DNA of 59,847 nucleotides from a virus. Taxonomy: Duplodnaviria; Caudoviricetes. The position numbers were made by a program, and so were the translations under genes. Location of the stretch: IMG/VR virus record IMGVR_UViG_3300045117_000178, positions 1-59,847 of that record; one strand, given 5' to 3'. Below the pieces are notes generated by a model. The model was not told the origin of the DNA, did no database searches, and saw nothing but the letters and a program-made list of their open reading frames with translations. Below are positions 1-59,847 of the stretch, one piece after another. Within the stretch, counting starts at the first letter, position 1, and every line of letters begins with the position of its first letter.

Positions 1-301
1 TGCTGTCCTGTCTGCCCACAAGGCCTGCTCGCAAGATCGCCTCACCCACGGGCTTGGATGCTATCTGGTAGATGAGCTCCATGAGGTGCTGGCTGATCTG
101 TTTGGCCACCTCGAGCGTGACGTCGGGGTTGGTGAAGTCCAAGGAGATGCCTTGGACCGGGATCGGTGCCTTGATCAAGTCCGTCTCCTTGCCTTGCCAC
201 CCGCAGTCGTTGCAGGTGGCATCATAGACCGATCCCTCTACCATCCTACCGCCTACGGTGACCTTTCCTGACCCGCACTGGGGGCAGATCGCTGTCAGCA
301 T
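1..301 (-). CDS. Zn-ribbon hypothetical protein, runs off the left edge
   Basis: Read manually: ATG 301 after GGAGGAAGG; MLTAICPQCGS...ATCNDCGW (two CxxC); no stop before position 1. Confidence 0.7.
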   Translation of the reverse strand, partial: MLTAICPQCGSGKVTVGGRMVEGSVYDATCNDCGWQGKETDLIKAPIPVQGISLDFTNPDVTLEVAKQISQHLMELIYQIASKPVGEAILRAGLVGRQDS

Positions 302-623
302 CCTTCCTCCGTTTGCCGTACAGCCGGCTCTTCACCAGCGATACAAGCGGTGTGATCCTGAACGGACCCTTTGCGACCTCCTTCATCAAGTACTCGAGAG
401 CCGCCTTGTCCCCCTTGCGTTTCTGCTCCGTGAGGTAGGGGTAGAACGCGTCGTTGAACTCTGACCAGGCGTCCTGCGTGTGCTTCCCCTCGGGGTCGAC
501 CGCAGACTGGACGATCGCGCGGGTCGCCTTGTACTCGGCTTCCTGGCGCATTCGCCAGACGAGCATCATGACTGACTCCACCGGGCTGCCTGGAGGTGGG
601 AACTCCCCCATCAGATCGTACAT
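246..623 (-). CDS. Probable -1 frameshift extension of the upstream protein (tail assembly chaperone GT-like)
   Basis: Lies in the -1 frame of 656..1765 and is open back to slippery heptamer A-AAA-AAT at 668-662. Confidence 0.6.
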   Translation of the reverse strand: MYDLMGEFPPPGSPVESVMMLVWRMRQEAEYKATRAIVQSAVDPEGKHTQDAWSEFNDAFYPYLTEQKRKGDKAALEYLMKEVAKGPFRITPLVSLVKSRLYGKRRKDADSDLPPVRVRKGHRRR

Positions 624-655
624 GATGTTGGCGCGTGCCCATCCCAGCGGAGTCT

Positions 656-1765
656 TCAGCCATTTTTTAAGGGCTCCAGATCCACGAACAGCTCACGCGT
701 CCGCTGGTCGAACCACGTGAAGTTGAGCCCGATCATGGCCAACATCTGCACGGCGTAGGACTTGACGATGTCGAGCTTGGCGTAGAACAAGTCCTTGCTG
801 AACCGACGCTTGTCGTCCAGGTGTGTGGGCAGCGGCCGTCCGTTGATGGCGTACAAGCCCGCGGCCAGCTGCATGATGCCGAGAAGATCGACGAGGTAGC
901 TGTCACCGCCCACGACGCCGTAGAGCTCGCGCTTGATGGCGAGATCCTCCTCGCCGCTAAGCGTCCGGTAGGTGATGACCAGCTTATCTCGAATAATCGT
1001 CACATCTTGCCGGATCTCACCTTCCTCGATGAGCTTCTCCACCGACAACGGAGAACACCGCGCCTCGATCTCCTTCTTCAGCTTCTCGATGCGGGCATCC
1101 CCGAGGCGGTCTTGCTCTGCTCGGATCTGGTCCAGAAGGCCAGAGAGGTCGGGCTGGTCCTTGAAGGGCGCGGCTGGGCCGGTCTCCTTCAACGCTTCCT
1201 TGTCCTTCTCCTCTTCCTTCTTCGTGACCTCTTCCTGGGCCTTGGCCGCGTCCGCTTGGAACTTTTGGAGGGCCTGGAGGCCAGCGACGGTTTCCTCGCT
1301 CAAGGTCATCTTCCTTTCTGGCTGCGCCCCGCGGTTGCGAAGAGCTGGTTGGTTGCCTGCGTACATCGACCCCACACCAGGCACGAAGCTCGGATCTCTC
1401 GCGGCCTCTGGAGGGAGGATACCTCCGAACGGCCCGGGCTTGACGGCCGGGCCCTTCCCAGTACGCAATGCGTACGGGTCCATCTGACCTGAGTTCCGAG
1501 CCTGCGCCTGCGCCGGGTCGTAGCGCGGGCTCAGCGGATTTGCCGGATCCCTCAACGCCATGGCCTGGTCGTGCATGGTCATGGGGTTGCCATCGGCGTC
1601 TGCCATGGGCTTGGCGTCCAATGGCGGGATGTGGACGGGTGGTGCGCCACCTAGTGGCTTACCACGCCCCTTGATCCTTTGCATGCGATCTTGAGCTGCC
1701 CGACGCCTGTTCTCCTGCTCGATTTGATCAGGAGTGAGCGGCTTGTTGAATTTCGTTGGGCCCAT
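656..1765 (-). CDS. Putative tail assembly chaperone (G-like) with long low-complexity N-terminus
   Basis: 369-aa ORF ending TTA AAA AAT GGC TGA; C-terminal region ITYRTLSGEED...LYAING resembles myophage tail/baseplate chaperones. Confidence 0.5.
   Translation of the reverse strand: MGPTKFNKPLTPDQIEQENRRRAAQDRMQRIKGRGKPLGGAPPVHIPPLDAKPMADADGNPMTMHDQAMALRDPANPLSPRYDPAQAQARNSGQMDPYALRTGKGPAVKPGPFGGILPPEAARDPSFVPGVGSMYAGNQPALRNRGAQPERKMTLSEETVAGLQALQKFQADAAKAQEEVTKKEEEKDKEALKETGPAAPFKDQPDLSGLLDQIRAEQDRLGDARIEKLKKEIEARCSPLSVEKLIEEGEIRQDVTIIRDKLVITYRTLSGEEDLAIKRELYGVVGGDSYLVDLLGIMQLAAGLYAINGRPLPTHLDDKRRFSKDLFYAKLDIVKSYAVQMLAMIGLNFTWFDQRTRELFVDLEPLKNG
662..668 (-). promoter_or_regulatory. -1 ribosomal frameshift slippery site A AAA AAT
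   Basis: XXXYYYZ heptamer in codon phase one codon before the stop; A-run conspicuous in GC-rich DNA. Confidence 0.6.
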
Positions 1766-1772
1766 TCGTACC

Positions 1773-2057
1773 TCAGAACAGCTTGGGTTGCTTGCGTGGG
1801 GGGATGAACTTCGGATCTCTTCTGCTGTCTCCTTTCACGAAGAACGCTTCGAGCATGCCGTGGAACTTGGCCCTGAAGGAATCCCTCCGCACATGTGGAA
1901 GCAGACCGTTCTGCGTACACCACTTGAAGAACTCGTCCACGCGGAACTTCATCCCGCGCGTCTCCCAGATCTCTGTCAGCTCATCGCCCGTGATGAAGGG
2001 CTTGGGAGGAAGAACTACTGCTTGCGGGATGTTGGTGCGCGCTGGATCATCGGCCAT
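1773..2057 (-). CDS. Hypothetical protein
   Basis: 94-aa ORF tiling with neighbours. Confidence 0.7.
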   Translation of the reverse strand: MADDPARTNIPQAVVLPPKPFITGDELTEIWETRGMKFRVDEFFKWCTQNGLLPHVRRDSFRAKFHGMLEAFFVKGDSRRDPKFIPPRKQPKLF

Positions 2058-2097
2058 GCCAGTAATACATACGTCTTATGTACGTTTGTCAAGGCCT

Positions 2098-2475
2098 TCA
2101 GATCAATGTGGTGAATTGCTTGTAGATCTGGGGAGTTTTGAGCAGGAAATCGCGCGGGTCGATCTCCCCGTGAGGGTAGGCGAGCACTACCGCGCTGACC
2201 GTGGTCTTGCCCCGGATGGCCTCGCTCCGCCCGTGAACGTAGAAGACGGGCTCCACACGTCGGCCCTCAACGTCCACGCCAGAGTAGTTGAAGAACGATC
2301 CGAGAGGCTTGCCCGCCATGTGCTCGAACAAGAAGATGCGATTGAGCTTCAAGATCGGGATGTGGAAGAGCTCGAGATGGGGGAGCCCCTCGAAGTCCAT
2401 CTCTACGATCTTGCCTCGCGCACAGCGCGCTACTTCTTCTCCGTCTTTGTAGACGACTGCTGATCCAAATTCCAT
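2098..2475 (-). CDS. Hypothetical protein
   Basis: 125-aa ORF, typical codon usage. Confidence 0.65.
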   Translation of the reverse strand: MEFGSAVVYKDGEEVARCARGKIVEMDFEGLPHLELFHIPILKLNRIFLFEHMAGKPLGSFFNYSGVDVEGRRVEPVFYVHGRSEAIRGKTTVSAVVLAYPHGEIDPRDFLLKTPQIYKQFTTLI

Positions 2476-2699
2476 CCTACCGGCCCTTTCGTTCTTGGTG
2501 GTGGTTCAGTGATCGCCTTCAGCCCTGGCCGCTGGCAGAAGATGCACCTGCCCCATTTGTAGTCGCCAGAGTAAGGGGTGATGACGGTTCCGATTGAGAT
2601 CTTGTACCCTTCGTGCATGACCAGCTCTTGCGTTCGATGGCAGTGGATGCACTCGAAGACAAGGCGATGAAGGTAGTCGACCTGCTTGGTCTTGGGCAT
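2430..2699 (-). CDS. Small Zn-binding protein
   Basis: CIHC and CIFC motifs; GGAG RBS. Confidence 0.65.
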   Translation of the reverse strand: MPKTKQVDYLHRLVFECIHCHRTQELVMHEGYKISIGTVITPYSGDYKWGRCIFCQRPGLKAITEPPPRTKGPVGWNLDQQSSTKTEKK

Positions 2700-2709
2700 G
2701 AGGTCTCCA

Positions 2710-2741
2710 AGCTAAGAAGAGAGGCAGCCTTCAGGCTACCG
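2710..2741 (-). terminator. Hairpin + TTAGCT terminator
   Basis: Minus strand GGTAGCC-TGAA-GGCTGCC then TCTCTTCTTAGCT; closes the unit starting at 4141. Confidence 0.6.
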
Positions 2742-2763
2742 CTCTCCCGATCGGCGGTCAACC

Positions 2764-3168
2764 TCACCACCTGATCCTCAACTTCTTCTCGTTGTCCACG
2801 GCCCATTCGTGCATGGCAGGTCCCTCAGAACCGCAGCTGTTGTGGCCGCCTCCCTGCCAGAAGGCATCGGTCAGCTCCTCCGGAACGGGGATCAACCTCT
2901 CCCACAAGCCGGGGTACGGATCTGGGTCGTCCGGCAGCCCGTCGTTGCCGTAGCAGCCGGACACCGTGACAGCGTGTGGGCCGATCTTGGCTTGTCCCAT
3001 CATGAAGTGCCCAAGCTGGTGAAGGGAGACCGAACGCACGCACGCTCGAAGTTCTCGATGATCGGCTTCCGGATGTGTGATGTGACTGAGGCTGAACACC
3101 ATGAGGAACGCGCCTTGGGCACGCTGCTCACCGTCTCTCGTGTACGAACGTTTGGATCTCAGGAACAC
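2764..3168 (-). CDS. Hypothetical protein
   Basis: 134-aa ORF in operon. Confidence 0.7.
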   Translation of the reverse strand: MFLRSKRSYTRDGEQRAQGAFLMVFSLSHITHPEADHRELRACVRSVSLHQLGHFMMGQAKIGPHAVTVSGCYGNDGLPDDPDPYPGLWERLIPVPEELTDAFWQGGGHNSCGSEGPAMHEWAVDNEKKLRIRW

Positions 3169-3461
3169 GAGGCACCCATGAGGTAGAGCCCGTCCTCCAC
3201 CGTTGGTCCGGGTATGGACATCGGCGTGTTGGGATGCACCTTGTCCAGCTCCGTGAGGAAGAACCCGTCACTCTGTCCGTCTGCGAACTTGACCGTGCAG
3301 TAGGGGTCTTCCCTGCTCTCACCGACTAGGCTGTGCTCGCCCCCATAGAAGATCTCGGTGATCGTGCCTACGTGACCCAGGTACCTGCGGTTGCAGAAAT
3401 CGTCGTCTCGACGGGCAACACGCACTCGATCGCGGTTGTTGAACTCGTACCACTTGGCCAT
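3159..3461 (-). CDS. Hypothetical protein, SH3/KOW-like
   Basis: Start reassigned to ATG 3461 (GGAGG RBS); DRVRV...GHVGTITEI pattern. Confidence 0.6.
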   Translation of the reverse strand: MAKWYEFNNRDRVRVARRDDDFCNRRYLGHVGTITEIFYGGEHSLVGESREDPYCTVKFADGQSDGFFLTELDKVHPNTPMSIPGPTVEDGLYLMGASCS

Positions 3462-3462
3462 C

Positions 3463-4101
3463 TCATTCCTCCACCATGACTTGAACGATCGTTTGTGTTC
3501 GGAACCTGCACTCTTTGAACAGACGCAGGTCTCTGTTCGACTCGTCGTTGGCAATGAAGGTCGTGGCCTCTTCCTTCGATCCGACTTTGACCACCTCGTT
3601 GCCCGGCGCGAGCACAAGGTATTGAGGCAGTAGACCAGGTGGTGGTACCGAGACCGTGATGCTGGCGGGCTTGTCAGGGAGCTTGACCTCTTTCAACGCG
3701 GAGAAGGCGGGATTGAATGGTGGCACGTCATCATCGTCAGCTCTGCCCTTCTCGATCATCCTCCGCGCATTGTCCCCATCGATGATGGTCACGATGGCCG
3801 GACGACGCTCATTGGTTCGTGGCTGCTTGATCAACGCCCACACAGAGCCAACGGCCAATGTCTGATCGAGGTGGTCGGTCAACTCCGCCAACTGGGCGGG
3901 CTCGCCCTTGGAGTCGATGATGTCACGTGGCTTCGTAGCCCCCGTGCTACTCTCGGCGGCCTCGTTGACCAGGCCGATGAGGTCTGGATTGCTGTACTGC
4001 ACGAAGATCCTCGCGCGCTCTCGAAGTCGTTCCAGCGCGTGCTCGGTGACGAAGAACTTGCCCTCCCGCCCGTTGTCGGGCGGCCTATGAGACATTCCCA
4101 T
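3463..4101 (-). CDS. Hypothetical protein
   Basis: 212-aa ORF with AAGGAGGAG RBS; VTEHALERLRER motif common in phage proteins. Confidence 0.75.
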   Translation of the reverse strand: MGMSHRPPDNGREGKFFVTEHALERLRERARIFVQYSNPDLIGLVNEAAESSTGATKPRDIIDSKGEPAQLAELTDHLDQTLAVGSVWALIKQPRTNERRPAIVTIIDGDNARRMIEKGRADDDDVPPFNPAFSALKEVKLPDKPASITVSVPPPGLLPQYLVLAPGNEVVKVGSKEEATTFIANDESNRDLRLFKECRFRTQTIVQVMVEE

Positions 4102-4136
4102 GCACTCCTCCTTGGAGCTAGGTGACCACTTGGACT

Positions 4137-4163
4137 CTTATACCAACGTGGGCGTGAAGATTC
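4137..4163 (-). promoter_or_regulatory. ATAAG-class promoter motif
   Basis: GAA-N19-ATAAG 36 nt upstream of the 4101 start. Confidence 0.55.
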
Positions 4164-4166
4164 GGA

Positions 4167-4487
4167 TCACTTCTTGGTCAGATCCGCCAACCCCTGGAGC
4201 AGCTGCTTGAGGTCGTCCATCGTGGGCGGCTTCCTCGAATCGTCAGGCTTCCACGGCGTGTTAGAGGGCTGGAGCCTGCCGGTAGCCAAAGCTACCCTCA
4301 CGCTCTCGACGTACATGGTGTAGAGGTGCTCGACCTGCTGACGAGCTCGTCGCTCGCACATCTTAGCCAGAGCCAGGCAGTTGCTGCAAACGATCACACC
4401 TTGGAACTCGTTCTTGCCCTTCGTCGGGTGACCGCAGTTGAGGCAGAGATGGAAGCCTGGTTGGAGAGCAGTGAGTTCAGACACCAT
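4167..4487 (-). CDS. Zn-finger hypothetical protein
   Basis: CLNC...CSNC. Confidence 0.65.
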   Translation of the reverse strand: MVSELTALQPGFHLCLNCGHPTKGKNEFQGVIVCSNCLALAKMCERRARQQVEHLYTMYVESVRVALATGRLQPSNTPWKPDDSRKPPTMDDLKQLLQGLADLTKK

Positions 4488-4914
4488 GCAGACCCGACCT
4501 CTGAAGTCGGCTCTCGATGTCCCTCTCTTCGGCCCCCTTCAGCTCGCCGCGGACGATCCGCTTCATGCCTTCACCCACTGGACCCTCCTGGTCCAACGGG
4601 TAGATGTAGGTAGGCTGGATCGTCATCTTGGGAAGGGGGCCAGGGCACATGTCGACGGTGGTGAAGAACGTGCGGCGCTGCAGATGCTGCAGAGGCGGCT
4701 CACCCTTGGCCCTGGCCTCCAGCAGCTCCTGCTGCGTGGGAGCGATGGGCAGATGCACGGTCGTGACCTGAAGGACATTCAGGAACGTGATGGGTGTGCA
4801 GGTCTCCATCATCGCGGCCAGGTCGTCGTAGGTCTTGAACGACTGACCGAAGTAGCGGTTGTTCGAATCGCCGAAGAAGAACATCCCCGGCTCTTCGTGC
4901 TCGATCTTCTCCAC
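4477..4914 (-). CDS. Hypothetical protein
   Basis: GGAGGTGA RBS before GTG; tiles with neighbours. Confidence 0.65.
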   Translation of the reverse strand: MEKIEHEEPGMFFFGDSNNRYFGQSFKTYDDLAAMMETCTPITFLNVLQVTTVHLPIAPTQQELLEARAKGEPPLQHLQRRTFFTTVDMCPGPLPKMTIQPTYIYPLDQEGPVGEGMKRIVRGELKGAEERDIESRLQRSGLHGV

Positions 4915-4917
4915 GAA

Positions 4918-5226
4918 TCACCTCCGCATGCCCATGTAGGGATTGTAGTGTTGCAGCTCCACGACCAGCGGCTGTTCGGAGAGCTGGTACTTCTCCACCT
5001 TCGACCCCAGCAGTCCGTCTGGCCCAAACAGCGTGCCGGTGCGGTCGAGGTTCCTCAGCGTGAACATGAGGATTCGCTTGTCGTCGATCCAGTGAACGTC
5101 CAGGACTTCGACAAGCCCTGACATTCGACTGATCGCAGGGAAGGCAGACACATGGAATCCGGACTTCCAGATGTTGGTGCCTTCGATCCACTTGGTCTCT
5201 TCCACTGTCGTCTTCACCTCCTGCAA
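4918..5226 (-). CDS. Hypothetical protein
   Basis: 102-aa ORF; start uncertain. Confidence 0.6.
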   Translation of the reverse strand: MQEVKTTVEETKWIEGTNIWKSGFHVSAFPAISRMSGLVEVLDVHWIDDKRILMFTLRNLDRTGTLFGPDGLLGSKVEKYQLSEQPLVVELQHYNPYMGMRR

Positions 5227-5247
5227 GAACCTAACAGATCTGCCGAG

Positions 5248-5275
5248 AAAAAGCCATCGGAGCTAAGGTTATAAG
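5248..5275 (+). promoter_or_regulatory. ATAAG-class promoter motif
   Basis: AAAAA-N18-ATAAG, then AGAAAGGAGGT RBS. Confidence 0.75.
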
Positions 5276-5297
5276 ATCAATAAGAAAGGAGGTCATT

Positions 5298-5636
5298 ATG
5301 GCCTTGCCTGCGATCGCAGCCGGAATCATCCGGCAGGCACTTCAGGTCAACTCTCGGCTGACGTACGACGAGTTCATCTCGGAGCACTCCGCGACTCTCC
5401 GCAAGGAGGGTCGTACGGTCTCGAAGAAGTACTTCGAGATCGTGCGGAGCCAGTTCAAGCCCTCCTCAGCCGCCCCAGCTCCTCCTTCCGGCATCCCTCA
5501 GTCGGTGTCGGAGGCCCTCGCCACCCTGGCCGGTGCGATGAAGGGCCTGGGCTGGGAATCGGTGGTCATCACCAACGGCAAGGTGACGATCACCGAGCGG
5601 CGCGTCCACACGCTGGACCTCTGCCCGCATGTCTAG
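5298..5636 (+). CDS. Hypothetical protein (putative early)
   Basis: Strong RBS; 112 aa. Confidence 0.8.
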   Translation: MALPAIAAGIIRQALQVNSRLTYDEFISEHSATLRKEGRTVSKKYFEIVRSQFKPSSAAPAPPSGIPQSVSEALATLAGAMKGLGWESVVITNGKVTITERRVHTLDLCPHV

Positions 5637-6054
5637 GGCTCGCCGCCTGACCCTGGTCGATCAAATCGACCTGGGGCGGGATGACGAGTACGATGGGCTC
5701 ACCCTGCGCAACTTCAGCGCGGGTGGACCCATCGTGGCGCAGCTCCTGGATGGCCAGATCCAGGAAAACGAGGTCATCGCCATCGTCTCAGCCGATGGCC
5801 AGCGCTGCCGCCTCGTCGCCGACCTTGCGGGGGTTGGCGGCGTCTTCCTTCCGCGGATCGACCCCGCCCAGAAGTGGTCGATCGGTCTCAAGGTGAACGA
5901 GTTCCTGCGTGGCATCGTCGATGGCCACGCAAGGATCAGAGAGCGCCTTGAGGAGGCCAGAGATCGCATCATCAGATCAATGGCCAAGTCAGAGGTCATG
6001 AAGGCTGCGCGCAAATCCAAAAGGAGGATCAGGAAGCGCAGCTACGAGCAGTAG
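5629..6054 (+). CDS. Hypothetical protein with basic C-terminus
   Basis: 141 aa, overlaps upstream gene end. Confidence 0.7.
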   Translation: MSRARRLTLVDQIDLGRDDEYDGLTLRNFSAGGPIVAQLLDGQIQENEVIAIVSADGQRCRLVADLAGVGGVFLPRIDPAQKWSIGLKVNEFLRGIVDGHARIRERLEEARDRIIRSMAKSEVMKAARKSKRRIRKRSYEQ

Positions 6055-6064
6055 ACCACAGCAG

Positions 6065-6111
6065 ACCCCTCCCTCGGGCCGCGGCCGAGGGAGGGGGTTC
6101 TACTCTTAGCT
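6065..6111 (+). terminator. Hairpin + TTAGCT terminator
   Basis: CCCCTCCCTCGG...CCGAGGGAGGGG stem then TTCTACTCTTAGCT. Confidence 0.7.
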
Positions 6112-6513
6112 TCCAAGTGGATCATACGCCCAGTAGGGCTTGAACTTCAGCACGCGCTTTGCCAGGCCCGTAGGCACACCGGTGAACTCGATGTTGCGAT
6201 CGTCCACGTAGCTGTCAGCGAGCAGCTTCTTGCAGCCTTCGCCGCCCGGCCAAGGATGGCCGTTGATGTAGTGGAAGGGCACGCCCAGCTCGCGCAGGTG
6301 GGCACGAAGCTCGGGCGTGTCGTTCCTGCACGTCCACACGACGATCTTGACGCCAGCAGCCTCCATCTCCCTCAGCTCCTCGATCATGCCCTTGAGCACG
6401 GGACCGAAGTCCGTCTGGCTGAAGTCGCCATCGTAGTCAAGGAGCGTGCCGTCGAGGTCCAGCGCACAGATCTTTGGCCTTCCCTGATCGAACTCTCGCA
6501 TTGTCTCGGGCAT
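6106..6513 (-). CDS. HAD-superfamily phosphatase
   Basis: DLDGTL motif I, WTCR motif II, K...YVDDR motifs III/IV. Confidence 0.8.
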   Translation of the reverse strand: MPETMREFDQGRPKICALDLDGTLLDYDGDFSQTDFGPVLKGMIEELREMEAAGVKIVVWTCRNDTPELRAHLRELGVPFHYINGHPWPGGEGCKKLLADSYVDDRNIEFTGVPTGLAKRVLKFKPYWAYDPLGS

Positions 6514-6532
6514 TCGTCGTTCTCCGGCCGCC

Positions 6533-6561
6533 ATTCTACGGCGCGGCCACGGCCGCGGCAA
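6533..6561 (-). promoter_or_regulatory. sigma70-like promoter
   Basis: TTGCCG-N17-TAGAAT upstream of HAD gene. Confidence 0.5.
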
Positions 6562-7306
6562 CTGCGAGTGCGGTGGCCGCGTCCTTCGACATCTTCAGAG
6601 GCGGCAGCTTGTCCAGGCTGTAGGGCTTGCCGAGGTCGGCGATGACCGAGAGCAGGAGCTCCTCATTCTCAGTCAGGTCGGTCTTGACCTGCTGGTACTC
6701 CTGCTCGAGCTTCTTGCTCTGCTCGAGGACGGCTTCGAGCGCCTCGCCGTTATTCCCGTACTGGATCTTGCGAATCCGCTCGTTGTACTCGCGGCTGATG
6801 GCCGCGGTCGCCTCACGGATCTTGGACTCCTTCTCGGCCTTGAGCCTGGCGATCTCGTCCTCGTTGACCTTCTGCTGGGTCCTCCGCAGCCGGCCGGCCT
6901 GGTCGCTCAACGGCCCCATGAGTCGGGCGACCTCGAGCTCCTTGGCCCGGATGCCCTCGGCCGTCTGCTTTCGCAGGACTTGCTGCGCACGATGGAGGTA
7001 GGCACCGACCACGTAGTTGATCCCGTGGACGAAGGAGTCCTTGTTCGGTTGGTCGGTGCCGATGAGCGCCTGGATCTCCTCCGGCCAGCCGCTGAAGACC
7101 TTGAGCATCTCCTCAGCCACTGCCGAGATCACCTCCTCCTTCTTGGCCGCCGCCTTCTTCTCGTCCTTCTCTTCCTGCGTGGGCACGCCCTTGAGCAGCT
7201 CCTGGCGCACCTTCTCGCGCTTCTTCTCGCGCTCGCGCTCCTCCTCCTTCTTCTTCTTCTTGCCGGCCTCTGCCTCGGACTGGTCCTTCGCCTTCTCCTT
7301 GGTCAT
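6536..7306 (-). CDS. Coiled-coil hypothetical protein
   Basis: 256 aa, K/E-rich, GGAGGAGG RBS. Confidence 0.75.
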   Translation of the reverse strand: MTKEKAKDQSEAEAGKKKKKEEEREREKKREKVRQELLKGVPTQEEKDEKKAAAKKEEVISAVAEEMLKVFSGWPEEIQALIGTDQPNKDSFVHGINYVVGAYLHRAQQVLRKQTAEGIRAKELEVARLMGPLSDQAGRLRRTQQKVNEDEIARLKAEKESKIREATAAISREYNERIRKIQYGNNGEALEAVLEQSKKLEQEYQQVKTDLTENEELLLSVIADLGKPYSLDKLPPLKMSKDAATALAVAAAVAAP

Positions 7307-7478
7307 GTTCCTCCTCCATCAGCTCCGCGACCCGGAGCAGTCGATGATACTTCGTGTAGAGATCGGTCACCAGCCAGTACAACGTCGGATCTTGATTGCC
7401 GCGTGTACGAATGAACAACTCCTCGAACCGACTGTTGGTGGCCGGCTGATGGACCTCCAAGAACTTCTTGAGCTTCAC
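7113..7478 (-). CDS. Hypothetical protein (3' half overlaps next gene)
   Basis: GTGA-coupled start fills the 7306-7475 gap; long overlap lowers confidence. Confidence 0.4.
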   Translation of the reverse strand: MKLKKFLEVHQPATNSRFEELFIRTRGNQDPTLYWLVTDLYTKYHRLLRVAELMEEEHDQGEGEGPVRGRGRQEEEEGGGARAREEAREGAPGAAQGRAHAGREGREEGGGQEGGGDLGSG

Positions 7479-7987
7479 TTCCCGACGATCCGATGCAGAG
7501 AGTTGTCGTCCGTCGCGAGCTTGCGTTGGATGCTGGCGACGGTCTCCAGCAAGCCGTACACGTAGTTCTCGAGCTTGGCCGCGGCCGGACGCTCGAACCT
7601 CTCAGCCATCTCGAACAGCTTGCTGAACGGCACGAGATGCCGACAGGCCGCATGGCACTCGAGGATGGGCCTCTGGACCTCCAGCAGGTGCACGATGTAT
7701 CCCATCTCCTCGGCCTGGGTCTTGAACCACTTGTACTCCCACTGCTGGGTGTTGGTGTTGTCCACGATGATCAGGTCGGCGTCGTTCTCGATGAACTGGG
7801 TGAAGCGGTCGTGCGTCCACTGCACGGCCTCGTTGATGCGCTCCTTGTCGAACTTGTACGGCTGACCGTCCCTGGTCCAGAAGTCGTCCATCGAGACGAT
7901 GAACGCCTCGGCCTTGTCCCTGAAGAGCTTGGCCACCGTGCTCTTGCCCGAACCCGGCAGTCCCCTCATGATGATCACAGTCCTCAT
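7475..7987 (-). CDS. P-loop kinase, AAA_33/polynucleotide-kinase (N4BP2-like)
   Basis: MRGLPGSGKST, SMDDF, IIVDNTN..WE motifs; AAGGAG RBS. Confidence 0.85.
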   Translation of the reverse strand: MRTVIIMRGLPGSGKSTVAKLFRDKAEAFIVSMDDFWTRDGQPYKFDKERINEAVQWTHDRFTQFIENDADLIIVDNTNTQQWEYKWFKTQAEEMGYIVHLLEVQRPILECHAACRHLVPFSKLFEMAERFERPAAAKLENYVYGLLETVASIQRKLATDDNSLHRIVGK

Positions 7988-8184
7988 AGCACACTCCTTG
8001 GCGCTGGTCTCCAGTTGTTGCTGATGTGGACCGACGACAGCGACCACTCACCGTGAGCGCGGTCCTCTTCCACCTTGGCTACGGCCACCTCGATCGCCTC
8101 CCTGAAGAGCGCTGCGTCCGGCCGGTTGTCCTTGGTGTCCATCTCGACGTCGATGTTCACCGACATCTGGAGCCTGGCGATCAC
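7984..8184 (-). CDS. Small hypothetical protein
   Basis: GTGA overlap with upstream stop, GAGG RBS. Confidence 0.45.
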   Translation of the reverse strand: MIARLQMSVNIDVEMDTKDNRPDAALFREAIEVAVAKVEEDRAHGEWSLSSVHISNNWRPAPRSVL

Positions 8185-8666
8185 AGAGCACCTCGTATCA
8201 CGTAGGTCTTGTTGAACAGCGGGCAAGCGAGCGGGCGGCCACCGTTCATGACACACTTCAGCTCGCCCTCGTCGACCCCCATGCAGGTGTTGTCCGTGTC
8301 CCGGAACGGGCACCCGCGGCAGTCATCCACCACGATCTCCTCTTTCCTGATGCGCCTCTTGGCCGGCCGGCGCTCGAGCGCCTGCAGAATGGGATTGTCT
8401 CGCAGGCCCCACTCGATGGAGCTGGGGTTCTGGGACACCCTGCAAGCACGCTCGCCGACCTCCTCGAGCAGACCCTGGTCGTGAAGCTCGCTCACGCGCT
8501 TGTGGGCGTTGACGTCGTCCATCTGGTGGTCGAGCTCGCGCTCGGTGAGGGTCTCCGGATGGACGTTGATGAAGTGGCGCAGGACCTGGGCTCGAGCTTC
8601 TGTCAGCTGCCCGCTCTCCAAGATCCTGATGTAGGCCTTGATACTGGTCTGCCTGATCCTCCGCAC
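8181..8666 (-). CDS. Winged-helix DNA-binding protein with Cys-rich C-terminus
   Basis: LTERELD...AHKRVSELHDQGLL pattern; CRGCPF...C...CP. Confidence 0.65.
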   Translation of the reverse strand: MRRIRQTSIKAYIRILESGQLTEARAQVLRHFINVHPETLTERELDHQMDDVNAHKRVSELHDQGLLEEVGERACRVSQNPSSIEWGLRDNPILQALERRPAKRRIRKEEIVVDDCRGCPFRDTDNTCMGVDEGELKCVMNGGRPLACPLFNKTYVIRGAL

Positions 8667-8681
8667 CAGGGCACTTCCTTT

Positions 8682-9128
8682 CTAGGCTTTTCGCCTTCTT
8701 GGTGAGGCAGACAAGGCATCTGCCACATCCCATCCATTGTTCAAACGATACTTGATCGTATCGCTGTTCAATCCAGTTTCGATCTCCCATTGTTTCAGGT
8801 TTTGCGTCTTGCCAAAGGCTGTTATCAGCACGCAGTTGCTCTTGTTGTTATTTTGATCCTTCATAGTGGCCCACACGCAATTGTCTGGATCATAATCTCC
8901 GTCTGTGTCCTTTCTCTCCAGCGTGTGCGCCAAGGAAGGTTTCGTACCCATGTCGGAAAGGAAGTTCTCGAATTTCTCCCAACGTGAGCAGATCTTAATG
9001 CCCCTGCCACCATAGCGATCGTAGGACTTGTGCTTCTTGTAAAGACATCGCCTGCGCATTGAACGCCAGGCCTCATACTCACTTGAAGTCCTGCCGGGTC
9101 TGCGGTGGCCATGCCGTAGCCCACTCAT
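8682..9128 (-). CDS. HNH homing endonuclease
   Basis: W.SMRRRC...YGGRGIKIC..W..FENF..DMG...TLERKD...Y..DNCVWAT; lower GC than neighbours. Confidence 0.85.
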   Translation of the reverse strand: MSGLRHGHRRPGRTSSEYEAWRSMRRRCLYKKHKSYDRYGGRGIKICSRWEKFENFLSDMGTKPSLAHTLERKDTDGDYDPDNCVWATMKDQNNNKSNCVLITAFGKTQNLKQWEIETGLNSDTIKYRLNNGWDVADALSASPRRRKA

Positions 9129-9376
9129 TCCCGTCTCCAAATGACGTTGGTGTAGTCCTCCCCATCCCTTCCTCTGGCCTCGACGATCTCCACGCGGCTG
9201 ATGATGCGGAAGGGCAACATCAACACCGCTTCGCTCACGTTGCGAATGACGATCCTTTCGGTTGGGTGCTCCAGATTGGCCATCAGCTCCTGCACGTGGA
9301 AGTCCAACATGTCCGGGAACTCGTAGATAGCGTCCAGCGTGGTCACGACCCGCAGTGGGTGCAGCTCGCCCATCAC
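9125..9376 (-). CDS. Hypothetical protein
   Basis: Start and stop both overlap neighbours. Confidence 0.6.
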   Translation of the reverse strand: MMGELHPLRVVTTLDAIYEFPDMLDFHVQELMANLEHPTERIVIRNVSEAVLMLPFRIISRVEIVEARGRDGEDYTNVIWRRE

Positions 9377-9576
9377 GCCCACCCCCGGTCTTCTGCGAGC
9401 CACTCGGGGATAACGAGCGTGCCGGAGTCGCCCTTCTTCGAGGACGCGGTGATCTCAGAATCCTCATCGATCTGCGACAACGGAACGAACCCTTCCTCGC
9501 CCTCGTAGTCCACGATCATCGACTCGTTCAGGACCTTCATGACTGTGACGTCACCGCTCCACATCTTCCTAGCCAT
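9373..9576 (-). CDS. Small beta-rich hypothetical protein
   Basis: ATG 9576 after GGAG; FVPLSQI...IPEWLA motif seen in small phage proteins. Confidence 0.65.
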   Translation of the reverse strand: MARKMWSGDVTVMKVLNESMIVDYEGEEGFVPLSQIDEDSEITASSKKGDSGTLVIPEWLAEDRGWA

Positions 9577-10042
9577 CTTGATCTCCGTTCTTCCACCGCT
9601 TGCCATCACAGGAGGCAGAGCCCCAGAAGTAGCCACGCACCCACCAGAGGGCGTCGATGAGGCCGACTGCCGCCAGAGGCAAGAAGTAGATGCTGAAGAA
9701 TGCAGAGGCCAGCCCCGCCCCCGTGGCAAGGGACATGCCCCAGACGAAAGGTGAGATGTGGATGATCGTGTGGGGTGGCCATGCCCGGACTGGGGCCAGG
9801 TACTGGCAGCGAGCGAAGTACCAGCGCGCGTCAGGCCATGGCTTCTTCCACAGCTCCCAAGGCCTCCACCACCTGTACTCGACCTCACCGTTGGCACCGA
9901 CGTGCGCCCAGTGGGCTAGTGGGTAGAGCCCAAGGGGCTTGCACCCCTTGAACGCTGCACAGATCAGGTGGCTGGCTTCGTGCATGACGTTCTCGAACAG
10001 CCACGCAATAGGTACGATGATCGCAAGCCATACCCAAGTCAT
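9569..10042 (-). CDS. Membrane zinc-metallopeptidase-like protein
   Basis: TM helix then HEASH (HExxH); further hydrophobic helices. Confidence 0.6.
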   Translation of the reverse strand: MTWVWLAIIVPIAWLFENVMHEASHLICAAFKGCKPLGLYPLAHWAHVGANGEVEYRWWRPWELWKKPWPDARWYFARCQYLAPVRAWPPHTIIHISPFVWGMSLATGAGLASAFFSIYFLPLAAVGLIDALWWVRGYFWGSASCDGKRWKNGDQDG

Positions 10043-10051
10043 GATGATCTC

Positions 10052-10273
10052 CTATGTGAGTCCATCCACTGTGGGATCGTAGCCGTGCTCATCAGCGTCT
10101 GGATCGGGCTCATCGAACTCGTAGTCCAGGCGCTGGCATTCTTGGCTCATGCCCTCAACACCCTGGTAGTCCGGGCATCCGGCCTCCTGGCATTCCTTGC
10201 AGAACTTGCCGGGTTCCCCTATCACGATCTCGAAGCAGTCCCTGCAGGCGCAGTGTCTATAGCCGGACGCCAT
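10052..10273 (-). CDS. Cys-rich small protein
   Basis: CACRDC...CKEC...C...C. Confidence 0.6.
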   Translation of the reverse strand: MASGYRHCACRDCFEIVIGEPGKFCKECQEAGCPDYQGVEGMSQECQRLDYEFDEPDPDADEHGYDPTVDGLT

Positions 10274-10448
10274 CGAGCAGCTCCGTCACCAGCTTCTGGG
10301 CGGCGTCGTAGTCCTTGTAGCCTACGTGGCTTCTGCCCGACTCCAAGTCCTTGGCATAGCTGATCAGCTTGCTGATCTCTCCCCACGGTAGGCCGGCGGT
10401 CATCAGCGATGACACGAAGGCGATGAGTCGTTTCTCGAGCTCGCTCAT
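10257..10448 (-). CDS. Hypothetical protein
   Basis: 63 aa, coupled to neighbours. Confidence 0.55.
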   Translation of the reverse strand: MSELEKRLIAFVSSLMTAGLPWGEISKLISYAKDLESGRSHVGYKDYDAAQKLVTELLDGVRL

Positions 10449-10612
10449 TTCTTGCTCTTGCTCTCTGCCGTCAGCTTCTCGTTGAGTTGGGGGATCGTCA
10501 TGTCCCAGACGTCGCCATCCTTGGTCGTGACGTAGGCGATTCCAGCTTCTTCGCGGATCTTACACCCGCGCTCGACTTTCAGGAACGTGTAGATGCTCTT
10601 CTTCAGGTCCAT
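10445..10612 (-). CDS. Small hypothetical protein (55 aa, not in ORF track)
   Basis: MDLKKSIYTFLK...; TGATG and ATGA couplings at its ends. Confidence 0.55.
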   Translation of the reverse strand: MDLKKSIYTFLKVERGCKIREEAGIAYVTTKDGDVWDMTIPQLNEKLTAESKSKK

Positions 10613-11067
10613 CAGTCGTCCTCTCTCAGACCGATGGCCACCGCCACCATCGTCTTGGTCTTCTTCTTGGCGGGACGGTAGTAGCAGGTGCCAGTGACCG
10701 GCTCGATGAGGATGGGTCTTGGTGCCTCCTGTAGAAGCGACCAGTCGATACCCACCGGGTGGATGACAGGGAGCCGATCATCTGGTAGCTGCTCTAACGC
10801 CTCGATCAGCTCCCGGACGGTGAAATAGGACGTGACCATCTGTGCCCGATCCTTCGGCTTCTTCTTCCAGTCCCTGTCCAAGATTAGGGCTTCGTCGTTG
10901 TGCCAACCGATGGGCATGGACTTATGTCCGTACCACCGCACTTTCCACGAATGCTCGATCCACCCCAAGACCCGTCCGCGACAGCCCTTCCGGATTTGAC
11001 ACCGACTCTCAGCCCACATTTCCTTGGCGGCCCGTACCTCACTTCCCTTTTTGATCTTTGACTTCAC
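10612..11067 (-). CDS. Hypothetical protein
   Basis: 151 aa, AAGGAGG RBS. Confidence 0.6.
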   Translation of the reverse strand: MKSKIKKGSEVRAAKEMWAESRCQIRKGCRGRVLGWIEHSWKVRWYGHKSMPIGWHNDEALILDRDWKKKPKDRAQMVTSYFTVRELIEALEQLPDDRLPVIHPVGIDWSLLQEAPRPILIEPVTGTCYYRPAKKKTKTMVAVAIGLREDD

Positions 11068-11680
11068 TGGACCTCCTTTCCAGTTCCTTCTTCACTGGTG
11101 CGTAGCACCGGCGATGGACCGGACTCGGCCCGAACTCAGTGAGGGCCTTCTTGTGATCGGCCGTCGGATAGCCGTTGTGCTTGGAGAACCCATACTGAGG
11201 GTACTGCTCATGAAGGGCCTCCATCACCGACGTTTGACAGTACTTGGCGACGATCGAGGCTGCGCTGACTTCTGGGATCGTCTCGTCTGCTTTCACCACG
11301 TACTTGAAACAGTCCGCTCCAGGTACAAGGCGGTTGCCGTCGACGGTGGCGATCGGTTGAGTAGTCATCTTCTGCGTCACTACATTCCACATAGAGGGGC
11401 ATAGCTTGGTGATCTCCGCAGCGACCTGCTTCATGATCTCTGTCCAGACGTCCCAGATGTTTCCGACCTCGTCGATGCGCGCATGAGAACCGAAGTGGAT
11501 GGACTTCCAGCAGCACGCCAGGTAGATCTTTTCCACCATCACTTCGCGCTGCTCGGCTGTCATCTTCTTGCTGTCTCGCACACCCTCGGGGATCTTGTAG
11601 ACGTCGTTGAATCCGACGGCCGCAATGACCATTGGACCCGCCAGCGTGCCGATGCCGGCTTCATCAACCCCGATGATCAT
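11039..11680 (-). CDS. rnhB: Ribonuclease HII
   Basis: IIGVDEAG.G.LAGP, RDSKK, VDGN, KAD...VSAASIVAK, HNGYPT..H, G.SPVHR. Confidence 0.93.
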   Translation of the reverse strand: MIIGVDEAGIGTLAGPMVIAAVGFNDVYKIPEGVRDSKKMTAEQREVMVEKIYLACCWKSIHFGSHARIDEVGNIWDVWTEIMKQVAAEITKLCPSMWNVVTQKMTTQPIATVDGNRLVPGADCFKYVVKADETIPEVSAASIVAKYCQTSVMEALHEQYPQYGFSKHNGYPTADHKKALTEFGPSPVHRRCYAPVKKELERRSSEVKDQKGK

Positions 11681-12294
11681 CAGACCTTCTCGTGCGCGTT
11701 GTCCGGGTTCTGAACCCAATCCCGCTGAGTGACCTTCTGCGCGGTCTGGACCACGAGCGCGTTGAACTCGACGTCGTTGTACTCGCAGAAGCGGTAGAGC
11801 ATCCGCCAGATGTGGCAGAGGCACCACTGCATCTTCTCCGGGTGGTTCTCGCTCATGCGGATCTGTTGATCCCACTTGAGCACGGCGTGGGCTAGCCTGC
11901 CGATGACGATGGCCAGGCCCTCCATCAGGTGGTCTGCCGCCGGGCAGTGCTGATCGTTCTCGTTGTCCAGGTATGTCTGCTCGAAGACCGTGGGGATGGT
12001 GTCGTAGTTGACGATCTCCGGCACATTGAAGCCGCAGTTGAAGCAGAGATCCAGGCTGTAGACCATCATGTCAGCCACGGCGTCCATGATCTCTTTCTTG
12101 TAGTTGGTGCCCCCGGCGTAGGTGTCCATGAGTTCGCCGTACTCCTCGACGATGCCCATGACTTGGCGCAGGCGCTGGCGGCCCTCGATGTCGAGTTTGG
12201 AGCCAGGATCTGGCTTGTGGAACTGTTTGGCCCAGTTGCCGATGCGGTTCTTCCAGTCCTCGAGCTCACCCACGTTGAACAACAAACCGGACAT
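11680..12294 (-). CDS. MazG-like nucleotide pyrophosphohydrolase
   Basis: GIVEEYGEL...IMDAVAD all-alpha NTP-PPase motif plus a degenerate second repeat. Confidence 0.7.
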   Translation of the reverse strand: MSGLLFNVGELEDWKNRIGNWAKQFHKPDPGSKLDIEGRQRLRQVMGIVEEYGELMDTYAGGTNYKKEIMDAVADMMVYSLDLCFNCGFNVPEIVNYDTIPTVFEQTYLDNENDQHCPAADHLMEGLAIVIGRLAHAVLKWDQQIRMSENHPEKMQWCLCHIWRMLYRFCEYNDVEFNALVVQTAQKVTQRDWVQNPDNAHEKV

Positions 12295-12316
12295 TTCGGT
12301 CTCCTTCCAAGCAGTG

Positions 12317-12343
12317 AAAGTGTTGATGATCTCTCGTTATAAG
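12317..12343 (+). promoter_or_regulatory. ATAAG-class promoter motif
   Basis: AAA-N19-ATAAG. Confidence 0.65.
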
Positions 12344-12392
12344 AACTTTGTCGATCGATCGGGCTTTTACCACACCCACAAGGAGATCACCA

Positions 12393-12758
12393 ATGGCAAA
12401 GCACGTAGTCGTCGGAGAGGTCATCGGTTACGAGGTCAAGTTCCTCCCCTACCGCGAGGAGGAGATCAAGAGCCCCAAGACGGGCAAGGTCGTGGGCACC
12501 AGCTCGAAGTACCAGACCATCAGGTCGTTCGTCCACCTCCGCGTCCTGGACGGTGAGCGCCAGGTGGACATCGAGGTCAACACCGACCAGTACAGCGAGG
12601 GCGAGCCCTCTCGCGAGGACAACTGGGAGAGCACCAAGAATATGAGGCTCAAGACCTTCAAGCGCCTGGTGAAAGAGCTGCCCATGGGCAGCGAGGTCGA
12701 GCTCGAGCGCAAGACCGGCCGGGGTGACCGCCCCTACTACATCTTCCCCGAGAAGTAG
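12393..12758 (+). CDS. Hypothetical protein, possible OB fold
   Basis: ATG 12393 after AAGGAG; beta-rich. Confidence 0.75.
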   Translation: MAKHVVVGEVIGYEVKFLPYREEEIKSPKTGKVVGTSSKYQTIRSFVHLRVLDGERQVDIEVNTDQYSEGEPSREDNWESTKNMRLKTFKRLVKELPMGSEVELERKTGRGDRPYYIFPEK

Positions 12759-12779
12759 GAGCGGGTCACCCCGCAGGGG

Positions 12780-12815
12780 ACCACCCGCGCTGCCGCGCGG
12801 GTGGTTCTCTTAGCT
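12780..12815 (+). terminator. Hairpin + TTAGCT terminator
   Basis: ACCACCCGCGC-TGCC-GCGCGGGTGGT then TCTCTTAGCT. Confidence 0.75.
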
Positions 12816-13286
12816 TGAATCACGATTCGCGAAGACTTCGGGTCTGAACTTCTTGATCAGGAACTCGTAGAGCTTGGTCACCTTCATGGTGTGGTGTGGG
12901 TTCTTCACCTTGTAGCCCCACTTGAGATGAGCCCACCATTGATGATCTGTGTGCCCCTCCCTCTTGCAGTAGGCCCGCCACATGTCGGCTAGGCGGACCC
13001 ATTCCCGGATGTTGGTCCGGGGCACGAATAGCTCCTCTTCGCGGCCAAGGAATCGAGCTGACCCCCTGGCCGCGACGTGGACTTGCGTGAGGCCGTAGTC
13101 GTTGGTCTTGCTCTTGGTGCGCTTGTTCCAGCTTCGCGCGGTCTCGACGTGGATGAAGCTCACTACCAGCAGTGGATCTACGTCCTTGCGGGCGGCTTCG
13201 GTTTTGATGATGCGCACGTACTTCTTCGCAGTCGTCTTTCCGATGTGTGGGGCAAGAAACAGGATCGCTGCTAGTAGATAATGCAT
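12810..13286 (-). CDS. Lytic transglycosylase (SLT domain), possible endolysin
   Basis: VDPLLVVSFIHVET (catalytic Glu), DYGLTQV, NI motif; hydrophobic N-terminus. Confidence 0.8.
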   Translation of the reverse strand: MHYLLAAILFLAPHIGKTTAKKYVRIIKTEAARKDVDPLLVVSFIHVETARSWNKRTKSKTNDYGLTQVHVAARGSARFLGREEELFVPRTNIREWVRLADMWRAYCKREGHTDHQWWAHLKWGYKVKNPHHTMKVTKLYEFLIKKFRPEVFANRDSS

Positions 13287-13295
13287 GTCGTACTC

Positions 13296-13574
13296 CTAGT
13301 TGGCGCTGACAGGGACCGGCGCGTTGGGGTCGTCGAGCAGGACCTCGAACCCCGCGTGCGCCAGATGGCGTCTCAGCTCCTCGTTCTTGCGAATGGCCTC
13401 ACCCAGCGACACCCAGAAGTAGTTCTGGAGCTGGGCCATGTCGCCGATGGTCATGCCCCTCTCGCGCTGCAGGCGAAGGCTGATGACGTGCTCTTTCCGC
13501 TCGCCGTAGATCGACAGCTGGAAGAAGTTCTGGGCCGCGATCCCGGGCTCAGACGTCCCCTCGCTATGCGACAT
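13296..13574 (-). CDS. Hypothetical protein
   Basis: AGGAGGT RBS; 92 aa. Confidence 0.7.
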   Translation of the reverse strand: MSHSEGTSEPGIAAQNFFQLSIYGERKEHVISLRLQRERGMTIGDMAQLQNYFWVSLGEAIRKNEELRRHLAHAGFEVLLDDPNAPVPVSAN

Positions 13575-13652
13575 CGTGGTACCTCCTGTTGGTTGTAGAT
13601 CACGCCCGCCGAGAACACGGCTAGAGATGGGCGCTATGTGGATGAGGAAGGT

Positions 13653-14255
13653 CTAGGCCTCGGCCTGCTTCTCCGCGACCGTCGGCGGCGGGGCCTTGCG
13701 CTGGAAGGTCTTCGGCGCGTTGTTGGCCTTGGCCTTGGTATCGGTCTTGGGCTTGGCCTCGGTCTTGGGCTTGGGAGCCTCCTTCTTGGTCTCCTTCTTC
13801 GGGGCCGGCTTCGCCTTCGCCGCGGGCTTGGCCGCGGGCTTGGCCTTCGCCTTCGCCTTCGGCTTGGCCTTTCCCTTCTTGCCGGCGCGCTCGAGCGCCT
13901 TCTCCCACTGGCCCTTGCGCTTCTCCCCGTCCTCCTTGGCCCCGAGGGTGGCCGAGCCGCGTTCGTACACGCCCTCGAACTCGGTCTCGCCATCGTTGAG
14001 GATCTTGCGGCCGCGCTCGGCGATGCGGTACTGGCCACGGCTGTCGACGCCGCCCATCTCCACGAGCTCCTCCCGCACCGGCTTGCGGAAGGCGTTGCGG
14101 ACGGCCCGGATCTCCTCGGTGGTGACGTTCTCGGCCTTCTTGCGGAAGACCGAGGCCGCGATGTCACGCGCCTTCATCCAGTTCCGAGCGCCCTTGCACT
14201 CGGGGTCCAGGGCCTGGAGCATCTTCTGCTCCGACTTGCTCAGCTTCACGATCAT
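13653..14255 (-). CDS. Winged-helix protein with histone H1-like K/A/P tail
   Basis: LSKSEQKMLQAL...YRIAERG wHTH pattern; KAKPKAKAKAKPAAKPAAK tail. Confidence 0.7.
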   Translation of the reverse strand: MIVKLSKSEQKMLQALDPECKGARNWMKARDIAASVFRKKAENVTTEEIRAVRNAFRKPVREELVEMGGVDSRGQYRIAERGRKILNDGETEFEGVYERGSATLGAKEDGEKRKGQWEKALERAGKKGKAKPKAKAKAKPAAKPAAKAKPAPKKETKKEAPKPKTEAKPKTDTKAKANNAPKTFQRKAPPPTVAEKQAEA

Positions 14256-14277
14256 GTCTTTCCTCCGCGTTGGAAGA

Positions 14278-14299
14278 TCAGTGAATCATCGATCACTGA
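14278..14299. promoter_or_regulatory. Inverted repeat, possible operator
   Basis: TCAGTGA-N8-TCACTGA between divergent genes. Confidence 0.4.
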
Positions 14300-14312
14300 C
14301 CCAGTCAACCCC

Positions 14313-14339
14313 AAAAATGATTCGGGGGTGTGGTATAAG
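14313..14339 (+). promoter_or_regulatory. ATAAG-class promoter motif
   Basis: AAAAA-N17-ATAAG. Confidence 0.7.
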
Positions 14340-14367
14340 CTACCCAATCAACCGACGAGGGCAAATT

Positions 14368-14766
14368 ATGAATGATCAAGATCTCTTAGCGAGGCTGAAG
14401 CAGATAGCAGAAGCCGAAGACGCAGAGCGTCTGGCCGAGAAGCAGGGCCTCGCGAATCTTGCGGTCGTGGTTCAATCTCAGATCTCCGCACTTGTGAGCG
14501 TGCTTCGATCAAAGGATATCCTCACAGAGGAGGATGTCAAGGCCTGGGAACACCAGGCAGAGGTCGGCCAGCAGTTTCTGAGAGTGCTGATGGAGTCCAA
14601 TGCCGAGCGTGAGAACGCCTCAACCGCACAAGAGGCCTACGACGCGACAAAGAAAGGGTTGATGGCCGCTCGAGATCTTGCCGCCATGATCAGCAAGCGC
14701 GCAGCAAACGATATCGACGACAAGCTCAGGCAACTCGATGAGGCGTGGAAGGAGAACAACAAGTGA
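14368..14766 (+). CDS. Helical hypothetical protein
   Basis: Start reassigned to ATG 14368 (GAGG RBS). Confidence 0.75.
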   Translation: MNDQDLLARLKQIAEAEDAERLAEKQGLANLAVVVQSQISALVSVLRSKDILTEEDVKAWEHQAEVGQQFLRVLMESNAERENASTAQEAYDATKKGLMAARDLAAMISKRAANDIDDKLRQLDEAWKENNK

Positions 14767-15122
14767 TCCTCGTCGAGGAGTATGAGTGCTTCATCGAAGG
14801 CGCACGTCTCGACTGGCTGCATCCGAGTCACGGACGGTGGCCTGACCTGGCTGCGAGGTTCTTGCGTGACAAAGAGGACAAGGAGGGATTCCTGGTAGCG
14901 GTCTGGTGGGATGGTCGAGCCTACAGTGTCATCGTTGAGGGCCCGGAGGAACGTCACTCGATCATACAGACCTACCGGTGGGTTCCGTCGAACAGGGACC
15001 GAACTGTGTGGTGGTGCCGATTGTACCAACACCACGGTGCCGAGCTCGACACCAGCAAGGACGCAGCCATCCGGATTCGACAGATCGCCAACGCCAGCTG
15101 TGAGCTGTTCATGGACTACTGA
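14763..15122 (+). CDS. Hypothetical protein
   Basis: GTGA coupling, AAGGAG RBS. Confidence 0.7.
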   Translation: MILVEEYECFIEGARLDWLHPSHGRWPDLAARFLRDKEDKEGFLVAVWWDGRAYSVIVEGPEERHSIIQTYRWVPSNRDRTVWWCRLYQHHGAELDTSKDAAIRIRQIANASCELFMDY

Positions 15123-15167
15123 CGGCGCGTCTGCACCAAGATCTCGATCTTACCTATGCACGCGCGT

Positions 15168-15206
15168 GCGATCTCCAGCTGATGTTGGAGATCGTACATC
15201 TTAGCT
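15168..15206 (+). terminator. Hairpin + TTAGCT terminator
   Basis: GCGATCTCCAGC-TGAT-GTTGGAGATCGT then ACATCTTAGCT. Confidence 0.7.
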
Positions 15207-15249
15207 TCGTCGCGCTGGAGGTCAGTGACCTCGTGGTTGTACGCGCTAA

Positions 15250-15720
15250 TCACCTTGCGGACGCGTGCAACGAGCTCATCTCCGGAAATGGGCTTCTCGT
15301 GACCTGCTTGTGGTCGAGCACGACGTACTCTTCGATCTCTGCGAGGTTTGCTATCCGCAGTTCCTTCTTCCCCTTGAACTCCTCCGCGTTCCACACCTCC
15401 GGGCACCCGCCCGTCTGCCGGCAGTGATCCGGTATCAGATACCCCGATGTGTGCATCCACCCCGTCAGGCCGTCGTTCGATGCCCAGAACTCCAGGACGC
15501 TCTTCAGCGGGGCAAGGAGCACGAATCTCCACTCCTTGAAAGGGACACCATGGATCGCTGGCCCCGGAGGGCTCATCCTGTAAGACTTCTTCCACTGGCT
15601 GATCGACTGCTCCCACCACTCCCTCGTCGCCTGGCGATCTTCGTTGTATTGCACACATGTGATCCGCTCTCCAGACGCCGGCAGGACCTGGAAGGACCTC
15701 CTCCTGATCCCGTGGCTCAC
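15250..15720 (-). CDS. Hypothetical protein
   Basis: 156 aa, GTGA-coupled to tmk. Confidence 0.6.
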   Translation of the reverse strand: MSHGIRRRSFQVLPASGERITCVQYNEDRQATREWWEQSISQWKKSYRMSPPGPAIHGVPFKEWRFVLLAPLKSVLEFWASNDGLTGWMHTSGYLIPDHCRQTGGCPEVWNAEEFKGKKELRIANLAEIEEYVVLDHKQVTRSPFPEMSSLHASAR

Positions 15721-16385
15721 GGGTGCCTCTGACGGATGATTCGCAGCATGTCGGCCACGACATCAGCCGGCTGGGTATTGATCGTGCTGATGTGGTAGAT
15801 CTCCTCCGCCCCCACCGTCGGGATCACCTTCCCACCGGTCTCCATCGGCGCGTAGATGCCACCTGACTTGCCGATGAAGTAAGAAGGACGGCTGAAGCGC
15901 GAGTAGCGCTCGGCATACCTCTCCTGCAGCTCGTTGGAGTCGTACCGCTCCTTCACGTCTCTCTTCTTCATGCGCTCGGCTGCGATCTCCGGCGGACAGG
16001 TGAGGATGAAGACGTAGTTCGGTGCCAAGATCTTGCGGTGCATGAACTCGATGATCTCAGCCGGGTAGTTGTCCTGCTGGTAGACCCAGGTGCTGGGATA
16101 GTAGCGGTCGCACACGACCGTCTCCCCCTGCTCCAGGTGCGGGCGAATGAAGTTGCTGATGTGGTCCCAGCGGTCGGCAAGGAACAGGGGGAACATGCCG
16201 GCTTCGTCCGCGAGCTCCTCACCCTTGAGGATCTTGCGGATGTGGCGGCCAATGATGCCGTCGCTGGGCTCCTTGGTCCAGACCGCCTGGATGGCGGCCT
16301 CGTTCAGGACCTGGACCAGGCCCTTGGAAGCGGTGGTCGTACCGACACCATCCGCCCCATCGATCACGATGAACAGTGGGTCCAT
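15717..16385 (-). CDS. tmk: Thymidylate kinase
   Basis: FIVIDGADGVGTTT, TKEP, LFLADR..H, VVCDRY..ST.VYQ. Confidence 0.92.
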   Translation of the reverse strand: MDPLFIVIDGADGVGTTTASKGLVQVLNEAAIQAVWTKEPSDGIIGRHIRKILKGEELADEAGMFPLFLADRWDHISNFIRPHLEQGETVVCDRYYPSTWVYQQDNYPAEIIEFMHRKILAPNYVFILTCPPEIAAERMKKRDVKERYDSNELQERYAERYSRFSRPSYFIGKSGGIYAPMETGGKVIPTVGAEEIYHISTINTQPADVVADMLRIIRQRHP

Positions 16386-16400
16386 TGTTCTCCTCTAAGA

Positions 16401-16922
16401 TCAGAGACCGAGGTCTTGGGCCGACGGCCTCTTGAACGTGCTGGAAGGGAGAGGACTGGTGATGTCCTTGGCTCCCAACGGAGGGGTGACGACCTGTGTC
16501 TTCGCCGGGGCAGGGGCCGCCTGCCTGCCGGTCCCGGCAGTCGGTGGTGCAGCCGCTCGAGCGGACCCGGTTGCGGCCGCCATCTGCGACTGGGTGGCTG
16601 GGGCGCGCTGAACTTGTTGGGTGGCTGGGGCCGGTGCGTTGGCCCGATTGCGGGCAGCTATCATGCCTACCTGTGTTCTGGCCCCGCCGGCAGCCGCACC
16701 GGGCCCGAGAGTCGTACGGCTGATCTGCTGTGCGGCTTGAGCCATCGAGGACTGCCCCGCAGGGGCCGGGGCCGGAACCCCTGCCCCGCGGGACACTGGT
16801 GGCATCTTCGGCGCGGTGGCCGTTGAAGGTGGAGGTTTCGAAGGTGCTGATGGAGCCGGAACGCCGGTAACAGCGATCTTCTCCAACTCATCGAAGAATG
16901 CTGACAGGACTCTGATGTGCAT
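16401..16922 (-). CDS. Pro/Ala-rich protein with AFFDELEKIA tag (putative internal virion protein)
   Basis: N-terminal SAFFDELEKIA; rest low complexity. Confidence 0.7.
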   Translation of the reverse strand: MHIRVLSAFFDELEKIAVTGVPAPSAPSKPPPSTATAPKMPPVSRGAGVPAPAPAGQSSMAQAAQQISRTTLGPGAAAGGARTQVGMIAARNRANAPAPATQQVQRAPATQSQMAAATGSARAAAPPTAGTGRQAAPAPAKTQVVTPPLGAKDITSPLPSSTFKRPSAQDLGL

Positions 16923-16927
16923 GCCCG

Positions 16928-16957
16928 ATTCTAGCGCCTGCTAGTGGCTGGTGACAA
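16928..16957 (-). promoter_or_regulatory. sigma70-like promoter, leaderless
   Basis: TTGTCA-N18-TAGAAT-N5-ATG. Confidence 0.6.
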
Positions 16958-17300
16958 GCGCGATACTTGCGTGATCTTCATCGTCAGTCTGCCAAGGGAG
17001 CTCGATCTTGGCCTCGAATTTGTTGGCTCCCTCGCTCGACCAGGATCTGAGCTTGTCGCCGATGGGGCCTGAGAACTCGACTGTGAGCGCCCGCAATCTG
17101 ATGGTGTGGTCGCAGGCTTCGATGACCATGCGAAGGTGCTGGAGATCTTCGAACATCACGTGCAGGAGTCCGTCCCCGTCCACGATCCAATCGATGGCGT
17201 CAGGACGACCCGATCGGATGTGCGCCAAGAAGTTCTCCATGCGCGACCGCTGATCAGCGGTCATGGGCTCGAAGTGCAGCTCCCACGTGCTGACGACCAT
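16941..17300 (-). CDS. Hypothetical protein
   Basis: TGATG-coupled to histone gene. Confidence 0.7.
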   Translation of the reverse strand: MVVSTWELHFEPMTADQRSRMENFLAHIRSGRPDAIDWIVDGDGLLHVMFEDLQHLRMVIEACDHTIRLRALTVEFSGPIGDKLRSWSSEGANKFEAKIELPWQTDDEDHASIALVTSH

Positions 17301-17509
17301 CAGACGTCGTTGGGGCCGACGGTCTTGCCACCGCGGCCCTGGGCGCGGTCGACCGCGCGCTTGACCAGGATGCAGACCTGCTCGCTGAGCGCCTCCGGGA
17401 AGTCGCCCCCCATGCGGAAGCCTTCGCCCCCGATCTCCTGGACGTACTCCTTGACCTTGCTGGTGACGACCAGCATCGGGAGCTCCTTGACTACCTTCTT
17501 CTCTGGCAT
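17300..17509 (-). CDS. Bacterial histone-fold protein (Bd0055-like)
   Basis: LVVTSKVKEYV...DFPEALSEQV..LVKRAVDRA...GKTV...DV; 69 aa; GGAGG RBS. Confidence 0.85.
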   Translation of the reverse strand: MPEKKVVKELPMLVVTSKVKEYVQEIGGEGFRMGGDFPEALSEQVCILVKRAVDRAQGRGGKTVGPNDV

Positions 17510-17549
17510 CGTGATCCTCCTGTGAAGTTACGGTCTACCAACTGAGGAC

Positions 17550-17575
17550 CTTATACCATCGATCAATGATTGTTT
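17550..17575 (-). promoter_or_regulatory. ATAAG-class promoter motif
   Basis: AAA-N18-ATAAG upstream of histone. Confidence 0.65.
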
Positions 17576-17679
17576 GCCAGCCGGCCGCTTCGCGGCCGCC
17601 GGCTGCCGGAGGGTGGACCAAGCTGGGTTCGCGGATGGGTCTAGATTCCTACTCTATAATTCCTCTTCTTCCTTTTTTC

Positions 17680-17721
17680 TTCTTCTACATAGGGCCTATT
17701 CATAAGCCCTATGTAGAAGAA
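17680..17721. repeat. 16-bp perfect inverted repeat in AT-rich intergenic region
   Basis: TTCTTCTACATAGGGC-N10-GCCCTATGTAGAAGAA. Confidence 0.85.
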
Positions 17722-17772
17722 AAGAACGACCACACATTATACAAGACCTCAGACCTCCCCACCTCAGGGACG

Positions 17773-17797
17773 ACCTGGGCCGGGAACCGGCCCAGGT
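17773..17797. repeat. 11-bp perfect inverted repeat
   Basis: ACCTGGGCCGG-GAA-CCGGCCCAGGT. Confidence 0.8.
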
Positions 17798-17800
17798 AAC

Positions 17801-17827
17801 AAAACCACAAGGCTTTCTTGGGATAAG
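17801..17827 (+). promoter_or_regulatory. ATAAG-class promoter motif
   Basis: AAAA-N18-ATAAG with CTTTCTTGGG spacer. Confidence 0.75.
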
Positions 17828-17853
17828 ATCAGTAACTGGGAAAGGAGCTTTTC

Positions 17854-18129
17854 ATGACCAAGGAGAAGGCGAAGCCCAAGCCCAGGGCGAAGCCGAAGTC
17901 CAAGCCGAAGAAGAAGGCCGAGCCCAAGAAGGCCGAGCCCAAGCCCGTGGCGGGGCGGGTCGACGTCTACCACCACTATCCGCAGCCCGCGCCGCCCACG
18001 GTCGCGCCGCCCACGCCGCCCGCCCCGAAGGAGGAGATCACGGCGGGCGGGGTGGTGGCGGAGGTGGTCGGGTTCGGGGCCCTCATCGGGCTCACGATCC
18101 TCATCGGCCGCGCTATCGCCGGCCGATGA
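17854..18129 (+). CDS. Lys/Pro-rich protein with C-terminal TM helix
   Basis: GAAAGGAG RBS; hydrophobic Gly-rich C-terminus. Confidence 0.75.
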   Translation: MTKEKAKPKPRAKPKSKPKKKAEPKKAEPKPVAGRVDVYHHYPQPAPPTVAPPTPPAPKEEITAGGVVAEVVGFGALIGLTILIGRAIAGR

Positions 18130-18159
18130 AAGCTGGGAACCCCTCCCCCGGCGGGTGGG

Positions 18160-18193
18160 CCGCCGGTCGAAAGACTGGCGGTTCATCTTAGCT
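18160..18193 (+). terminator. Hairpin + TTAGCT terminator
   Basis: CCGCCGGTC-GAAA-GACTGGCGG then TTCATCTTAGCT. Confidence 0.75.
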
Positions 18194-18199
18194 TGATAG

Positions 18200-18225
18200 A
18201 AAATCGTGGTCGATTCAGTGATAAG
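18200..18225 (+). promoter_or_regulatory. ATAAG-class promoter motif
   Basis: AAAA-N17-ATAAG. Confidence 0.7.
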
Positions 18226-18259
18226 ATCACGTCAACTCACCAGTTACCCAGGAGGCGGC

Positions 18260-18940
18260 ATGGGCCATTTGCTCTACTGCGAAGGGATCATTGGAGCCGG
18301 CAAGTCCGAGTACTGCAAGCAGATAGCCAAGCGCTTGAGCCTGCGTCTGATCAAGGAGCCGATGGAGGACAACCCGTACATCGACCTCTTCTACCAGGAC
18401 CCGAAGAGGTGGGCGTACGAGATGCAGATCTACCTCCTGCACCGGCGCATCGGGCTCCAGCAGCTGGCCGCGGCCGAGGCGCTCTACAGCGCCGAGTACC
18501 GCGGAGCCATCATCGACCGGTCGCTGTTCGGAGACGCCAACTTCGAGGAGCTCCACCACGAGGTCGGCAACATCAGCGACCTCCAACACCACGCCTACCT
18601 GACAGCCATCCGCAACATGAAGCTCATGATCTTCCCACCCACGGTACTCGTGTTCCTGGATGTCGAGCCGAAGGTCGCGCTCGAGCGCATTCGGGAGCGG
18701 GCGCGCGGGTGTGAGGTCAACATCAAGATCGAGTACCTGGAACAGCTCACGCGCAAGTACCACAGCATGATCCAGGGCGCGAAGACCGGGCACTACCCGT
18801 TCTCGCACGCGGTCTCCGTCCTCTACGTGCCCTGGAACCACAACACCAGGACAGACCCCGAGTGGGACTCGGCGGCTGCCAGCCTTCAGCGGTTCCTGGA
18901 AGAGACGCGAGCTGGACTCACGCCAGAGTGGCGTCTATGA
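18260..18940 (+). CDS. Deoxynucleoside kinase
   Basis: EGIIGAGKS, EP..DNPY...FY.DP.RW, DRS, RI.ERAR..E; AGGAGG RBS. Confidence 0.92.
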   Translation: MGHLLYCEGIIGAGKSEYCKQIAKRLSLRLIKEPMEDNPYIDLFYQDPKRWAYEMQIYLLHRRIGLQQLAAAEALYSAEYRGAIIDRSLFGDANFEELHHEVGNISDLQHHAYLTAIRNMKLMIFPPTVLVFLDVEPKVALERIRERARGCEVNIKIEYLEQLTRKYHSMIQGAKTGHYPFSHAVSVLYVPWNHNTRTDPEWDSAAASLQRFLEETRAGLTPEWRL

Positions 18941-19041
18941 CCGATCTCAAAGTACTGGCCATCCGCGCGGCGATCGTTTTCATATCCGTGTTCGTCGTGT
19001 ACTTCGTCTACTACCTCATCAAGCGCCCGCCAAATGACTGA
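18937..19041 (+). CDS. 34-aa single-TM peptide (not in ORF track)
   Basis: ATGA overlap; MTDLKVLAIRAAIVFISVFVVYFVYYLIKRPPND. Confidence 0.55.
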   Translation: MTDLKVLAIRAAIVFISVFVVYFVYYLIKRPPND

Positions 19042-19058
19042 CCCCTTCCAGGTATAAG
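19032..19058 (+). promoter_or_regulatory. ATAAG-class promoter motif
   Basis: AAA-N19-ATAAG. Confidence 0.7.
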
Positions 19059-19084
19059 GATCATAACCTGGAAAGGAGGACATT

Positions 19085-19273
19085 GTGCCTCGTAGTCACG
19101 TCGTTGTCGAACTGACGATGACGGACGTGAAGTCCGTCACGACCGACGACAACGCCGGAGAGGAGGTCGCGGTCATCAACGGCGCGACCTTCAACCTCAC
19201 GATCCCGCGCCAGGTCATCGAGGATCTGGCGCGACGGTTCCAGGAGAACGACCGCCTGCGAAGGCGGTCCTAG
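19085..19273 (+). CDS. Small hypothetical protein
   Basis: GAAAGGAGG RBS, GTG start. Confidence 0.75.
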   Translation: MPRSHVVVELTMTDVKSVTTDDNAGEEVAVINGATFNLTIPRQVIEDLARRFQENDRLRRRS

Positions 19274-19282
19274 TCCCACGGC

Positions 19283-19321
19283 GAGACGGCCGCCATCCCA
19301 TCAGCCGTCGTCTCATTAGCT
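19283..19321 (+). terminator. Hairpin + TTAGCT terminator
   Basis: GAGACGGC...GTCGTCTC then ATTAGCT. Confidence 0.65.
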
Positions 19322-19329
19322 TGAAGAGG

Positions 19330-19355
19330 AAAAAAGGAATATTGCTGGATATAAG
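19330..19355 (+). promoter_or_regulatory. ATAAG-class promoter motif
   Basis: A6-N15-ATAAG. Confidence 0.7.
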
Positions 19356-19388
19356 GTCATTGGTGGATCAACATAGAAAGGAGAACCA

Positions 19389-20387
19389 ATGCGTTCGATG
19401 CCGAAGAGGTCAACGGTGGAGAGCAGCCAAACCACCAACACCAGATCAGACACCAAGATCGTCACGCCGAAGATGGTAGGAAGCTGGGAAGCACCACCTT
19501 TCCAGAGACCAGTGCAGACCAGCAAGAAGGTCCTGGCACTGGTGGAGCAACTGAAGGCGACCGGTAGGCTGGAGGACAGCGCCATAGTGCTCGGAGAATG
19601 GGAGGGCAGGACCTATATCGTCGACGGGCAGCATCGGCTGAGGGCTTTCATGCTGTCAGAGCTCGAGCGGATGTCAGCGCAGGTCACTGTCCACAATTAC
19701 GAGAAAGGCCCCGCCGGGCTGAGAGCCATGCACGAGACGTACATCCATCTCAACAGCCACCTGGCGCGGCACAGGCCCGACGATCTGCTGCGAGCCATGG
19801 AGGGTGTCAACGTTCATCTGCACCAGATAAAGAGCGCCTGCAAGTTCACCGGATTCGATTACATCAGGCGCGGCCCCACCTCCCCCATCCTGTCGATGTC
19901 GACCGCCATCCGATCGTGGATGAGCAGCGCGTCCGACGTCCCCGGAGGTTGTAGCAAGGGGGCGATGGACATGGTGATGGATCTCACCGACACCGAGACG
20001 AAGAGCCTGATCGATTTCCTCAGCCTTGCCCATGAGGCATGGGGGGACGGGGTAGAGAACAAGCCCTTGTGGGCCGGCCTCAATCTCATCCTCTGCATGT
20101 GGCTCTATCGCAACACGGTCCTTGCTCCGCCGCCGGACAACCCCAAGAAGAAGAACCTCACCAGGGCCCAGTTCTTGAAGGGCTTGTTCGCGTTGGCAGC
20201 GGACAAGAAGTACATGAACTGGATCTTCGGACGTAGTGGGAAGGTGAACGAAGATACGCGCAACCCCGCCTATCGGGAGCTGTTGAGAACGATCAAGAAC
20301 AGAATGAACGCGGAGGGTATCAAGAACTTCCACCTCCCCTGCCCCGACTGGTACAAGGTCACGCAGGGGCGACGCCCCATCCCCTAG
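19389..20387 (+). CDS. ParB/Srx-like (DGQHR) domain protein
   Basis: FQRP...IVLG...YIVDGQHRL.A. Confidence 0.75.
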   Translation: MRSMPKRSTVESSQTTNTRSDTKIVTPKMVGSWEAPPFQRPVQTSKKVLALVEQLKATGRLEDSAIVLGEWEGRTYIVDGQHRLRAFMLSELERMSAQVTVHNYEKGPAGLRAMHETYIHLNSHLARHRPDDLLRAMEGVNVHLHQIKSACKFTGFDYIRRGPTSPILSMSTAIRSWMSSASDVPGGCSKGAMDMVMDLTDTETKSLIDFLSLAHEAWGDGVENKPLWAGLNLILCMWLYRNTVLAPPPDNPKKKNLTRAQFLKGLFALAADKKYMNWIFGRSGKVNEDTRNPAYRELLRTIKNRMNAEGIKNFHLPCPDWYKVTQGRRPIP

Positions 20388-20406
20388 ACCAAACCAGACA
20401 GACAGC

Positions 20407-20436
20407 AAGAACAACGCGGCCGCGTTGTTCTTAGCT
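20407..20436 (+). terminator. Hairpin + TTAGCT terminator
   Basis: AAGAACAACGCGGCCGCGTTGTTCTT palindrome running into TTAGCT. Confidence 0.7.
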
Positions 20437-20446
20437 AGAGCGCCTG

Positions 20447-20923
20447 TCAACCCCCCTTGAGCAAGGTCTTCGGCAGGGCCTCGAACATCTTCTCGAGCTC
20501 CGTGGGCGCAGCCTTCACGGCCTTCGGGTCCTTGGGCACCAGCTGTGTCGTGGGCTTGGCAAGCAGCCCCTCCAGCAGCTTGCGTAGGTCCTGGAACGCG
20601 GTCTCGGCCTGGGCCATGAGCTTCTTGATGTCCGGGTCGGTCTTGGCCTGCTGCGCGATGTCGACCCCATCCAGCGCCACCTGCAGCCCCTGCAGGACCG
20701 CGGCCTTGATCTTGGTGAACTTGGCGAGCGCGACCTTCACCTTCTCCATGTCCGTCTGGGTGGCAGCCCACGCCATGAAGACGGCCTCCGAGCTCTGGAC
20801 CGCGATCTGTGTGCCCCCGATCACCAGTCTGGCGGTGGCGTACGGGTCGGTGCCTTTGCAGTTGGTGAGGCCGGGACACCCGGCCAGCAGCACGAACAAC
20901 AGCACTGTCAAGATCTTTCTCAT
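20447..20923 (-). CDS. Lipoprotein
   Basis: MRKILTVLLFVLLAGC lipobox; AAGGAG RBS; upstream TTGTCA-N18-TAGCAT. Confidence 0.8.
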   Translation of the reverse strand: MRKILTVLLFVLLAGCPGLTNCKGTDPYATARLVIGGTQIAVQSSEAVFMAWAATQTDMEKVKVALAKFTKIKAAVLQGLQVALDGVDIAQQAKTDPDIKKLMAQAETAFQDLRKLLEGLLAKPTTQLVPKDPKAVKAAPTELEKMFEALPKTLLKGG

Positions 20924-20987
20924 GGTGGATCTCCTTTTTGCTGATGCTATAGCGACAAGACCGTCGATGACAAGCTAAGATCTGCGC

Positions 20988-21260
20988 ATGCGACGCTTCT
21001 ATCTGTACCGAAGCGTGGACGTCACTGTGGTATCGGGCACCGGCGTGATCGCGGAGGGTATCGAGTTCACCAATGGGTGGGTGGTACTGCGTTGGATCAG
21101 CTCAACTCCCAGTGTGATCTTCTACACGGATGTGGCCGACATGTTGAAGGTCCACGGTCACCATGGATTGACGACCATTCAGTGGGTAGATCGGGAGACA
21201 AAAACGGATAGCGTGAAAAGGTATAAGAACCATGACAGAGGACGGGAAACCGTGCTCTGA
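20988..21260 (+). CDS. Conserved phage hypothetical protein
   Basis: RRF.L.R..DV...SGTG..AEG.EF..G..V.RW...HGH pattern familiar from phage proteins. Confidence 0.75.
   Translation: MRRFYLYRSVDVTVVSGTGVIAEGIEFTNGWVVLRWISSTPSVIFYTDVADMLKVHGHHGLTTIQWVDRETKTDSVKRYKNHDRGRETVL
21200..21227 (+). promoter_or_regulatory. ATAAG-class promoter motif
   Basis: AAAAA-N18-ATAAG. Confidence 0.65.
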
Positions 21261-21368
21261 GCTGCCCTCGGCGTCCTACGACCTCGGGATGCCAATTCTG
21301 GGTGGCTGGAACCTCCGATCACCTCCTTTCTTGGTGATTGAAGCCTGATCGGGGGTTCCATTTTAGCT
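21232..21368 (+). ncRNA. Candidate small RNA with anti-Shine-Dalgarno loop
   Basis: Bracketed by ATAAG and hairpin-TTAGCT; three stem systems; contains GATCACCTCCTTTCT. Confidence 0.55.
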
Positions 21369-21377
21369 GGAGGGATC

Positions 21378-21596
21378 ATGGGCCACCGACTGAGACTGGA
21401 ACGGCGCAAACGACGAGTGCCGACCTCGTTCGTTCTGACGGCAGAGCAGCTCGCGTTCCTGCAGCAGAAGGCGAAGGAGAGCAGCGACCGATTGCACAAG
21501 CGGGTCCACGCCAGCCACATCGTGCGCGCTCTGATTCGGCGCGCGATGGACGAGGACCAGGAGAAGGGCAAGGTCTGGTATGACGAAGATCTCTAA
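21378..21596 (+). CDS. Ribbon-helix-helix-like DNA-binding protein
   Basis: TSFVLT..QL.FL...A...S.IVRALI; GGAGG RBS. Confidence 0.65.
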   Translation: MGHRLRLERRKRRVPTSFVLTAEQLAFLQQKAKESSDRLHKRVHASHIVRALIRRAMDEDQEKGKVWYDEDL

Positions 21597-22065
21597 GCTC
21601 GCACCGAAACCACCATCTCCACCCGCGCCCCAAACATACCCGGTGCCCTTTCCTGTGGCTGTGCCGGGAGCCACTCCACCGCTCAAGACCCAGAGGTCGC
21701 TGTTCAAGGACATGTTCGGGACCGATCACAGCGTTCTGGCCTTGGCGCTGGACAGTCACTGGGCCAACCCCGAACAGCGCGAGCTCGCTCTTCAGATCTT
21801 GTCAGGCCAAAAGTCCGTCTCCACCCTCACCGATTCCGAGCAGGAGGTCTTGGATGCGATCGTCCACAGCTACAACGATGCCGAGCGCCCCACCGGTACG
21901 CCTGTGCAATCAGCCAACGAACGACTGTCCGTACCTGGAGGTGCAGAGCAAGGACAAGACATGCAGCCTACCGGAGAACCTGATCTGCAAGATCGATCCC
22001 CCGACGAAGAAGGACCAGACTTCAGCGACGCCTACTCCTGGACAGAAGGAGGAGGACCAAAGTAG
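21580..22065 (+). CDS. Hypothetical protein
   Basis: 161 aa, acidic C-terminus. Confidence 0.65.
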   Translation: MTKISKLAPKPPSPPAPQTYPVPFPVAVPGATPPLKTQRSLFKDMFGTDHSVLALALDSHWANPEQRELALQILSGQKSVSTLTDSEQEVLDAIVHSYNDAERPTGTPVQSANERLSVPGGAEQGQDMQPTGEPDLQDRSPDEEGPDFSDAYSWTEGGGPK

Positions 22066-22080
22066 GAAGGCCGGCTTCTG

Positions 22081-22108
22081 AAACCCACCACTCCTTTCTT
22101 GGCATAAG
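22081..22108 (+). promoter_or_regulatory. ATAAG-class promoter motif
   Basis: AAA-N20-ATAAG with CCTTTCTTGG spacer. Confidence 0.75.
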
Positions 22109-22134
22109 GATCATAACAGAGAAAGGAGGGTAAT

Positions 22135-22308
22135 ATGGCCAAGCCCTTCAGTCGGGAGTGGGAGCTCGTATCGCCCAAGGTGTTCCGACTGAAAGTCTAC
22201 GGCGGCTGGATCGTTCATTTCGAGGATCTTTTCACCCCAACCACTGGGCACACCGCTCTCTGCTTCGTGCCGGATCCCCGGCACGAGTGGGAGCTCGAGC
22301 CGGCATAG
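22135..22308 (+). CDS. 57-aa hypothetical protein (not in ORF track)
   Basis: AGAAAGGAGG RBS; MAKPFSREWE...RLKVYGGWIV...FVPDP.HEW. Confidence 0.75.
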   Translation: MAKPFSREWELVSPKVFRLKVYGGWIVHFEDLFTPTTGHTALCFVPDPRHEWELEPA

Positions 22309-22312
22309 TCTC

Positions 22313-22342
22313 GGGGCGAAGTTCTGCCCCAAATTCTTAGCT
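22313..22342 (+). terminator. Hairpin + TTAGCT terminator
   Basis: GGGGC...GCCCC then AAATTCTTAGCT. Confidence 0.55.
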
Positions 22343-22411
22343 TCGAAGATGAGCGCGGATGTCAAGTATGAATGAACCGGTTTCCCAAATTTTTGGGAGC
22401 GTCGGCTTCTG

Positions 22412-22439
22412 AAATTCGATCTCCCTTTCTGGAGATAAG
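22412..22439 (+). promoter_or_regulatory. ATAAG-class promoter motif
   Basis: AAA-N20-ATAAG. Confidence 0.7.
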
Positions 22440-22443
22440 AGCC

Positions 22444-22721
22444 ATAGAAAGGATGAAGCAGAAATTACGGCCAATTCGTGTTCTGCGAGTCCTTTGCTTC
22501 CTAAGCGTGGGGGAAGAGATTCCCATCCCTAGTCCGTCCTAAGGAAAGGCACGTTCTCCGAAAGGAGTGACTGACGTAGCCAGAGCCCCCTGCTTCCGAG
22601 TCAACGCACCAGCGGCCGCGGTGTTCATGGGGATGTGCAGCGAACCCGATTGGCACGGGTTCGAGCTCTAGCGGAGCGTCTGCAAGAGGATCTCGGGGAG
22701 AGCTTCGGCTCTTTCTTAGCT
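22444..22721 (+). ncRNA. Candidate structured ncRNA (~275 nt)
   Basis: ATAAG to GAGAGC-TTCG-GCTCTT-TCTTAGCT; GAAA tetraloop and other hairpins; only a 29-codon ORF inside. Confidence 0.5.
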
Positions 22722-22878
22722 TGGGAGGGACGCCCAAGGAAATCATCCCAAGCGCAGCGGGAACGCCACAGGGGGCATGATCTCCACAGGGTAGCTGCCG
22801 CTCGGACGACTGGAGGATTACCGAACGATTACCCGCACAAAGGTGGGCATGGGCATGATCTTGGGGCGGTGCTGTGGA

Positions 22879-22920
22879 CAAACAAAGCCCGCCTGCGGGG
22901 GGCCGGTCCCGAGGCGGGCT
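22879..22920 (-). terminator. Canonical intrinsic terminator ending the virion operon
   Basis: AGCCCGCCT...AGGCGGGCT then TTGTTT on minus strand, ~60 nt past the 22983 stop. Confidence 0.6.
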
Positions 22921-22982
22921 CCTTGCTGTGGACCAGGAAGTGACCGGCTCAGCCGGCGCGGAGGTAACCAGGCCCAAGCAAA

Positions 22983-24176
22983 CTAGAAGCTGGTGTAGTC
23001 CTGCGTGTCGTACGCCCCCAGCGGAAGATTCCGGTAGCCCATGCCGTAAGCCATCGGATTTGCAGTGGCTTGTTCCATCGTCCTGACGGCCGCCGGCACG
23101 CCCTTCGCCAGGCCGTAGGCCGTGCCACCAAGGATGCCCATGGTCGCAAGGCCGCCCATAAGGCTTGGACCCTTATGGACTTTTCCGGCCTGCAAGCCCT
23201 CGATCTCCGTGGCCTTGGTCGCCTTCCTCGAGAGCTTGCCCGGGGCGCGCTCCGGAGCCGGAGTACCAGGCGTGCGGTAGGGCCCTCCAGCACCTCCAGG
23301 AGCGCCTGGAGCCGCGCCATGCGGCGGGACGTGGCCGGGAGCGGCCGAGGCCCCTCCAGTGCCTACTGGGAGCTTTGCTCGCTGCTTACGTTCGAGGTTG
23401 GCCAGCAGTTGCTTCATGTGGTCGCCCGCAGGGGCGTCTGCGGGGATAGGCGGAGGGCCCACGGGGCGGATGCGGGCGGCCTGTTCGGCGGTTGCCAGCT
23501 GGCCCACGGCCTTCCTCTCCCCACGGGCGAAGAGACGGCTGGCTCGGCGGCCGGCACCGGCTACGGCCTGTCCGACGCGGCCAAAAAAGCCGGTGATCGG
23601 TGCCAGGCTGAGGGCGTGTTTTGCGAGGCCCTCCTGGCGGCGGAACTCATCGATGGTGGTGCCGGCCTGGAGTAGCTGGCCGGGCTGGATGTTGGAAGAG
23701 ATGCCCCTGCCGGATGGGATCTGAGGGAGGGCTTCTTGCGGATCGGTGACGGCGGGCTCTCGCTTGCTGTCTTCCGTCTCGGCGAGTTCCTTGAGAGCGG
23801 CCTGCGTGCCGAACTTGTTGGCGATGGCCCCGCTCAAGATCGCCCCGATGTCTCCTTCTGCCGCGTGCTTCGCCAGATACTTGCTCGCGACACCGCCTGC
23901 CACGGTACCCACAGCAGATCCCACCAGCGCACGACCGAGGACGCCCTTGCGTTTGCCGGTAACCGGATCTTTTGGAGCCGACATCGCTCCGAGCGCAGCC
24001 CCACCGATAGTGCCGATGGGACCGACGAGGGCGCGCTTCTCCATTGACCGGTGGGCAGACACACGTGCGGCGGTCTTCAGGACGTGGGTAGCGAGATCGT
24101 GGTGTGCGCGCTCCCTTCCGGCCCTGTCAGCCTCCTCCCTCGTGACCGGGAGGAGGCCTTGGAGTTCGCGCATCAT
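22983..24176 (-). CDS. Gly-zipper protein with KxA motifs (putative internal virion protein)
   Basis: ATGA-coupled to tube gene; LKTA, EKRA, AKHA; GxxxG hydrophobic helices. Confidence 0.7.
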   Translation of the reverse strand: MMRELQGLLPVTREEADRAGRERAHHDLATHVLKTAARVSAHRSMEKRALVGPIGTIGGAALGAMSAPKDPVTGKRKGVLGRALVGSAVGTVAGGVASKYLAKHAAEGDIGAILSGAIANKFGTQAALKELAETEDSKREPAVTDPQEALPQIPSGRGISSNIQPGQLLQAGTTIDEFRRQEGLAKHALSLAPITGFFGRVGQAVAGAGRRASRLFARGERKAVGQLATAEQAARIRPVGPPPIPADAPAGDHMKQLLANLERKQRAKLPVGTGGASAAPGHVPPHGAAPGAPGGAGGPYRTPGTPAPERAPGKLSRKATKATEIEGLQAGKVHKGPSLMGGLATMGILGGTAYGLAKGVPAAVRTMEQATANPMAYGMGYRNLPLGAYDTQDYTSF

Positions 24177-24889
24177 GGGGTGAGGACGCCCGCGGTCTGC
24201 CCGGTGATGAGCGACAGCGCGCTGACGGCCACCGGCACGCACCGCTCGAACTGGATGGCCGCGCTCTCCTGGATGATCACGCCCTGGCTGTCGGTCGCCC
24301 ACGTGTGGTTCGGCACGTAGCAGGCCTCGAGGTAGACGGCCCCGACGGTGTCCTCGTTGCTGTCACGCATGTACAGCAACAGACCGACCGGCTGGTTGAA
24401 GAGGTCGGAGGCGAGGTTGAGGTACAGGTTCTCGTAGCCGGGCGGGATCTTGACGTCGTGGGGGTTGGCCACGGTCGCGCTGCCGGCGTTGGGGAACACC
24501 GCCTTCACCGTCGTCGGGGGGATCAGGTCCTCGTAGTAGGCGTAGAGCATGCGCAGCAGCGACGGCCCGTGGTACATGATGCGGGCGATCGTCAGCTGGC
24601 CGATGGTGCGGCCGCTGATGAAGTAGCTGCGCTCGCTCCCGATCTCGAAGATCCGGTTGAACTGCCGGTTGTGGGAGAGGTTGACGTTCTGGATCACGCC
24701 GAGAGGCATGACGATCTGATCCGCTCCCGCACCAGCAAGCGCCCCGGCGGTGGCGGTCGCACCACCGACGTTGGCGAGGCGGGGAGGACCGGCAGCCACG
24801 ACCACGAAAGCAGCCGACAGGAACTGGCCGTCCACCATGCCGGACTGGACGAAACGGTCATATGGCGACCACTCACTGAACTTGGCCAT
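24173..24889 (-). CDS. Tail tube protein
   Basis: Directly downstream of sheath; LGVIQN...RIFEIGS...FISG..IGQLT..R pattern. Confidence 0.75.
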   Translation of the reverse strand: MAKFSEWSPYDRFVQSGMVDGQFLSAAFVVVAAGPPRLANVGGATATAGALAGAGADQIVMPLGVIQNVNLSHNRQFNRIFEIGSERSYFISGRTIGQLTIARIMYHGPSLLRMLYAYYEDLIPPTTVKAVFPNAGSATVANPHDVKIPPGYENLYLNLASDLFNQPVGLLLYMRDSNEDTVGAVYLEACYVPNHTWATDSQGVIIQESAAIQFERCVPVAVSALSLITGQTAGVLTP

Positions 24890-24942
24890 CTTGAACTCCT
24901 TCTATCGTTCGGTTTCCGTTTCCTTGCCTCGTTCAGCCTGGA

Positions 24943-27900
24943 TCAGATGATGAGGGTCAGGCGGATGTAGTTGCAGGGATACGGAACGTCCAGGGTGACG
25001 TCGATCAGGACCGTGTCGGGCGCGTCCTTGTCCTGGATGATGTTGTTGAGGTCGCCTCCGATCAGGACACCAGCCTCCGTGAGGAAGGCCAGCTGGCCCT
25101 GGATCACAGTGCTCAGGGTGTCCAGGAAGCCCTGGGTGATGTTGAACTTCCCGATGAAGTTCCGCAGGCCCGCCCGCATGAACTTGGCCGTGAAGTCCAC
25201 CACCTTCGTGATGGAGAGCTCGCGCGTCTCGATCGAGGTCAGGTCGGTGGTGAGCTGGTGCCTGCAGGTGAGCGGGCCGCCAGCCACCTCCTGGATGACC
25301 CAGTAGACACCGCCGGCCGCCCCGATGTTGAGCTGGCGCTCGCTGAACTTGTCGTTCGAGCCCACCACCCGCGTGAAGCCGGTGATGGGGAAGTTGGTGA
25401 AGCCCTGCTGCGGCGGCTGCATGCCGATCATGCCGGCGACAGCCGCGCAGATGTAGAAGGCGGGGATGAGCTGCTCGAGGCCCTTGATGGAGGCCCCGCA
25501 CTGGTCGGGGCCGATCATGACCAGACGCCGATCGGCGTAGCTCTGGCCGAGCGCCGCGTAGGTCTCGACCATCTCCTGCTTGCTCGTGACCACCGCCCCG
25601 CGCACCTTGATGCTGAACTCCTCGGAGATCAGCGTGCTGGGCAGATTGGTCATGGAGTAGAAGTTGTCGTCGTTCTCGCCCGGCGCGAACGTCACGCGGA
25701 CGGTGAGCTTGGTGCCGGTGACGGTCGAGACGCTGTACTTCTTGCTGTCGCTGGCAATGTCGAGGTAGACGCCGTCTTCCACCGTGATGGTCCCGGACGG
25801 ATCCACGCCCGCCGCCAGCAGCAAGGCGGCCAGGTTCGAGAGCTTGGTGTCGAGCTCGTTGGTGATGCCGGTGCTGTCGGCGTCCGTCCCGCTGCCGACG
25901 AGCGTGTCGACCTTGCGCGCTGGCATCGGCGGGTTGAACACCAGGATGCGCTCGCCGCGGCTGTCGGGCTCGCTCATGTAGTTGACGTGGGTCTGCCACA
26001 TCTGGTGAACGACCGCCTCCTGGGTCAGCGGCGCGATGCCGTAGACCTCCTCGCTCTCGAGGAAGGCCGCCGCCAGGCTGTAGGCCTCGAGCGTGCCGTA
26101 GGGCGCGTCGTCGGTGACGGCGTCCACACCCAGGCCGCTGACGGTCACGCCCGGAGAGTTCAGGAGCGCGAAGAACAGACCGAGGGACAGCGGGCTGTCG
26201 CTGGTGATCGGCTCCATCGCAGCCTCGAGCTCGGTCGTGCTCTCGAAGGTCAGCATCGAGGGGTTGGCGGCCGCCGCCGTGACGTCCAGGCGCAGAGCCT
26301 TGTAGGTCAGCATCAGCGGGTTCATGGCCAACGACACCGGCAGGCCGCGGGTGTCGCGCAGGATGTCCTGCTTGACCGTGACGTTGCCAGCGAGGTCCAC
26401 CACGAGATCCGGCCGGGGGCGCGTGGCCGGCAGCGTGCTCGGGATGTTCTTGGCCTGGATGTAGAAGCTGCGCTTCTTGAACGTCGCGAACGTCTGCTGG
26501 GTGTCGATGCGCAGGTCCGTGGGAGTCCCGCCCGGAGACACCTGGACGATCGTGCCGACGTACTCACCCTCGGCGTAGAGCGCGTCGCCCTCCTTCGGCT
26601 TGAAGGCCCGGCCGTTGACCACGGCGTTGTCGGTGAAGCCGAGAGTGGCGTTGGCCGTCCCCATGCCGATCTCGATCTTCGACTCGTCGCCGAGCTTGGT
26701 CGAGGCCAGCACCAGGTTGTTGGAGACGACCGAAGCGAAGCCAGCCCCCATCGTGGCGTTGATGGCGGTCGCGAGCTCGGCCTGCGTCAGCCACTGGTAG
26801 ATGTTGTCCACACCCGTGAAGCCGATGGCCGTGAACGCCGTGCTGGTGGCGTCCACCCAGATGATGCCACCGGCATCGGTCGACCCACCCACCTGGAAGC
26901 TGATGTACGTGCCGGCAGGGTCTGCCACACCGCTGCCGTTCGACCGGTAGCACACGGTCTGGCTGCACTGGGTGTTGATGGCGGTGATCGCAGCAGCGAT
27001 GTCAGCGGGCGTGGCGAACGTCACGGTCTTGAGCGTGCCGTTGACGTTGAGCTTGAGCTGGTTGGTGCCAGGCGAGCTGTAGGGGTTGGTCGGGGTGATC
27101 GGGCCGCCGTTGAACGTGATGGTCTGCGGCGGCAGGCCGTCCAGCTGCACGATGAACGTCTTGCGGTGGACGTAGATCGTGGAAGCCGGCAGCGTCGTGG
27201 TTCCGGTGAGGCTGGCCGCGGTCGGGTCCAGCCCGAAGTCCTCCGAAGGGAACCTGATCAGCGGGCTCTTCGTGTCGCCGTTGCCATCATCCACGCCGTA
27301 CAGGACGTAGGCCTCGGTGTTGTCGGTCAGGCCCAGGACGGTGTTGCCCGTACCCGTGCCGACCTTGATGTAGCCCTTCAGGCTCTTGAGCAGGAGCTTG
27401 TTGGACCCGCCGTCGTAGGCGTACGTGCCGTTGAGGCTGCTGTTGATCTTGTAGAGCAGGGAGTCGCCCATGCCGCCCTGACCGGCAGTGAAGCCGATCG
27501 CGGACCAGGCGGTCGATCCGGTCTCGATGAGACGGATGTGATCGCCCGTAGGGGTGGCCCCGCCGACCTGGAACGTGATGTACGTGCCGCCGCCATCAGG
27601 CGTTCCATCGGCCAGCGAACGGAAGGCCACGGGCGCTCCGAACTGGCTGTTGATCTGTGTGACGGCCGCGGCGATGTCAGCCGGGGTCGCGAACGTGATG
27701 GTGACCGGAGTGAGGTTGTTCTTTTGGATCACCAGCGTGTTGGTACCCACCGCGCTGTAGACGTTGCCCGGCGTCACGTGCGTACCGTCGAGCGCGTGCA
27801 TCTCGCCAGTGAAACTCACCGTCTGCTCGGCGGCTCCCATCTCGACCACGAGCTTCAGCGTCGTGTTCTTCAGCGTGGTCGTGGGGAACGTGATGGCCGA

Positions 27901-28590
27901 CCCCAGGATGAACGACATGATGCCGTTCCGGAGGAAGGTCTCCGTCCGCTTGACCTCCTGCAGGGTGCTTCCGGTGTTGATGAACACCCTGATGGAGTCC
28001 TCGTCGAAGTCGATCTCGTCGATGTTCCCGCGCGGGTCGGGGAAGCTCAGCTGATCGATGTAGGCCTTGTCCTGCTTGTAGGTCGACAGCCCGTAGGCCG
28101 TCCACCAGGGCAGGAAGCCCAGGGGCGTGTTGGCGTCGCCGTCCAAGATCTGGAGGGTCTGCCCGTCGCCCTTGCTCGTGCCCTTCAACAGGACGTACGT
28201 GCTCGCGCCGATCGTGACGGTGTAGGCCGTCCAGCCCGAGGGCGCGGCGCTGAGGATCTGCGCCTTCACCTGGTCGGCGGTCAGGTTCACGGCCGTCGGG
28301 TCCGAGAACGTGACCTCCTGCGCGGCCCCGCCGTTGACGCTGACCTTCAGCTTCTTGCCATCCAGGCCGACGTAGGGCTGTGCCTGCAGCGCGAGGATGA
28401 CCGGAGGCATGCTGATCACGGCATCGGTGTTGGCGACGTTGTTGCCGGAGGCGTCCTGCTTGTAGGCTTCCACCAGCTGGAACGCCGGGCCGACCACGCA
28501 CGGGACGAGCGTTGGCTGCACGATCGTCGGGCTGGTCGTTCGGAACTGCTGGATGATGGAGATGCCTGGACGGGGAAGCTCGTTGGCCAT
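24943..28590 (-). CDS. Tail sheath protein with large inserted repeat domains
   Basis: N-term RPGISI, C-term RHQLTTD...RELSITKVVDF...VPYPCNYIRLT; 1215 aa. Confidence 0.88.
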   Translation of the reverse strand: MANELPRPGISIIQQFRTTSPTIVQPTLVPCVVGPAFQLVEAYKQDASGNNVANTDAVISMPPVILALQAQPYVGLDGKKLKVSVNGGAAQEVTFSDPTAVNLTADQVKAQILSAAPSGWTAYTVTIGASTYVLLKGTSKGDGQTLQILDGDANTPLGFLPWWTAYGLSTYKQDKAYIDQLSFPDPRGNIDEIDFDEDSIRVFINTGSTLQEVKRTETFLRNGIMSFILGSAITFPTTTLKNTTLKLVVEMGAAEQTVSFTGEMHALDGTHVTPGNVYSAVGTNTLVIQKNNLTPVTITFATPADIAAAVTQINSQFGAPVAFRSLADGTPDGGGTYITFQVGGATPTGDHIRLIETGSTAWSAIGFTAGQGGMGDSLLYKINSSLNGTYAYDGGSNKLLLKSLKGYIKVGTGTGNTVLGLTDNTEAYVLYGVDDGNGDTKSPLIRFPSEDFGLDPTAASLTGTTTLPASTIYVHRKTFIVQLDGLPPQTITFNGGPITPTNPYSSPGTNQLKLNVNGTLKTVTFATPADIAAAITAINTQCSQTVCYRSNGSGVADPAGTYISFQVGGSTDAGGIIWVDATSTAFTAIGFTGVDNIYQWLTQAELATAINATMGAGFASVVSNNLVLASTKLGDESKIEIGMGTANATLGFTDNAVVNGRAFKPKEGDALYAEGEYVGTIVQVSPGGTPTDLRIDTQQTFATFKKRSFYIQAKNIPSTLPATRPRPDLVVDLAGNVTVKQDILRDTRGLPVSLAMNPLMLTYKALRLDVTAAAANPSMLTFESTTELEAAMEPITSDSPLSLGLFFALLNSPGVTVSGLGVDAVTDDAPYGTLEAYSLAAAFLESEEVYGIAPLTQEAVVHQMWQTHVNYMSEPDSRGERILVFNPPMPARKVDTLVGSGTDADSTGITNELDTKLSNLAALLLAAGVDPSGTITVEDGVYLDIASDSKKYSVSTVTGTKLTVRVTFAPGENDDNFYSMTNLPSTLISEEFSIKVRGAVVTSKQEMVETYAALGQSYADRRLVMIGPDQCGASIKGLEQLIPAFYICAAVAGMIGMQPPQQGFTNFPITGFTRVVGSNDKFSERQLNIGAAGGVYWVIQEVAGGPLTCRHQLTTDLTSIETRELSITKVVDFTAKFMRAGLRNFIGKFNITQGFLDTLSTVIQGQLAFLTEAGVLIGGDLNNIIQDKDAPDTVLIDVTLDVPYPCNYIRLTLII

Positions 28591-29358
28591 TTAGGACTCC
28601 TTCTTCACGTTCAAGGACTGCTGGAAGGCGACCCCTCTGATGACCCTTCCCCGGATCCGTGGAGCGTTGGGAGTCGTTCCCCGCAGCTGGTCACGGACTG
28701 GAGTCTGTTGGGCCTGGACTTCGCCTCGGATGCTCATCCTCATTTCGATGTTTTGGATCAGGTTCTGCTGCGGCGTGACTCTGCCGTAGACTTGAAGGTG
28801 GAAGGGGACCTGCACGGTCGTGCAGATCCATTCACCCTCGGTGTCGCCCGACACGATGGCCCCGGCCGGTGAGGGGCTGCCGATGCTGATACCGCGTCCG
28901 AGCTCGTGGATCTTGGTGTGCTTCATGAACAGCTCACGAAGCAGCCACACGTGGTTGGCCACGACCCATGCGATGTACTCGCTCTCGAGGTCGACCTGCG
29001 AGCAGCAGTTGATGGAGATCGTACCGGGCAACAGGTCCGTCTTCTGCTTCGCACCCGTCACCTGATCGAGCTTCTGCATCTCGTCCAGGGACGTTTGCCC
29101 CCAACGCACGGGACCTCGAACCACAGTGATTCCGGGTCGTTTGCCCACGACGTCCAGGCGCAAGGGTGCCTCATCGGTGATGACGAGCTCGGTGTCCTCC
29201 AACGACGGATCCCACTTGAAGCACCCGGGGTCTTGCGCCTCGAACAGCCCGTGTAGGAACGAGAGCATGGACTTCCGCACCATGAGGAGCGGCTGCTCTG
29301 CCCACGTGGCCACCGCTGCGCTAGCGGTCGTCCCTTTGGGTGGTAGCGGCGTCGTCAC
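28591..29358 (-). CDS. Putative tail terminator/neck protein
   Basis: Immediately upstream of sheath; RPGITVVRG motif. Confidence 0.55.
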   Translation of the reverse strand: MTTPLPPKGTTASAAVATWAEQPLLMVRKSMLSFLHGLFEAQDPGCFKWDPSLEDTELVITDEAPLRLDVVGKRPGITVVRGPVRWGQTSLDEMQKLDQVTGAKQKTDLLPGTISINCCSQVDLESEYIAWVVANHVWLLRELFMKHTKIHELGRGISIGSPSPAGAIVSGDTEGEWICTTVQVPFHLQVYGRVTPQQNLIQNIEMRMSIRGEVQAQQTPVRDQLRGTTPNAPRIRGRVIRGVAFQQSLNVKKES

Positions 29359-29698
29359 CGGACACCTTTCTCACCAGCTCATCCACGAGCTTGTTGCCAG
29401 CCAAGGTATATCCTGCACCCAAACCTGCCCCTATGGGAACAGCATATCTGAGGAAGGACGCGGCCCTGGGGCCCACTCCCTTCTCCAGAAGGTAGCGCTC
29501 GAGCGGGCGACCTACGAGTCTGGCTGTGCCGTAGCCGACTCCCACAGCGCCGGCTGCCGGGATGCCGTAGCGCAGGAGCTTGCCGAGCATGCCGGGTTGG
29601 ATCTGCCGTGGCTCTTCACGCACCAGCGGTCGATCTTCAACCGGGATCTCGCTCGAGATCTTCTCCAGCTCGTCCCAGAAGGCGGCGTAGTCGATCAT
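29321..29698 (-). CDS. AFWDELEKIS-tagged two-helix Gly-zipper protein
   Basis: ATGA coupling; MIDYAAFWDELEKIS; two hydrophobic segments. Confidence 0.7.
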   Translation of the reverse strand: MIDYAAFWDELEKISSEIPVEDRPLVREEPRQIQPGMLGKLLRYGIPAAGAVGVGYGTARLVGRPLERYLLEKGVGPRAASFLRYAVPIGAGLGAGYTLAGNKLVDELVRKVSGDDAATTQRDDR

Positions 29699-30540
29699 GC
29701 TGCACCTGCCGCGACCTGTTGTTCTGCCATGGGTACTTCCTGCCTCTTCCGGAGAGCCTGCCTCACCTTCCTGATGACGTATGGTGCCGCGACCCACGGC
29801 GCGGCGTGACCTGCGTACGTCAGGAACGCCTTACCCAATTGTCGTCGAGCGATCGCCAGCTCCGCAGGTGATGCAGACATCCTCTTCAGTGCCCCATATC
29901 CTTTGAGCGAAGCGTACGCCTCTTCTCCAAGGATGGGCGCAGTGCCAGCCAGAGCAAGCAGCGGTGCGGCTTTGGCGGCCGTACTGTCCGGGTCAGCAGC
30001 AAGCGCAACTCCGGGTGCTACCGCTTGTTGCACTACGGGGCCGAGACGTCGCAGCGGAACCTGTAAGCGACCCAGGCCCCTGGCTGCCGCCTCGTGCCCA
30101 AGTTCGTGCGCCAGGATGTGCCTGCCCACGTTCGGGGGCGATATGATCACATTTTTACTGAGTTGTGATATGAATTCTTTCGGTGCGCCTTTTCTACGCA
30201 GCTCCTCTAGTGCTTCCGGGTAGATACCATGCGGGTATCTACCCGCATGCTCCACCTCACCGCCAAGAACTATCGACGCCCCGGGGGCGATCTTTTCGGA
30301 CAGCCGAAGTGCATCACTTTCAGTCGTTGCCATGGGGTGGGAAGTGATGTCTCGCGTGAAGACGTGGTGTGCCAGACCTCCCAGACCTCTGCTTGCTACG
30401 AGTGCAGATCCCACCCCAGCGGCCCCAGCACCTATCCGATTCATCACCTCACGTTCGGTATCGGTGACCTCACCTCCAGGCAGTGAGATCGCAATCTTCT
30501 CCAGTTCGTCCCAGAACCCAGCCAGAAGATGCTCATCCAT
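29695..30540 (-). CDS. GFWDELEKIA-tagged zinc metallopeptidase
   Basis: ILAHELGH (HExxH) plus EEAYAS..G; hydrophobic helices. Confidence 0.7.
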   Translation of the reverse strand: MDEHLLAGFWDELEKIAISLPGGEVTDTEREVMNRIGAGAAGVGSALVASRGLGGLAHHVFTRDITSHPMATTESDALRLSEKIAPGASIVLGGEVEHAGRYPHGIYPEALEELRRKGAPKEFISQLSKNVIISPPNVGRHILAHELGHEAAARGLGRLQVPLRRLGPVVQQAVAPGVALAADPDSTAAKAAPLLALAGTAPILGEEAYASLKGYGALKRMSASPAELAIARRQLGKAFLTYAGHAAPWVAAPYVIRKVRQALRKRQEVPMAEQQVAAGAA

Positions 30541-31438
30541 TTCGATACCCGTAGGCCGTCAGCACCGCGAGGATGTCCTCCTCGTTGGTCGCGGCCTCCA
30601 AGTTCTGCGGACGACTGAAGTTCCTCTCGGCGCTGGGCTCGAGAGCGGTCAGATCGTCCACGTTGACGGGCAGTGCGAACTCAACGTCGCTCTTTGAGAT
30701 CTCGTGCAGCGTGATTTCCTGATGCACGGGGGCTCGCAGGCGCTCTGTGGTGGCCACGCGGACGACACGCCATCGCCTGTTCTCGTGCTCGACCAGGACG
30801 TCGTCCGGCTTCAACATGGGGTAGGCCCCAAGCCGCGCGGACGTGTTCACCTGCTGGGTGCTGCCGGTCTGGATCTGCTGATCGGCTTTCGGGCTTGGAT
30901 CGAACTGGACCCAGATCTGGACCGGGTCGAGGTAGCCGCGAACGTACTGGGAGTCGAAGCACGTGGGACAGTTGCTTCTGATCTTCCTGTACGTTCCGCT
31001 CTTGCCGATGTCCATGCAGTGCGGGCAGTACTGTCCGAACGTGCGCTTCGGGAACAGCCAGCACATGCGCCCGATGTGCTCTCGCAGTACCGTCTGCTCG
31101 AGCAGTTGGATCTCGATCGCGATCAAGTCCGGCTCGGCGATCTGCGTCGTGCTCTTCGAGTACCCGACGTTCTCGGGATCGGACTTCTTCGCGCTTCGAA
31201 TGCGGTAGTAGTAGAAGCGCCACCGGTGCTGGAGATTGACGCGGGTGTCGATGAAGCGATAGCGATCGCTGAACGGCCCGCCGAGGGTATCGAACGGGCC
31301 CTCCGGACTCTCGCTACGCTCGATGGTCCAGTCGAAGTCGTAGGGATCGAGGACCGTGTCCTTGATCTCCCATGTTACTTCCAGCGAGTCGGCAGAGAGA
31401 CTGCGGACCCGCAGGTTCTGGAAGTCGAAGTTCGACAC
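30533..31438 (-). CDS. Putative head-closure/neck protein with Fn3-like N-terminus and Zn site
   Basis: LEVTW...YYYRIRS; CPHC...CPTC; P.LKPDDVLVE..NRRWRV. Confidence 0.55.
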   Translation of the reverse strand: MSNFDFQNLRVRSLSADSLEVTWEIKDTVLDPYDFDWTIERSESPEGPFDTLGGPFSDRYRFIDTRVNLQHRWRFYYYRIRSAKKSDPENVGYSKSTTQIAEPDLIAIEIQLLEQTVLREHIGRMCWLFPKRTFGQYCPHCMDIGKSGTYRKIRSNCPTCFDSQYVRGYLDPVQIWVQFDPSPKADQQIQTGSTQQVNTSARLGAYPMLKPDDVLVEHENRRWRVVRVATTERLRAPVHQEITLHEISKSDVEFALPVNVDDLTALEPSAERNFSRPQNLEAATNEEDILAVLTAYGYRNG

Positions 31439-31441
31439 CCA

Positions 31442-32428
31442 CTACCCCGCGGCCTTCGCTGCCGCCTTCGCCGCTGCCGCCTCTGCAAGGGCCCTCTTCT
31501 TGGCGAGGTAGATTTCCATCTCCTCGGGCGTGGCACGGGCGGTCCTTCCTCCGAGGTAGCCTCCGCCGATGTCCCCCGCCAACCCACCGACAGTCTGCCC
31601 AATCAGACCACCCGCCTCTCCACCGAGCGCGCCGCCCAGCAGACTACCACCGAGCTGACCGACGGCGTTGCCGATAACGCCCCCGCCGAGACCTCTCCAG
31701 AACCCAGATCGAGGGGTGGACTCCGGGTCACCTTGGGCGAAGTAGCCGGTGAGCGCGCCGGGAGTGAGTGCGATCTTCACAGCCGCCTGCTTCATCTTCT
31801 CGGCCGTGACCTTCACGGCAGCCCGACGAACGTGCTCGGGTGCGCCCTTGGTGGCCTTGAGCGCTTGCCGCACGACCTTGGCCTTCTCCTGGGCTTCGGG
31901 CGTGGTGAACTCGTCCGCCTTCTCGAAGTCGGCGGTCTTGTGACAGCCGATGTTGGCGATCTTGGTACGAAGAGAGGCGAGCTTCATGGTCTCGCTCTCC
32001 ATCCGCGCCAGGGACCTGCCCCAGCTGTCAGCCCACGCGATCTTGGCCGACGCTTCCTTGCCGATGTCGGGGAACTTCTCGTGGACCTTGCGCTCGACCA
32101 TCTCCTTCTCGGCCGGAGTCCCATGCTGGGCCACGCGGGCGAGCGCATTGCGGGCGTGCTTGCGGTCGGGGATAGGGTAGGCTCCCTTGGCCTCGCCCTT
32201 GACCTCGGTGCCGGCGCGCTCGGCCTTCTTCTTGGGCACGGCGAAGCTCTTGGCTGGCAGGCTCTCCCGCCGCTCGAGGCTCATGGTGCCAGCGGTCTTC
32301 TCACCCATGGCGATCTTGAGCAGCTCGTCAGTCGACAGCTTCATGAGCTGGTCCTCGAGCGAGACGGCCGCGACCTTCTCTTGCTCGCCGTTGTAGATGC
32401 TCTCCAGGTACGAGTTCAAGGTTTCCAT
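31442..32428 (-). CDS. KxA-rich putative internal head protein with DUF6582-like domain and Gly zipper
   Basis: ~10 KxA motifs; LPAKSFA.P...YPIPD..HARNALARV; C-terminal GxxxG repeats. Confidence 0.7.
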   Translation of the reverse strand: METLNSYLESIYNGEQEKVAAVSLEDQLMKLSTDELLKIAMGEKTAGTMSLERRESLPAKSFAVPKKKAERAGTEVKGEAKGAYPIPDRKHARNALARVAQHGTPAEKEMVERKVHEKFPDIGKEASAKIAWADSWGRSLARMESETMKLASLRTKIANIGCHKTADFEKADEFTTPEAQEKAKVVRQALKATKGAPEHVRRAAVKVTAEKMKQAAVKIALTPGALTGYFAQGDPESTPRSGFWRGLGGGVIGNAVGQLGGSLLGGALGGEAGGLIGQTVGGLAGDIGGGYLGGRTARATPEEMEIYLAKKRALAEAAAAKAAAKAAG

Positions 32429-32441
32429 AGGATCACCTTTC

Positions 32442-34343
32442 CTACTTCTTCGCGACGTGCTGTAGCAGTGACTTCACGCCCTTGACGATCGATGGAGCCG
32501 CCAGCGCGCCAGCTGTTGCCCCAGTCAGCGCGGCGATGGCGGCCGCCGCACGAGGATGTTCACGATTGGTCTTGGCTGTGTCGTGTGCCGCACGGGTGAG
32601 GATCGTCTGGTACTTTCCGATCACACCCTTGTCCTTGTCGGACTCCAGCCTCTTGAGCCTGTGGGCCAGCACGACCTCCTTGTCCGACTTCCCGCCCTTT
32701 CCCGAGCGATCGGTCAGTCCTTGGATACCGGCGGCGGCCAGCCCACCGATGGCCGCGCCTGCCGCACGCTGACCCCAGCTCGCGTTCTTCAGCAGGCGAT
32801 GAGCATCGGCCTTGTACTGGTGGGCATCCTCCGCATCGGCCTTCAGCCACTCATGGGCGAAGCGCAGCTGTTCGGCCTTGCTGCCGCCGTGCGGGAAGTG
32901 CCCATGAGTGGTGATCTGGTGGATCTCATCGTCGGTGTATGGCTTCAGGCCGTGCTTCGTCACCAGCTCCGGGATCTTCTTCCTCACCTCTGGGTGGAAG
33001 CCGCGCGGGCCATCGAAGTCAGAGTTCTTCTCCAGCTGTCCGGGCGTGTGATCGGTGGAGATACCGTAGCGGCGGTTCGGGATCGCGTTGATCGCGTCCG
33101 CCGTCTTAACGAAAGGGCGTCGAACCGCTGCGCCCTTGAAGGCTTCCTGCTTCATGGAAGTCGGGGGCGGTGGTAGGATCTTGCGCTTCGTCTGGCTGCG
33201 AATCAGCTTCTCTTCCGCAGTTGCTACTGCCTTCTGCAATGCCTCACCCTCAGGACTGAAGGGTTTCTTCTTCATCGAGGCCTTGAATACGCGCTCGAGC
33301 CGCTTCGCACCTGCGGTCTTGCTTGCGGCCACCGCGCTCTCGGCCAGCCCCAAGGCATGCTGGTGCTCGGCGTCGTTGGCCTCGGCATCCTCCTGGTCGC
33401 GCGCTGCGATCTCTCCCTGGACGGCGTCGAGCAGATCCATGAGCTCGTCGTCTTCCATCTCCGCGAGCTGGCCTTCGACGTCCTCTGGCCCCGCACCTTC
33501 CGGCATCGGCTCGGCGACCGGCATGCCTGGGGGCATCTCTGCAGTCCCCGGCGACAGCATCGGAGGCACGGCCTCCGATTGCTTCTCCTGTCCTGGCTGC
33601 GGGGCAGCCTGCTGCGGGGCAGCCTGCTGTGGGGCAGCCTGCTGGCCGGCCGCGGCCGGGTCGATGGGCTGCCCGGTGTTGGGGTCGACAGCCATCTCGG
33701 GCGCGGGCGGCGCAGTCGGATCGCTGAGGGCGAGCTGTTGCAGCTGCTGCCTGTAATCCTGGATGCCTTGGCGCAGGCGCATCAGCTCCTCGTTGGCGGC
33801 CATCGATGCCGTCTGGCTCTGCTGGAGCTGCGCGCCCATCTCCTGCTGGGTGGCCTGGAGCTGCTGAGTCGCCTGATCGGCCGCCTGCTGTGCCTGCTGC
33901 GCCTGTTGGCTGGCCTGCTCTGCGCCGGCCTCCGCGGCCTCTGCCCGCTGGGTGGTCTCCTGGAGCTTCTGCTCCATGAAGGCGGCTTCGTTCTCGGCCT
34001 GGATCTGTCCGAGCTCGGCGTCTTCTTGGACGCGCGCCATCGCGCGCTGGTATTCCAGCTCCTCCGGTGTGATCCCCATGCCCTCGGCGTCATGGATGTT
34101 CGGCTGCTGAACCTCCGGGCGCACGCGCTCGCGGACTCCCTCACTGATGAGAGAGCCGGGATCGATCTTCCCGTAGTTGCTGCCGTAGCCACCCATGCGC
34201 TCGCCCTCGGGCATGCTCTGGGGGTTGCCGAGGTCGGCCTTCTTCCTGATGCTCGCGCGCTTCACGCGAACGAAGTAGGAGGCGGCCTTCTCCCACGGGA
34301 TGCTGCGATCACCCTGGATCGCTCTTTCGAGATCGCGACTCAT
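32442..34343 (-). CDS. KxA-rich coiled-coil putative internal head protein
   Basis: Q-rich coil, QQAAP repeats, KTA/KNA/KRA motifs, C-terminal hydrophobic helices. Confidence 0.7.
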   Translation of the reverse strand: MSRDLERAIQGDRSIPWEKAASYFVRVKRASIRKKADLGNPQSMPEGERMGGYGSNYGKIDPGSLISEGVRERVRPEVQQPNIHDAEGMGITPEELEYQRAMARVQEDAELGQIQAENEAAFMEQKLQETTQRAEAAEAGAEQASQQAQQAQQAADQATQQLQATQQEMGAQLQQSQTASMAANEELMRLRQGIQDYRQQLQQLALSDPTAPPAPEMAVDPNTGQPIDPAAAGQQAAPQQAAPQQAAPQPGQEKQSEAVPPMLSPGTAEMPPGMPVAEPMPEGAGPEDVEGQLAEMEDDELMDLLDAVQGEIAARDQEDAEANDAEHQHALGLAESAVAASKTAGAKRLERVFKASMKKKPFSPEGEALQKAVATAEEKLIRSQTKRKILPPPPTSMKQEAFKGAAVRRPFVKTADAINAIPNRRYGISTDHTPGQLEKNSDFDGPRGFHPEVRKKIPELVTKHGLKPYTDDEIHQITTHGHFPHGGSKAEQLRFAHEWLKADAEDAHQYKADAHRLLKNASWGQRAAGAAIGGLAAAGIQGLTDRSGKGGKSDKEVVLAHRLKRLESDKDKGVIGKYQTILTRAAHDTAKTNREHPRAAAAIAALTGATAGALAAPSIVKGVKSLLQHVAKK

Positions 34344-34352
34344 GATGATCTC

Positions 34353-34805
34353 CTACTTGTCGTACGTCAGGAAGAACACGTTCGAAGTGTTGTTGTGCTC
34401 GAGCGCCAGGAAGTCGGTCTTCAAGATCTTGGCCGCCCCAACGGTTCCAGCCGCCAGCCCCAAGGGGGCCATGGCCGTTCCGCTCGCCAGCACGTCGGCG
34501 TCTTTCACGAGCACGATCTGCGCCGTCCGCTCGAGCGCGCCGTACCCGTAGTTCCGCACACCGGACGTCGTCTGGCCCGTCCCAGTCACGGCGTTGTTGA
34601 TGTAGGCCACGATGTCGTTGAGCTTGGCCGTCTCCCACGCGACGGTGTTGGGGAACGTGATGGTCTTGGCCGGGGTCTTGAAGACCAGCGTGAGGTTGCG
34701 GACGTTCACACCCTTCTGCGGGTCGATGGGGACTGTACCCACGATCAAGCCCTGCAGGAAGTCTTGACACTCCTGCCGGCTCTTGAACTCCTTGATGTAG
34801 ATCAT
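34353..34805 (-). CDS. Virion structural hypothetical protein
   Basis: GGAGGAG RBS; context. Confidence 0.7.
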   Translation of the reverse strand: MIYIKEFKSRQECQDFLQGLIVGTVPIDPQKGVNVRNLTLVFKTPAKTITFPNTVAWETAKLNDIVAYINNAVTGTGQTTSGVRNYGYGALERTAQIVLVKDADVLASGTAMAPLGLAAGTVGAAKILKTDFLALEHNNTSNVFFLTYDK

Positions 34806-34814
34806 GTGCTCCTC

Positions 34815-35336
34815 CTACTGGAACAGCGACCCGTAGAAGCCGTTGATGAAGTAGTACTCGGTGTTCACGCCCTGCTCGCCGATGATCCCGTTGATGTTCA
34901 GCGAGACCTTCACCTTGATCTTGTCCTGCTCGTACTTGCTCTGCATGCGATCGAGCCACTGCAACAGCAGCGGACTCTTGTCATCAATGGAGACGTTGAT
35001 GCCGCCGTCAGAGAAGTTGAGCTGGTTCCGTGTCTGCAGGAAACCCACGGATTGGATCAAGGCGACGGCTGTGCCGTACCGGCAGAGGCTGGTGAACCCC
35101 ATGTCCATCAGCTGCTCGATGGTGTACTGCCCCAGCAGCGGCGGCGTGCCGTTGAAGTCCGAGAGGAAGTCGACGACCGCCCAGGCGATGAGCCTGTTGC
35201 TACTCTCTTCTCCCCGGATCAGCCGATTCAGATGCGGGTAGTCCCGCATCCACAGCCTCATCATGTTGATGAAGGCGTTGAACTTGTCGGACAGCCCGGG
35301 GATCGAGCTCGTGCCCTGGAGCTGGGGGTCGCTCAC
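34815..35336 (-). CDS. Putative head-tail adaptor
   Basis: 173-aa helical protein after capsid gene; FSDGGINVS motif. Confidence 0.55.
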   Translation of the reverse strand: MSDPQLQGTSSIPGLSDKFNAFINMMRLWMRDYPHLNRLIRGEESSNRLIAWAVVDFLSDFNGTPPLLGQYTIEQLMDMGFTSLCRYGTAVALIQSVGFLQTRNQLNFSDGGINVSIDDKSPLLLQWLDRMQSKYEQDKIKVKVSLNINGIIGEQGVNTEYYFINGFYGSLFQ

Positions 35337-35629
35337 TTGCTCTTGCCCTTCTTGGGATCGCCCTTCGGCGTGACCTCCACCTTGCTCTCGGGGGCCTTCA
35401 CGTCATCGACGAGCTCGAGCACCTTCGGCTTGTGGACCTCCGGTCCCACCTGGACCGGCTTGGGCGCAGGCGGTTCACCCTCGAAAGGGAAGATCAGGTC
35501 CCCGTTGGCGCGCAGGCTCTGCGCACGCGACTGGTAGAGGAGAGAGTCTTCGATCTCGACCACCTTGCCGGGGGCGATGGTGGTATGACCGATCTCGATC
35601 GGCATCTTGCTCTGGTTCTTGACCTTCAT
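35333..35629 (-). CDS. Hypothetical virion-module protein
   Basis: ATG 35629 after GAGGAG. Confidence 0.7.
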   Translation of the reverse strand: MKVKNQSKMPIEIGHTTIAPGKVVEIEDSLLYQSRAQSLRANGDLIFPFEGEPPAPKPVQVGPEVHKPKVLELVDDVKAPESKVEVTPKGDPKKGKSK

Positions 35630-35631
35630 GT

Positions 35632-36168
35632 CTATCTCCTCTTGCCCTTCTTGCCTGGCTCGGGCTTTCTCTCCTCGGCCTGGGGCTCTGGGGCCTGGTA
35701 GGCGCGAGAGAAGTCGGCTTCCTCGGTCACGATCGGCTGCGTGACTTCCACGGACTTGACGTCCTGTGGGGGGATCTCGACGTCGTTGATGACCACCCTG
35801 GTGGCCGGCGCTTCCTGTGCCAGCTCCTCGATCTTGTCCTCTGGAGCGGGCTTGGAGTCGGTCTTGGGCTTCCACGCGCAGTCCCGGATCTCCTGGCCTC
35901 TGCGCTCCTTGATGGTGCCGTGCTGGTCGGTGTAGATCTGAGCACCGTCCGGGGTCGAGACCCGGAAGGCCCCCATCTTCACGCGCTCCATGATGGAGTC
36001 CAGGTGCTTCTCGAACTCCTCAGGGCTGAGGCGCAGGGTCTGGTTGTGCAGCAGGCGACGACCCGCCACGAACTGCTTCTGCCGCACGCGGCCCGGCTGG
36101 TAGAAGCGGCGCACCTTCGTTTCTGGGTGCATGGCGACGTTGGTGATGATGAAGACCGGCTCCGGCAT
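35632..36168 (-). CDS. Hypothetical virion-module protein
   Basis: ATG 36168 after GGAGGT. Confidence 0.7.
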   Translation of the reverse strand: MPEPVFIITNVAMHPETKVRRFYQPGRVRQKQFVAGRRLLHNQTLRLSPEEFEKHLDSIMERVKMGAFRVSTPDGAQIYTDQHGTIKERRGQEIRDCAWKPKTDSKPAPEDKIEELAQEAPATRVVINDVEIPPQDVKSVEVTQPIVTEEADFSRAYQAPEPQAEERKPEPGKKGKRR

Positions 36169-36240
36169 GGTTACCTCCAATGATGGCTATATCTTACAGG
36201 CGATACAGCCATCTTGAGAAGCAAGTTTTCGGGGATCGGG

Positions 36241-36266
36241 AGGGGCCCGGAGAGATCCGGGCCCCT
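36241..36266. repeat. 11-bp hairpin after capsid gene
   Basis: AGGGGCCCGGA-GAGA-TCCGGGCCCCT; no U-tract on minus strand. Confidence 0.6.
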
Positions 36267-36300
36267 TGTCGGGTGAGAGCCACGATGGGCCCCGGCCGAG

Positions 36301-37428
36301 CTAGTACTGCTCGACGGCCGGGTAGTGGAGGCCCTGGTCGACACGGTTGTTGACCGCGCCGAGGTCCTCCTCCTCCATCGGCGTGACGGCGCTGAGGATG
36401 CTGTCCGCGTTGTGGAGGGTGGCGTCGCCGGAGTAGAGCTCCATCTTCCGCACCGACGCGATGTTGATGATCCCCAGGGCGATGTCCTCCCAGGACTGCC
36501 AGGTGATCAGGTTCGCGATCTTGTCGATGTAGAACTTGGTGTTGTTCAGGACGTAGAACTTCCCGAAGAACTCCGGCTTGGTGAAGGTGTAGAGGTTGCC
36601 CGGCCGCAGGAGGTCGGTCTTGATCGTGCGGGTGTACGCGCGCCCGAGGAGCGTGTTGTACTTGTACCCGTCGGTCGTGGTCTCGCTCTGGAGCCTGTTG
36701 CCGAAGTCCTCGACCGTCCACTGGAGGATGTCGTCCCAGTCGACCTCGGTCAGCAGGGTCATCTCGGCGCGCAGGCGGTGCCCGTCGAGCAGCTTGTAGA
36801 GGTTGACCACGTCCGGCCTCTGGAGCGGGAGGCTGACGCTGCCGTCCACGGCGGCCGCGCGGGCGAGCTCGCCCTTGCGGACCGAGAACTCGACCGGGGG
36901 CGTCGCGCCCTGCAGCGTGGTGGCGCTGAGCTCGGGGGCGGCGGCCAGGCCGTTGGCCTCGGCCTGGAGCGCCTGGACAGCGGCCTCGATGTGGATGAGG
37001 AACTCGCGGTCCTCGATCTCCTGGATGTCCTTCACCGAGTTGTCCTCGATGACCTTGGTGATGGGCATCTCGTACGCCAGGAGCTCCTGCTCCACCTTCT
37101 CGAACTTCTCCGAGCTGATGGTGAAGAAGGGGATCTCGGCGCGCGGCGCACGGACGAAGTTCGCGCTGGGCTGGCCGCGGAAGCTGACAGCCATGGCACG
37201 GGACTTCGGCTCGACGTCGACGATCTTCACCAGCGTGTCGTGCTTCACGGAGCGCTGGCAGTCGGCGCGGGTGACGGGCTCGGGCGGCAGGATCTTGCGC
37301 GCGAACGACACCTCACGGAGACGGTCGCGGATGTAGTTGCCGCCGTACTCGGCGATCTTCTCTTTGCCTTCCGTGGTCTCCAGCCGCTGGCTGAAGAGCT
37401 CGGTCAGGACTTGTGCGGTCGTACTCAT
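36301..37428 (-). CDS. Major capsid protein
   Basis: 375 aa, strongly biased codons, strong RBS; IRDRLRE.SFARKI, IQEIED..F patterns; position after scaffold/decoration genes. Confidence 0.8.
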   Translation of the reverse strand: MSTTAQVLTELFSQRLETTEGKEKIAEYGGNYIRDRLREVSFARKILPPEPVTRADCQRSVKHDTLVKIVDVEPKSRAMAVSFRGQPSANFVRAPRAEIPFFTISSEKFEKVEQELLAYEMPITKVIEDNSVKDIQEIEDREFLIHIEAAVQALQAEANGLAAAPELSATTLQGATPPVEFSVRKGELARAAAVDGSVSLPLQRPDVVNLYKLLDGHRLRAEMTLLTEVDWDDILQWTVEDFGNRLQSETTTDGYKYNTLLGRAYTRTIKTDLLRPGNLYTFTKPEFFGKFYVLNNTKFYIDKIANLITWQSWEDIALGIINIASVRKMELYSGDATLHNADSILSAVTPMEEEDLGAVNNRVDQGLHYPAVEQY

Positions 37429-37450
37429 GTTCGTCCTTTCCTTTCTCGCT

Positions 37451-37906
37451 CTACGTCAGCGTGTTGAAGAAGCGGAGCTTCTGTCCGTTGGAGGAAGGCA
37501 TCCTGGTGACGTAGCCGATCGTAAGGCTACCACCAGCCTGCTTCTTCAGACCCGACCTGGTCGTGCTGAGGTACGTGACATCCGCCACCATCAGCGCGTT
37601 GCCGTGAGCGAGGCCGGTCGCGTCGAAGACGAGGGTGTCGGCCTCGAACTTGCCGATGTACAGCACCGGCACCTTGCCGAGCGCCTGGACGTCGCTGCGG
37701 CCGCGCTCGGCGAAGACGACCCAGGACAGCTGGGTGCCGTCCGAGCGGATGGCGTGCTTCTGGTCGGTCGGCGAGTACATGAGCCACTCGCCATCGAGCA
37801 GTGGGTTGGTCCCGTTGGGGTTCGTGAGCGTCTTGTCCACGAGGGCCAAGTCGCGCCGGTACACCCATTCGATGGGTGTGACCAGCCTGAAGTTCTCGAC
37901 TACCAT
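37451..37906 (-). CDS. Putative capsid decoration/cement protein
   Basis: 151-aa beta-rich gene just upstream of MCP. Confidence 0.55.
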   Translation of the reverse strand: MVVENFRLVTPIEWVYRRDLALVDKTLTNPNGTNPLLDGEWLMYSPTDQKHAIRSDGTQLSWVVFAERGRSDVQALGKVPVLYIGKFEADTLVFDATGLAHGNALMVADVTYLSTTRSGLKKQAGGSLTIGYVTRMPSSNGQKLRFFNTLT

Positions 37907-37952
37907 CTGTTTCTCCTTGGTTCAGTCAGCGGTTTCCGCCGATCTGCCTCCG

Positions 37953-38336
37953 TCAGCCGAGGTGCCCGAGAAGATAGGACTCGAGCTGGGTCTGCCCGTT
38001 GCCGGGCTCGAGCTCGTCACCGAGACCACCGATCTGGCCGTTGGGAGAGGACATCTTCACGGCCTCCTCCATCACGTCCAGGCTCTTGCCCTTGGCGACA
38101 GCCTCCTCGATGGAAGCGACCTTCTCCTCCATCGTCTCGCCCAGAGCGGTGATGTTCTTCTCGGTGGCGACCTTCGCCAGCTCGTTGATCCGGCTCCTCT
38201 GCTCGTAGTCCCGGATCTTCGCGGTTGCGGTGGCCAGCTTCTTCATCAGGCCATCGCGCTCCGCTGCCAGGCTGCGCAGCATGCCAGGAACCGCGGAGAG
38301 GACGGCAGCGACCTTCTGTGAACTGATCTTTTCCAT
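37953..38336 (-). CDS. Scaffold-like coiled-coil protein
   Basis: Helical; KVA/KIS motifs; context. Confidence 0.55.
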   Translation of the reverse strand: MEKISSQKVAAVLSAVPGMLRSLAAERDGLMKKLATATAKIRDYEQRSRINELAKVATEKNITALGETMEEKVASIEEAVAKGKSLDVMEEAVKMSSPNGQIGGLGDELEPGNGQTQLESYLLGHLG

Positions 38337-38347
38337 CGTCTCCTCCT

Positions 38348-39589
38348 TTACACCATCGAGGAAGCGCCGCCAGTGCCCAGCCCAGATCCGCCGGTCGTGC
38401 CGAACTGACCCTGGGCCTTCTTCTCGCCAGCCTCTCCCTCTTCCTTCTTCTTGGCCTCGAGCGCTGCCTTCAGCTTCTCGGCCTTCTCCTTCTCTTCCGG
38501 GGTAGCGTCTTCCTTCTCCCCGGCCTCCGCGATCTTGCGGAGGTACGCCCTGGCCGCCGCCGCCTTCACGGAGGAGATCTTCACCCCCGCTTGTCCGGTG
38601 GAGTCCAGGTTGTTCTGAAGGACCGGATCCGTTGACTTCTTCTGGGCTGGTTCGTCGATCACCTGACCCATCTGTCGCTTGGGTTCCGCCTTCGCATCGC
38701 CCTTGTCGTAGCCGATCGCACGCTCGAGCGTGTCGATCATGTTGCGCTGAGACTCGGCCGCGGCCGGCATCTTGGGGACGTCCTGCTCGCTGGCGCTGGC
38801 GTTCGGGTTGACCAGCGGCTCACGGCCGGCACCGATCTTGGCGTCCTCGCCGTCGTGAGCGGCTTCCTCCGCCGCCTGCTTCCAGAGAGAGCGGACGAGA
38901 CGGATGGAGGCCTTCTTCTCCTCCTCCTTCTTCTCCTCCTCCGGCGTCTCCTTGGCCTCGTGCTCCTCCTTCTTCTCCTTCTCCTCCGACTCCTTCTCCT
39001 CGTGCTCCTCGGCCTTCCCCTCCTGCGCGAACTTGCGCAGGACGTTGCGGAGCGCACGCACGGACGAGCTCTTCTCCACCAGCTGCGGCTGCTCGCCCGT
39101 CCCGCCCGGCACGTCGTTCATGTCGGTCTCGACCGTGGAAGCTCCGGGGTTGGTCTGGCCGTCCTTGGCACCCACGGTGTCGGTGCCGGGCCTCATGGCC
39201 GGCTTGCCGCTGCCGGCCTCACCCGTCTCGTAGTTCTGGGTGCCGGGAGTGCCCTGGAGGTTGACTTCGAGCGCGGTCTCGCCCTTGCCAGGACCGACCA
39301 TCGGCTCCTCGGCCACCTTGGTCCAGTTGATGTGGTCCATGTGGCTGTTGATGAAGTCGAGCGCGGAGGCGACCTTCTCGACCACGGAGGAGGAGACGTG
39401 GCCCTTCTTCTCGGGCTCCTTCTCCTCTTTCTTCTCCTCCTTGGCCTCGGCCTTCTCTTCGGCCTTCTCCCCTGCGGAGGTGGGAGGCTCCTTGCCCTTC
39501 TCGGCCTCGGCCTCGGCCTCGGCGAGCTTGGTGCGCTCCTGAGCCTCCGCGATTGCACCGTGGATCATCTGCTGAAGGGTCAATCGCAT
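38348..39589 (-). CDS. Acidic scaffold/core-like protein with many KxA motifs
   Basis: E/K-rich; KLA, KVA, KFA, KKA, KQA, KIA. Confidence 0.65.
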   Translation of the reverse strand: MRLTLQQMIHGAIAEAQERTKLAEAEAEAEKGKEPPTSAGEKAEEKAEAKEEKKEEKEPEKKGHVSSSVVEKVASALDFINSHMDHINWTKVAEEPMVGPGKGETALEVNLQGTPGTQNYETGEAGSGKPAMRPGTDTVGAKDGQTNPGASTVETDMNDVPGGTGEQPQLVEKSSSVRALRNVLRKFAQEGKAEEHEEKESEEKEKKEEHEAKETPEEEKKEEEKKASIRLVRSLWKQAAEEAAHDGEDAKIGAGREPLVNPNASASEQDVPKMPAAAESQRNMIDTLERAIGYDKGDAKAEPKRQMGQVIDEPAQKKSTDPVLQNNLDSTGQAGVKISSVKAAAARAYLRKIAEAGEKEDATPEEKEKAEKLKAALEAKKKEEGEAGEKKAQGQFGTTGGSGLGTGGASSMV

Positions 39590-39602
39590 TGCGTTCTCCT
39601 TT

Positions 39603-39872
39603 TCAGACCCGCACGGGCGGCGGTGGTGTGGACTTCAACTCCGAACCCACACCTACGTCCGTGCCTGGTGCCTCCACATTGGATCGGGTGTAGTTCGTGC
39701 TCTTCCCCATCTTCGTCGACGGGTTGACAGCCTTGGGCTGGATCTGTGGCGCGGCGATCGGCTGCTTGAACTCCGAGGGCTTCTCCGGCACAGGCCCACT
39801 GCTTGGGGGCAGTGGGAACTGCGCCATCTTTTGAAGCTCATCGAAGAAAGCTGCCAGCATCACTCGTTCCAC
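39603..39872 (-). CDS. AFFDELQKMA-tagged Pro-rich protein
   Basis: N-terminal tag; start 39872 or 39860. Confidence 0.7.
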   Translation of the reverse strand: MERVMLAAFFDELQKMAQFPLPPSSGPVPEKPSEFKQPIAAPQIQPKAVNPSTKMGKSTNYTRSNVEAPGTDVGVGSELKSTPPPPVRV

Positions 39873-39894
39873 GGACCCAACCCGAGGTTGTCAA

Positions 39895-39920
39895 CCCTGG
39901 GGAGCGCGAGCTCCCCAGGG
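39895..39920. repeat. 11-bp intergenic hairpin
   Basis: CCCTGGGGAGC-GCGA-GCTCCCCAGGG. Confidence 0.65.
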
Positions 39921-39933
39921 AAGACTGTCGGTG

Positions 39934-40857
39934 CTACTCGTTCCACTGGACCGGATACCCGGCCTCCTCCAGCATCATCAGCGCGCGGGTCTCGATCGCG
40001 TCCTCGAGCCGCTGCTCGGCGGTCTTCTCCTGATCGATGTAGCCGTTCTCGATCAGCATCTGGTTGGCGCGCTCGGCAGCGATCTGCTCGAACTGCTCGT
40101 CGTAGGAGCGGGCCTCCTTCTCCTCCTTCTTGCCGCCCAGGGCCTTGCTCGCGCCGTAGATCCCGAGTCCGGCCGCCGCGGCGTGCGGAAGGAAGCGAGC
40201 CGCACCACGCGCGCCGAGAGCGAGACGCTCGCCAGCGCTGCGCCCGCCCCCGCTGATCGCGGCGCGGAGCTGCTCGACGCCCTTCTTGTGGTACTGCTTC
40301 ACGGCGTGACCGGCCTCGCGGGCCGCGCCCTCGAGCTTGCCGACCTGCCTGCCCTGCCCGGAAGCCTTGGTGCCGGCCGCGGCCGGTCCCTCGTACTTCG
40401 CCGCCGACGACGCGCTCTCGGCCGCGCGCTTCTTGGCCGCGCGCTCCGCCATCACCTTCTCCTCGAACGCCTTGGCCTCGGCCTCCGTGGGCTGGGTCGG
40501 GAAGTTCTTGATCTGCGAGGGCTTCACGGGCTTCGCCTGCTTCTCGATCGAGGCCAGCTCGTCGACGTAGGCGTGCGCCATCGCGCGTCCCAGGAAGTCG
40601 GCCTCGGCCAGCTTCTCGCGCATCTCGGTCTCGTCATTCGAGGCCACCTTGGTCTGCCCCATCCCGCCCTCGATCTCGGCCAGGAGCTGCCCGACCTGCT
40701 CGTCCGGGAGCGACGCGAGGTCGACGCCCTCTTCGGCCGCGAGCTTCACGAGGAACTCGGCTGCCGCCTGCTTCTGCAGGTCCTCGCCGTCGTATCCACC
40801 GCTGAGGACGCCCAGGTTCCCCTGGGTGTCGTAGAAGTTTGCCAGTGTACGGTCCAT
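39934..40857 (-). CDS. KxA-rich putative internal head protein
   Basis: KQA, KLA, KVA, AYVDELASIEKQA, KTA. Confidence 0.7.
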   Translation of the reverse strand: MDRTLANFYDTQGNLGVLSGGYDGEDLQKQAAAEFLVKLAAEEGVDLASLPDEQVGQLLAEIEGGMGQTKVASNDETEMREKLAEADFLGRAMAHAYVDELASIEKQAKPVKPSQIKNFPTQPTEAEAKAFEEKVMAERAAKKRAAESASSAAKYEGPAAAGTKASGQGRQVGKLEGAAREAGHAVKQYHKKGVEQLRAAISGGGRSAGERLALGARGAARFLPHAAAAGLGIYGASKALGGKKEEKEARSYDEQFEQIAAERANQMLIENGYIDQEKTAEQRLEDAIETRALMMLEEAGYPVQWNE

Positions 40858-40880
40858 CTTGCTCTCCTTGGATCAGAGTT

Positions 40881-40910
40881 ACGTTACCTTCTCCAGCGGC
40901 GACGACTCAA
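40881..40910 (-). promoter_or_regulatory. sigma70-like promoter
   Basis: TTGAGT-N18-TAACGT. Confidence 0.45.
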
Positions 40911-40931
40911 CAAGGTGCGAAGCCTCTCTCG

Positions 40932-42788
40932 TCAGCCAACGATTGACTTGCCGACATTGAGAATGCCCTTCCCAATCTTTTTCGGCAAGTCAGATCCTGT
41001 CAGGTGAAGCGCGCCACCGAATAGCGCCATGCCGGTCGCGAGCGGATGTTCGGAGACGAACTCCATCGCATAGCTCGGACGCTTTCCGGTGTACAGATCG
41101 CGCTGGATCTTCATCCCCGCCAACCTCGACAGGAGGTATCCAGCAGGGATCGCTCCGGCCACCGCCAGGTTCTTCAACGACCCGACGTTCGCCGCGGTCT
41201 TGGAGAACATGTCCTCCAATGACACCCCATGGACATGGGCCTGAACATCGGGGTACTGATGGAGGTGATCGGTCATCTGCGCGATCTTCTCGACTACCTG
41301 TACGCGGTAGCCATTATACGCGGCAGAAACCTTGTCCATCAAATCGTTTTTGACCTGCTCCGGTGGTTCGCCCTCCGGCTTGGGCATCCCACAGATGGTG
41401 ATTCGCACCATGCGCCTGGTGAGCACCGGGCCTAGGTTGCTCCGGTCCTCGATCGAGCCCTTCAGAAGACCGGCGATCAGCTTGCTGATGAACTCTGGAC
41501 TGATCGGGACCGAACGGTCAACGTTCTCACTGTCACCGAAGACCTGGTTCTTCTTGTCCATGTCGTCAGCGACGTCGCCCTTGCCCATCCGTACGAGCAC
41601 GATGCGCTGGAACTCGCGCGGGCGAAGCACCATCCCCATCATCGTGGGCGTCGACACCGACTCACGAAGAGGCTGCTCCCCCATCTGATCCAGTACCTCC
41701 CTGGGAAGGTCGGGCTCAGATCTCTGGAGGACCGGAATGGCCTTGCTCATGAACTGGGATGGCACAACTTCCTTTGTAATCTCTGCGCGCTTGCTTTGGG
41801 AAGCCTTTTTTTCTCGGATGCTACGGAGCATCTGACGGGCCCGCTCGATGGACGCGGTCTTCACGGAGGCCGCTTTCTCGAACCCCTCTTTGTGGGTCGC
41901 CGGCATCTCGTCCTCCTCCTGATAGCCGTAGTGCTCGGCCATATAAGAAGACGGGACCACGATCATCCCGCGGCCTCTGGCCCCGGCCAGCTTCGCCATC
42001 ATCTTGGAGGTCTTGTCGGCCCCGATGAAGACGAAGCTGATGTCGAAGAACCGTGGGTAGGGGTTGAACGCGCAGACCTTCCGGCCATCAGGAAGAATCT
42101 CGTTCATCCGGTACTTGAGGAAGTCGCTGTAGTCGTCGCGCGTGATCGAGAGACCAGGGATCGGTTTGATCTTCTTGTGGAACTCGATGACGGCGATACC
42201 TGGGTGCTTGTGCTGGTCGGGTCGGTAGTTGCTGAGAGCCTTGCGGTAGAGTTCCCAGTCGGTCGTGATTGAGCACAGATCGTAGGGGACCTTCGTGCCC
42301 ATGCTGGTATCGGGCAACATCCCTTGATCGATCTTGTCCACCACTCTCTGCGCGCCAACGGCTTCCGCGCGGTCCCGATCGATACGAACGACCAGCTCCA
42401 CGCGGTGCATGTTGGTGTTGTAGGCCGCGAGCTCGACCTCACCGAAGGCCCTGGCTGGGTCCTTGTTGGCGTGGTGCATGAACGGCTTGGCGTAGACCTT
42501 GAACGTCTCGTAGCCGTACACCGGGCCTCGGTGGATGAGGAACTCTTCTTCGAACGCATCGCCGTTGATGTTGCTCGACCAGTACTCGTAGGCACCGAGA
42601 GCGTTCACCAGCGCGTAGATGGAGTTCGGATTCGGCTTCAACCCGTCGATGTAGGTTCGGATCTCCGGCAGGAATGGACTGGCCACCTTGTCCATATAGG
42701 AGTGGTGGAGTTGATCCGGGTGCCGGAAGATCTCGATGAGCTGATGGCCCTGCTGGTCGTGAGCAGGGAAGTGGCAGAGCTTGATCAT
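40932..42788 (-). CDS. Putative prohead (capsid maturation) serine protease
   Basis: N.NGD.F, HHAN, DTSMGTKVPYDLCSI, FFDISFV..GAD resemble clan SH maturation proteases. Confidence 0.65.
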   Translation of the reverse strand: MIKLCHFPAHDQQGHQLIEIFRHPDQLHHSYMDKVASPFLPEIRTYIDGLKPNPNSIYALVNALGAYEYWSSNINGDAFEEEFLIHRGPVYGYETFKVYAKPFMHHANKDPARAFGEVELAAYNTNMHRVELVVRIDRDRAEAVGAQRVVDKIDQGMLPDTSMGTKVPYDLCSITTDWELYRKALSNYRPDQHKHPGIAVIEFHKKIKPIPGLSITRDDYSDFLKYRMNEILPDGRKVCAFNPYPRFFDISFVFIGADKTSKMMAKLAGARGRGMIVVPSSYMAEHYGYQEEDEMPATHKEGFEKAASVKTASIERARQMLRSIREKKASQSKRAEITKEVVPSQFMSKAIPVLQRSEPDLPREVLDQMGEQPLRESVSTPTMMGMVLRPREFQRIVLVRMGKGDVADDMDKKNQVFGDSENVDRSVPISPEFISKLIAGLLKGSIEDRSNLGPVLTRRMVRITICGMPKPEGEPPEQVKNDLMDKVSAAYNGYRVQVVEKIAQMTDHLHQYPDVQAHVHGVSLEDMFSKTAANVGSLKNLAVAGAIPAGYLLSRLAGMKIQRDLYTGKRPSYAMEFVSEHPLATGMALFGGALHLTGSDLPKKIGKGILNVGKSIVG

Positions 42789-43360
42789 TTGGTGAACGGG
42801 TTCTTCACTGCACGCGGATCCTTCGACTTGCGAAGCACGGCCTTGGCGCGTTCCATCTCGAACGCCTCGGACGGCGCTGGGCCCTTTTCCTTCGGCGGCT
42901 TCCCTTCGGGCTTGGCCGACATGAAGGCGTGAAGGATCGGGTCCTCCATCGGCGCACTTTTGGCCAAGGTGGTGGCAGTCTGCGGGTCGACGTAGGCACC
43001 CTCTCCACCCTCTGCGCGGTCGAGGAAGCGGGAGACGGCAGATCCCGCGACCAGCGGGTCGGTCGCGAAGTCGGGATTGAGGTGGTAGAGGCTGTTGAAG
43101 GCCAGGTGGACCTGCTTGGAGTCCTTCTTCGCCAGGCTCGGGTTGGCCTCCAACATGCCCTTCATCGCGCGGCCCTTGACGATGGTGTCCTTCAGCTTGC
43201 CCAGCCCGTATCCGGCAGCCGTACCGATCGCAGCGACACCGGCCGCTGCCGTCCCGGCAACCAGGTGGTCCTTGAACGCCTGCCAGAGGCCGGCGGTCTT
43301 CTGCAGTCGCTCGCGCAGGCGGTAGAGCTTGAACTCTTGATCGATGTCGTCGAAGGTCAT
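42785..43360 (-). CDS. KxA/Gly-zipper putative virion protein
   Basis: ATG 43360; LQKTA followed by hydrophobic helix. Confidence 0.7.
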   Translation of the reverse strand: MTFDDIDQEFKLYRLRERLQKTAGLWQAFKDHLVAGTAAAGVAAIGTAAGYGLGKLKDTIVKGRAMKGMLEANPSLAKKDSKQVHLAFNSLYHLNPDFATDPLVAGSAVSRFLDRAEGGEGAYVDPQTATTLAKSAPMEDPILHAFMSAKPEGKPPKEKGPAPSEAFEMERAKAVLRKSKDPRAVKNPFTK

Positions 43361-43370
43361 CTGCCCGCTC

Positions 43371-43676
43371 CTACTGGTAGTACGCCGCCTGTTCCGGCTG
43401 TTCCGGCTGTTCTTCTCCTCTGAGAGACTTGATCTTCGCTCGGAGCCTTTGTACCGGGCCGCTCTCCCACGTCTTCTTGGCCCCCCACCCGGCGGCAACG
43501 TAGGGCGCGACCTTGGCCGCGAGATGTGCGACCTCGCTCTTCACTCCGGCCTCTGCCAGCTGTCTGGAGAGCGCGTTGCCCGCGCGATTCAGGCCGCGAA
43601 ACGCACCAGCGATCATTCGGCCAGCACCAGCTTCCTTGCGGAGGATCGCGTACGCGATGTCAGCAGCTCTGCTCAT
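43371..43676 (-). CDS. Small KxA putative virion protein
   Basis: LRKEA near N-terminus. Confidence 0.7.
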   Translation of the reverse strand: MSRAADIAYAILRKEAGAGRMIAGAFRGLNRAGNALSRQLAEAGVKSEVAHLAAKVAPYVAAGWGAKKTWESGPVQRLRAKIKSLRGEEQPEQPEQAAYYQ

Positions 43677-45082
43677 CTTCGATCTCCACCGGGTATGGCC
43701 CCCGAAGCGACGATGCCAGCTCCCAGCCCGGCCGCCCCGCCAGCGACCGTGCCGATCCTCGCGTTCCGAAGCGTTCGCACAGCCTCCCCTGGGACTTGGG
43801 ATACGGATTGGGCTACCTGTTTGCCTGGTACCCCGGCGGCGATTTGGTTGGTGACCTTCTTGCCCAAGCCGAGGGACGCCCCTCCAGCTAGCCCCGCCCC
43901 CAGTCCTCCTCCGATCAGCGCGCCCTTCAGAGCTCCGCTTCCCCGCTCACCGGGCTTGGCGGTCGCCGCACCGATACCCGCACCCAGAAGTCCCGGAACG
44001 ACGGCACCACCCAGGGCAGCTTTCGCGGCAAAGCCGAGAGCGACCTTCTCGATCTCGTCCTCGATGTCATCGAGGTCTCGAGCCGATGCCATCTTCACTG
44101 AGGGATTACTGATGGCTGGGGAAAGGGACTGTTCTATCTGACCCAGCTGGTTGTCGAACGATCGAAGCCCGCGCTGGAGCTGCTGACCCTGACCCATGGC
44201 CTGTAGCAGGGAGGTGTTGATCTCCTGGATCCGATTGTCGAGCACATCGACCGCGCCCTGGAGCTGACGGAGCTCGGTCGCGGTCTTGGAGAACTCGATG
44301 AAGGTCGAGATCACCCCATGCTCGGGGTTGGGCTCGTGCCCGACAGCGGCCGACGAGCGGAGGCTTTCGATGAACGCGCGCTTGGTCATGACGCCATGGT
44401 TCACGAGCTGATTGCGGACGGCCGAGATCCCGTCATAGAGGTCCTGCTCGTGCCCGAAGTGAGACCAGGCCGCGGCGATCTTGGACAGCGGCTCGCCCAC
44501 CAGCACGCACTTCTTGACCTCGCCGTAGAGGTCCTCTTTGAGCAGCTCCATGCGTGTGGTGAGGCTGGAGATCTTGGACATCACGTGCTCACGCGCGCCC
44601 ATCGCGGTCGTGCGGAGCGCATGGAGATCGGAGAGGCCGGTCGCGGTCGGACCTGCGCAGGCCTGCTTGCCGAAGATCTCTTCCTCCACGTTCCTCGCCT
44701 GCGGAGCAGACGGCGGAGCGGAGTAGTCATCGACGTGGTGGGTATCGGGCTGGCTGCCGTCGTTCATGCCCTTCAGAACGACCGAGGGGTCGGCCGGGCC
44801 GCCCTCGAACTCGATGTTGCGGACGCTGCCGCCTTTCTCCCACTCGTTCTGGAAGGCGGACTGGTTCGCGAACTCACAGACGCGGCGCGCGTGCTCGGGA
44901 CCGAGGTCTTGGTCTTTGATGACTTCGAGCACGGCGTCTGAGAGCGGGGTGCAGTTGCTGGAGTACAGCGCGGCTGCCTGCTTGCCGAGCAGCTGGAGAC
45001 GTCCGGGGTCCACTGGACGTGCACGAGCCTGCTCGATGATACCTTGCGGCACCGCTCCTAGCTCTCGATCCATGTGGGGCAT
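43673..45082 (-). CDS. KxA-rich putative virion protein with C-terminal Gly zippers
   Basis: KQA x2, KTA, KMA, DEIEKVA then GxxxG helices. Confidence 0.75.
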   Translation of the reverse strand: MPHMDRELGAVPQGIIEQARARPVDPGRLQLLGKQAAALYSSNCTPLSDAVLEVIKDQDLGPEHARRVCEFANQSAFQNEWEKGGSVRNIEFEGGPADPSVVLKGMNDGSQPDTHHVDDYSAPPSAPQARNVEEEIFGKQACAGPTATGLSDLHALRTTAMGAREHVMSKISSLTTRMELLKEDLYGEVKKCVLVGEPLSKIAAAWSHFGHEQDLYDGISAVRNQLVNHGVMTKRAFIESLRSSAAVGHEPNPEHGVISTFIEFSKTATELRQLQGAVDVLDNRIQEINTSLLQAMGQGQQLQRGLRSFDNQLGQIEQSLSPAISNPSVKMASARDLDDIEDEIEKVALGFAAKAALGGAVVPGLLGAGIGAATAKPGERGSGALKGALIGGGLGAGLAGGASLGLGKKVTNQIAAGVPGKQVAQSVSQVPGEAVRTLRNARIGTVAGGAAGLGAGIVASGAIPGGDRR

Positions 45083-45101
45083 CCTGTACCTCGTGGGCCT
45101 G

Positions 45102-45130
45102 ATTCTAGGCGGGAAGATCTATGAGGTCAA
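45102..45130 (-). promoter_or_regulatory. sigma70-like promoter heading the head-tail operon
   Basis: TTGACC-N17-TAGAAT. Confidence 0.7.
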
Positions 45131-45161
45131 CGGATCTTGCCGCAACTCCGAGCCCTTGCCC

Positions 45162-45191
45162 TTGCTTATGCGAGGGCAACTAAAGTAGAAT
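45162..45191 (+). promoter_or_regulatory. sigma70-like promoter, leaderless
   Basis: TTGCTT-N18-TAGAAT-N5-ATG. Confidence 0.55.
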
Positions 45192-45196
45192 GAGTT

Positions 45197-45592
45197 ATGA
45201 TCCAAAACAGAACTGTGAGCAATGCCAGGTCCTTGACCAGCAAGCGCAAGGATTGGGATGAGTACCTCAGAAAAAACAGGGAGACCAACCGAAGACTCAG
45301 AGCGAATCTTCGTGCTGGAGCCATAGCCGCCCTTGGGGGGAAATGTGTCCGTTGCGGCTTTGGTGACATCCGCGCCCTTCAAATCGATCACATAGATGGT
45401 GATGGGGCAAAGGATCGCAAGGACCGCAAGATGAATCAGTGGATGTTCTACAAGTCGATTGCGGAACATGGTGGTCAAGGGAAGTACCAGTGTCTTTGTG
45501 CAAACTGCAACCAGATCAAAAAAATCGAGATGCGTGAACTTCCTCCGGGTCGGCAGCGCACTGAGTGGTACTATACCCACATCAAACGGTAA
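45197..45592 (+). CDS. HNH endonuclease
   Basis: LGGKCVRCG...LQIDHI...LCANCN; lower GC. Confidence 0.8.
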   Translation: MIQNRTVSNARSLTSKRKDWDEYLRKNRETNRRLRANLRAGAIAALGGKCVRCGFGDIRALQIDHIDGDGAKDRKDRKMNQWMFYKSIAEHGGQGKYQCLCANCNQIKKIEMRELPPGRQRTEWYYTHIKR

Positions 45593-45608
45593 CACGTGGA
45601 GCTTGAGA

Positions 45609-46382
45609 ATGGGAAGTGCTGAAGATATCAAGCCCGTAGCAACGCTGGCAGACTACGTCGAGCCCCACGAAGCCGCCGAAATGCTGGGGGTGAAGCGCTC
45701 CACGATCTGGAACTACATCAAGCGCGGGCTCCTCAAAGGACGACACTTCAAGGGTCAGGGGAGGCGGTACTTCATACGCAAGATCGACGTCCAATCCATC
45801 GTGAGCGCGAAGGAAGAGATCGATACGAACGGCGGATCTCTCAAAGAGATCATCGCGGGCATCAGGATTCGTCTGCACAGCATCGAGTCCAGGATGGACT
45901 TCCTGATGGAGGCGTTGGGTCTCCAAGTGTCGGTTCTCAGGGACAAACCAGTCGAGGACTTGCTGGCGATCTACAATGACGCGGTTCTGGCTGGGTCAAC
46001 GAACCCGCGCTTCATCCCCGCGGTGCAGGTACGCAAGTGGGCCGATGTGCTCTGCCAGTTCACAGAGCTGGAATTCCAACGACTGGTCGCACCTACGCAG
46101 GACATCCACCCGTGGAAGCCGCTCTTCGGCCTCTGCGTCAACCTCCTCACGGACTTCCGCCGCCGCAAGCGCTTCGGGTCCGACGTCAACATGCAGCAGA
46201 CGTACCGGGTGCTGGACAAGGCACGCAAGCAGCTCAGCCGGGCAGTGATGGTGTTCGAGAGCTCCATGGCTTCGAACTTCGGACCCATCAAATCCGCACG
46301 CATCCACAAGATCCATAGCCACGCGGACTCTCTCGACCGCTACATTGACGCCGAAGTAGGCCTCCCAGAACCTCCAAACTGA
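45609..46382 (+). CDS. Excisionase/MerR-like HTH DNA-binding protein
   Basis: EAAEMLGVKRSTIWNYIKRGLL; start uncertain. Confidence 0.75.
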   Translation: MGSAEDIKPVATLADYVEPHEAAEMLGVKRSTIWNYIKRGLLKGRHFKGQGRRYFIRKIDVQSIVSAKEEIDTNGGSLKEIIAGIRIRLHSIESRMDFLMEALGLQVSVLRDKPVEDLLAIYNDAVLAGSTNPRFIPAVQVRKWADVLCQFTELEFQRLVAPTQDIHPWKPLFGLCVNLLTDFRRRKRFGSDVNMQQTYRVLDKARKQLSRAVMVFESSMASNFGPIKSARIHKIHSHADSLDRYIDAEVGLPEPPN

Positions 46383-46408
46383 AAACCGATCCTCCTTCTT
46401 GGGATAAG
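46382..46408 (+). promoter_or_regulatory. ATAAG-class promoter motif
   Basis: AAAA-N18-ATAAG. Confidence 0.75.
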
Positions 46409-46458
46409 GATCGTAAGCCCAGAAATGGGTAACGATCCTTTGGCCAAAGGAGGAAAGG

Positions 46459-46803
46459 ATGGCAACGAAGCCTGCAGCAGCAGCAAAGAAGCGCGAGATC
46501 GTCCACAACCAGGACGGTCTCTTCATCCCCACCGAACGCATCCCCGAGGTGCGGGCGGCGGTCGGGGAGAAGAACTTCGACAAGGCCGTGCGGGAGGCTG
46601 GCCTCGACCCGAAGGACCTCGCCAGCCCGGGGTTCGGCGACATCATCGTCGATACCTGGGGGTCGGGCTGGAAGGGGAAGGTCACGATCGTGGTGGCCGG
46701 CGTCGGGGCCGTGACGCTCACCCTCACCCTGGTGGAGGGCGGGTTCCGCCTCGCCGGCAGCGAGGGGCCGCTGTCCTGGCTCGCGCACAAGCTGGTCGGC
46801 TGA
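46459..46803 (+). CDS. Hypothetical protein with C-terminal TM helix
   Basis: AAGGAGG RBS; hydrophobic segment. Confidence 0.8.
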   Translation: MATKPAAAAKKREIVHNQDGLFIPTERIPEVRAAVGEKNFDKAVREAGLDPKDLASPGFGDIIVDTWGSGWKGKVTIVVAGVGAVTLTLTLVEGGFRLAGSEGPLSWLAHKLVG

Positions 46804-46837
46804 GCACAGCACCATCACAAGAGCAGCAAAGGAGGGC

Positions 46838-46877
46838 TCCCGGTAGATGAAAACCGGGAGTTCTTCTTAGCTATAAG
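46838..46877 (+). terminator. Hairpin + TTAGCT terminator overlapping next ATAAG promoter
   Basis: CTCCCGGT-N8-ACCGGGAG TTCTTCTTAGCT ATAAG; AAAA 19 nt upstream of ATAAG lies in the loop. Confidence 0.7.
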
Positions 46878-46897
46878 ATCAATAAGAAAGGAGGACC

Positions 46898-47089
46898 ATG
46901 AACAAAGAACAATTGATCCGTGCCATCAAAGCGCAGATCCGTGGTGCCACCGGTAGGGACTACATCGTTGATTGGGATGTGATGACACCAGCAGAGCTCT
47001 CCACCGTGCTCAGGCTCCTGAAGGACATCGAGGACGAGGCCAAGATGCGCGCCAAGCAGCGGGCGCGCAGGATGGGCATCCCGCTCTGA
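46898..47089 (+). CDS. Small hypothetical protein
   Basis: AGAAAGGAGG RBS. Confidence 0.8.
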   Translation: MNKEQLIRAIKAQIRGATGRDYIVDWDVMTPAELSTVLRLLKDIEDEAKMRAKQRARRMGIPL

Positions 47090-47090
47090 C

Positions 47091-47117
47091 GGAACGCAGG
47101 GGGGCGTTCCATTAGCT
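47091..47117 (+). terminator. Hairpin + TTAGCT terminator
   Basis: GGAACGC-N6-GCGTTCC ATTAGCT. Confidence 0.7.
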
Positions 47118-47119
47118 TG

Positions 47120-47147
47120 AAAACCGGACTGCCTTTCTTGGGATAAG
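47120..47147 (+). promoter_or_regulatory. ATAAG-class promoter motif
   Basis: AAAA-N19-ATAAG. Confidence 0.75.
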
Positions 47148-47173
47148 GATCGTAACCAAGAGAGGAGATTGTT

Positions 47174-47578
47174 ATGATCCATCGTCTTTGTGAGTGGCAC
47201 AACTACGACGGGGACATGCGGGGCTGGTCCCGCGGTGCCCATGGCTCGCCCGACATCGCGTGCAACGCCTGTAGGGCGGACGGGTCGTTCACCCCCGAGG
47301 AGGTGGGGGAGTACGAGCGGGAGGAGGAGGCGGAGATCGAGCGCCGCGCTCGCATCGTCACGGCCGGCAATGGGGCGCAGCTGCGCATCACCTGCCACAG
47401 CCCGCCGTTCAGTTCCGGCGGCGACTACAGGGTGATCCTGCTGTCCGGGGCGTGGCCGACCTCGGATGAGCTCATCAACCTCTGCAGCGCCGGCCACGCC
47501 CCCTTCGGGGGGTACGTGCGCATCGACGTTCACAAGGGCGAGCCAGTCGCCCACGTCTACGTGAACGGGACCGACTAG
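47174..47578 (+). CDS. Hypothetical protein
   Basis: GAGGAG RBS; N-terminal Cys/His cluster. Confidence 0.75.
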   Translation: MIHRLCEWHNYDGDMRGWSRGAHGSPDIACNACRADGSFTPEEVGEYEREEEAEIERRARIVTAGNGAQLRITCHSPPFSSGGDYRVILLSGAWPTSDELINLCSAGHAPFGGYVRIDVHKGEPVAHVYVNGTD

Positions 47579-47614
47579 GCTCCCTGGGTTCTCCAGGTCG
47601 AGTCTTCATTAGCT
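47578..47614 (+). terminator. Hairpin + TTAGCT terminator
   Basis: GGCTC-CCTGG-loop-CCAGG-TC-GAGTC then TTCATTAGCT. Confidence 0.55.
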
Positions 47615-49463
47615 AGCGCTTGCGCTTGGGGCGGAAGTCCTCGCCCGAGTCCTTCAGCGGCGCGATGATGTCCGGACGTGGGTACTTGATCATGGATGCC
47701 AGGAAGCAGTACACGATCGAGTGGAAGGTGTCGTCCGTGGTGCCGGGCGAGTGATTGTAGATCGTCATGCGCAGCTGCTTGCTGTACTCGCTGAAGATGT
47801 TGAGGATGTCTTGTCCGTAGGGCTCGAAGAAGTCATCCCAGTTCGGCAGCGCGATCTGCTTGCGGATCATCGCGTTGAACACGTCGCTCATGACCTCTGT
47901 GCGGTGGCACATGAACCGACGTAGCTGCGGCTGCCAGAAGATCTTGCCCTTCTTCTGGTTGGGGTTGTACTGGTACTTGAGCACCTTCTGCGGCCCGAAC
48001 GCGCGGACAAGGTGGTCATTGCGATCGAAGCCACCGCCGTAGTCGCAGCCGGTGATCTGGACGTTGTACCGCGCGAGGATGTTGCAGATGCGGTCGAGCT
48101 GCCGCACAGGCTCCAGGTCCTCACCCACGAAACGGTGTACCCAGAAGACGGTGAAGGCACCAGTCCCGAAGTACGTGCCCAGAGAGATCACGGTGTACGC
48201 ATTCTCTCCCGTCCCCCAGTCGATGCCGGCGAAGATGTCCTGGGTGTGACCGAACTTCATGTAGTACTCGAAGTCGCTGATCCGAATGTCCTCCTTGCAG
48301 CACGCCTTCAGCTGACCTCGAGTGATGGGACGAGTACCGCTGTCGTAGGAGAGGCCGAGGACCTCGTTGTTGAACTTCTGCCTCGGGTAGCGCTTCTGTT
48401 TCTCGAGCAGCCCCTTCCAGCCGTCAGGCGTCTTGACCACCCATGGCACCAGCAGCTGGCTGATGTGGTAGCCCTCGAACGTCACCTTCTCCTTGTTGCT
48501 GTCGGTCGCGGGATTCATCGCAGACCACACAGCGTCAGGGTGGTAGATTTCGATCGGCTGGTGGCAACGGTCGCAGATCAGTCCCTCGGCCCCGATGTTG
48601 TCCTCACCCAAGATGTTCCAATGCCAGGTGCTCTTGTCGCCGGGCACACCATGGTGCTCACAGGGGACGACCCACTCGTTCTGCGTGGAGAAGTTCGCCC
48701 AGTAGTACTCGATGGTGTTGTCTAGGCTCTTGGGCGTGCCGGAGTAGATGAAGATCTTCCAGTCGCTGTGGCTGGCGCACTCCTCGATGACGGGGATGTT
48801 GTCGACCAGGATGTCCTGGATCTCGTCGATGTCTATCAGATCCGTGGGGATACCGCGGACGCGGTCGGCCGTGAGGTAGGCGTAGCGAAGACGGATCTGA
48901 GAGTAGTTGATGAACTTCTTGTGGAAGACCGCATTCGTGAGCTTGGTGTTGGTGTACGCCTGAACGACCGGGCTCATGCTGATCGGGTCAGCGAGACGAT
49001 CGTTGGAGAACACCTTGGTCTGCTCGGCCGAGGGGCTGACGTACAGGCTCTTGAAGTAGTTGATGAGGCAGCTGTAGGCGAGCAGCTTGTTGCCGAGCGT
49101 CGTGCTCTTCTCGACCTGGCGGCCGGCCTTCAGCAGCGTCTTCTTCTCACCCGTGTCGTAGACTCGGCGGAGGTACGGGCGCTCTGCGAACGAGAAGTTG
49201 TCGACCTTGCCCTTGTCCGCAATGCGAATGGCGGTCTCTGAGAACTCGGACGGGGAGACGTTGTAGACGTAGTCGATCTTGGCTTCCGACTCGTCGACGT
49301 CTTCTGGCTCTTCATCGAAGCCGTAGTCCCTGGGCTCACCCTCTTCATCGAGATCGTAGAACGGCTCAGTGTAGATCTTGCCGTCCACAAGCTGCTGTGC
49401 GAGAGCGATCGGAACATCGATCTCTGCGCGGCGTGCTCGAACTCGACGAAGGTCAACAAGCAA
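47613..49463 (-). CDS. Terminase large subunit (lambda GpA-like)
   Basis: KAGRQVEKST Walker A, IDIDEIQD Walker B, SGTPK, C..H/CDRC Zn site, AGIDWG nuclease, DDTFH; start uncertain. Confidence 0.9.
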   Translation of the reverse strand: MLVDLRRVRARRAEIDVPIALAQQLVDGKIYTEPFYDLDEEGEPRDYGFDEEPEDVDESEAKIDYVYNVSPSEFSETAIRIADKGKVDNFSFAERPYLRRVYDTGEKKTLLKAGRQVEKSTTLGNKLLAYSCLINYFKSLYVSPSAEQTKVFSNDRLADPISMSPVVQAYTNTKLTNAVFHKKFINYSQIRLRYAYLTADRVRGIPTDLIDIDEIQDILVDNIPVIEECASHSDWKIFIYSGTPKSLDNTIEYYWANFSTQNEWVVPCEHHGVPGDKSTWHWNILGEDNIGAEGLICDRCHQPIEIYHPDAVWSAMNPATDSNKEKVTFEGYHISQLLVPWVVKTPDGWKGLLEKQKRYPRQKFNNEVLGLSYDSGTRPITRGQLKACCKEDIRISDFEYYMKFGHTQDIFAGIDWGTGENAYTVISLGTYFGTGAFTVFWVHRFVGEDLEPVRQLDRICNILARYNVQITGCDYGGGFDRNDHLVRAFGPQKVLKYQYNPNQKKGKIFWQPQLRRFMCHRTEVMSDVFNAMIRKQIALPNWDDFFEPYGQDILNIFSEYSKQLRMTIYNHSPGTTDDTFHSIVYCFLASMIKYPRPDIIAPLKDSGEDFRPKRKR

Positions 49464-49487
49464 AACGAGAACCCCACTTGTTATAAG
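49462..49487 (+). promoter_or_regulatory. ATAAG-class promoter motif
   Basis: AAAA-N17-ATAAG. Confidence 0.65.
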
Positions 49488-49491
49488 AGAC

Positions 49492-49868
49492 TTGTAGCGG
49501 AAGCGACGTAAGTTTCTTTCGCTGCGCGCGCAACCTCCGTGTGGTGGTAGGAGGTAGGGTCAATCAGGCCCTCGCTCTCGGTATTTCTAGTTGGGCTTCG
49601 GCCCTTCATCCGAATCGCCTTGAGCATCCGGCCACCAAAACGTGGGAGGCGTTTCCTCCAAGTGTCTCGAGCTTCTATTGCTCCCCCTCGATCAACCAAC
49701 ACCCTAATAGGGACACGTTGGGTGGAGCGTAGTAGCAGAGGGACGCTTTGTCCCCTGGGTGACTAAGCGCCGCGTAGATCCGGCGCGGATCCCAGCCCGC
49801 CACAGCCGGGTAATGCTACTGCGCACCATTCAACGCGGATTGGCGGCTTGGCCGCCAATCATTTAGCT
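49492..49868 (+). ncRNA. Candidate highly structured ncRNA (~375 nt)
   Basis: ATAAG to GATTGGCGGC-TTG-GCCGCCAATC-ATTTAGCT; many hairpins incl. UUCG; no RBS-led ORF. Confidence 0.6.
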
Positions 49869-50290
49869 AGCCCCTCTCCGACCTTCCGATCCAGCACCTC
49901 CGCGAACCTGCGGAAGGTGTCCTCATTCGGAGGCAGAGGACGCCTGTTGATGGCCGGCACCGTCACACAGTAGCTGTTGACCTCGGGGATGAACTCCACC
50001 AGAGGCTTGACCGTGGGGTACGACTCCTCGGCCGCGGCCAGGACGTCGAGACCGAAGCTCCCACTGCCCCAGTACCCGTCCTCGACCGTCGGACCCTTCC
50101 ACACGTGGTAGAGTAGGTCTCCCTCCTTCACCAGGTACTTCACGATCACGTGGTCGGTCTCCAGCAGTGGAGCGGCCACCACAACCGCCTTCTCCACGTC
50201 CGAGACCTTGGCGTCGCCCGCCTGGACACCCTTCATGACCTGCGCGCGGTCCTCGTCGCTGATGAATGCTGGCTTCGGTAGATCGTTCAT
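49859..50290 (-). CDS. Hypothetical protein
   Basis: 143 aa, AGGAGG RBS. Confidence 0.75.
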   Translation of the reverse strand: MNDLPKPAFISDEDRAQVMKGVQAGDAKVSDVEKAVVVAAPLLETDHVIVKYLVKEGDLLYHVWKGPTVEDGYWGSGSFGLDVLAAAEESYPTVKPLVEFIPEVNSYCVTVPAINRRPLPPNEDTFRRFAEVLDRKVGEGLAK

Positions 50291-50299
50291 CCGGCCCTC

Positions 50300-51178
50300 C
50301 TAGAAGTCTTCGTCATCGACGTCAGTGCCCTCGCCCGACTTGCTGAAGTTGCCCTGCGGTGTGAGCTGCTTGATATCGATGACCTTGGCATGATCCATCT
50401 TCATACGGAACTGCTGGAACTGCCTCAACACGTCCTGTAGCGCGACGTCGCTCTGACGAAGGATGTTGTTCGCCTTCTCCAGAGTCGTGATGCAGTTCTT
50501 GAGCGCCATGCTCGTGTCGACCGTGCAACGCTGGTTCTCGAGCTCGAGCGCGTGCTTGACAGCGATTTGCCCGATGCGCGCGGCTGCCTCGACCATGTTG
50601 AAGTTGGCCGGCGGCGCGCTGATGCCTACCACCCACGGTAGGTGCTTGGGTGCGAGGTCGGAAGGAGTCAGCAGGCCCTGGACGAGGACGTTCGAGCCCG
50701 CGTGTCCATCGAAGTACTCCAGCCACTGACCCGAGGTCAGCAGGCCCCGATTCCAGAAGTAGTGCCGGTACGCCGTCACCCCGTCCCTGGTGAGAATGAT
50801 CGTGGTGTACTTTCTTAGCTTCTTGGCCACGACCGCCGGGTGCATGGTCGAGAGCAGAAGCGGCCGGAGCTTCTCCTGCAGGTAGGAATCGCGAAGGATG
50901 GCCACCGCCTCTCGCGCACTGGGCGTCTGCGCCCACATGTCGAAGATCTTGTGAGCCTTCAACCAGCGCCTGGTGTCGAGGTCCAACGGGTCGTCAGGAC
51001 GAAATGGGTCCGGGCGCGGTTCCATCTCGTCATGAACATGACGGATGTACCCCAGGTTGAGGCCGTCCAGACCCAGCTGGTCCAGCTGGTCCATGATCCG
51101 CTGTTCGTCGAAAGCCGCCTCCCGCGAGATCAGGAACTTGATGTAGAACTCGCAGGGGCTCCTGACAGGAAGTCTCAT
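50300..51178 (-). CDS. Hypothetical protein
   Basis: 292 aa, ATGA-coupled. Confidence 0.75.
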   Translation of the reverse strand: MRLPVRSPCEFYIKFLISREAAFDEQRIMDQLDQLGLDGLNLGYIRHVHDEMEPRPDPFRPDDPLDLDTRRWLKAHKIFDMWAQTPSAREAVAILRDSYLQEKLRPLLLSTMHPAVVAKKLRKYTTIILTRDGVTAYRHYFWNRGLLTSGQWLEYFDGHAGSNVLVQGLLTPSDLAPKHLPWVVGISAPPANFNMVEAAARIGQIAVKHALELENQRCTVDTSMALKNCITTLEKANNILRQSDVALQDVLRQFQQFRMKMDHAKVIDIKQLTPQGNFSKSGEGTDVDDEDF

Positions 51179-53184
51179 GCTTGGGGATGCTGCACAAGCT
51201 CCCGTAGACCGTCGATGACCCTGTCGAGGTGGCGTGTCACGCGCTCGAGCGCTCCGGTGTCGACGTTCGACAGGCCGAGACGAGAGGCGATCAGCAGCTC
51301 GCTGAGCTTGCTGAGGGTGTCCTCGAACTCCGGCAAGTACGACACGAACGTCGAGACGTTCTCGGGATTGAGGAAGCCGATGGAAAGGACTCGATCCACC
51401 GAGAGCGGATCATCCAGAGACGCTGCCTCCTTCAGCATCAGGACGTTGATCTTCGGCAGGCGGTTGATGTACTTCTCCGCGCGCTTCTCGGCCGCAGCGT
51501 ACTTCTCGGCAGCGAGAGTGACCGGCCGCACTCCCTCTATCGAGCACCACCTGCTCAGCTTCTTCGCGGACGCCAGCTTGGTCTTGGCGAACTCGGGGTC
51601 CACACCCAGAACGGCGAGGTTGAACACCGCCTGGTCATGGTCGATGAACTTCACGGGTAGCACGGCGGCCAGCTTCTCCACGGGCTGGCCGCGCATGCTG
51701 TACGTCCCACCCGACTCCCACATGATCTCCACCTGATGGGGGAGCTTGCGCGCGGCCGCGGTCTTGGAGAACTCGTCGGGGGTGGAGGCGAGATCGGTCA
51801 TCTCCCGCATCGGGAGCCATCCGCAGTCCGCGGGGACGGCGAACACCATCTCGGACATGGGGGAGATCTCCTGGATGCCAGGAACCAGCTGGACCTGGAC
51901 CTCACTGCCCATGATCGTCTGCGCGTGGTAGGTGTCCTTGCCATCCGGCCCTTGGACCACCCCCATGATGGTCATCGGGACCAGGGCCACGGCGCTGCCG
52001 CCGCGAGAGTAGTAGAAGCACCCGAACCCCTTTGGCGGCTCATCGATGATGTTCGTGCCCTTGCCCACGAGACTGCCAGCGACATCGTCCTGGAAGGCCG
52101 ACTCGCTGCCGTTGGAGAAGATCGAGGTCGAGAGGTTGTGGCCGTCGAGGTCGATGCAGCTCGGGAACACCCAGCCCATGAGCTCCTTGCCGTCCATGGT
52201 CTTGACCTTGTACTCGCCGAACTCGTCCACGACCTTGACGGTCGCATCGTCGAGCGTGTCCTTGACCGCGGCGTTGGTGGAGACCGTGACCGTCCCGTTC
52301 CTCTCGACCTTGTTGACGATGTCCGACCCCAGCATCTCGGTGGCCTCCGGCCGACCGACGACTTCCTCCTGTGGCAGGAGGGTCTCGGGGTTGGCGGTCT
52401 TGATCAGGAAGCCGCCCGCCGTCTTCACGATCTGGATGACCTTCGGCGGGATCGCGTGGAGGGCCTCCTTCATCATGTCCTGCCCAGTGGACGACGGGGT
52501 GTGCCGCATACCGGCTAGCTTCGACAGCCAGCTGAGGGTTGCCCGGTTGTCGAGTAGTGCATGCCGCAGATCTCTGTCTTCGTTCATCAGCTGCTCGACA
52601 GCATCGACCTGCGCCTGCTTCACGCTCTCCCTGATGACGTCCATCAGGAACTCCTGACGGACAGCGGAGGTCTTGGGCGTCTCGAGCTGACCGACACGGG
52701 CGTTGCCGAGCCCGAACCCACCCGAACGGTAGGGCGGGTAGAGGATGTTCAGCATGTCCTGGTCGCCCGGCCTCTCGGCCGCGGCTTCGAACACCTGGGG
52801 CCTGAACATCGCGCGCTTGAGGCGCTCCTCCGTCAGCGGCTGGGCCTTCCCGTTCTGGATGAAGGTGTCCAGCGGGCTCATCCGGCCCTCGTTGACGATG
52901 ACCGGGATCATCGCCATGTTCATGCCCTGAGCGCCGGAGCTCACGCTGTACTCGAGGGGGTTGACCGCGAGCTTGTTGGTGATCTCGACGGCCCCGATGG
53001 CGTACCGACGCTCGGGGTCCAGCTCGTTGATGACGATCTTTGGATCGAAGTCCCCCACGTACGAGGCCTGGCGGTAGAGCTCGTTCATGATCTCCGACTG
53101 CCAGTCGTCCGGGTTCTCGGAGAGACGGGTGAAGGCCGCGGCGAACTTCTGAAGCCCCTTCGGATTGTCCAGGAAAAGGTCCAT
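51175..53184 (-). CDS. Large KxA-containing putative head protein
   Basis: 669 aa; KFA, KQA, KLA, KTA, KEA motifs. Confidence 0.75.
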   Translation of the reverse strand: MDLFLDNPKGLQKFAAAFTRLSENPDDWQSEIMNELYRQASYVGDFDPKIVINELDPERRYAIGAVEITNKLAVNPLEYSVSSGAQGMNMAMIPVIVNEGRMSPLDTFIQNGKAQPLTEERLKRAMFRPQVFEAAAERPGDQDMLNILYPPYRSGGFGLGNARVGQLETPKTSAVRQEFLMDVIRESVKQAQVDAVEQLMNEDRDLRHALLDNRATLSWLSKLAGMRHTPSSTGQDMMKEALHAIPPKVIQIVKTAGGFLIKTANPETLLPQEEVVGRPEATEMLGSDIVNKVERNGTVTVSTNAAVKDTLDDATVKVVDEFGEYKVKTMDGKELMGWVFPSCIDLDGHNLSTSIFSNGSESAFQDDVAGSLVGKGTNIIDEPPKGFGCFYYSRGGSAVALVPMTIMGVVQGPDGKDTYHAQTIMGSEVQVQLVPGIQEISPMSEMVFAVPADCGWLPMREMTDLASTPDEFSKTAAARKLPHQVEIMWESGGTYSMRGQPVEKLAAVLPVKFIDHDQAVFNLAVLGVDPEFAKTKLASAKKLSRWCSIEGVRPVTLAAEKYAAAEKRAEKYINRLPKINVLMLKEAASLDDPLSVDRVLSIGFLNPENVSTFVSYLPEFEDTLSKLSELLIASRLGLSNVDTGALERVTRHLDRVIDGLRELVQHPQA

Positions 53185-53204
53185 CTTCTTCGTCTCCTAC
53201 GTGA

Positions 53205-53234
53205 AGGCTACCTCTGATCGAGGCTCCACCGCAA
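53205..53234 (-). promoter_or_regulatory. sigma70-like promoter
   Basis: TTGCGG-N18-TAGCCT. Confidence 0.45.
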
Positions 53235-53242
53235 GTGGAGAT

Positions 53243-53479
53243 CTACGGCAACTCCGGTTGAACGTGGCTGTAGACCGACTCCGCGACGGCCTTCGCAATC
53301 ACGTGGGCTGTGCCCTCATCCATGTAGATGTCCCCCACTGTGGGGATCATCTGGATCGTCGTCGTCCCGTCCGGCTGCGGGATCTCTTTGGTGGCGACTG
53401 AGACCGTCACGCCCCTGGCTATGGGGTTCGCTCTCAGCTTGCTGAAGATCATGTCCTCCAGTGCCTTGGCGGAGATCAT
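53243..53479 (-). CDS. Small baseplate-associated hypothetical protein
   Basis: ATGA overlap with spike gene. Confidence 0.65.
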   Translation of the reverse strand: MISAKALEDMIFSKLRANPIARGVTVSVATKEIPQPDGTTTIQMIPTVGDIYMDEGTAHVIAKAVAESVYSHVQPELP

Positions 53480-54699
53480 GGCTTCGGCACCATGAACTTG
53501 GGGTTGAGGCAGGCCGCGAGCTGTCCAGCCTGGGTAGGCGGTGCCTTCGGTGCTTCGTGCGAGTGCAACCCTAGCCACTTCAACAGCGCGCCAGAAGACA
53601 GGATCGGTTCGAGTGGACCGTTTCCGAGCTTGAGGATCGCGGCATCGATGGTCTTGACGCCAGTGATGACCTCCATGCTGACCGCGGCCTTGAACGAGTG
53701 TGTCCCCATCACCTCCTCGTTCTTGGCCCCAGAGACCTTGATCTCCTGCGTGCCCGTGACGGTCAACTTGTCTGACCCCATCACGGTCGTCTCGCGGCCG
53801 CCCGTGTACTTCTCGGTCAGCTTGCCCCCAGACACGATGTCGATGTCACCACTCTTCTTGATCCGAAGCGTGTAGTTCTCCCCGGAAGCGGAGCCGTCGT
53901 CGACCTTCACGTTCTTGGGTGCGATCACCAGCTCGTAGCGGATGTCGTCGCTCACGTGCCCGAAGCGGACCTGGACGTCGGCCTTGTCGTTCTGCGCCTT
54001 GTCCCGGACGGTCAGACGGTAGATGACAGGGGCTTCACCCGCAGGGTCTCCCTCTTGACGATCCACCCGCCAGAAGACCGCTCCTCCTGGGGTGCTCATC
54101 TCGAAGTTCTCGCAGAACTGGCGCAGATAGTTGAGGACCGGTATGAACATCGTCTGGCAGGTGGGCGTGGTGCCGATCTGGATCACTCCACCTCGACGCA
54201 AGTAGATGAAGTTGCCGTCATGCCCAACGAGTGCTATGTCCCCTGGATTCAGATCTGGCCTGTTGCTGCGAAACGACCCTCCAGCCTTCTTGGGCGCGCT
54301 CTCTCCCGTGGACTGCGCGGTGGAGGGTTTTGGTAGATCTTCCTCGTTCTCCACGCCCGGCTGATCGGCCTTGTCTGTGAGGTCGTCCTGTTGTGCCTTC
54401 TCCGATTTCGGCACGCCGACGAAGCCCAACACGAAGGGCGATTGGGAGTCCGAGGGCGACGTGAAGTAGCAGACGGTGCCGACCTCCGGCATGACGTAGA
54501 TGCCGGCACCGTTCGTCGCCTCCAGGTACGGACACATGAGCGGTACCTTTGGAACGAACTTGCCGCTGTACTCGGAGATGATGTCGACCGTCCAGTTCTT
54601 CATGTCGACATCGGCGATGACCCCCTTCTCCGCCCAGGTCGGTACCTGGGCGTTCACCCTTTGCGAGGGGGAGTTGGACGTGCCCGAAGGGGTTGTCAC
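53476..54699 (-). CDS. Baseplate central spike (gp5/GpV-like)
   Basis: OB-fold GIYVMPEVG...PFVLGF, beta-helix repeats, C-terminal HSH metal-binding motif. Confidence 0.8.
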   Translation of the reverse strand: MTTPSGTSNSPSQRVNAQVPTWAEKGVIADVDMKNWTVDIISEYSGKFVPKVPLMCPYLEATNGAGIYVMPEVGTVCYFTSPSDSQSPFVLGFVGVPKSEKAQQDDLTDKADQPGVENEEDLPKPSTAQSTGESAPKKAGGSFRSNRPDLNPGDIALVGHDGNFIYLRRGGVIQIGTTPTCQTMFIPVLNYLRQFCENFEMSTPGGAVFWRVDRQEGDPAGEAPVIYRLTVRDKAQNDKADVQVRFGHVSDDIRYELVIAPKNVKVDDGSASGENYTLRIKKSGDIDIVSGGKLTEKYTGGRETTVMGSDKLTVTGTQEIKVSGAKNEEVMGTHSFKAAVSMEVITGVKTIDAAILKLGNGPLEPILSSGALLKWLGLHSHEAPKAPPTQAGQLAACLNPKFMVPKP

Positions 54700-54708
54700 G
54701 TCGAGATC

Positions 54709-55179
54709 CTAGTAGCCGGCGTAGACAGGCTGGGGCTTCGGGCGAGAGAATGCCTTGTGCAGTAGTGCCCCAGCTCCCAGCAGCGCGCCACCAGCAAGCC
54801 CGGCTTTGCCGAGCGGGGTCTTGGCGACAGACTTCAGGCCTCCCAGGATGCCTCCGCCGCGCGTGACGCTCTTGCCGCCGATGTTCTCGATCGTCGGGAT
54901 CTTGCCGCCCTCGAAGACGTTCTTTGTGTGCTGCCAGAGCGTGGTGCCGGCAGGTGCTCCCAGGCGTTGCGCCATGGGTCCGGACCCGCCGATCGCCTGA
55001 CCGAGGTGTCCAAGGCCCTCGCCCATGAACTGTCGCCCCTTGGTGAACATGCCAGGGGCCGCCGGGGCGTCTGCGGGGATCGGTGGGGCCTCGGCGTAGG
55101 CCATCTTCCTCAACTCGGTCAGCTCCTCGATGAAGGCCGACCCCAGCCTGGTCATGTAGATGTTGTCAGAGGTGTTCAT
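54709..55179 (-). CDS. AFIEEL..LRKMA-tagged Gly-rich protein with C-terminal TM
   Basis: Tag variant; AGLAGGALLGAGALL. Confidence 0.7.
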   Translation of the reverse strand: MNTSDNIYMTRLGSAFIEELTELRKMAYAEAPPIPADAPAAPGMFTKGRQFMGEGLGHLGQAIGGSGPMAQRLGAPAGTTLWQHTKNVFEGGKIPTIENIGGKSVTRGGGILGGLKSVAKTPLGKAGLAGGALLGAGALLHKAFSRPKPQPVYAGY

Positions 55180-55188
55180 CTTGATCTC

Positions 55189-58100
55189 CTAGTGCGGGTG
55201 CTTCAATCCGAACTCTGCCCCGTGAGCGATCCCCGGTATCGGATGAGTCCCGTGGATGTTTGTTCCCCATCCTTTGTTGGCAGCCTCGATGATCGTTTCG
55301 TGCAAGCGCTCGTGGTTCAATCTTGCCATCCAGTCAGTCTGGATGTCGAGTGGCAGTTTCTGCACGCCTTTGAGGACCGGCGCGTGTTGAATCGGCCGTA
55401 GTCTCTCGGCATTGAGCCGCTTGTTGACGGCTTGGATCTGGGAGGTCGGGGCGAAATCGCCACGCAGGAACTCCTTGTTGTCCCCAGGTTCCTCAACACG
55501 GGTCAGGTTCGTCATGCTCTTGACGATGGTCTCGATGTTACGGCGACGGATGCCCTCGCTCTTGTAGAGATCGTAGAGCTGACTGGAGAGGTAGCCCTGG
55601 ACCTTGCTCAGACCAGCCAACGGCAGGAGCTCGTGGGGGTTGATGGGGCCGTGTGACACTGGGTCTCCCTTCTGCACGGCCATGCCCACGGACAGCTTCT
55701 TGGGCTTGTCACCGACGAAGACGATGGGCTCCCCTCGATCCTGGGGAACGTAGTGGCGCACGCCTTCGACGAAGACGTTCGTTCCTCCAGCCGGGTCCTT
55801 CGAGATCTTCGTGACCTTGCCTTCCATCGTGCTCAGGGTGGCCGACTTTGGGATCTTCTCGTAGAGCTGTACCAGCTGCTTCACGCGGTTGAACTGGTCG
55901 GTCAGCTGAGCTCGTGCCTTGGCCGCCTCTCCCACAGGCGCGATGCCGCCCTCATGGAAGGTCCGCATGGACAGCTGAGTCGCTCGCTCACCGATGGATT
56001 GGGCGCTGATGACCCCGACGTTCTTGCCGATGGCAGGGTGCTGTCCGTTCTCGTCCAAGCCGTAGCACTTGGCGCAGATCCCAGTCCCGTGCTCACACCG
56101 CAGAGGCGATCTCACAATGATCTTGCCGATGCGCGCCTTGTTGTTGCGCAGGCTATCTCGAACCTCCGGCGTGATGAGAGTGCCGGCTGGGAACGTCTTC
56201 TTGCCGATCTTGACATCGACCGCCAGGTGGCGGTCGAGGATGTCCTTCTCCTCTACGGGCAGCGAGATGCCCTTCTTCGTACCACAATCGTGGACTCCGA
56301 CGATGTTGTTGATCACGGAGTTCATGACCTGCTTGGTGAGATAGCCGGGCTCTTCAACCGACTGTACCTTCTGGATGACGCCCTTCCTGGCCCCGGACAT
56401 CGAGGTCCAGTAGTCTCCGGTGTCCAGGCCCTCGGAGTAGGACTTCCTGACGGGCGACGGGATCACCTCACCTTTGGCATTCATGATCAACATGGGAGCC
56501 ATGGTGATCTGCCTGTAGGCGTCGATGCTGGGTTTCACGCCGGCCTTCATCATGTTGAATAGGGCAGTCGGCTTCTTCGAGTGCTGGGTGTCGACGACGT
56601 GCAACATCGCTTGCGTCGCGCCGTCGTAGACCTGGACGACCTTCTTCTCCTTGTCCACCTGCTTGCCGGGCCCCTTCATGATCTCGGCGACCTTGGCATC
56701 AGCCATCCTCAAGATCTTGTCTCTCGTGACTTTGTCGGCCCGCAGATCGTCCAGTCCGAGAGAGAGCGCCTTGTTTGTGGCGAACTGGTTGCCCAGGTCC
56801 TTGAGCTTGTTCGAGACCACACCGAAGTCGTTCTTGTGCTCTTTGGCCACGACCGTCAGGAGTGCTGCCTGTCCCTTGCCATCGAGAACGAAGGTTGGAT
56901 CCAGCACCTTCTTCCGAAGAGGCTCCGGCAGGACTTCAGCAATGAGAGCTCTGCCAACCGTCGTTCTGCCCTGCCCGATCTTCACCTCGTGATTGAAGTT
57001 GATCTTCCCCTGGTGCGCGGCCTGCGCGGCAGTTGCTAGGTCCTTGAAGGACTCATTGGAACGCCCGGTGACCTGTGCCAGCGTGAAGAGGCCCAGCTGG
57101 CTCTCGTGCGTGGGTCGGTACATGATCGAACCGCTGGCAGGGCTGAAGAGATTGCGCGAAGGGAGCATGTCGTACGCTTCCTTCACGGCCTGGGTGGTCA
57201 ACGGGACGAACGCGCTCATGGTGTCGCCGTCGAAGTCGGCATTGTAGCCGGACGTCACCAGCGGGTGGATCTTGATGGCTTTGCCACTGATGAGCACGGG
57301 CTTGAACGCTTGCACGCCGTAGCGATGCAGCACGGGGTCGCGCTTCATCAGCAGCGGTCGGTTGTCGACCACGCGCTCGAGAGCCCTGGAAGCAAGGGGG
57401 TCGTTGTTCTTGATGGCCAGCTGCGCCTGGAGCGGCGTCATGTCTGCCAGGCCGCGCAGCTCACGCACCACGAACGGCTTGTAGATCTCCATGGCCGCCG
57501 TCCGCGGGATGCCGACCTGGTCCAGCCCGAGCTCGGGCTCTGGGATGATGGTCGAGCGCATGCTGAGGTCCTGCTTGCGCTTGATCAGTTTCTCCTGGAA
57601 GAACCCCTCCTTCGGCTTGCCCTCCTTCTCTCCCTCCTTCACGCGCTTTCCACGGATGATGTCGAGCACGCCACGGAACTTCTGGTTGAGGTGGCCGCCG
57701 AGACCGGCAAGCGACCGCATGCCGTCGTAGATGGCCGACCGTCGGTCATCCTTCATGTGGTCGGGCAGAAGTGGACTGGCCTCGTTCATCTTCTTCACGA
57801 GCAGGCCGACGCCCTTGTACATGTGGTTGAGGTCGTCCTCGTTCAGGCTTCCGTTGGGCATGACCGACACCGGGCGTAGAGCCGGTGGGATCACCGGGAT
57901 GTGCTGCTGCATGTAGGCTTCATGCGGCGTCATCCCGAGGTTGCTCAGGACCGACAGATACTTGACCTTCTTGTTCGTGGCATCGAGCTTCGGACCCTTC
58001 AACGCGGGGTCAGCTAGGCGGGCCTGAGCCGCCCTCAGCTCTTTCTGCACGTCGATCTTGCCCAATAGGTGGGAGATCGCCAGGCCGCTGCGCAGGCCTT

Positions 58101-59847
58101 CCTCGGGCTTGACGAACGCGCCGGTCTTCGGGTGGATGGCCTTCTCACCCGACATGACGGCGTCGAAGTCCTTCTGTTTGAGCCCCGTGAGGCTGGTGAT
58201 GGCCTTCTCGAAGATCGGGTTCGGCATGGGCTCGGGCAGCTTGATGTGGGCCCACTTCGTGCCGTCGACACCACCAGTCACCTTCGGGTCGAACAGGCCG
58301 TGCTCTTCCGGCTTCAGGTTCTTCCCGATCACCATCCGTCCGGGGTCCTTGATCGCGCCGTTGCTCATCTCCAGGACGTTCTTGTCCGTGAGCGGCATGA
58401 GGTTGATGGTGTTGCCCTGCTTGACGGCGTTCACTCCGATGGCTTTGAGGTAGCCCAGGAACTTGTTGTAGGCGAACGACGGTTTGGGAGGAGGAATCGG
58501 ATCTCCGGCCTGGATGGCAGACCACAGTTCGTCGTTGGTCTCGGCGTTGCTCTTGTAGGTCTGCATCTCGCGGATGTTGGCTTTCGCCCCGTGCGCCAAC
58601 ATCGCGTACAGGCCCAGTGCGTCGATCGCTTGCGCTCCGTGGGGACCACCACCTTTCGGGATGTGGTTCACGTCGTAGGAGTAGCCGGGACCACCGGCAC
58701 GTGCGACCAGCTTCTTCTCCACCTGGTGCTTGAGCTTGTGAATGTAGTGCGGCCCGACCAGAGCCTCTCCCATAGGCTTGCCGGAGGTCGGGTCGAACAG
58801 CAGCTCCTTGTCTGACAGACCGTGGGCCTTGAGGTCTTTCTGCACGCGATCAAGCCAGTCCTCGGTGCCGTCGAAGTTCTGGATCTGGTAGGGCTTGCCC
58901 GTCTTCTCGGCGATCTTGGCGGCCGCGGTCTCCAGCACCTGGCCAAGGTTGAGACGGCCGGGGATGCCGGCAGGGTTCAGCGCGATGTCGATGTGACGTC
59001 CGTCCGAAGTCTTCGGCATCTCGTGATCGGGCACGATGCGGGTGATGATGCCCTTGTTCCCATGCCGTCCGGTGATCTTGTCACCGATCTCCGCCGCCTC
59101 GTTCGTACGGACGTGGACCTCGACACGCCCACCGTGCTTGACAATGTTCGTGACAATGCCCGGATGATCGGCTTCCCACCGGATGGACGCATCGCTGTAC
59201 GGCTGCACGAGCGACTTGTGCATGCGCGACAGCATCCTCGACTCGTCGTCAGTGATGTCCTTCTTCTTCAAGGCCGCAACGAGGAGGTCGCCCGGCTTGA
59301 TCTCCGTTCCGGGCTTGATCACGCCGTCCTCGTCCAGCTTGTCCATGTGCCCCTTCGTGATCGTGCTTCCGAAGTAGGAGGCGAACTTCTTCCGGTCCTG
59401 CACGTGGTCCGGGCTGAGATCGAGACCCTTCCGGTACATGTGCTCGGACGTCAGTTTGCGCGAGGCGCTGTCGCTGATGACGACGCCGTCCTCGAAGTTG
59501 TACCCATGGAACGGGACGAAGCCGGCGCGCAGGTTGGTGCCCAGAGCCAGACTACCGTTGCGAGTGAAGTTGGTGTCTGCCACCACCTGGTTCTCACGCA
59601 CGCGATCGCCAGGCTTCACAAGCGGCGCGCTGTGCATGAAGCTCTTCTCATCGTTGAGCGGGAAGTGTTCGTACAGCTGCATCTCATGCTTCTTGCCATC
59701 ATCTCCCTGGATGTGGATGTGATCTTTGCCGACCTTCAGCACCTCGCCGGACACCGGAGCTAGATGAGAGCTGCTGCGTCCGATGAGCTCGTTCAGAGTC
59801 GCGGCCGTGGGGGGGGGAAACCGCGTGTGGGAGGGGGGGACATCCCC
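55189..59847 (-). CDS. Phage multisubunit RNA polymerase, beta/beta' fusion (5' truncated)
   Basis: beta: GYNFEDG, GDKITGRHGNKG, NPAGIPGRLNLGQ, KLKH; beta': PVIPP.LRP, RDPVLHR, YNADFDGD, GARKG, AQSIGE..TQLSMRTFH; frame stays open upstream of 59754. Confidence 0.95.
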   Translation of the reverse strand, partial: GDVPPSHTRFPPPTAATLNELIGRSSSHLAPVSGEVLKVGKDHIHIQGDDGKKHEMQLYEHFPLNDEKSFMHSAPLVKPGDRVRENQVVADTNFTRNGSLALGTNLRAGFVPFHGYNFEDGVVISDSASRKLTSEHMYRKGLDLSPDHVQDRKKFASYFGSTITKGHMDKLDEDGVIKPGTEIKPGDLLVAALKKKDITDDESRMLSRMHKSLVQPYSDASIRWEADHPGIVTNIVKHGGRVEVHVRTNEAAEIGDKITGRHGNKGIITRIVPDHEMPKTSDGRHIDIALNPAGIPGRLNLGQVLETAAAKIAEKTGKPYQIQNFDGTEDWLDRVQKDLKAHGLSDKELLFDPTSGKPMGEALVGPHYIHKLKHQVEKKLVARAGGPGYSYDVNHIPKGGGPHGAQAIDALGLYAMLAHGAKANIREMQTYKSNAETNDELWSAIQAGDPIPPPKPSFAYNKFLGYLKAIGVNAVKQGNTINLMPLTDKNVLEMSNGAIKDPGRMVIGKNLKPEEHGLFDPKVTGGVDGTKWAHIKLPEPMPNPIFEKAITSLTGLKQKDFDAVMSGEKAIHPKTGAFVKPEEGLRSGLAISHLLGKIDVQKELRAAQARLADPALKGPKLDATNKKVKYLSVLSNLGMTPHEAYMQQHIPVIPPALRPVSVMPNGSLNEDDLNHMYKGVGLLVKKMNEASPLLPDHMKDDRRSAIYDGMRSLAGLGGHLNQKFRGVLDIIRGKRVKEGEKEGKPKEGFFQEKLIKRKQDLSMRSTIIPEPELGLDQVGIPRTAAMEIYKPFVVRELRGLADMTPLQAQLAIKNNDPLASRALERVVDNRPLLMKRDPVLHRYGVQAFKPVLISGKAIKIHPLVTSGYNADFDGDTMSAFVPLTTQAVKEAYDMLPSRNLFSPASGSIMYRPTHESQLGLFTLAQVTGRSNESFKDLATAAQAAHQGKINFNHEVKIGQGRTTVGRALIAEVLPEPLRKKVLDPTFVLDGKGQAALLTVVAKEHKNDFGVVSNKLKDLGNQFATNKALSLGLDDLRADKVTRDKILRMADAKVAEIMKGPGKQVDKEKKVVQVYDGATQAMLHVVDTQHSKKPTALFNMMKAGVKPSIDAYRQITMAPMLIMNAKGEVIPSPVRKSYSEGLDTGDYWTSMSGARKGVIQKVQSVEEPGYLTKQVMNSVINNIVGVHDCGTKKGISLPVEEKDILDRHLAVDVKIGKKTFPAGTLITPEVRDSLRNNKARIGKIIVRSPLRCEHGTGICAKCYGLDENGQHPAIGKNVGVISAQSIGERATQLSMRTFHEGGIAPVGEAAKARAQLTDQFNRVKQLVQLYEKIPKSATLSTMEGKVTKISKDPAGGTNVFVEGVRHYVPQDRGEPIVFVGDKPKKLSVGMAVQKGDPVSHGPINPHELLPLAGLSKVQGYLSSQLYDLYKSEGIRRRNIETIVKSMTNLTRVEEPGDNKEFLRGDFAPTSQIQAVNKRLNAERLRPIQHAPVLKGVQKLPLDIQTDWMARLNHERLHETIIEAANKGWGTNIHGTHPIPGIAHGAEFGLKHPH

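What the first reader, a model, noticed from the sequence alone, without database searches (positions are those of the whole stretch)
2710..49868. Non-canonical terminator: GC hairpin followed by TTAGCT, paired with the ATAAG promoters
Seen: hairpin, 0-8 nt mostly pyrimidine, then TTAGCT at 6106, 12810, 15201, 18188, 19316, 20431, 21363, 22337, 22716, 46867, 47112, 47609, 49863 (+) and 2715 (-). Every ATAAG unit except the histone one ends this way (18221 and 19054 share one), and none has a poly-U tract. Inference: a sequence-specific termination or 3'-processing signal read by the phage RNAP. I know of no described equivalent.
Basis: partly seen in the sequence, partly recalled or inferred. 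Interest (0 to 1): 0.88.

Follow-up and report, generated by a model that had tools for sequence, protein, structure and literature searches.

The report
Phage terminators: hairpin plus TTAGCT
Short gene units in this lake phage end in a hairpin followed by TTAGCT, most likely a terminator type shared by phages that carry their own bacterial-type RNA polymerase.

Summary
All 14 listed TTAGCT copies exist, and each follows an RNA-type hairpin by 0-9 nt. Thirteen of the 14 lie on the + strand. TTAGCT is the most enriched 6-mer after intergenic hairpins: 11 of 72 hairpin-strands against 0.2 expected. The hairpins share no sequence.

Each + strand unit starts at an AAAA-N17-GnkATAAG promoter and ends at such a site. 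At all 7 convergent junctions the motif lies on the short unit's strand.

The signal is conserved in uncultured relatives. In the isolated relatives Salmonella phage Arash and Vibrio phage D69 it appears as a hairpin, an ordinary U-tract, then AG. That pattern is nearly absent from 400 kb of E. coli. The promoter motif and a sigma homologue are conserved as well. A paper reports Arash virions carrying RNAP and sigma.

Best reading: these are intrinsic-type terminators of a phage-specific transcription system. TTAGCT is the GC-rich clade's shortened U-tract plus a conserved AGC(T).

No RNA data exist, so the 3' ends are inferred. A described analogue does exist: phiKZ terminators are a hairpin followed by TTAT. 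I rate this a new variant of a known kind.

The parts
2710..2746 (-). Terminator-like element: hairpin 2717-2746, then TTAGCT 2710-2715 (read on the - strand)
   Evidence: hairpin -18.4 kcal/mol, gap 1 nt. It lies 48 nt after the stop of the - strand gene 2764-3003. This unit starts at the - strand ATAAG promoter at 4137.
6066..6111 (+). Hairpin 6066-6096, spacer, TTAGCT 6106-6111
   Evidence: -28.1 kcal/mol, gap 9 nt, 51 nt after the stop of gene 5629-6054. Convergent with - strand gene 6106-6513, whose TAA stop is the complement of the motif's TTA.
12776..12815 (+). Hairpin 12776-12809, TTAGCT 12810-12815
   Evidence: -30.2 kcal/mol, gap 0, 51 nt after the stop of gene 12393-12758. Convergent with - strand gene 12810-13286.
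15166..15206 (+). Hairpin 15166-15197, TTAGCT 15201-15206
   Evidence: -23.5 kcal/mol, gap 3, 78 nt after the stop of gene 14763-15122. Convergent with - strand genes.
18156..18193 (+). Hairpin 18156-18185, TTAGCT 18188-18193
   Evidence: -23.3 kcal/mol, gap 2, 58 nt after the stop of gene 17854-18129. The next promoter's ATAAG is at 18221.
19283..19321 (+). Hairpin 19283-19314, TTAGCT 19316-19321
   Evidence: -12.9 kcal/mol, gap 1, 42 nt after the stop of gene 19085-19273. Shared by the units that start at 18221 and 19054. The next promoter is at 19351.
20409..20436 (+). Hairpin 20409-20430, TTAGCT 20431-20436
   Evidence: -12.4 kcal/mol, gap 0, 43 nt after the stop of gene 19389-20387. Convergent with - strand gene 20447-20923.
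21321..21368 (+). Hairpin (21321-21356 in a 44-nt fold, longer in the 144-nt fold), TTAGCT 21363-21368. It closes an ORF-less, highly structured unit of about 140 nt that starts at promoter 21223.
   Evidence: the 144-nt RNA folds at -69.7 kcal/mol, z = -5.7. A ribosome-binding site and an ORF (21378-) follow directly, so this site may act as a leader attenuator.
22313..22342 (+). Hairpin 22313-22330, TTAGCT 22337-22342
   Evidence: -9.8 kcal/mol (the weakest of the 14), gap 6, 28 nt after the stop of gene 22135-22308.
22672..22721 (+). Hairpin region, TTAGCT 22716-22721
   Evidence: -14.7 kcal/mol in the 44-nt fold. One search shows a tighter hairpin that ends 3 nt before the motif. It closes the unit from promoter 22435, which has only a possible 29-aa ORF. 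Convergent with - strand gene 22983-24176.
46831..46872 (+). Hairpin 46831-46866, TTAGCT 46867-46872. It overlaps the next promoter: AAAA lies in the loop, and the motif's GCT directly precedes the ATAAG at 46873.
   Evidence: -23.4 kcal/mol, gap 0. The same overlapping module occurs in L016, L009 and G001 145715.
47091..47117 (+). Hairpin 47091-47110, TTAGCT 47112-47117
   Evidence: -10.6 kcal/mol, gap 1, 22 nt after the stop of gene 46898-47089. The next promoter is at 47143.
47573..47614 (+). Hairpin 47573-47607, TTAGCT 47609-47614
   Evidence: -14.4 kcal/mol, gap 1, 30 nt after the stop of gene 47174-47578. Convergent with the terminase gene 47613-49388(-). A hairpin+TTAGCT lies at the same place beside the terminase gene in L009, L011, L012, L013, L016, L026 and L027, with different hairpins.
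49838..49868 (+). Hairpin 49838-49860, TTAGCT 49863-49868
   Evidence: -16.9 kcal/mol, gap 2. It closes an ORF-poor unit of about 380 nt from promoter 49483. The motif overlaps the last codons of the convergent gene 49859-50290(-), so coding constraint may also hold it here.
5246..5275 (+). Promoter of unit 5298-6054 (ATAAG at 5271)
   Evidence: AAAA-rich block about 20-22 nt upstream, G three bases before ATAAG.
12314..12343 (+). Promoter of unit 12393-12758 (ATAAG at 12339)
14310..14339 (+). Promoter of unit 14368-15122 (ATAAG at 14335)
17798..17827 (+). Promoter of unit 17854-18129 (ATAAG at 17823)
18196..18225 (+). Promoter of unit 18260-19041 (ATAAG at 18221)
   Evidence: The spacing to the A-rich block is unusual.
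19029..19058 (+). Promoter of gene 19085-19273 (ATAAG at 19054)
19326..19355 (+). Promoter of gene 19389-20387 (ATAAG at 19351)
21198..21227 (+). Promoter of the structured leader or sRNA unit (ATAAG at 21223)
22079..22108 (+). Promoter of gene 22135-22308 (ATAAG at 22104)
22410..22439 (+). Promoter of unit 22435-22716 (ATAAG at 22435)
46379..46408 (+). Promoter of gene 46459-46803 (ATAAG at 46404)
46848..46877 (+). Promoter of gene 46898-47089 (ATAAG at 46873); overlaps the preceding terminator
47118..47147 (+). Promoter of gene 47174-47578 (ATAAG at 47143)
49458..49487 (+). Promoter of the ORF-poor unit 49483-49863 (ATAAG at 49483)
4137..4166 (-). - strand ATAAG promoter of the unit that ends at 2715
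17550..17579 (-). - strand ATAAG promoter of the histone-fold gene 17300-17509. This unit has no hairpin+TTAGCT.
   Evidence: Histone fold.
55189..59847 (-). Fused beta-beta' RNA polymerase gene; its 5' end is cut by the window edge. Candidate reader of the promoters and terminators.
   Evidence: Rpb2 domain 6 at E = 1.7e-62, plus Rpb1 domains 1, 2, 3 and 5; one such ORF per genome, 2096 aa in G001 and 2168 aa in G002.

Best explanation
The 14 hairpin+TTAGCT elements are intrinsic-type (hairpin-driven, factor-independent) transcription terminators. They close the short, separately promoted 'ATAAG' units of this phage and insulate them from the convergent long - strand operons. They act as RNA, in the sense orientation of those units.

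TTAGCT is not a signal unrelated to the classical U-tract. Across the lineage the signal is a hairpin, a U-tract, then AG(C). In this GC-rich clade the U-tract has shrunk to about two U, the pyrimidine-rich spacer is partly drawn into the stem through G-U pairs, and AGC(T) has become fixed.

The promoter motif (AAAA-N17-GnkATAAG), the terminator signature and a sigma-factor homologue are all conserved in relatives that infect unrelated hosts. In the isolated relative Arash this enzyme is reported in the virion.

Inferred, not shown: that RNA 3' ends map at or within TTAGCT; that AGC(T) acts as a pause or release element that makes up for the short U-tract; and that the phage enzyme, not the host enzyme, is the one terminated.
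For: 1. Anatomy. All 14 motifs sit 0-9 nt after a hairpin. Eleven lie 22-78 nt after the stop of a gene on the same strand. The other three close ORF-less or ORF-poor units.
2. Orientation. All 14 are on the strand of the short unit. That includes all 7 convergent junctions (6106, 12810, 15201, 20431, 22716, 47609, 49863).
3. RNA-level structure. Sense folds are more stable than antisense folds: mean -20.2 against -17.2 kcal/mol, Wilcoxon p = 0.025. G-U pairs number 22 in sense folds and 7 in antisense folds.
4. Independent origins. The 14 hairpin regions share only 7-8 nt chance matches (E >= 0.23), yet the hexamer is invariant. No one-mismatch variant lies behind a terminator-like intergenic hairpin in the sense of a unit; 5 such hits exist, none of that kind.
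5. Unbiased enrichment after intergenic hairpins.
   - Window: TTAGCT 11 of 72 against 0.2 expected.
   - G001: TTTAGC 6 and TTAGCT 5 against 0.2.
   - G002: TTTAG 6 against 0.3, TTTAGC 5 and TTAGCT 4 against 0.2.
   - Arash: TTTTAG 9 against 0.3.
6. Relatives fetched by terminase. Close relatives: 14 of 35 TTAGCT copies have a hairpin, against 182 of 3367 for permuted hexamers (p = 2e-9). Distant relatives: 4 of 45 against 57 of 6205 (p = 9e-4). At the same place beside the terminase gene the hairpins differ but TTAGCT is kept.
7. Lineage-specific, not host-specific. After hairpins, TTTAG against TTTA followed by A, C or T is 11:13 in Arash, 11:14 in D69 and 1:41 in E. coli K-12 (p = 2e-5 and 3e-5).
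8. Same grammar for promoters. GGTATAAG is the commonest intergenic 8-mer in Arash (17 copies) and GTTATAAG in D69 (17 copies). G001 has 21 intergenic GnkATAAG sites.
9. Apparatus. There is one fused beta-beta' RNAP per genome. A homologue of Arash sigma gp10 occurs in D69 (44% identity) and in G001 (27% over 228 aa, E = 2e-14). RNAP beta, beta' and sigma were detected in Arash virions by mass spectrometry (passages of PMC10585845).
10. Precedent. phiKZ terminators are a conserved hairpin followed by TTAT (passage of PMC10914365).
Against: - No RNA evidence of any kind. No RNA run holds the window, so no 3' end is mapped and termination cannot be told from processing.
- The gap between stem and motif varies from 0 to 9 nt. 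A classical terminator releases RNA at a fixed distance from the stem, so this variation is awkward.
- Four hairpins are weak: -9.8, -10.6, -12.4 and -12.5 kcal/mol.
- At 49863 the motif overlaps the last codons of a convergent gene. At 6106 and 12810 it overlaps a convergent gene's stop codon. Part of the conservation there may come from coding.
- In three tandem cases the motif abuts the next promoter's A-rich block, and at 46867 its GCT is the GnkATAAG prefix. A promoter-side role is not excluded for those sites.
- No sigma gene is found in the window itself.
- G003, a relative with 45% GC, shows no enrichment of the motif after its 35 intergenic hairpin-strands.
- Distant relatives show only modest statistics at the looser threshold: 5 of 45, p = 0.022.
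- The host polymerase cannot be excluded as the enzyme that transcribes and terminates these units.
Confidence: 0.6

Rival explanations
1. RNA processing or stability element. Transcription runs through. A phage or host endoribonuclease cuts at or near UUAGCU, and the hairpin left at the new 3' end protects the mRNA from exonucleases.
For: A strictly conserved single-stranded hexamer next to a hairpin, at a variable distance of 0-9 nt, fits a nuclease or protein recognition site better than a release point measured from the stem. The sense-strand bias of the folds fits this reading as well as it fits termination.
Against: Every unit has its own promoter. Seven sites face convergent genes, where read-through would produce antisense RNA. 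In relatives the same signal is an ordinary hairpin plus U-tract, which is the anatomy of a terminator.
Confidence: 0.12
2. Ordinary host-RNAP intrinsic terminators (early genes read by the host enzyme). The conserved AGC(T) serves something else, such as a binding site for a phage regulator or antiterminator, or part of the next promoter.
For: - The promoter has a bacterial two-block layout with a TGn-like prefix in this window.
- Hairpin plus U-rich tails work with bacterial RNAP in general (established knowledge).
- Three motifs abut the next promoter, and at 46867 the motif supplies the promoter's G.
- No sigma gene is found in the window.
Against: - Promoter and terminator signatures are kept across phages of Salmonella, Vibrio and unknown lake hosts with GC from 45% to 61%. 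The signature is nearly absent from E. coli hairpin tails (1 against 41).
- The promoter ends in G where bacterial primary sigma factors need T (established knowledge of the -10 element).
- RNAP and sigma homologues are conserved, and are reported in the virion in Arash.
- Most motifs (10 of 14) have no promoter directly downstream.
Confidence: 0.15
3. DNA-level element: a nick, recombination, replication or packaging site, or a mobile repeat, made of a cruciform-forming palindrome plus TTAGCT.
For: The element is an inverted repeat next to a fixed hexamer that contains the palindrome AGCT. It has many copies per genome.
Against: The hairpins share no sequence, so this is not a repeated mobile element. 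The stems rely on G-T pairs that would be A-C mismatches on the other strand (22 against 7). The orientation always follows the direction of transcription of the short unit (14 of 14). The positions are gene 3' ends.
Confidence: 0.04
4. Chance, or recent copying of one terminator within this genome.
For: One of 100 shuffles reaches 17 bare copies of the hexamer. Several promoters in the window are near-copies of one another.
Against: The association with hairpins is far beyond chance. The hairpins are unrelated to each other. The signal recurs in genomes whose terminase is only 50% identical and in isolated phages.
Confidence: 0.02

Closest known systems
Bacterial intrinsic (Rho-independent) terminators
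   Same: A GC-rich RNA hairpin just after a gene, followed by a pyrimidine- and U-rich stretch. Strand-specific. Often placed between convergent genes. In relatives of this phage the tail is a normal run of 3-7 U.
   Different: In this window the longest T run is 2-4. An invariant hexamer follows the stem at a variable distance. The AG(C) after the U-tract is a lineage signature that is nearly absent from E. coli hairpin tails (1 of 42).
Conserved terminators of phiKZ and 201phi2-1 (mapped by ONT-cappable-seq)
   Same: A phage that brings its own multisubunit RNAP. Many terminators share a stem-loop followed by a short conserved non-poly-U sequence that begins with TTA: 5'-TTAT-3' in phiKZ (passage of PMC10914365). 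The 201phi2-1 paper says its main motif resembles that of phiKZ (passage of PMC11512511).
   Different: In phiKZ the stem sequence itself is conserved. Here the stems are all different. The tail here is TTAGCT, not TTAT. The polymerases differ: phiKZ-type enzymes are split and have no sigma (passage of PMC7824862). This lineage has one fused, cellular-like beta-beta' and a sigma homologue. The phiKZ sites are mapped by experiment; these are not.
Sequence-specific (class II) termination signals of T7 RNA polymerase
   Same: A short conserved sequence, not a long U-tract, that is read by a phage-encoded polymerase. This is recalled knowledge; I saw only the search listing and the start of the abstract of bioRxiv 10.64898/2026.02.12.705533.
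   Different: The class II signals work without a hairpin and act on a single-subunit polymerase (recalled). Here a hairpin is always present and the polymerase is of the multisubunit type. I made no sequence comparison.

Membership tests
Intrinsic (Rho-independent) terminator | Stable GC-rich stem-loop in the transcript just downstream of a gene | tested here: met
   14 of 14 sites. Energies run from -9.8 to -30.2 kcal/mol. Eleven sites lie 22-78 nt after a stop codon on the same strand.
Intrinsic (Rho-independent) terminator | U-tract (a run of U) directly after the stem | tested here: not met
   In the window the longest T run is 2-4, and the 8 nt before the motif hold 2-4 T. The feature is met in relatives: Arash, D69, G001 and G002 have runs of 3-7 T.
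Intrinsic (Rho-independent) terminator | RNA 3' ends map 7-9 nt after the stem, and termination needs no factor | not testable with these tools
   No RNA run holds the window.
phiKZ-type conserved terminator (hairpin + TTAT) | Conserved stem sequence shared by the copies | tested here: not met
   The 14 hairpin regions share only 7-8 nt chance matches.
phiKZ-type conserved terminator (hairpin + TTAT) | Short conserved tail starting with TTA directly after the stem, in place of a long U-tract | tested here: inconclusive
   TTA is shared, but the tail is TTAGCT here and TTAT in phiKZ. Likeness or common origin cannot be judged from 3 nt.
phiKZ-type conserved terminator (hairpin + TTAT) | The phage transcribes with its own multisubunit RNAP | tested here: met
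   A fused beta-beta' RNAP gene is present. It is of a different, sigma-using type.
Repeated mobile element (REP or MITE type) | Copies share sequence over the whole element | tested here: not met
   no similarity between the copies beyond the hexamer.
Hairpin promoter of a virion RNAP (N4 type) | The hairpin lies upstream of the genes it drives | tested here: not met
   The elements lie at 3' ends of units. At 7 sites they face convergent genes, so transcripts started there would be antisense.

The most novel reading that the evidence does not exclude
A whole lineage of large phages runs a private transcription grammar for its own sigma-dependent, bacterial-type RNA polymerase. It reaches from uncultured lake phages to the isolated Salmonella phage Arash and Vibrio phage D69, and in Arash the enzyme is reported in the virion. 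The grammar has a kATAAG promoter and a terminator in which a conserved AGC(U) after the hairpin is a true sequence-specific pause or release element. That element would let this enzyme terminate with almost no U-tract in GC-rich genomes. It would be a new kind of termination signal for a multisubunit RNAP, and possibly one that the host enzyme ignores.
Probability: 0.3. Interest if true: 0.75.

Novelty: new variant of a known kind. Interest (0 to 1): 0.55.

Why it matters
The finding gives a matched promoter and terminator pair for a poorly known group of phages. These phages carry a cellular-type RNA polymerase with a sigma factor, unlike the sigma-less phiKZ-type enzymes.

The same signatures occur in two cultured phages, Arash and D69, so the idea can be tested directly by 3'-end RNA sequencing and by in vitro transcription.

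If the AGC(T) element really replaces most of the U-tract, it would show how a bacterial-type polymerase can be made to terminate on a different cue. It would also provide orthogonal terminators and promoters for synthetic biology.

The motif pair is a practical annotation aid too. It marks transcription units, including ORF-less ones that may be small RNAs, in uncultured phage genomes.

Tried and rejected
- RNA evidence. The look-up of sequencing runs listed no RNA holder; all 14 rows are lake-water DNA runs. I did not use read laying, because DNA contigs cannot show RNA ends.
- DNA similarity to known phages. One search (distant mode, window 17000-24000) found nothing.
- Rfam. No family reached its gathering score anywhere in the window.
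- Simple terminator scan. One search found 15 terminator-like sites in 4001-24000 against 11.7 +/- 4.3 in shuffles, and only one of them (22693-22708) is one of the TTAGCT sites. The standard rule of a hairpin plus at least 5 T in 8 nt misses this class.
- Relatives by the ParB/GmrSD-like protein. One search found none.
- Sigma factor. Pfam sigma-70 regions 2 and 4 hit only G002 above the cut-off. The G002 sigma has no clear homologue in the window, G001, Arash or D69. Arash gp10 does have one in G001 and D69, but none in the window, which is only about a third of its genome.
- My first hairpin tests were too loose or too crude. A threshold of -11 kcal/mol is met by 23% of control hexamers in the window; I replaced it with -14 and -17. 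The crude ORF mask hides most intergenic DNA in the GC-rich genomes, so I use that call only for Arash, D69 and E. coli.
- Motif as stop codon of convergent genes. Rejected as a general explanation: the motif overlaps a convergent stop or last codons at only 4 of 14 sites (6106, 12810, 47609, 49863).
- Motif as part of the next promoter. Rejected as a general explanation: only 4 of 14 sites have a promoter within 35 nt downstream.
- Hairpins as promoters. Rejected on position.
- G003 (45% GC) shows no enrichment of the motif.
- Literature. Searches for TTAGCT with terminator and hairpin (4 unrelated papers), for TATAAG with phage, RNA polymerase and promoter (8 papers, none on this lineage by title and abstract), and for jumbo phage, virion RNA polymerase, termination and U-tract found no description of this signal. 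The Arash paper has no occurrence of 'promoter' or 'terminator' in its main text.
- Supplementary tables were closed. The supplementary tables of the phiKZ, 201phi2-1 and Arash papers may list terminators that I could not see.

Full report
**What the window is.** The window is a whole IMG/VR virus record of 59,847 bases, judged about 33% complete, with 59-66% GC. My own codon-usage gene caller puts most genes on the - strand. These include the terminase (47613-49388), a major head protein (36301-37428) and a large protein cut by the window edge (55189-59847). That protein carries Rpb2 domain 6 followed by Rpb1 domains, so it is a fused beta-beta' RNA polymerase. Short + strand units lie between the long - strand operons.

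**Checking the observation.**
- TTAGCT occurs 17 times against 7.0 +/- 2.7 in shuffles. Three more copies (5261-, 20973-, 50815+) have no adjacent hairpin.
- For the 14 listed copies the hairpin ends 0-9 nt before the hexamer, and within 0-3 nt in 10 of 14 once G-U pairs are allowed. Energies run from -9.8 to -30.2 kcal/mol.
- The 8 nt before the motif hold 5-8 pyrimidines, and the longest T run is 2-4. 'No poly-U tract' is therefore correct for this window.
- An unbiased count of all k-mers in the tails of intergenic hairpins puts TTAG, TTAGC and TTAGCT first at k = 4, 5 and 6. TTAGCT occurs in 11 of 72 hairpin-strands against 0.2 expected.
- Against the 119 other permutations of the same six letters, 9 of 17 TTAGCT copies have a strong adjacent hairpin, compared with 137 of 1535 (p = 6e-6).
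- The hairpins are unrelated to each other in sequence, so this is not a repeated element.
- Five one-mismatch variants of the hexamer lie behind intergenic hairpins. None follows a hairpin in the sense of a unit.

**Relation to genes and promoters.**
- The ATAAG sites share a longer pattern: an A-rich block (AAA in 11-14 of the 14 + strand sites) about 20-22 nt upstream, an invariant G three bases before ATAAG (14 of 14), and a TAA about six bases after it. This two-block layout resembles a sigma-70-family promoter whose second block ends in G.
- Every + strand unit starts at such a promoter and ends at a hairpin+TTAGCT. Promoters 18221 and 19054 share the 19316 site.
- The - strand ATAAG unit from 4137 ends at the - strand copy at 2715.
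One search supports the histone fold: the gene matches solved DUF1931 and CBFD_NFYB_HMF proteins with E from 2e-6 to 0.03.
- Eleven motifs lie 22-78 nt after a stop codon on the same strand. Three close ORF-less or ORF-poor units.
- Seven sites are at convergent junctions, and in all seven the motif is on the short unit's strand.
- Intergenic hairpins of the long - strand operons, for example 36241-36266 and 39895-39920, are not followed by the motif.

**RNA or DNA?** The sense strand folds better than the antisense strand: mean -20.2 against -17.2 kcal/mol, p = 0.025. The sense stems hold 22 G-U pairs against 7 in antisense folds. Together with the strict orientation, this points to a structure that acts in the RNA of the short units.

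**Conservation.**
- Relatives fetched through the terminase show hairpin, T-rich spacer and TTAGCT again. This includes genomes whose terminase is only about 50% identical (L018, L019, L020, L022, L026, L027).
- At the same place beside the terminase gene, the hairpins of L011, L013, L026 and L027 are quite different from the window's, yet TTAGCT is kept.
- Close relatives: 14 of 35 copies have a hairpin, against 182 of 3367 for permuted hexamers (p = 2e-9). Distant relatives: 5 of 45 against 220 of 6205 (p = 0.022) at -14 kcal/mol, and 4 of 45 against 57 of 6205 (p = 9e-4) at -17.
- In the 149-kb relative G001, the top 6-mers after intergenic hairpins are TTTTAG, TTTAGC and TTAGCT (5, 6 and 5 against 0.1-0.2). 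Variants such as TTAGCC and TTAGTA also occur.
- In the complete 185-kb genome G002, TTTAG (6 against 0.3), TTTAGC (5) and TTAGCT (4) are among the top k-mers.
- G003 (45% GC) shows no enrichment.
- In these relatives the tail is usually a true T run that ends in AGC. The window's TTAGCT is the short end of that pattern.

**Cultured relatives.**
- By protein search, the nearest isolated phages are Vibrio phages D69, D181 and D148, and Salmonella phage Arash. RNAP identity is 32-36% and terminase identity about 30%.
- In both Arash and D69, intergenic hairpins are typically A-tract, GC stem, loop, stem, T3-7, then AG.
- TTTAG against TTTA followed by another base is 11:13 in Arash and 11:14 in D69. 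It is 1:41 in the first 400 kb of E. coli K-12, a close stand-in for Arash's host (p = 2e-5 and 3e-5).
- The C after TTAG is kept in 11 of 11 cases in the window, 7 of 10 in G001 and 6 of 8 in G002, but in only 6 of 20 in Arash and 3 of 18 in D69. AGCT is therefore special to the GC-rich lake clade, and AG to the whole lineage.

**Who reads it?**
- The promoter motif is also lineage-wide. GGTATAAG is the commonest intergenic 8-mer in Arash (17 copies) and GTTATAAG in D69 (17 copies). G001 has 21 intergenic GnkATAAG sites.
- Each genome of the clade has one fused beta-beta' RNAP of about 2100 aa.
- Arash's sigma factor gp10 has homologues in D69 (44% identity) and in G001 (27%, E = 2e-14).
- The Arash paper reports, in the passages I read, that the RNAP beta subunit is the most abundant protein found in purified virions, and that beta' and the sigma factor are found there too. 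It has no word on promoters or terminators.
- A review states that the phiKZ-type RNAPs have no sigma (passage), so this lineage differs from them.
- Conservation of promoter, terminator signature, RNAP and sigma across hosts as different as Salmonella, Vibrio and unknown lake bacteria is the main argument that the phage's own enzyme reads these signals. It remains an inference.

**Mechanism.** Most likely these are hairpin-driven terminators. The hairpin forms in the nascent RNA, and the short UU plus AGC(U) lies where the RNA-DNA hybrid must give way. The conserved AGC(U) may slow or destabilise this particular polymerase and so make up for the missing U-tract. The variable gap of 0-9 nt argues against a simple fixed release point and leaves room for a pause element or a protein or nuclease site. 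Some sites have added roles:
- 46867 overlaps the next promoter. This arrangement is kept in L016, L009 and G001.
- 21363 closes a strongly structured 140-nt leader just before a ribosome-binding site. It may act as an attenuator, like the 5'-UTR terminators described for phiKZ.

**Comparison with what is known.**
- The closest described case is phiKZ. Most of its mapped intrinsic terminators share a stem-loop followed by 5'-TTAT-3'. The 201phi2-1 paper reports a main terminator motif that resembles it.
- The present signal differs in its variable stems, its TTAGCT tail, and its link to a sigma-using, cellular-type phage RNAP.
- My literature searches found no description of it.
- I rate it a new variant of a known kind.

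**Limits.** There are no RNA data. The gene calls are my own. The hairpin rules are simple. The host is unknown. The window holds only a third of the genome.

Noticed in passing
window 17300-17509 (-): A 69-aa phage protein with a histone fold. It matches solved DUF1931 and CBFD_NFYB_HMF proteins (E from 2e-6 to 0.03), but no Pfam family at E <= 0.01. It has its own ATAAG promoter at 17550(-).
   Followed up: partly
window 21223-21368 (+): An ORF-less unit of about 140 nt between an ATAAG promoter and a hairpin+TTAGCT. It folds very strongly (-69.7 kcal/mol, z = -5.7) and sits directly before a ribosome-binding site and the ORF at 21378. It is a candidate small RNA or leader attenuator. No Rfam match.
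   Followed up: partly
window 49483-49868 (+): A unit of about 380 nt between an ATAAG promoter and a hairpin+TTAGCT, lying between the terminase start and the next gene, with no convincing ORF. It is a candidate non-coding RNA. Relatives have a hairpin+TTAGCT at the same place.
   Followed up: no
window 17578-17800: The region between the divergent promoters 17550(-) and 17823(+) holds three palindromes. One is a near-perfect 52-nt AT-rich inverted repeat at 17675-17726 (-26 to -32 kcal/mol). Possibly a regulatory or replication-related site.
   Followed up: no
window 55189-59847 (-); G001 66826-70998; G002 16742-21214: The RNA polymerase is a single fused beta-beta' protein of about 2100 aa, with only one copy per genome. 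It lies beside structural genes. In Arash and D69 the homologous region is split into several genes.
   Followed up: partly
window 19389-20387 (+) and 18260-18940 (+): The ATAAG units encode a deoxynucleoside kinase (Pfam dNK, E = 6e-35) and a protein with a weak GmrSD_N/ParB-like match (E = 0.002, below the Pfam cut-off). Both look like early functions.
   Followed up: no
Arash 26744, 100247, 138594, 173368 (record coordinates): A repeat of about 70 nt or more, with an inverted TATAAG core and repeated GGTTACAA-like words, occurs at least four times in Arash intergenic DNA. Its function is unknown.
   Followed up: no
Arash 46647 and 59000 (-): Two Arash tRNA-like 3' ends are followed directly by the T-run plus TTAGCT tail. 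The signature may also close tRNA units. tRNA identity is judged by eye from the T-arm sequence and was not checked with a tRNA finder.
   Followed up: no

Follow-up and report, generated by a model that had tools for sequence, protein, structure and literature searches.

Genes and features of the fragment

The window analysed here is a stretch of 59,847 nt from lake water, about one third of a phage genome of ~175 kb (a 33%-complete fragment). The phage is a member of a clade whose genomes are large (~150-190 kb) and encode a bacterial-type RNA polymerase of their own, and a gene in which the beta and beta' subunits are fused occupies one end of the window (55189..59847, minus strand; 1552 codons visible, the 5' end being cut by the contig end). 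Gene coordinates were assigned with a simple codon-usage gene caller that was made for this analysis and is not a validated tool; by its gene model 12.4% of the window is intergenic. The window was compared with the metagenomic genomes G001-G005, Salmonella phage Arash and Vibrio phage D69.

A first-pass annotation had listed 16 ATAAG pentamers as parts of a promoter motif, and all 16 are present on the strands given (for the two minus-strand sites its number denotes the 5' base on that strand). Thirteen of them are followed, in the same orientation, by a start codon with a Shine-Dalgarno sequence 25-55 nt downstream, in agreement with the proposal that most lie shortly before a strong ribosome-binding site.

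On the plus strand the site at 5247..5275 (31.7 bits in the weight matrix described below) precedes gene 5298-5636 (112 aa, no family), which starts 27 nt after ATAAG, and the site at 12315..12343 (24.2 bits) precedes gene 12393-12758 (121 aa, no family) by 54 nt. The site at 14311..14339 lies 33 nt before gene 14368-14766 (132 aa), whose homologue in G002 (29% identity) likewise has ATAAG upstream. The site with the top matrix score, at 17799..17827 (40.6 bits), lies 31 nt before gene 17854-18129 (91 aa) and forms a divergent pair with a minus-strand site at 17550..17578. The latter may head a minus-strand non-structural operon; it lies 45 nt before gene 17300-17509 (69 aa), the G002 homologue of which retains ATAAG upstream. 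The site at 18197..18225, located immediately 3' of a hairpin with TTAGCT, is followed after 39 nt by a deoxynucleoside kinase gene (18260-18940). The site at 19030..19058 lies 31 nt before gene 19085-19273 (62 aa), and that at 19327..19355, preceded by TTAGCT, lies 38 nt before a ParB-like gene (19389-20387). The target of the site at 21199..21227 (35.5 bits) is uncertain, the next convincing gene being 21378-21596. The site at 22080..22108 (33.7 bits, C at -1) lies 31 nt ahead of gene 22135-22308 (57 aa); the site at 22411..22439 (31.2 bits, T at -20) has only a 29-codon frame downstream, and beyond it a hairpin with TTAGCT at ~22693-22721.

Three further plus-strand sites lie close together. 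The one at 46380..46408 (37.8 bits) is 55 nt from the start of gene 46459-46803 (114 aa). The spacer of the site at 46849..46877 contains a terminator-like hairpin, a T-rich tail and TTAGCT; this site lies 25 nt before gene 46898-47089 (63 aa), whose homologue in G005 retains ATAAG upstream. The site at 47119..47147 (39.2 bits), after TTAGCT, is followed at 31 nt by gene 47174-47578 (134 aa). Finally, the site at 49459..49487 (plus strand) is divergent from the terminase gene and heads ~380 nt without an open frame, a unit that ends at a hairpin with TTAGCT (49863-49868); this arrangement is kept in G005/G001 and G002. The other minus-strand site (4137..4165, 22.1 bits) lies 40 nt upstream of gene 3463-4101 (212 aa, no family). 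The targets are thus small, mostly unknown ORFans together with the deoxynucleoside kinase and the ParB-like protein. The blocks of virion and packaging genes (22983-45082 and 47613-59847) contain no site on their coding (minus) strand, which bears out the earlier observation that the motif was not seen ahead of virion genes.

It might be thought from these surroundings that the sites do not initiate transcription at all and are instead boundaries of recombination cassettes, or leader signals acting at the RNA level in processing or translational control. The downstream genes are hypervariable, with any homologue for just 4 of 13 in five relatives, and the sites often adjoin terminator-like hairpins, as in recombination-prone PeSL cassettes. 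We nevertheless regard such a function as very improbable. A bipartite geometry with a non-conserved 17-bp spacer points to sigma-type protein-DNA recognition and not to an RNA motif, and orientation and distance to the start codon are consistent throughout. The site at 49459..49487 heads a unit without an open frame, which argues against a translational signal, and a role in recombination would be compatible with promoter function.

Structure of the motif

Over the window as a whole, ATAAG by itself shows no excess (26 copies, 22.9 expected). Of these copies, 21 are intergenic, making ATAAG the top-enriched intergenic 5-mer (p=3e-15), and ten lie outside the motif. When the sites are aligned on ATAAG, A is present at -21 in 16/16, confirming the A-run about 21 nt upstream, at -20 in 14/16 and at -22 in 11/16. 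G occupies -3 in every site, T or G is found at -1 in 15/16, and downstream of the box T occurs at +10 in 12/16 and A at +11 in 11/16. The architecture is therefore an A-run from -24 to -19 (xxAAAA), a 17-bp spacer, an invariant extended -10 G and TATAAG, so that the spacing is fixed and not the N17-20 originally described.

The composite pattern AA-N16-G-N-K-ATAAG gave 15 matches in the window as against 0.16 expected from 100 dinucleotide shuffles, none of which reached 15. Fourteen of the matches are sites of the original list, and the sites at 22104 and 22435 fail the strict pattern by one base each. A weight matrix built from the 16 sites and scanned over the window recovered exactly these 16 (17.5-40.6 bits; next best 12.3 and 8.3), which, as the matrix was trained on the same sites, shows only that there are no further near-matches. 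The fifteenth composite match (983-1008, minus strand) lies within a gene and scored just 8.3 bits.

The box is remarkably invariable. Behind the anchor AA-N16-G-N-K the window has 15 copies of ATAAG, compared with a single occurrence of the 15 one-base variants taken together and none of ATAAT; cellular promoters, by comparison, tolerate far more variation. In all 16 sites the box ends in G, and in none does it end in T.

The register is that of the extended -10 promoters of sigma70/SigA (TGnTATAAT with an optional -35 TTGACA), namely (T)G, a free base, TATAA, a 17-bp spacer and an upstream element. The initial statement that the motif does not match sigma70 consequently fails for the register, which is of the sigma70 family, and stands for base identities only: the -35 sequence and the base at -7 differ. 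In place of TTGACA the upstream element is xxAAAA or CAATAA, and conservation extends ~10 nt past the box. At -7, where TATAAG has G, a T is required by cellular primary sigma factors. This T is established as belonging to the pair of bases that are most highly conserved for primary sigma and essential to its mechanism (see also PMC7598289).

Occurrence in related phages

The composite pattern recurs in relatives: G005 has 6 matches (0.12 expected) and G002 has 18 (0.98 expected). The excess is weaker in G004 (6 against 1.48), and G003 has 1 site. In Arash, GKTATAAG is found 31 times on the minus strand and twice on the plus strand, with 3 and 4 matches for reversed-pattern controls; G.TATAAG outnumbers G.TATAAT on the minus strand by 34 to 2. 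In a non-structural stretch of 50 kb in the Arash genome, TGGTATAAG ranks with the most over-represented words, and the motif extends across the whole ~120 kb non-structural arm. D69 has 39 copies on the minus strand and 9 on the plus strand, and many have in common the longer form GTTATAAGTAATATGTAA together with an upstream TCAATAA with AA at -21/-20. The D69 total for G.TATAAG (48) is not above the Markov expectation of 39.6, so the case in this phage is carried only by the strand asymmetry and the longer shared consensus.

At the level of single genes, four of the putatively promoter-driven genes possess a homologue in a relative, and for three of them ATAAG is retained upstream of the homologue, at protein identities of only 29-38%. 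The exception is the deoxynucleoside kinase, whose homologue in G002 has no ATAAG directly upstream.

Comparison with host promoters

In T4-type phages, host sigma70 reads the early promoters of the PeSL elements. The sites described here could likewise be ordinary host promoters of the strong extended -10 type, recognised by the primary sigma holoenzyme and serving early genes, the final G of the box then being a peculiarity either tolerated or inherited within the lineage. The register (TGnTATAAT with a 17-bp spacer) would suit this reading. So would the arrangement of a terminator-like stem-loop followed by a promoter around small hypervariable genes, which resembles the PeSL elements that their authors term composite promoter-terminator motifs (PMC2839356, PMC4122927). 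Moreover, the comparison is with the general sigma70 consensus, from which that of the host may differ.

Unlike those of PeSL cassettes, the promoters here are not canonical for sigma70, and the stem-loop tail carries the conserved word TTAGCT. Several observations make host promoters unlikely. The G at -7, invariant in the window and prevalent in Arash, and the lack of TTG at the -35 position are both contrary to expectation. A sigma70 scan of positions 12000-24000, the region scanned, picked up none of the 9 (of 16) sites located there. The motif is also common to phages of Salmonella, Vibrio and a high-GC lake host. Furthermore, a truly canonical promoter exists alongside it in the same genomes: TTGACC-17-TAGAAT at 45102..45130 (minus strand), upstream of gene 43673-45082 and conserved in G005, G002 and G004. 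As TTGACC-17-TA(G/C)AAT, with T at -7, it stands before one gene in 4 genomes. It is a promoter class separate from the ATAAG sites, and where this clade uses host-type promoters they look host-type.

Phage RNA polymerase and sigma-like factor

In G002 the polymerase open frame comprises 2096 codons. One open frame contains Rpb2_6 (2e-62) and Rpb1 domains and matches rpoC (3e-150) and the C-terminus of rpoB (7e-70). The enzyme of the clade possesses conserved clamp helices and the catalytic motif NADFDGD. Only one polymerase set was found in an 85%-complete relative. A divergent sigma70-family protein is encoded in all three fuller genomes (G002, Arash and D69). Its gene is not on this window, and judging from the relatives this phage presumably encodes it as well.

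The sigma-like protein has ~265 aa and aligns with cellular sigmas over predicted regions 2-4. When a 26-member profile was compared with solved structures, sigma factors came out best (best E-value 8e-11), and the best ~50 of 117 Foldseek matches (E <= 0.001) were all sigma factors or sigma-containing initiation complexes. As a further likeness to sigma70/SigA systems, its best Pfam match was Sigma70_r3 (4e-5), at 24.1 bits just below the curated cut-off of 25.3. In cellular sigmas this region reads the extended -10 TG. A complex model placed sigma residues 79-99 (region 2) on the predicted clamp helices of the polymerase (residues 1183-1240) with a score of 0.82, the best control reaching 0.00; three runs agreed in at least 68% of contacts and partner pLDDT was at least 69. 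Among solved complexes 58 of 80 attained the mark applied, as did 2 of 110 mismatched pairs. Since such a prediction is expected to pass for any sigma/beta' pair resembling solved structures, the contact may merely reflect likeness to solved sigma-beta' complexes.

Phage sigma-like factors such as T4 gp55 and SPO1 gp28 reprogram the host core, an established precedent. The factor might accordingly act with host core polymerase while the phage beta-beta' enzyme uses some other signal, and its alignment to cellular sigma regions 2-4 means that it might fit a cellular core enzyme. This division of labour appears doubtful, as the clade has a complete beta-beta' enzyme of its own with clamp helices and catalytic motif, and the complex model, with the reservation just made, puts sigma region 2 on the phage clamp helices. 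In an intergenic k-mer analysis of the window no other strongly repeated motif stood out that would be fit for the phage enzyme. According to the Arash study, mass spectrometry found beta as the most detected virion protein, with beta' and the sigma factor gp10 also present (PMC10585845).

The detection of the polymerase in Arash virions recalls the jumbo phages phiKZ and AR9, which have virion-packaged multisubunit polymerases. The present enzyme is far nearer the cellular ones, as the rpoC match indicates, and its beta and beta' are fused in one frame, whereas theirs are split into several small subunits. It also differs in the single set found and in the presence of a sigma70-family factor, and the promoters, unlike the phiKZ/AR9 early promoters, are bipartite with sigma70 geometry. 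One could imagine a sigma-independent initiator-type promoter with ATAAG at or overlapping the start, like TATG for the phiKZ non-virion polymerase. Multisubunit phage polymerases with short start-overlapping motifs are described in PMC7598289, and leaders of 21-50 nt would still be workable. Even so, an initiator is hardly to be expected: it would not explain a fixed upstream element at sigma70-like spacing or the invariant extended -10 G, the clade encodes a sigma70-family protein, and the conserved bases 6-10 nt past ATAAG (T+10, A+11) lie where a start from a -10 box would fall. That the register is of the sigma70 family and only -35 and -7 differ fits a phage-encoded sigma better than a sigma-independent polymerase.

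A parallel to such a phage sigma is offered by the T4 late promoters (TATAAATA), a strict phage-specific -10 variant without a -35-like element, read by sigma-like gp55 with host core and serving late genes. The two systems would share a strictly conserved phage-specific -10 box variant and, as reader, a phage-encoded sigma relative. They differ in that the present factor is larger than gp55, with its predicted regions 2-4, and in that the present sites avoid virion genes.

Proposed mode of transcription

On sequence grounds the reading of the sites as promoters is well supported by their fixed bipartite geometry, their gene-proximal and co-oriented placement, their frequency far above chance and their conservation in relatives. 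From these data we infer promoter status for the 16 sites, as well as the enzyme reading them, the start position and the early timing. The sites most likely belong to the transcription apparatus of the phage rather than that of the host. This assignment is suggested by a box that ends in G and never T, by its conservation across very different hosts (the same signal in distant relatives infecting Salmonella and Vibrio points to phage-owned machinery), by the coexisting canonical promoter, and by the clade's beta-beta' polymerase and sigma70-family factor, both of which are reported from Arash virions (PMC10585845).

We therefore favour, as the probable explanation, a clade-specific promoter that is used by phage sigma and phage polymerase and drives early or non-structural genes. 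The TATAAG promoter would be recognised by a divergent sigma70-family factor, a homologue of Arash gp10, acting together with the fused beta-beta' polymerase. Transcription would start ~7 nt past the G, close to a T-A-A conserved at +10 to +12, which would place the xxAAAA element at about -35 and would give short leaders in front of strong ribosome-binding sites. The majority of units would be single small genes, terminated by a GC-rich hairpin and then TTCTTAGCT. With small ORFans, a deoxynucleoside kinase gene and a gene for a ParB-like protein downstream, "early genes" is a plausible label; since the motif spans the entire non-structural arm of Arash, it may serve early and middle genes alike. 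Because both proteins are described from purified Arash virions (PMC10585845), polymerase and sigma could work from the moment the DNA enters the cell.

The ATAAG motif

All 16 ATAAG copies that the first-pass annotation had placed at the head of transcription units are present in the window. The bare pentamer is not over-represented (26 copies against 22.9 expected); 21 of the 26 copies fall within the 12.4% of the window that lies between our gene calls, and in an unbiased k-mer test of the window ATAAG was the most enriched intergenic 5-mer. When the 16 sites are aligned on ATAAG and positions are counted relative to it, the upstream A-run is seen as A at -21 in 16/16 sites, at -20 in 14 and at -22 in 11. 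It is followed by a T-rich stretch at -9 to -4 (T at -4 in 8/16), a G at -3 in every site, T or G at -1 in 15/16 (T in 10/16) and then ATAA in 16/16. Downstream, T at +10 (12/16) and A at +11 (11/16) are conserved and fall where the predicted transcription start would be. The motif is thus bipartite as had been proposed, but the spacing, originally given as 17 to 20 nt, is fixed.

Enrichment over background is evident for the composite pattern AA-N16-G-N-K-ATAAG, with 15 matches in the window against 0.16 expected. Behind the anchor AA-N16-G-N-K, changing any one base of ATAAG (15 variants) gives one match in all, and ATAAT has none. A weight matrix recovers exactly the 16 sites, at 17.5-40.6 bits, the next best scores being 12.3 and 8.3; since it was trained on the same 16 sites, this shows only the absence of further near-matches. 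The 15th match to the composite pattern, at 983-1008 on the minus strand, falls within a gene and reaches only 8.3 bits; it was not accepted as a site.

In promoter terms the motif begins with xxAAAA (-24 to -19); after a spacer of 17 bp come (T)G, one free base and TATAAG. In the register of TATAAT the TG stands one base upstream of the hexamer, and the whole motif is spaced exactly as in a bacterial extended -10 promoter that also has a -35 element. Therefore the earlier statement that it does not match sigma70 was only half right. The register does match; what differs is the upstream element, which at exactly 17-bp spacing reads xxAAAA with the TTG positions of TTGACA not conserved, and the last hexamer position (-7), which is G in 16/16 sites where cellular TATAAT has T. 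Primary sigma factors need T at -7, and A-11 and T-7 are flipped into sigma pockets, as described in PMC7598289. Our built-in sigma70 scan, which requires T at -7, was applied to 12000-24000; it gave five canonical matches against 2.2 expected and found none of the nine sites (of the 16) in that region.

A host-type promoter in the same clade

A textbook TTGACC-17-TAGAAT promoter was found at 45102-45130 (minus strand), upstream of a 469-aa gene (43673-45082, minus strand). TTGACC-17-TA(G/C)AAT is conserved in the metagenomic relatives G005, G002 and G004, so the host-type promoter of the clade carries TTGAC at -35 and T at -7. This bears on the view that the ATAAG sites are promoters of the host sigma70 holoenzyme. 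The extended -10 register would suit that view, but next to a host-type promoter of this form the ATAAG class is harder to see as host-type with a quirk, and we consider it unlikely. The promoter at 45102-45130 is possibly an entry point for the host polymerase at the head of the virion gene block. A few virion genes are preceded by other shared words, CTTCTCA ... TGTAAGATA (35632-36168 and homologues) and GTAGAT (51175-53184); the instances are too few to claim a second, late promoter class.

Gene content of the window

The window is an entire virus record of 59,847 bases with a G+C content of 61.7%. CheckV estimates its completeness at about 33%, and close relatives are as long as 149-178 kb; therefore it represents approximately one third of a phage genome of about 175 kb. 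All 12 sequencing runs listed for the region 17000-23000 are lake-water DNA metagenomes in contig form, with no RNA run among them. Neither blastn nor megablast gave a close DNA relative among GenBank phages. The cyanobacterial HIP1 word (GCGATCGC) was considered as a clue to the host, but 4 copies against 1.9 expected are uninformative.

Our gene model, made with our own codon-usage caller, comprises 79 genes, most of them on the minus strand. Small gene clusters on the plus strand lie at 5.3-6.1, 12.4-12.8, 14.4-15.1, 17.9-20.4, 21.4-22.3 and 45.6-47.6 kb. Recognisable genes include those for the large terminase (47613-49388), the major head protein (36301-37428), a deoxynucleoside kinase (18260-18940, plus strand), a ParB-like protein and, on the minus strand, RNase HII, thymidylate kinase and another kinase. 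No tRNA genes were found in the window, and over its whole length no Rfam family reached the gathering score. An open frame of 131 aa missed by our caller lies at 45197-45592 (plus strand), just upstream of a gene for a MerR-like HTH protein (45609-46382); judged by eye, the spacing of its Cys and His residues is reminiscent of an HNH endonuclease.

GATC occurs 608 times in the window, where base composition predicts 206; relatives G001, G002, G003 and G005 show a similar excess and G004 a deficit. GGCGCC is absent (52 expected) and CCCGGG depleted (7 against 52). These figures suggest restriction-site avoidance and perhaps a GATC-related function. In a comparison of its two ends (59755-59847 and 1-245), the contig stops inside the polymerase gene beside poly-G and poly-C runs, which points to a break in the assembly and not to a true genome terminus. 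No terminal repeat was found.

Genes behind the sites

The first-pass annotation had placed most sites shortly before a strong ribosome binding site, and indeed a start codon preceded by a Shine-Dalgarno sequence lies 25-55 nt downstream in 13 of the 16. Site 21223 has no clear target gene, site 22435 has only a 29-codon frame behind it and site 49483 has no open frame. Equally borne out was the observation that the motif avoids virion genes: none of the 16 sites is on the coding strand of the head, tail or packaging blocks. The genes behind the sites are small ORFans and nucleotide-metabolism genes. Pfam and PHROGs searches with the promoter-driven small proteins gave almost no matches, and only 4 of 13 promoter-driven proteins have homologues among the five metagenomic relatives. 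In three of these four cases ATAAG is kept upstream of the gene, with proteins only 29-38% identical.

The motif in related phages

Searching with the polymerase protein identified six IMG/VR contigs with 58-88% identity, of which four full records were fetched. The composite pattern occurs 6 times in G005 (58% G+C; 0.12 expected), 18 times in G002 (54%; 0.98 expected) and 6 times in G004 (45%; 1.48 expected); G003 has a single copy. More distant, cultured relatives came from a search of GenBank phage proteins: the Vibrio phages D69, D181 and D148 (32% identity) and the Salmonella phage Arash, whose polymerase is 36% identical over residues 1-927.

In Arash, GKTATAAG is found 31 times on the minus and twice on the plus strand, against 3 and 4 for a reversed-pattern control, and the minus-strand copies are spread over 20 to 171 kb. 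That strand has 34 copies of G.TATAAG and two of G.TATAAT. An unbiased word count of a 50-kb non-structural stretch placed TGGTATAAG and TATAAGTA among the top words, beside words from tRNA T-arms. D69 has 39 copies of G.TATAAG on the minus and 9 on the plus strand (reversed-pattern control 15 forward, 9 reverse), and this total of 48 is not above the Markov expectation of 39.6. Many of the D69 copies have the long form GTTATAAGTAATATGTAA in common and also share an upstream TCAATAA, whose AA lies at -21/-20 as in the window. Taken together the counts in relatives indicate that the G-N-T-ATAAG core and an A-rich element 17 bp upstream are kept across the clade. The phages that keep it infect Salmonella, Vibrio and a lake host, and their genomes range from 45 to 62% G+C.

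A literature search covering TATAAG phage promoters, jumbo-phage consensus sequences, virion polymerases with sigma factors, Arash and other relatives returned no description of the motif. The word 'promoter' does not occur in the text of the Arash paper (PMC10585845) or of the Carin-5 paper, and the Arash supplements might hold predictions.

The phage RNA polymerase

At 55189-59847 (minus strand) the window encodes a single polypeptide in which the C-terminal part of the beta subunit of RNA polymerase is fused to beta'; the gene is cut by the contig end. The frame matches Rpb2_6 (2.4e-62), Rpb1 domains 1-5, rpoC (3e-150) and rpoB (7e-70). Its counterpart in G002 has 2096 codons and contains the catalytic motif NADFDGD. 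A single Rpb2_6 match, and hence one polymerase set, was found in G002, which is 85% complete.

The D69 polymerase (L025, 143288-150339) is annotated as two pieces of 1527 and 609 aa with two small genes between them, and that of Arash (131794-134667) as separate beta and beta' genes. Being fused in the lake phages, in two pieces in D69 and in separate genes in Arash, the polymerase therefore has different split points within the clade. The beta subunit was the most detected protein in the reported mass spectrometry of Arash virions, in which beta' and gp10, a sigma factor, were also present (PMC10585845). For the window it is the polymerase gene that is present, and packaging into the virion is known only from mass spectrometry of this distant relative (PMC10585845).

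A divergent sigma70-family factor

The Arash factor gp10 has a homologue in G002 (E=7e-15), and with the G002 protein a homologue was found in D69; therefore all three fuller genomes encode a sigma-like factor. The window, a one-third fragment, has no such gene, and from these relatives we infer one elsewhere in this phage. A six-frame search for Sigma70_r2 (PF04542) in the window and four relatives gave no match at E <= 0.1. The gene was found through gp10 only and is too divergent for this profile. The G002 protein has 48 relatives in a large protein collection, on contigs of up to 178 kb, and several of them are labelled as specialised sigma subunits by JGI.

Compared with solved structures, a profile built from 26 members matched sigma factors best (SigA, RpoS, SigB, FliA and RpoD; lowest E-value 8e-11), and in some cases the alignment ran from sigma region 2 into region 4. 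The AlphaFold model of the factor has a mean pLDDT of 75 and a pTM of 0.42. With Foldseek, the top 50 or so of 117 matches at E <= 0.001 were all sigma factors or initiation complexes containing them. TM-scores were low (about 0.2-0.33), which may reflect a differing domain arrangement. The gp10-like factor thus resembles sigma regions 2-4 in both sequence and fold. All its Pfam and NCBIfam matches are below the curated cut-offs, making it a divergent member of the sigma70 family. The best Pfam match is Sigma70_r3 (4e-5; 24.1 bits, cut-off 25.3), and in cellular sigma factors this region reads the TG of extended -10 promoters.

The complex of the factor with residues 1000-1400 of the G002 polymerase was predicted with a score of 0.82 (best control 0.00), a mark reached by 58 of 80 solved complexes and by 2 of 110 mismatched pairs. 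Between runs at least 68% of the contacts are the same, and the partner pLDDT is 69 or higher. Residues 79-99 of the factor are predicted to lie on polymerase residues 1183-1240, the predicted clamp helices, which mirrors solved sigma-beta' complexes; the score may come from this very likeness. The model speaks for compatibility rather than binding, and binding to the host core would be compatible with it as well.

The sites are, on balance, probably clade-specific promoters read by the phage sigma70-family factor together with the phage's own beta-beta' polymerase. The enzyme would probably be delivered by the virion, and the sites would drive early genes or, in a wider sense, the non-structural ones. 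The strongest arguments for this come from the comparison of genomes. A phage sigma factor working with the host core would also account for the motif and would agree with the complex model; beside a phage-encoded beta-beta' polymerase, we hold it to be improbable. That the motif is an initiator read without any sigma factor seems very improbable, given the sigma-like factor of the fuller genomes, the extended -10 register and the conserved bases at +10 and +11.

Terminator-like elements and a putative non-coding RNA

The word TTAGCT is enriched between genes: 11 of its 17 copies in the window are intergenic. It occurs at 2710-2715 on the minus strand and at 6106-6111, 12810-12815, 15201-15206, 18188-18193, 20431-20436, 22337-22342, 22716-22721, 46867-46872, 47609-47614 and 49863-49868 on the plus strand. 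About 11 copies stand behind a GC-rich hairpin with a short tail rich in T and C, for the most part where plus-strand units have their 3' ends; the combination resembles a terminator whose tail word is conserved. TTTTAGC(T/C) follows hairpins in the relatives too, Arash and D69 included. At three convergent gene ends TTAGCT overlaps the stop codon of the minus-strand gene.

At sites 18221, 19351, 46873 and 47143 TTAGCT lies directly upstream of the promoter or within it. The hairpin is strong before 18221 and 46873 (MFE z -3.7 and -2.5) and weak before 19351 and 47143 (-0.6 and -0.8). This order of stem-loop terminator, promoter and variable small genes resembles the PeSL elements of T4-type phages (PMC2839356, PMC4122927). 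The sites here depart from the host sigma70 early consensus expected of PeSL promoters, having G at -7 and no TTG at -35. The cassette layout could also mean that ATAAG belongs to a recombination cassette or an RNA signal and is no promoter at all. With sigma70 geometry at fixed spacing ahead of Shine-Dalgarno-led genes, we give this very little weight.

A unit of about 380 nt at 49483-49868 (plus strand), between the terminase gene and the next gene on the opposite strand, begins with an ATAAG promoter, ends with a hairpin and TTAGCT and has no open frame in three frames. The arrangement is shared by G005/G001 and G002, with conserved blocks TCTAGTTGGG and CATCCGAGTC about 124 nt past ATAAG. 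No Rfam match was obtained for the unit. In a consensus fold of three sequences, too few to be trusted, 24 of 60 pairs show compensatory changes. The unit is a candidate non-coding RNA.

The promoters at 17554 (minus) and 17823 (plus) diverge from a region of 344 bp. At about 17640-17760 this region contains a polypyrimidine tract and, after it, an almost perfect inverted repeat, CTTCTACATAGGGC ... GCCCTATGTAGAAG, whose loop includes an ATAAG. The element could serve as a terminator in both directions, as an operator or as something like an origin.

Comparison with other phage transcription systems

The main known examples of phages with a multisubunit polymerase of their own belong to the phiKZ and AR9 group, whose enzymes are highly diverged and read unusual promoters. 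The polymerases of this group are not known to have a sigma70-family factor. The window resembles these phages in having a conserved AT-rich motif near -10 before presumed early operons, and the closest described kind of promoter is the conserved AT-rich early promoter, centred on -10, of jumbo phages that have a virion polymerase, as outlined in PMC7598289. The differences are considerable. Instead of two split beta/beta'-like sets there is one fused frame, with one polymerase set found in the 85%-complete G002, and the enzyme is much closer to cellular polymerases. Moreover G002, Arash and D69 encode a sigma70-family factor, and the promoter has two parts.

A more far-reaching reading, which we regard as a real possibility rather than as the expected outcome, is that of a widespread, undescribed clade of phages of about 150-190 kb, infecting hosts as different as Salmonella, Vibrio and lake bacteria and carrying a self-contained transcription system of bacterial type. 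It would consist of the fused beta-beta' polymerase and a sigma70-family factor in which the preference of the -7 pocket has changed from T to G. Delivered by the virion, it would carry out early transcription ignoring the host enzyme, with the hairpin-TTAGCT element as its own terminator, and would represent a natural orthogonal sigma/promoter pair on cellular architecture.

The cultured relatives Arash and D69 allow a direct test of the system. If it is confirmed, G-N-T-ATAAG with an A-run 17 bp upstream would be an annotation marker for transcription units in metagenomes, the promoter and sigma factor would be a candidate orthogonal pair, and the clade would provide a natural experiment on how the -7 pocket of sigma sets base specificity. 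With its near-cellular polymerase, a recognisable sigma factor and sigma70 geometry in which one mechanistically critical base is changed, the clade would bridge the phages of the phiKZ/AR9 type and those that merely reprogram the host enzyme.

Follow-up and report, generated by a model that had tools for sequence, protein, structure and literature searches.

A large uncultured lake-water phage encodes a 69-residue protein, P0001, with a predicted α3-truncated histone fold. Judged by its sequence and by structural models, P0001 appears closer to the tetrameric face-to-face (FtF) histones than to Bd0055/HBb, the Bdellovibrio histone that the initial annotation had named as its match. Its RD-clamp arginine, which is near-universal among relatives, is a glycine, and an arginine two residues upstream may have taken over its place. 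We favour, with about as much belief as doubt, an FtF-type histone with a relocated clamp, which the phage would supply as a nucleoid-associated protein for its replicating DNA.

The gene lies in a window of 59,847 nucleotides, the whole stretch of DNA analysed, which is the IMG/VR virus record IMGVR_UViG_3300045117_000178. This viral contig belongs to the Caudoviricetes and holds a large terminase gene (47613-49463; phrog_675 at 7.9e-61), which bears out the earlier proposal that the histone gene is phage-encoded. The terminase and the RNA polymerase, a β-β' enzyme encoded by the phage, find their best matches in large tailed phages. The window represents about one third of the phage genome (CheckV 33%), and further chromatin genes may therefore fall outside it. 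A block mostly on the minus strand, which starts at about 22.5 kb and continues to the end of the window (59.8 kb), contains the large terminase and is set apart from the histone operon. Scans of the window for tRNAs and for Rfam families found none. A search of sequencing runs found at least half of the query words present in 10 lake-water DNA runs; no RNA run was among the holders listed.

The histone gene occupies positions 17300 to 17509 of the minus strand, stop codon included, and is identified by its open reading frame, an AlphaFold2 (AF2) model, Foldseek, profile searches against the PDB and codon conservation with a metagenome contig, L002. A Shine-Dalgarno sequence, AGGAGG (17516 to 17521, minus strand), stands 6 nt before the ATG at 17509, and the L002 homologue has the same element. 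This homologue, on a syntenic contig, is a 73% identical protein. Between the two genes, 29 of 68 aligned codons are identical, 21 differ only synonymously and 18 non-synonymously; differences fall 13, 10 and 28 times at the first, second and third codon positions, the pattern of coding sequence under purifying selection. The gene's GC3 of 0.93 is among the highest in the window and, together with the strong Shine-Dalgarno sequence and the first position in its operon, indicates potential for expression. The gene is genuine, as first observed. The motifs quoted in the initial annotation are all present in the translation (LVVTSKVK at 13-20, ALS at 40-42 and KTVGPNDV at 62-69), and the canonical RKT does read GKT, with G61 at the place of the arginine of its relatives. 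The protein as a whole is near neutral (pI 7.86; 11 K+R versus 10 D+E). A plus-strand frame at 17106-17525, the choice of a GC3-greedy gene picker, was rejected as an antisense shadow frame in view of the histone codon conservation with L002.

The structural prediction bears out the call of a histone; the outcome that the initial annotation named as its refutation, a model lacking this fold, did not arise. A profile built from the five closest sequences matched 345 proteins at E≤1e-3 among 1.84 billion representatives, and 117 of these matches formed the wide alignment. With that alignment AF2 gave a model with a pLDDT of 91.2 and a pTM of 0.71, which supersedes a first run on a 5-sequence alignment (pLDDT only 60.6). 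The model has the helix-loop-helix-loop-helix arrangement of a histone: a lysine-bearing N-tail (1-11), α1 (16-27), L1 (28-36), α2 (37-58), L2 (59-65) and α3 (66-68). At 22 residues α2 is shorter than its nucleosomal counterpart, and α3, cut to the 3-4 residues of the truncated type, is a single turn (HHH at 66-68). Foldseek against the PDB placed α3 histones, all of them HTkC, HLp or HBb, at ranks 1-9, each with a probability of 1.00; their E-values, between 1e-3 and 2e-2, are normal for a length of 60 residues. The TM-scores by target were 0.93 for HTkC (rmsd 1.0), 0.94 for HLp (rmsd 0.9) and 0.83-0.86 for HBb.

Kinship to the solved α3 histones is also significant by sequence. A single-sequence phmmer search of the PDB returned HTkC at 2e-6, HLp at 2.2e-4 and HBb at 0.029, and the 117-sequence family profile returned HLp at 1.8e-22, HTkC at 1.3e-20 and HBb at 4.2e-18; the same profile met the classical archaeal histones at 4e-6 to 9e-3. 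A single-sequence Pfam search gave only CBFD_NFYB_HMF, below cutoff at E=0.17, and a PHROGs search with the protein gave no family. A tblastn search of 50,697 GenBank phage records had no match at E≤1, and the BFVD viral structure library had none at E≤1e-3, its best entries being unnamed viral proteins and giant-virus histones (E 8e-3 to 0.1).

The assignment to the Bd0055 pattern holds in part. The fold and the LVVTSKVK stretch at the start of α1 are shared with HBb, but the nearest relatives by phmmer are the tetrameric FtF histones HTkC and HLp. The statement that Bd0055 coats DNA corresponds to just one of two models described in the literature (PMC11390915), a later study reporting bending (PMC11317129). 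The arginine at the C-terminal end of α2, R55 (HLp R49, logo R48), is kept in P0001; it is found in 111 of 117 relatives and is invariant in the 5-sequence alignment of the clade. The full FtF signature, R-N-R, occurs in 92 of the 117 aligned relatives, and even without the signature columns the closest row from beyond the clade is an R-N-R protein. An HMM trained on the 92 R-N-R sequences gave P0001 78.0 bits, and an HBb-like HMM, trained on the 6 sequences that lack the α2 C-terminal arginine, gave it 59.3 bits; P0001 belonged to neither training set.

Alternatively, P0001 could be the HBb/Bd0055-like dimeric histone of the initial annotation, bending or sheathing DNA as dimers and never forming an FtF tetramer. 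We consider this unlikely, though it deserves to be taken seriously. Beyond the α1 start, which is the same in HBb, P0001 lacks two of the three residues of the tetramer interface, namely the FtF asparagine (logo N52, HLp N53), which is N in 95 of 117 relatives and R59 here, and the L2 arginine; the HBb-like HMM score is still considerable, and so is the structural match to HBb. P0001 nevertheless keeps R55, and in the account given by Schwab et al. (PMC11390915) bacterial dimer histones have equivalents of neither R48 nor N52; in P0001 the asparagine alone is missing. Its motif, GKTVGPND, departs from the dimer-type RKTxxxD. HTkC and HLp score better than HBb by phmmer, by family profile and by the HMM pair, and most of the sequences that surround it are R-N-R proteins. 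A tetramer interface is also predicted with confidence at the homologous surface, from an alignment dominated by FtF sequences.

P0001 is predicted to dimerise by the usual antiparallel α2 'handshake'. The predicted contact between two such dimers involves the C-terminal end of α2 together with L2 and α3, the surface used by HLp and HTkC. In the four-copy prediction the FtF interface reached ipSAE values of 0.88, 0.88 and 0.87, as against 0.01 for the best of three controls, with at least 98% contact agreement among runs and a partner pLDDT of at least 87. Among proteins of solved structure, 20 of 30 one-chain pairs and 1 of 23 single chains attain the ipSAE mark applied. Because canonical FtF sequences dominate the alignment and like complexes (HTkC, HLp) are already solved, this pass may reflect likeness rather than the behaviour of P0001 itself. 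The second interface is formed by residues 54-55, 58-59 and 67-68, which align with HLp R49, S52, N53, T61 and D62, the residues described as tetramer contacts in HLp (PMC12701072).

The RD clamp is where P0001 departs from its relatives. In place of the FtF motif RxTxxxxD with its clamp (HLp R55-D62), P0001 has G61-K62-T63...D68: the threonine and aspartate are kept, and the arginine, present in 104 of 117 relatives, is absent. Within a small clade N-G-R has become R-G-G, so that G61 stands for the near-universal clamp arginine (HLp R55) and R59, two residues upstream of the clamp position, for the FtF asparagine (HLp N53). With both replacements, the canonical clamp cannot form as it does in HLp, HBb and HMfB. 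The two changes go together: R59 occurs in 6 of the 117 sequences, all 6 lacking R61, and in none of the 104 that have R61. On the tree the R59 state requires two origins. In HBb the residue at the R59 position, D49, is reported to contact the clamp arginine (PMC11317129), so a side chain at position 59 can reach the clamp. On this comparison of sequences we read R59 as a moved clamp or interface arginine, and not as a sign of lost function.

Much of the DNA-binding face would be preserved. The DNA contacts described for HLp are A13, S14, K15, K17, K21, T27, G29, T56 and T57 (PMC12701072), and the aligned residues of P0001 are T16, S17, K18, K20, Q24, M33, G35, K62 and T63. The contact residues S, K, K, G and T are thus kept, and two contact positions are lost, at Q24 and M33. 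By analogy with HLp, the tetramer would bind DNA without sequence preference, through the N-terminal end of α1 (S17, K18, K20), the L1/L2 bridge (G35, K62, T63) and the short lysine-bearing N-tail, and could wrap or bridge about 60 bp of DNA. The protein would be abundantly expressed alongside the functions for nucleotide salvage and replication. As a nucleoid-associated protein brought by the phage itself, it would compact, organise and possibly protect phage DNA during replication.

The gene stands at the head of an operon. The octamer GGTATAAG (17550 to 17557, minus strand), a putative -10-like promoter motif, lies 40 nt upstream of the ATG. It has 5 copies in the window, where 0.07 would be expected and none of 100 shuffles reached 5; every copy is followed by a ribosome-binding site and a start codon, and all are confined to the non-structural third of the window. 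L002 has 6 copies, with the block conserved upstream of its histone gene. An A-rich stretch about 17 nt further upstream, GGCAAACA (17571 to 17580, minus strand), may be a -35-like partner, and a CAAA-type run is found at similar spacing at 4 of the 5 window copies. A scan for the σ70 consensus detected no promoter ahead of the histone gene, the sole promoter-like site being at 16957-16928, and a search for a terminator after the histone gene found none. The stretch at 17510-17575, which the initial annotation had included in the feature, covers the Shine-Dalgarno site and the promoter-like motif.

Downstream on the same strand follow ORF119 (16941 to 17300), an acidic protein (pI 4.96); ORF173 (16401 to 16922), which is Ala/Pro-rich, has a pI of 11.84 and is probably disordered; and a thymidylate kinase, Tmk (15717 to 16385; PF02223 1.9e-34; phrog_761). 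The ATG of ORF119 overlaps the histone stop codon (TGATG), so translation of the two is probably coupled. Neither ORF119 nor ORF173 matched a Pfam or PHROG family, and Atlas structure matches name no family for the whole of ORF119. Divergently, on the plus strand, lie ORF91 (17854 to 18129; pI 10.21, GC3 0.96), with a Lys/Pro-rich N-terminus and a C-terminal hydrophobic helix, and a deoxynucleoside kinase, dNK (18206 to 18940; PF01712 7.2e-35). Between the two divergent operons, in the AT-rich middle of the spacer, lies a palindrome with 25-nt arms (17675 to 17726) that has no second copy in the window and no counterpart in L002, whose spacer is shorter. The gene order of L002 is identical (histone, ORF119, which there too follows the histone gene, ORF173, there of 185 aa, Tmk and the divergent dNK).

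The same features could serve a different target. The histone may act mainly on the host nucleoid, compacting it soon after infection and helping to shut off host transcription or replication while the phage's multisubunit RNA polymerase keeps transcribing phage DNA. With its own β-β' enzyme the phage may not need host transcription, the histone gene comes first in its operon behind a phage-specific repeated motif, and FtF histones are described as compacting DNA non-specifically (PMC12701072). Yet a non-specific binder would coat phage DNA too, no sequence feature separates phage from host DNA as the target, and the linked dNK and Tmk fit recycling of host nucleotides, which would remove the supposed target. 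We regard the host nucleoid as an improbable main target.

There is a slender chance that the operon holds a complete chromatin cassette, in which the histone, the coupled acidic ORF119 and the basic, disordered ORF173 would jointly form a coat on replicating phage DNA. Such a coat would shut out host nucleases and host polymerase and be readable by the phage β-β' RNA polymerase, and the arginine shift to R-G-G-K-T would tune the tetramer for this role.

A further alternative, to which we attach very little probability, is that the modified histone co-assembles with an FtF histone of the host, if the host has one, and that mixed dimers or tetramers alter or poison host chromatin. Interface and clamp positions (R59, G61) are precisely where the changes fall, the dimerisation core being conserved, and cellular FtF-type histones are described from several bacterial phyla (PMC12701072). 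A pure poison, though, would have no need of the DNA-contact residues S17, K18, K20, G35 and T63, all kept here, and the clade conserves the same substitutions along with the rest of the DNA-binding face. A scan of genome contigs with the clade alignment yielded three loci in all, from one Nitriliruptoraceae (actinobacterial) MAG and two archaeal MAGs; cellular FtF-type histones also occur at GC-rich actinobacterial MAG loci. These actinobacterial and archaeal relatives do not fix the host of the phage.

FtF-like histones also occur on two unrelated viral contigs, L008, beside an ATP-dependent DNA ligase and ThyX, and L009, beside a PD-(D/E)XK nuclease, a dCMP deaminase and AAA_24. Scans of viral contigs with the clade alignment, ORF119 and ORF156 found no relative. 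We hardly credit a virion-internal role in condensing capsid DNA, on the model of the Marseilleviridae histone doublets, reported to package viral nucleosomes in virions (PMC11390915), since in all 4 phage contexts the gene lies within nucleotide-metabolism or replication modules and in none of them among head or tail genes, and the terminase-bearing block is separate from the histone operon.

Compared with known systems, the favoured FtF-type phage histone resembles HLp of Leptospira perolatii (PDB 9QT0/9QT1/9QT2; PMC12701072), the top family-profile match, with the same α3-truncated fold, 34% identity, the counterpart of R55 and a dimer-dimer surface homologous to the one predicted here. It differs from HLp in having R59 and G61 for N53 and R55, in an L1 region 3 residues longer (a gap in the phmmer alignment), and in being encoded by a phage, in an operon that also carries nucleotide kinases. 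That HLp forms tetramers and wraps DNA has been measured; for P0001 both are predictions. HTkC of Thermococcus kodakarensis (PDB 9F2C; PMC11390915), the best single-sequence match and first by Foldseek (37% identity), shares the short α2 and α3 but is archaeal and cellular, with a canonical G-R-K-T and no N-terminal tail. HBb of Bdellovibrio bacteriovorus (PDB 8CMP, 8FVX, 9EZZ, 9F0E), a weaker match, has the same fold and likewise lacks the FtF asparagine, but it is a dimer that has no α2 C-terminal arginine and keeps a canonical R-K-T with RD clamp.

Viral FtF histone-fold proteins are already in print. A 2025 catalogue describes phage-encoded FtF-like histones from IMG/VR, predicted to be tetramers, with lysine-bearing N-tails of 5-40 aa (PMC13681535). 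P0001 is of this known kind: it has the same origin, an FtF-like core, a Caudoviricetes genome with a large terminase, and a lysine-bearing tail, which at 11 aa is short and, with 3 K and 2 E, only mildly basic, its lysine enrichment modest (K4, K5, K8). Of the 117 relatives, 58 have an N-tail of 5 aa or more that contains three or more K/R. The main text of the catalogue makes no mention of the R-G-G-K-T variant. The 'phage histones' of Schwab et al. (for example A0A2E7QIQ9), described as tailed-phage proteins with an α3-type fold, a C-terminal helical tetramerisation domain and no RxTxxxD (PMC11390915), are a different group, to which we do not assign P0001, as it ends at residue 69, one residue past α3, with no C-terminal helix, and keeps the threonine and aspartate.

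P0001 leaves the picture of the protein kinds carried by phages unchanged. A literature search for experimental work on phage α3 histones turned up nothing beyond the catalogue papers and the study of HLp. TF1 of Bacillus phage SPO1 is a small, abundant phage-encoded architectural DNA-binding protein of the HU/IHF fold, a fold unrelated to that of P0001, and the analogy is functional only. Bacterial histones have been recognised only recently, and those of tailed phages have so far been reported as a catalogue only. P0001 is a good candidate for a first test, as it is small, confidently predicted and set in an operon conserved in two related lake-water phages, one of which, its carrier, has a multisubunit RNA polymerase of its own. 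Its shifted clamp arginine is a naturally occurring change in the best-conserved histone motif, with which the contribution of the clamp to folding, tetramer formation and DNA binding could be tested directly.

The phage histone is encoded by a 69-codon open-reading frame (ORF) at 17300-17509 on the minus strand. All of the motif strings quoted in the initial annotation are present in its 69-residue product, as is the reported change of R-K-T to G-K-T, with G61-K62-T63 at the position where relatives carry R-K-T. A Shine-Dalgarno sequence, AGGAGG (17516-17521, minus strand), lies six bases ahead of the ATG (17509), and the GC3 of the gene (0.93) is among the highest in the window. A homologue with 73% identity is present on a syntenic metagenome contig, L002. 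Comparison of 68 aligned codons shows 29 that are the same, 21 with synonymous differences only and 18 with an amino-acid change; differences at the three codon positions number 13, 10 and 28, a pattern characteristic of translated genes. Given this pattern, we rejected as a shadow frame an antisense ORF of 139 aa (17106-17525, plus strand; GC3 0.81) that spans the histone gene and its neighbour, ORF119. GC-rich DNA typically contains such frames, and gene callers that rely on composition would be misled by this one.

The record is linear (59,847 bp), with a CheckV completeness of 33%. Its large terminase (47613-49463, minus strand) matches phrog_675 (7.9e-61); the other eight of nine large ORFs scanned have no PHROG match. 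The best GenBank matches of the terminase, at approximately 30% identity, are Salmonella phage Arash and Vibrio phages D69, D148 and D181, which have genomes of approximately 180-187 kb. The same phages provide the best matches (the Vibrio phages at ~32% identity over ~95% of the query) to an ORF of at least 1552 aa at 55189-59847 (minus strand), open at the window end. Residues 20-356 of this ORF match RNA polymerase beta domain 6 (C-terminal; E = 2.4e-62) and residues 616-1425, in the same frame, match beta' domains 1, 2, 3 and 5. It encodes a phage multisubunit RNA polymerase in which beta and beta' are fused. At least half of the words sampled from 15700-19300 are found in 10 lake-water metagenome runs, five of which are possibly the source; no RNA run is among the runs listed with words from this stretch.

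Alone, the phage histone matches Pfam weakly (CBFD_NFYB_HMF, E = 0.17), and a word-index search returned only four close relatives. A profile of the five-sequence clade alignment, run against 1.84 billion representatives, identified 345 proteins at E<=1e-3, 15 at <=1e-10 and one at <=1e-30. The best 150 of the 345 were taken further and are included in 154 gathered proteins, of which the 117 of at most 90 aa constitute our family alignment; outside it are 37 longer proteins, mostly two-fold doublets, and the relative P0005, whose extension resembles a mis-called start. The family profile matches the face-to-face (FtF) tetrameric histones HLp of Leptospira perolatii (1.8e-22) and HTkC of Thermococcus kodakarensis (1.3e-20), the Bdellovibrio dimer histone HBb/Bd0055 (4.2e-18), and classical archaeal histones (4e-6 to 9e-3). 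Scanned singly at E<=0.01, members match CBFD_NFYB_HMF (28/117), DUF1931 (13/117) and core Histone (8/117). AlphaFold2 performed poorly on the five-sequence alignment (pLDDT 60.6); on the family alignment it yielded a model with pLDDT 91.2, helices spanning 16-27 and 37-58, plus a single helical turn at 66-68. In a Foldseek search of the PDB, ranks 1-9 are HTkC, HLp and HBb chains (TM by target 0.83-0.94, rmsd 0.9-1.5 Å), followed by eukaryotic and archaeal histone-fold proteins. The histone fold, whose absence would have refuted the initial annotation, is thus present in the predicted structure. We conclude that the gene is genuine, that its product is a histone and that the genome carrying it is that of a phage.

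The initial annotation assigned the protein to the Bd0055 pattern. The fold is indeed shared, but the FtF type is preferred. By phmmer against PDB sequences, HTkC (9F2C, 2e-6) and HLp (9QT0, 2.2e-4) precede HBb (8CMP and 8FVX, 0.029). The phage histone scores 78.0 bits on an HMM of 92 sequences carrying the FtF signature R-N-R and 59.3 bits on an HMM of six sequences that lack the alpha2 arginine and are HBb-like in look, models that are very unequal in size and neither of which was trained on it. Schwab et al. (PMC11390915) state that the FtF tetramer relies on logo residues R48 and N52, both missing from the dimer type. According to the HLp paper (PMC12701072), bacterial FtF histones predicted to be tetramers conserve R49, N53 and R55, and the RD clamp, the Arg-Asp pair of the canonical histone motif, is R55-D62. 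We mapped HLp residues by the phmmer PDB alignment (paper numbering is chain numbering minus 2): R49 is kept as R55, while S52, N53, R55, T61, D62 and F63 correspond to G58, R59, G61, N67, D68 and V69. Thus, one of three signature residues is kept (the R49 equivalent) and two are changed. Within the family alignment, drawn from the best 150 of 345 proteins, R occupies position 55 in 111/117, N position 59 in 95/117 and R position 61 in 104/117, with all three in 92/117. When these columns are removed, the closest row beyond the phage clade belongs to an R-N-R protein, in a poorly resolved tree (67 columns; 2 of 114 inner branches starred). Judged by sequence and predicted structure, the phage histone is probably better called face-to-face-type than Bd0055-type.

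Prediction of a four-copy complex supports an FtF-type assembly. Three runs scored 0.88, 0.88 and 0.87, and the best of three controls 0.01; among proteins of solved structure, 20 of 30 one-chain pairs and 1 of 23 single chains attain the mark applied to this score. The runs share at least 98% of their contacts, with partner pLDDT of at least 87. In the predicted complex, the scored copy pairs with one copy as a full handshake dimer and contacts another through a smaller second interface at residues 54-55, 58-59 and 67-68, a surface homologous to that of HLp. Because like complexes are already solved and the alignment is made up mostly of canonical members, the score indicates likeness and is not proof. 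With two of three signature residues changed, DNA bending by a dimer only is a less likely rival to the predicted tetramer.

The G-K-T variant is common to a small clade: the phage histone and relatives P0002-P0004 carry R-G-G-K-T, and P0005 and P0006 carry R-G-A-K-T. R59 is found in 6/117 family sequences (again from the best 150 of 345), all six without R61, and in none of the 104 with R61. The sixth R59 sequence, P0141, is outside the phage clade, so two origins of the R59 state are needed on the tree. In HBb, D49 is the position-59 equivalent and forms a salt bridge with the clamp arginine, according to PMC11317129; a side chain at position 59 would thus be within the clamp's reach. We hypothesize that the clamp arginine has moved to position 59 rather than been lost; with just two independent events, this is not demonstrated covariation. 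A literature search that did return bacterial histone papers found, in the text accessible, no report of a relocated RD clamp.

The histone gene is the first of a leftward operon. The ATG of ORF119 (16941-17300, minus strand; acidic, pI 4.96) overlaps the histone stop, and the two are probably translationally coupled. ORF173 (16401-16922, minus strand; 173 aa, Ala/Pro-rich, low-complexity, very basic, pI 11.84), a thymidylate kinase (15717-16385, minus strand) and further ORFs follow. ORF119 and ORF173 match no family, are conserved in L002 and may be partners of the histone. Divergent from the operon are ORF91 (17854-18129, plus strand; 91 aa, GC3 0.96) and a deoxynucleoside kinase (18206-18940, plus strand). 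ORF91 has KPKP and KKAEPK repeats in its Lys/Pro-rich N-terminal half and a hydrophobic helix at its C-terminus, and may be a membrane-anchored basic protein. Gene order in L002 matches that of the operon and divergent genes. Two unrelated viral contigs, L008 and L009, retrieved with a 10-sequence alignment, also encode FtF-like histones, with lysine-rich tails. In L008, the histone gene and an ATP-dependent DNA ligase gene are divergently oriented, with ThyX nearby; the L009 gene is flanked by a PD-(D/E)XK nuclease and a dCMP deaminase, and AAA_24 comes next. In all four phage contexts, representing three lineages, the histone is thus in a replication/nucleotide-metabolism module and not among virion genes; a virion role is an unlikely rival explanation. 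FtF-like cores sharing 47-53% identity with the phage protein also occur at three cellular loci with conserved synteny (L003, 1156-1455; L004, 1303-1737; L006, 4719-5165, from a Nitriliruptoraceae MAG), preceded by long Lys/Ala/Thr-rich H1-like tails. Actinomycetota is not among the main bacterial FtF-histone phyla given in the HLp paper (PMC12701072).

Upstream of the histone gene, a sigma-70 scan detected no promoter. The octamer GGTATAAG is located 40 nt ahead of the histone ATG and has five copies in the window (4137-4144, minus; 14332-14339, plus; 17550-17557, minus; 19051-19058, plus; 21220-21227, plus) versus 0.07 expected. All five are below 22 kb, confined to the non-structural third. 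Four precede a Shine-Dalgarno site and start by 25-40 nt; the copy at 21220 is inside an ORF (20988-21260), approximately 150 nt before the next ORF start (21378). A CAAA-type run lies ~17 nt upstream of four of the five, and L002 has six copies in 18.4 kb, one ahead of its histone gene. We regard the octamer as a putative promoter-like class of the phage's non-structural region, which either the host or the phage polymerase may read; it escapes the sigma-70 scan because it ends in G rather than T. Within the 344 bp that separate the divergent genes are three palindromes (17578-17605, 17675-17726 and 17773-17797). The central one, AT-rich with 25-nt arms, is unique in the window and is not found in the shorter L002 spacer; it may serve as an operator, an origin or a bidirectional stop.

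Most positions that contact DNA in HLp are conserved in the phage histone, which keeps S17, K18, K20, G35 and T63 and differs at Q24 and M33. It may be highly expressed and, as in HLp, would wrap or bridge DNA non-specifically, acting on replicating phage DNA. The thymidylate and deoxynucleoside kinases form a left-arm set with a third P-loop kinase, AAA_33/Zeta-toxin-like (7475-8047, minus strand), and a ParB/GmrSD_N-like protein (19389-20387, plus strand). This set may reflect DNA modification or extensive salvage of nucleotides; among the ORFs scanned, none encodes a modification enzyme. The linked salvage kinases fit host-DNA recycling, in which case the histone would act mainly on phage DNA. 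Compaction of the host nucleoid is a less likely rival to this action on phage DNA, and interference with a host histone an unlikely one.

Phage-encoded alpha3 histones are already in print (Schwab et al., 2024, PMC11390915; Liu et al., 2025, PMC13681535), and our literature searches for experimental work on phage histones turned up nothing else on them. The 'phage histones' of Schwab et al. carry an added C-terminal helix, unlike the protein described here, which fits the face-to-face class of Liu et al.; the latter mined IMG/VR, their phage histones are predicted only, and their supplementary lists may already include this one. The phage histone thus adds to a catalogued kind; what is unusual is its variant of the most conserved histone motif.
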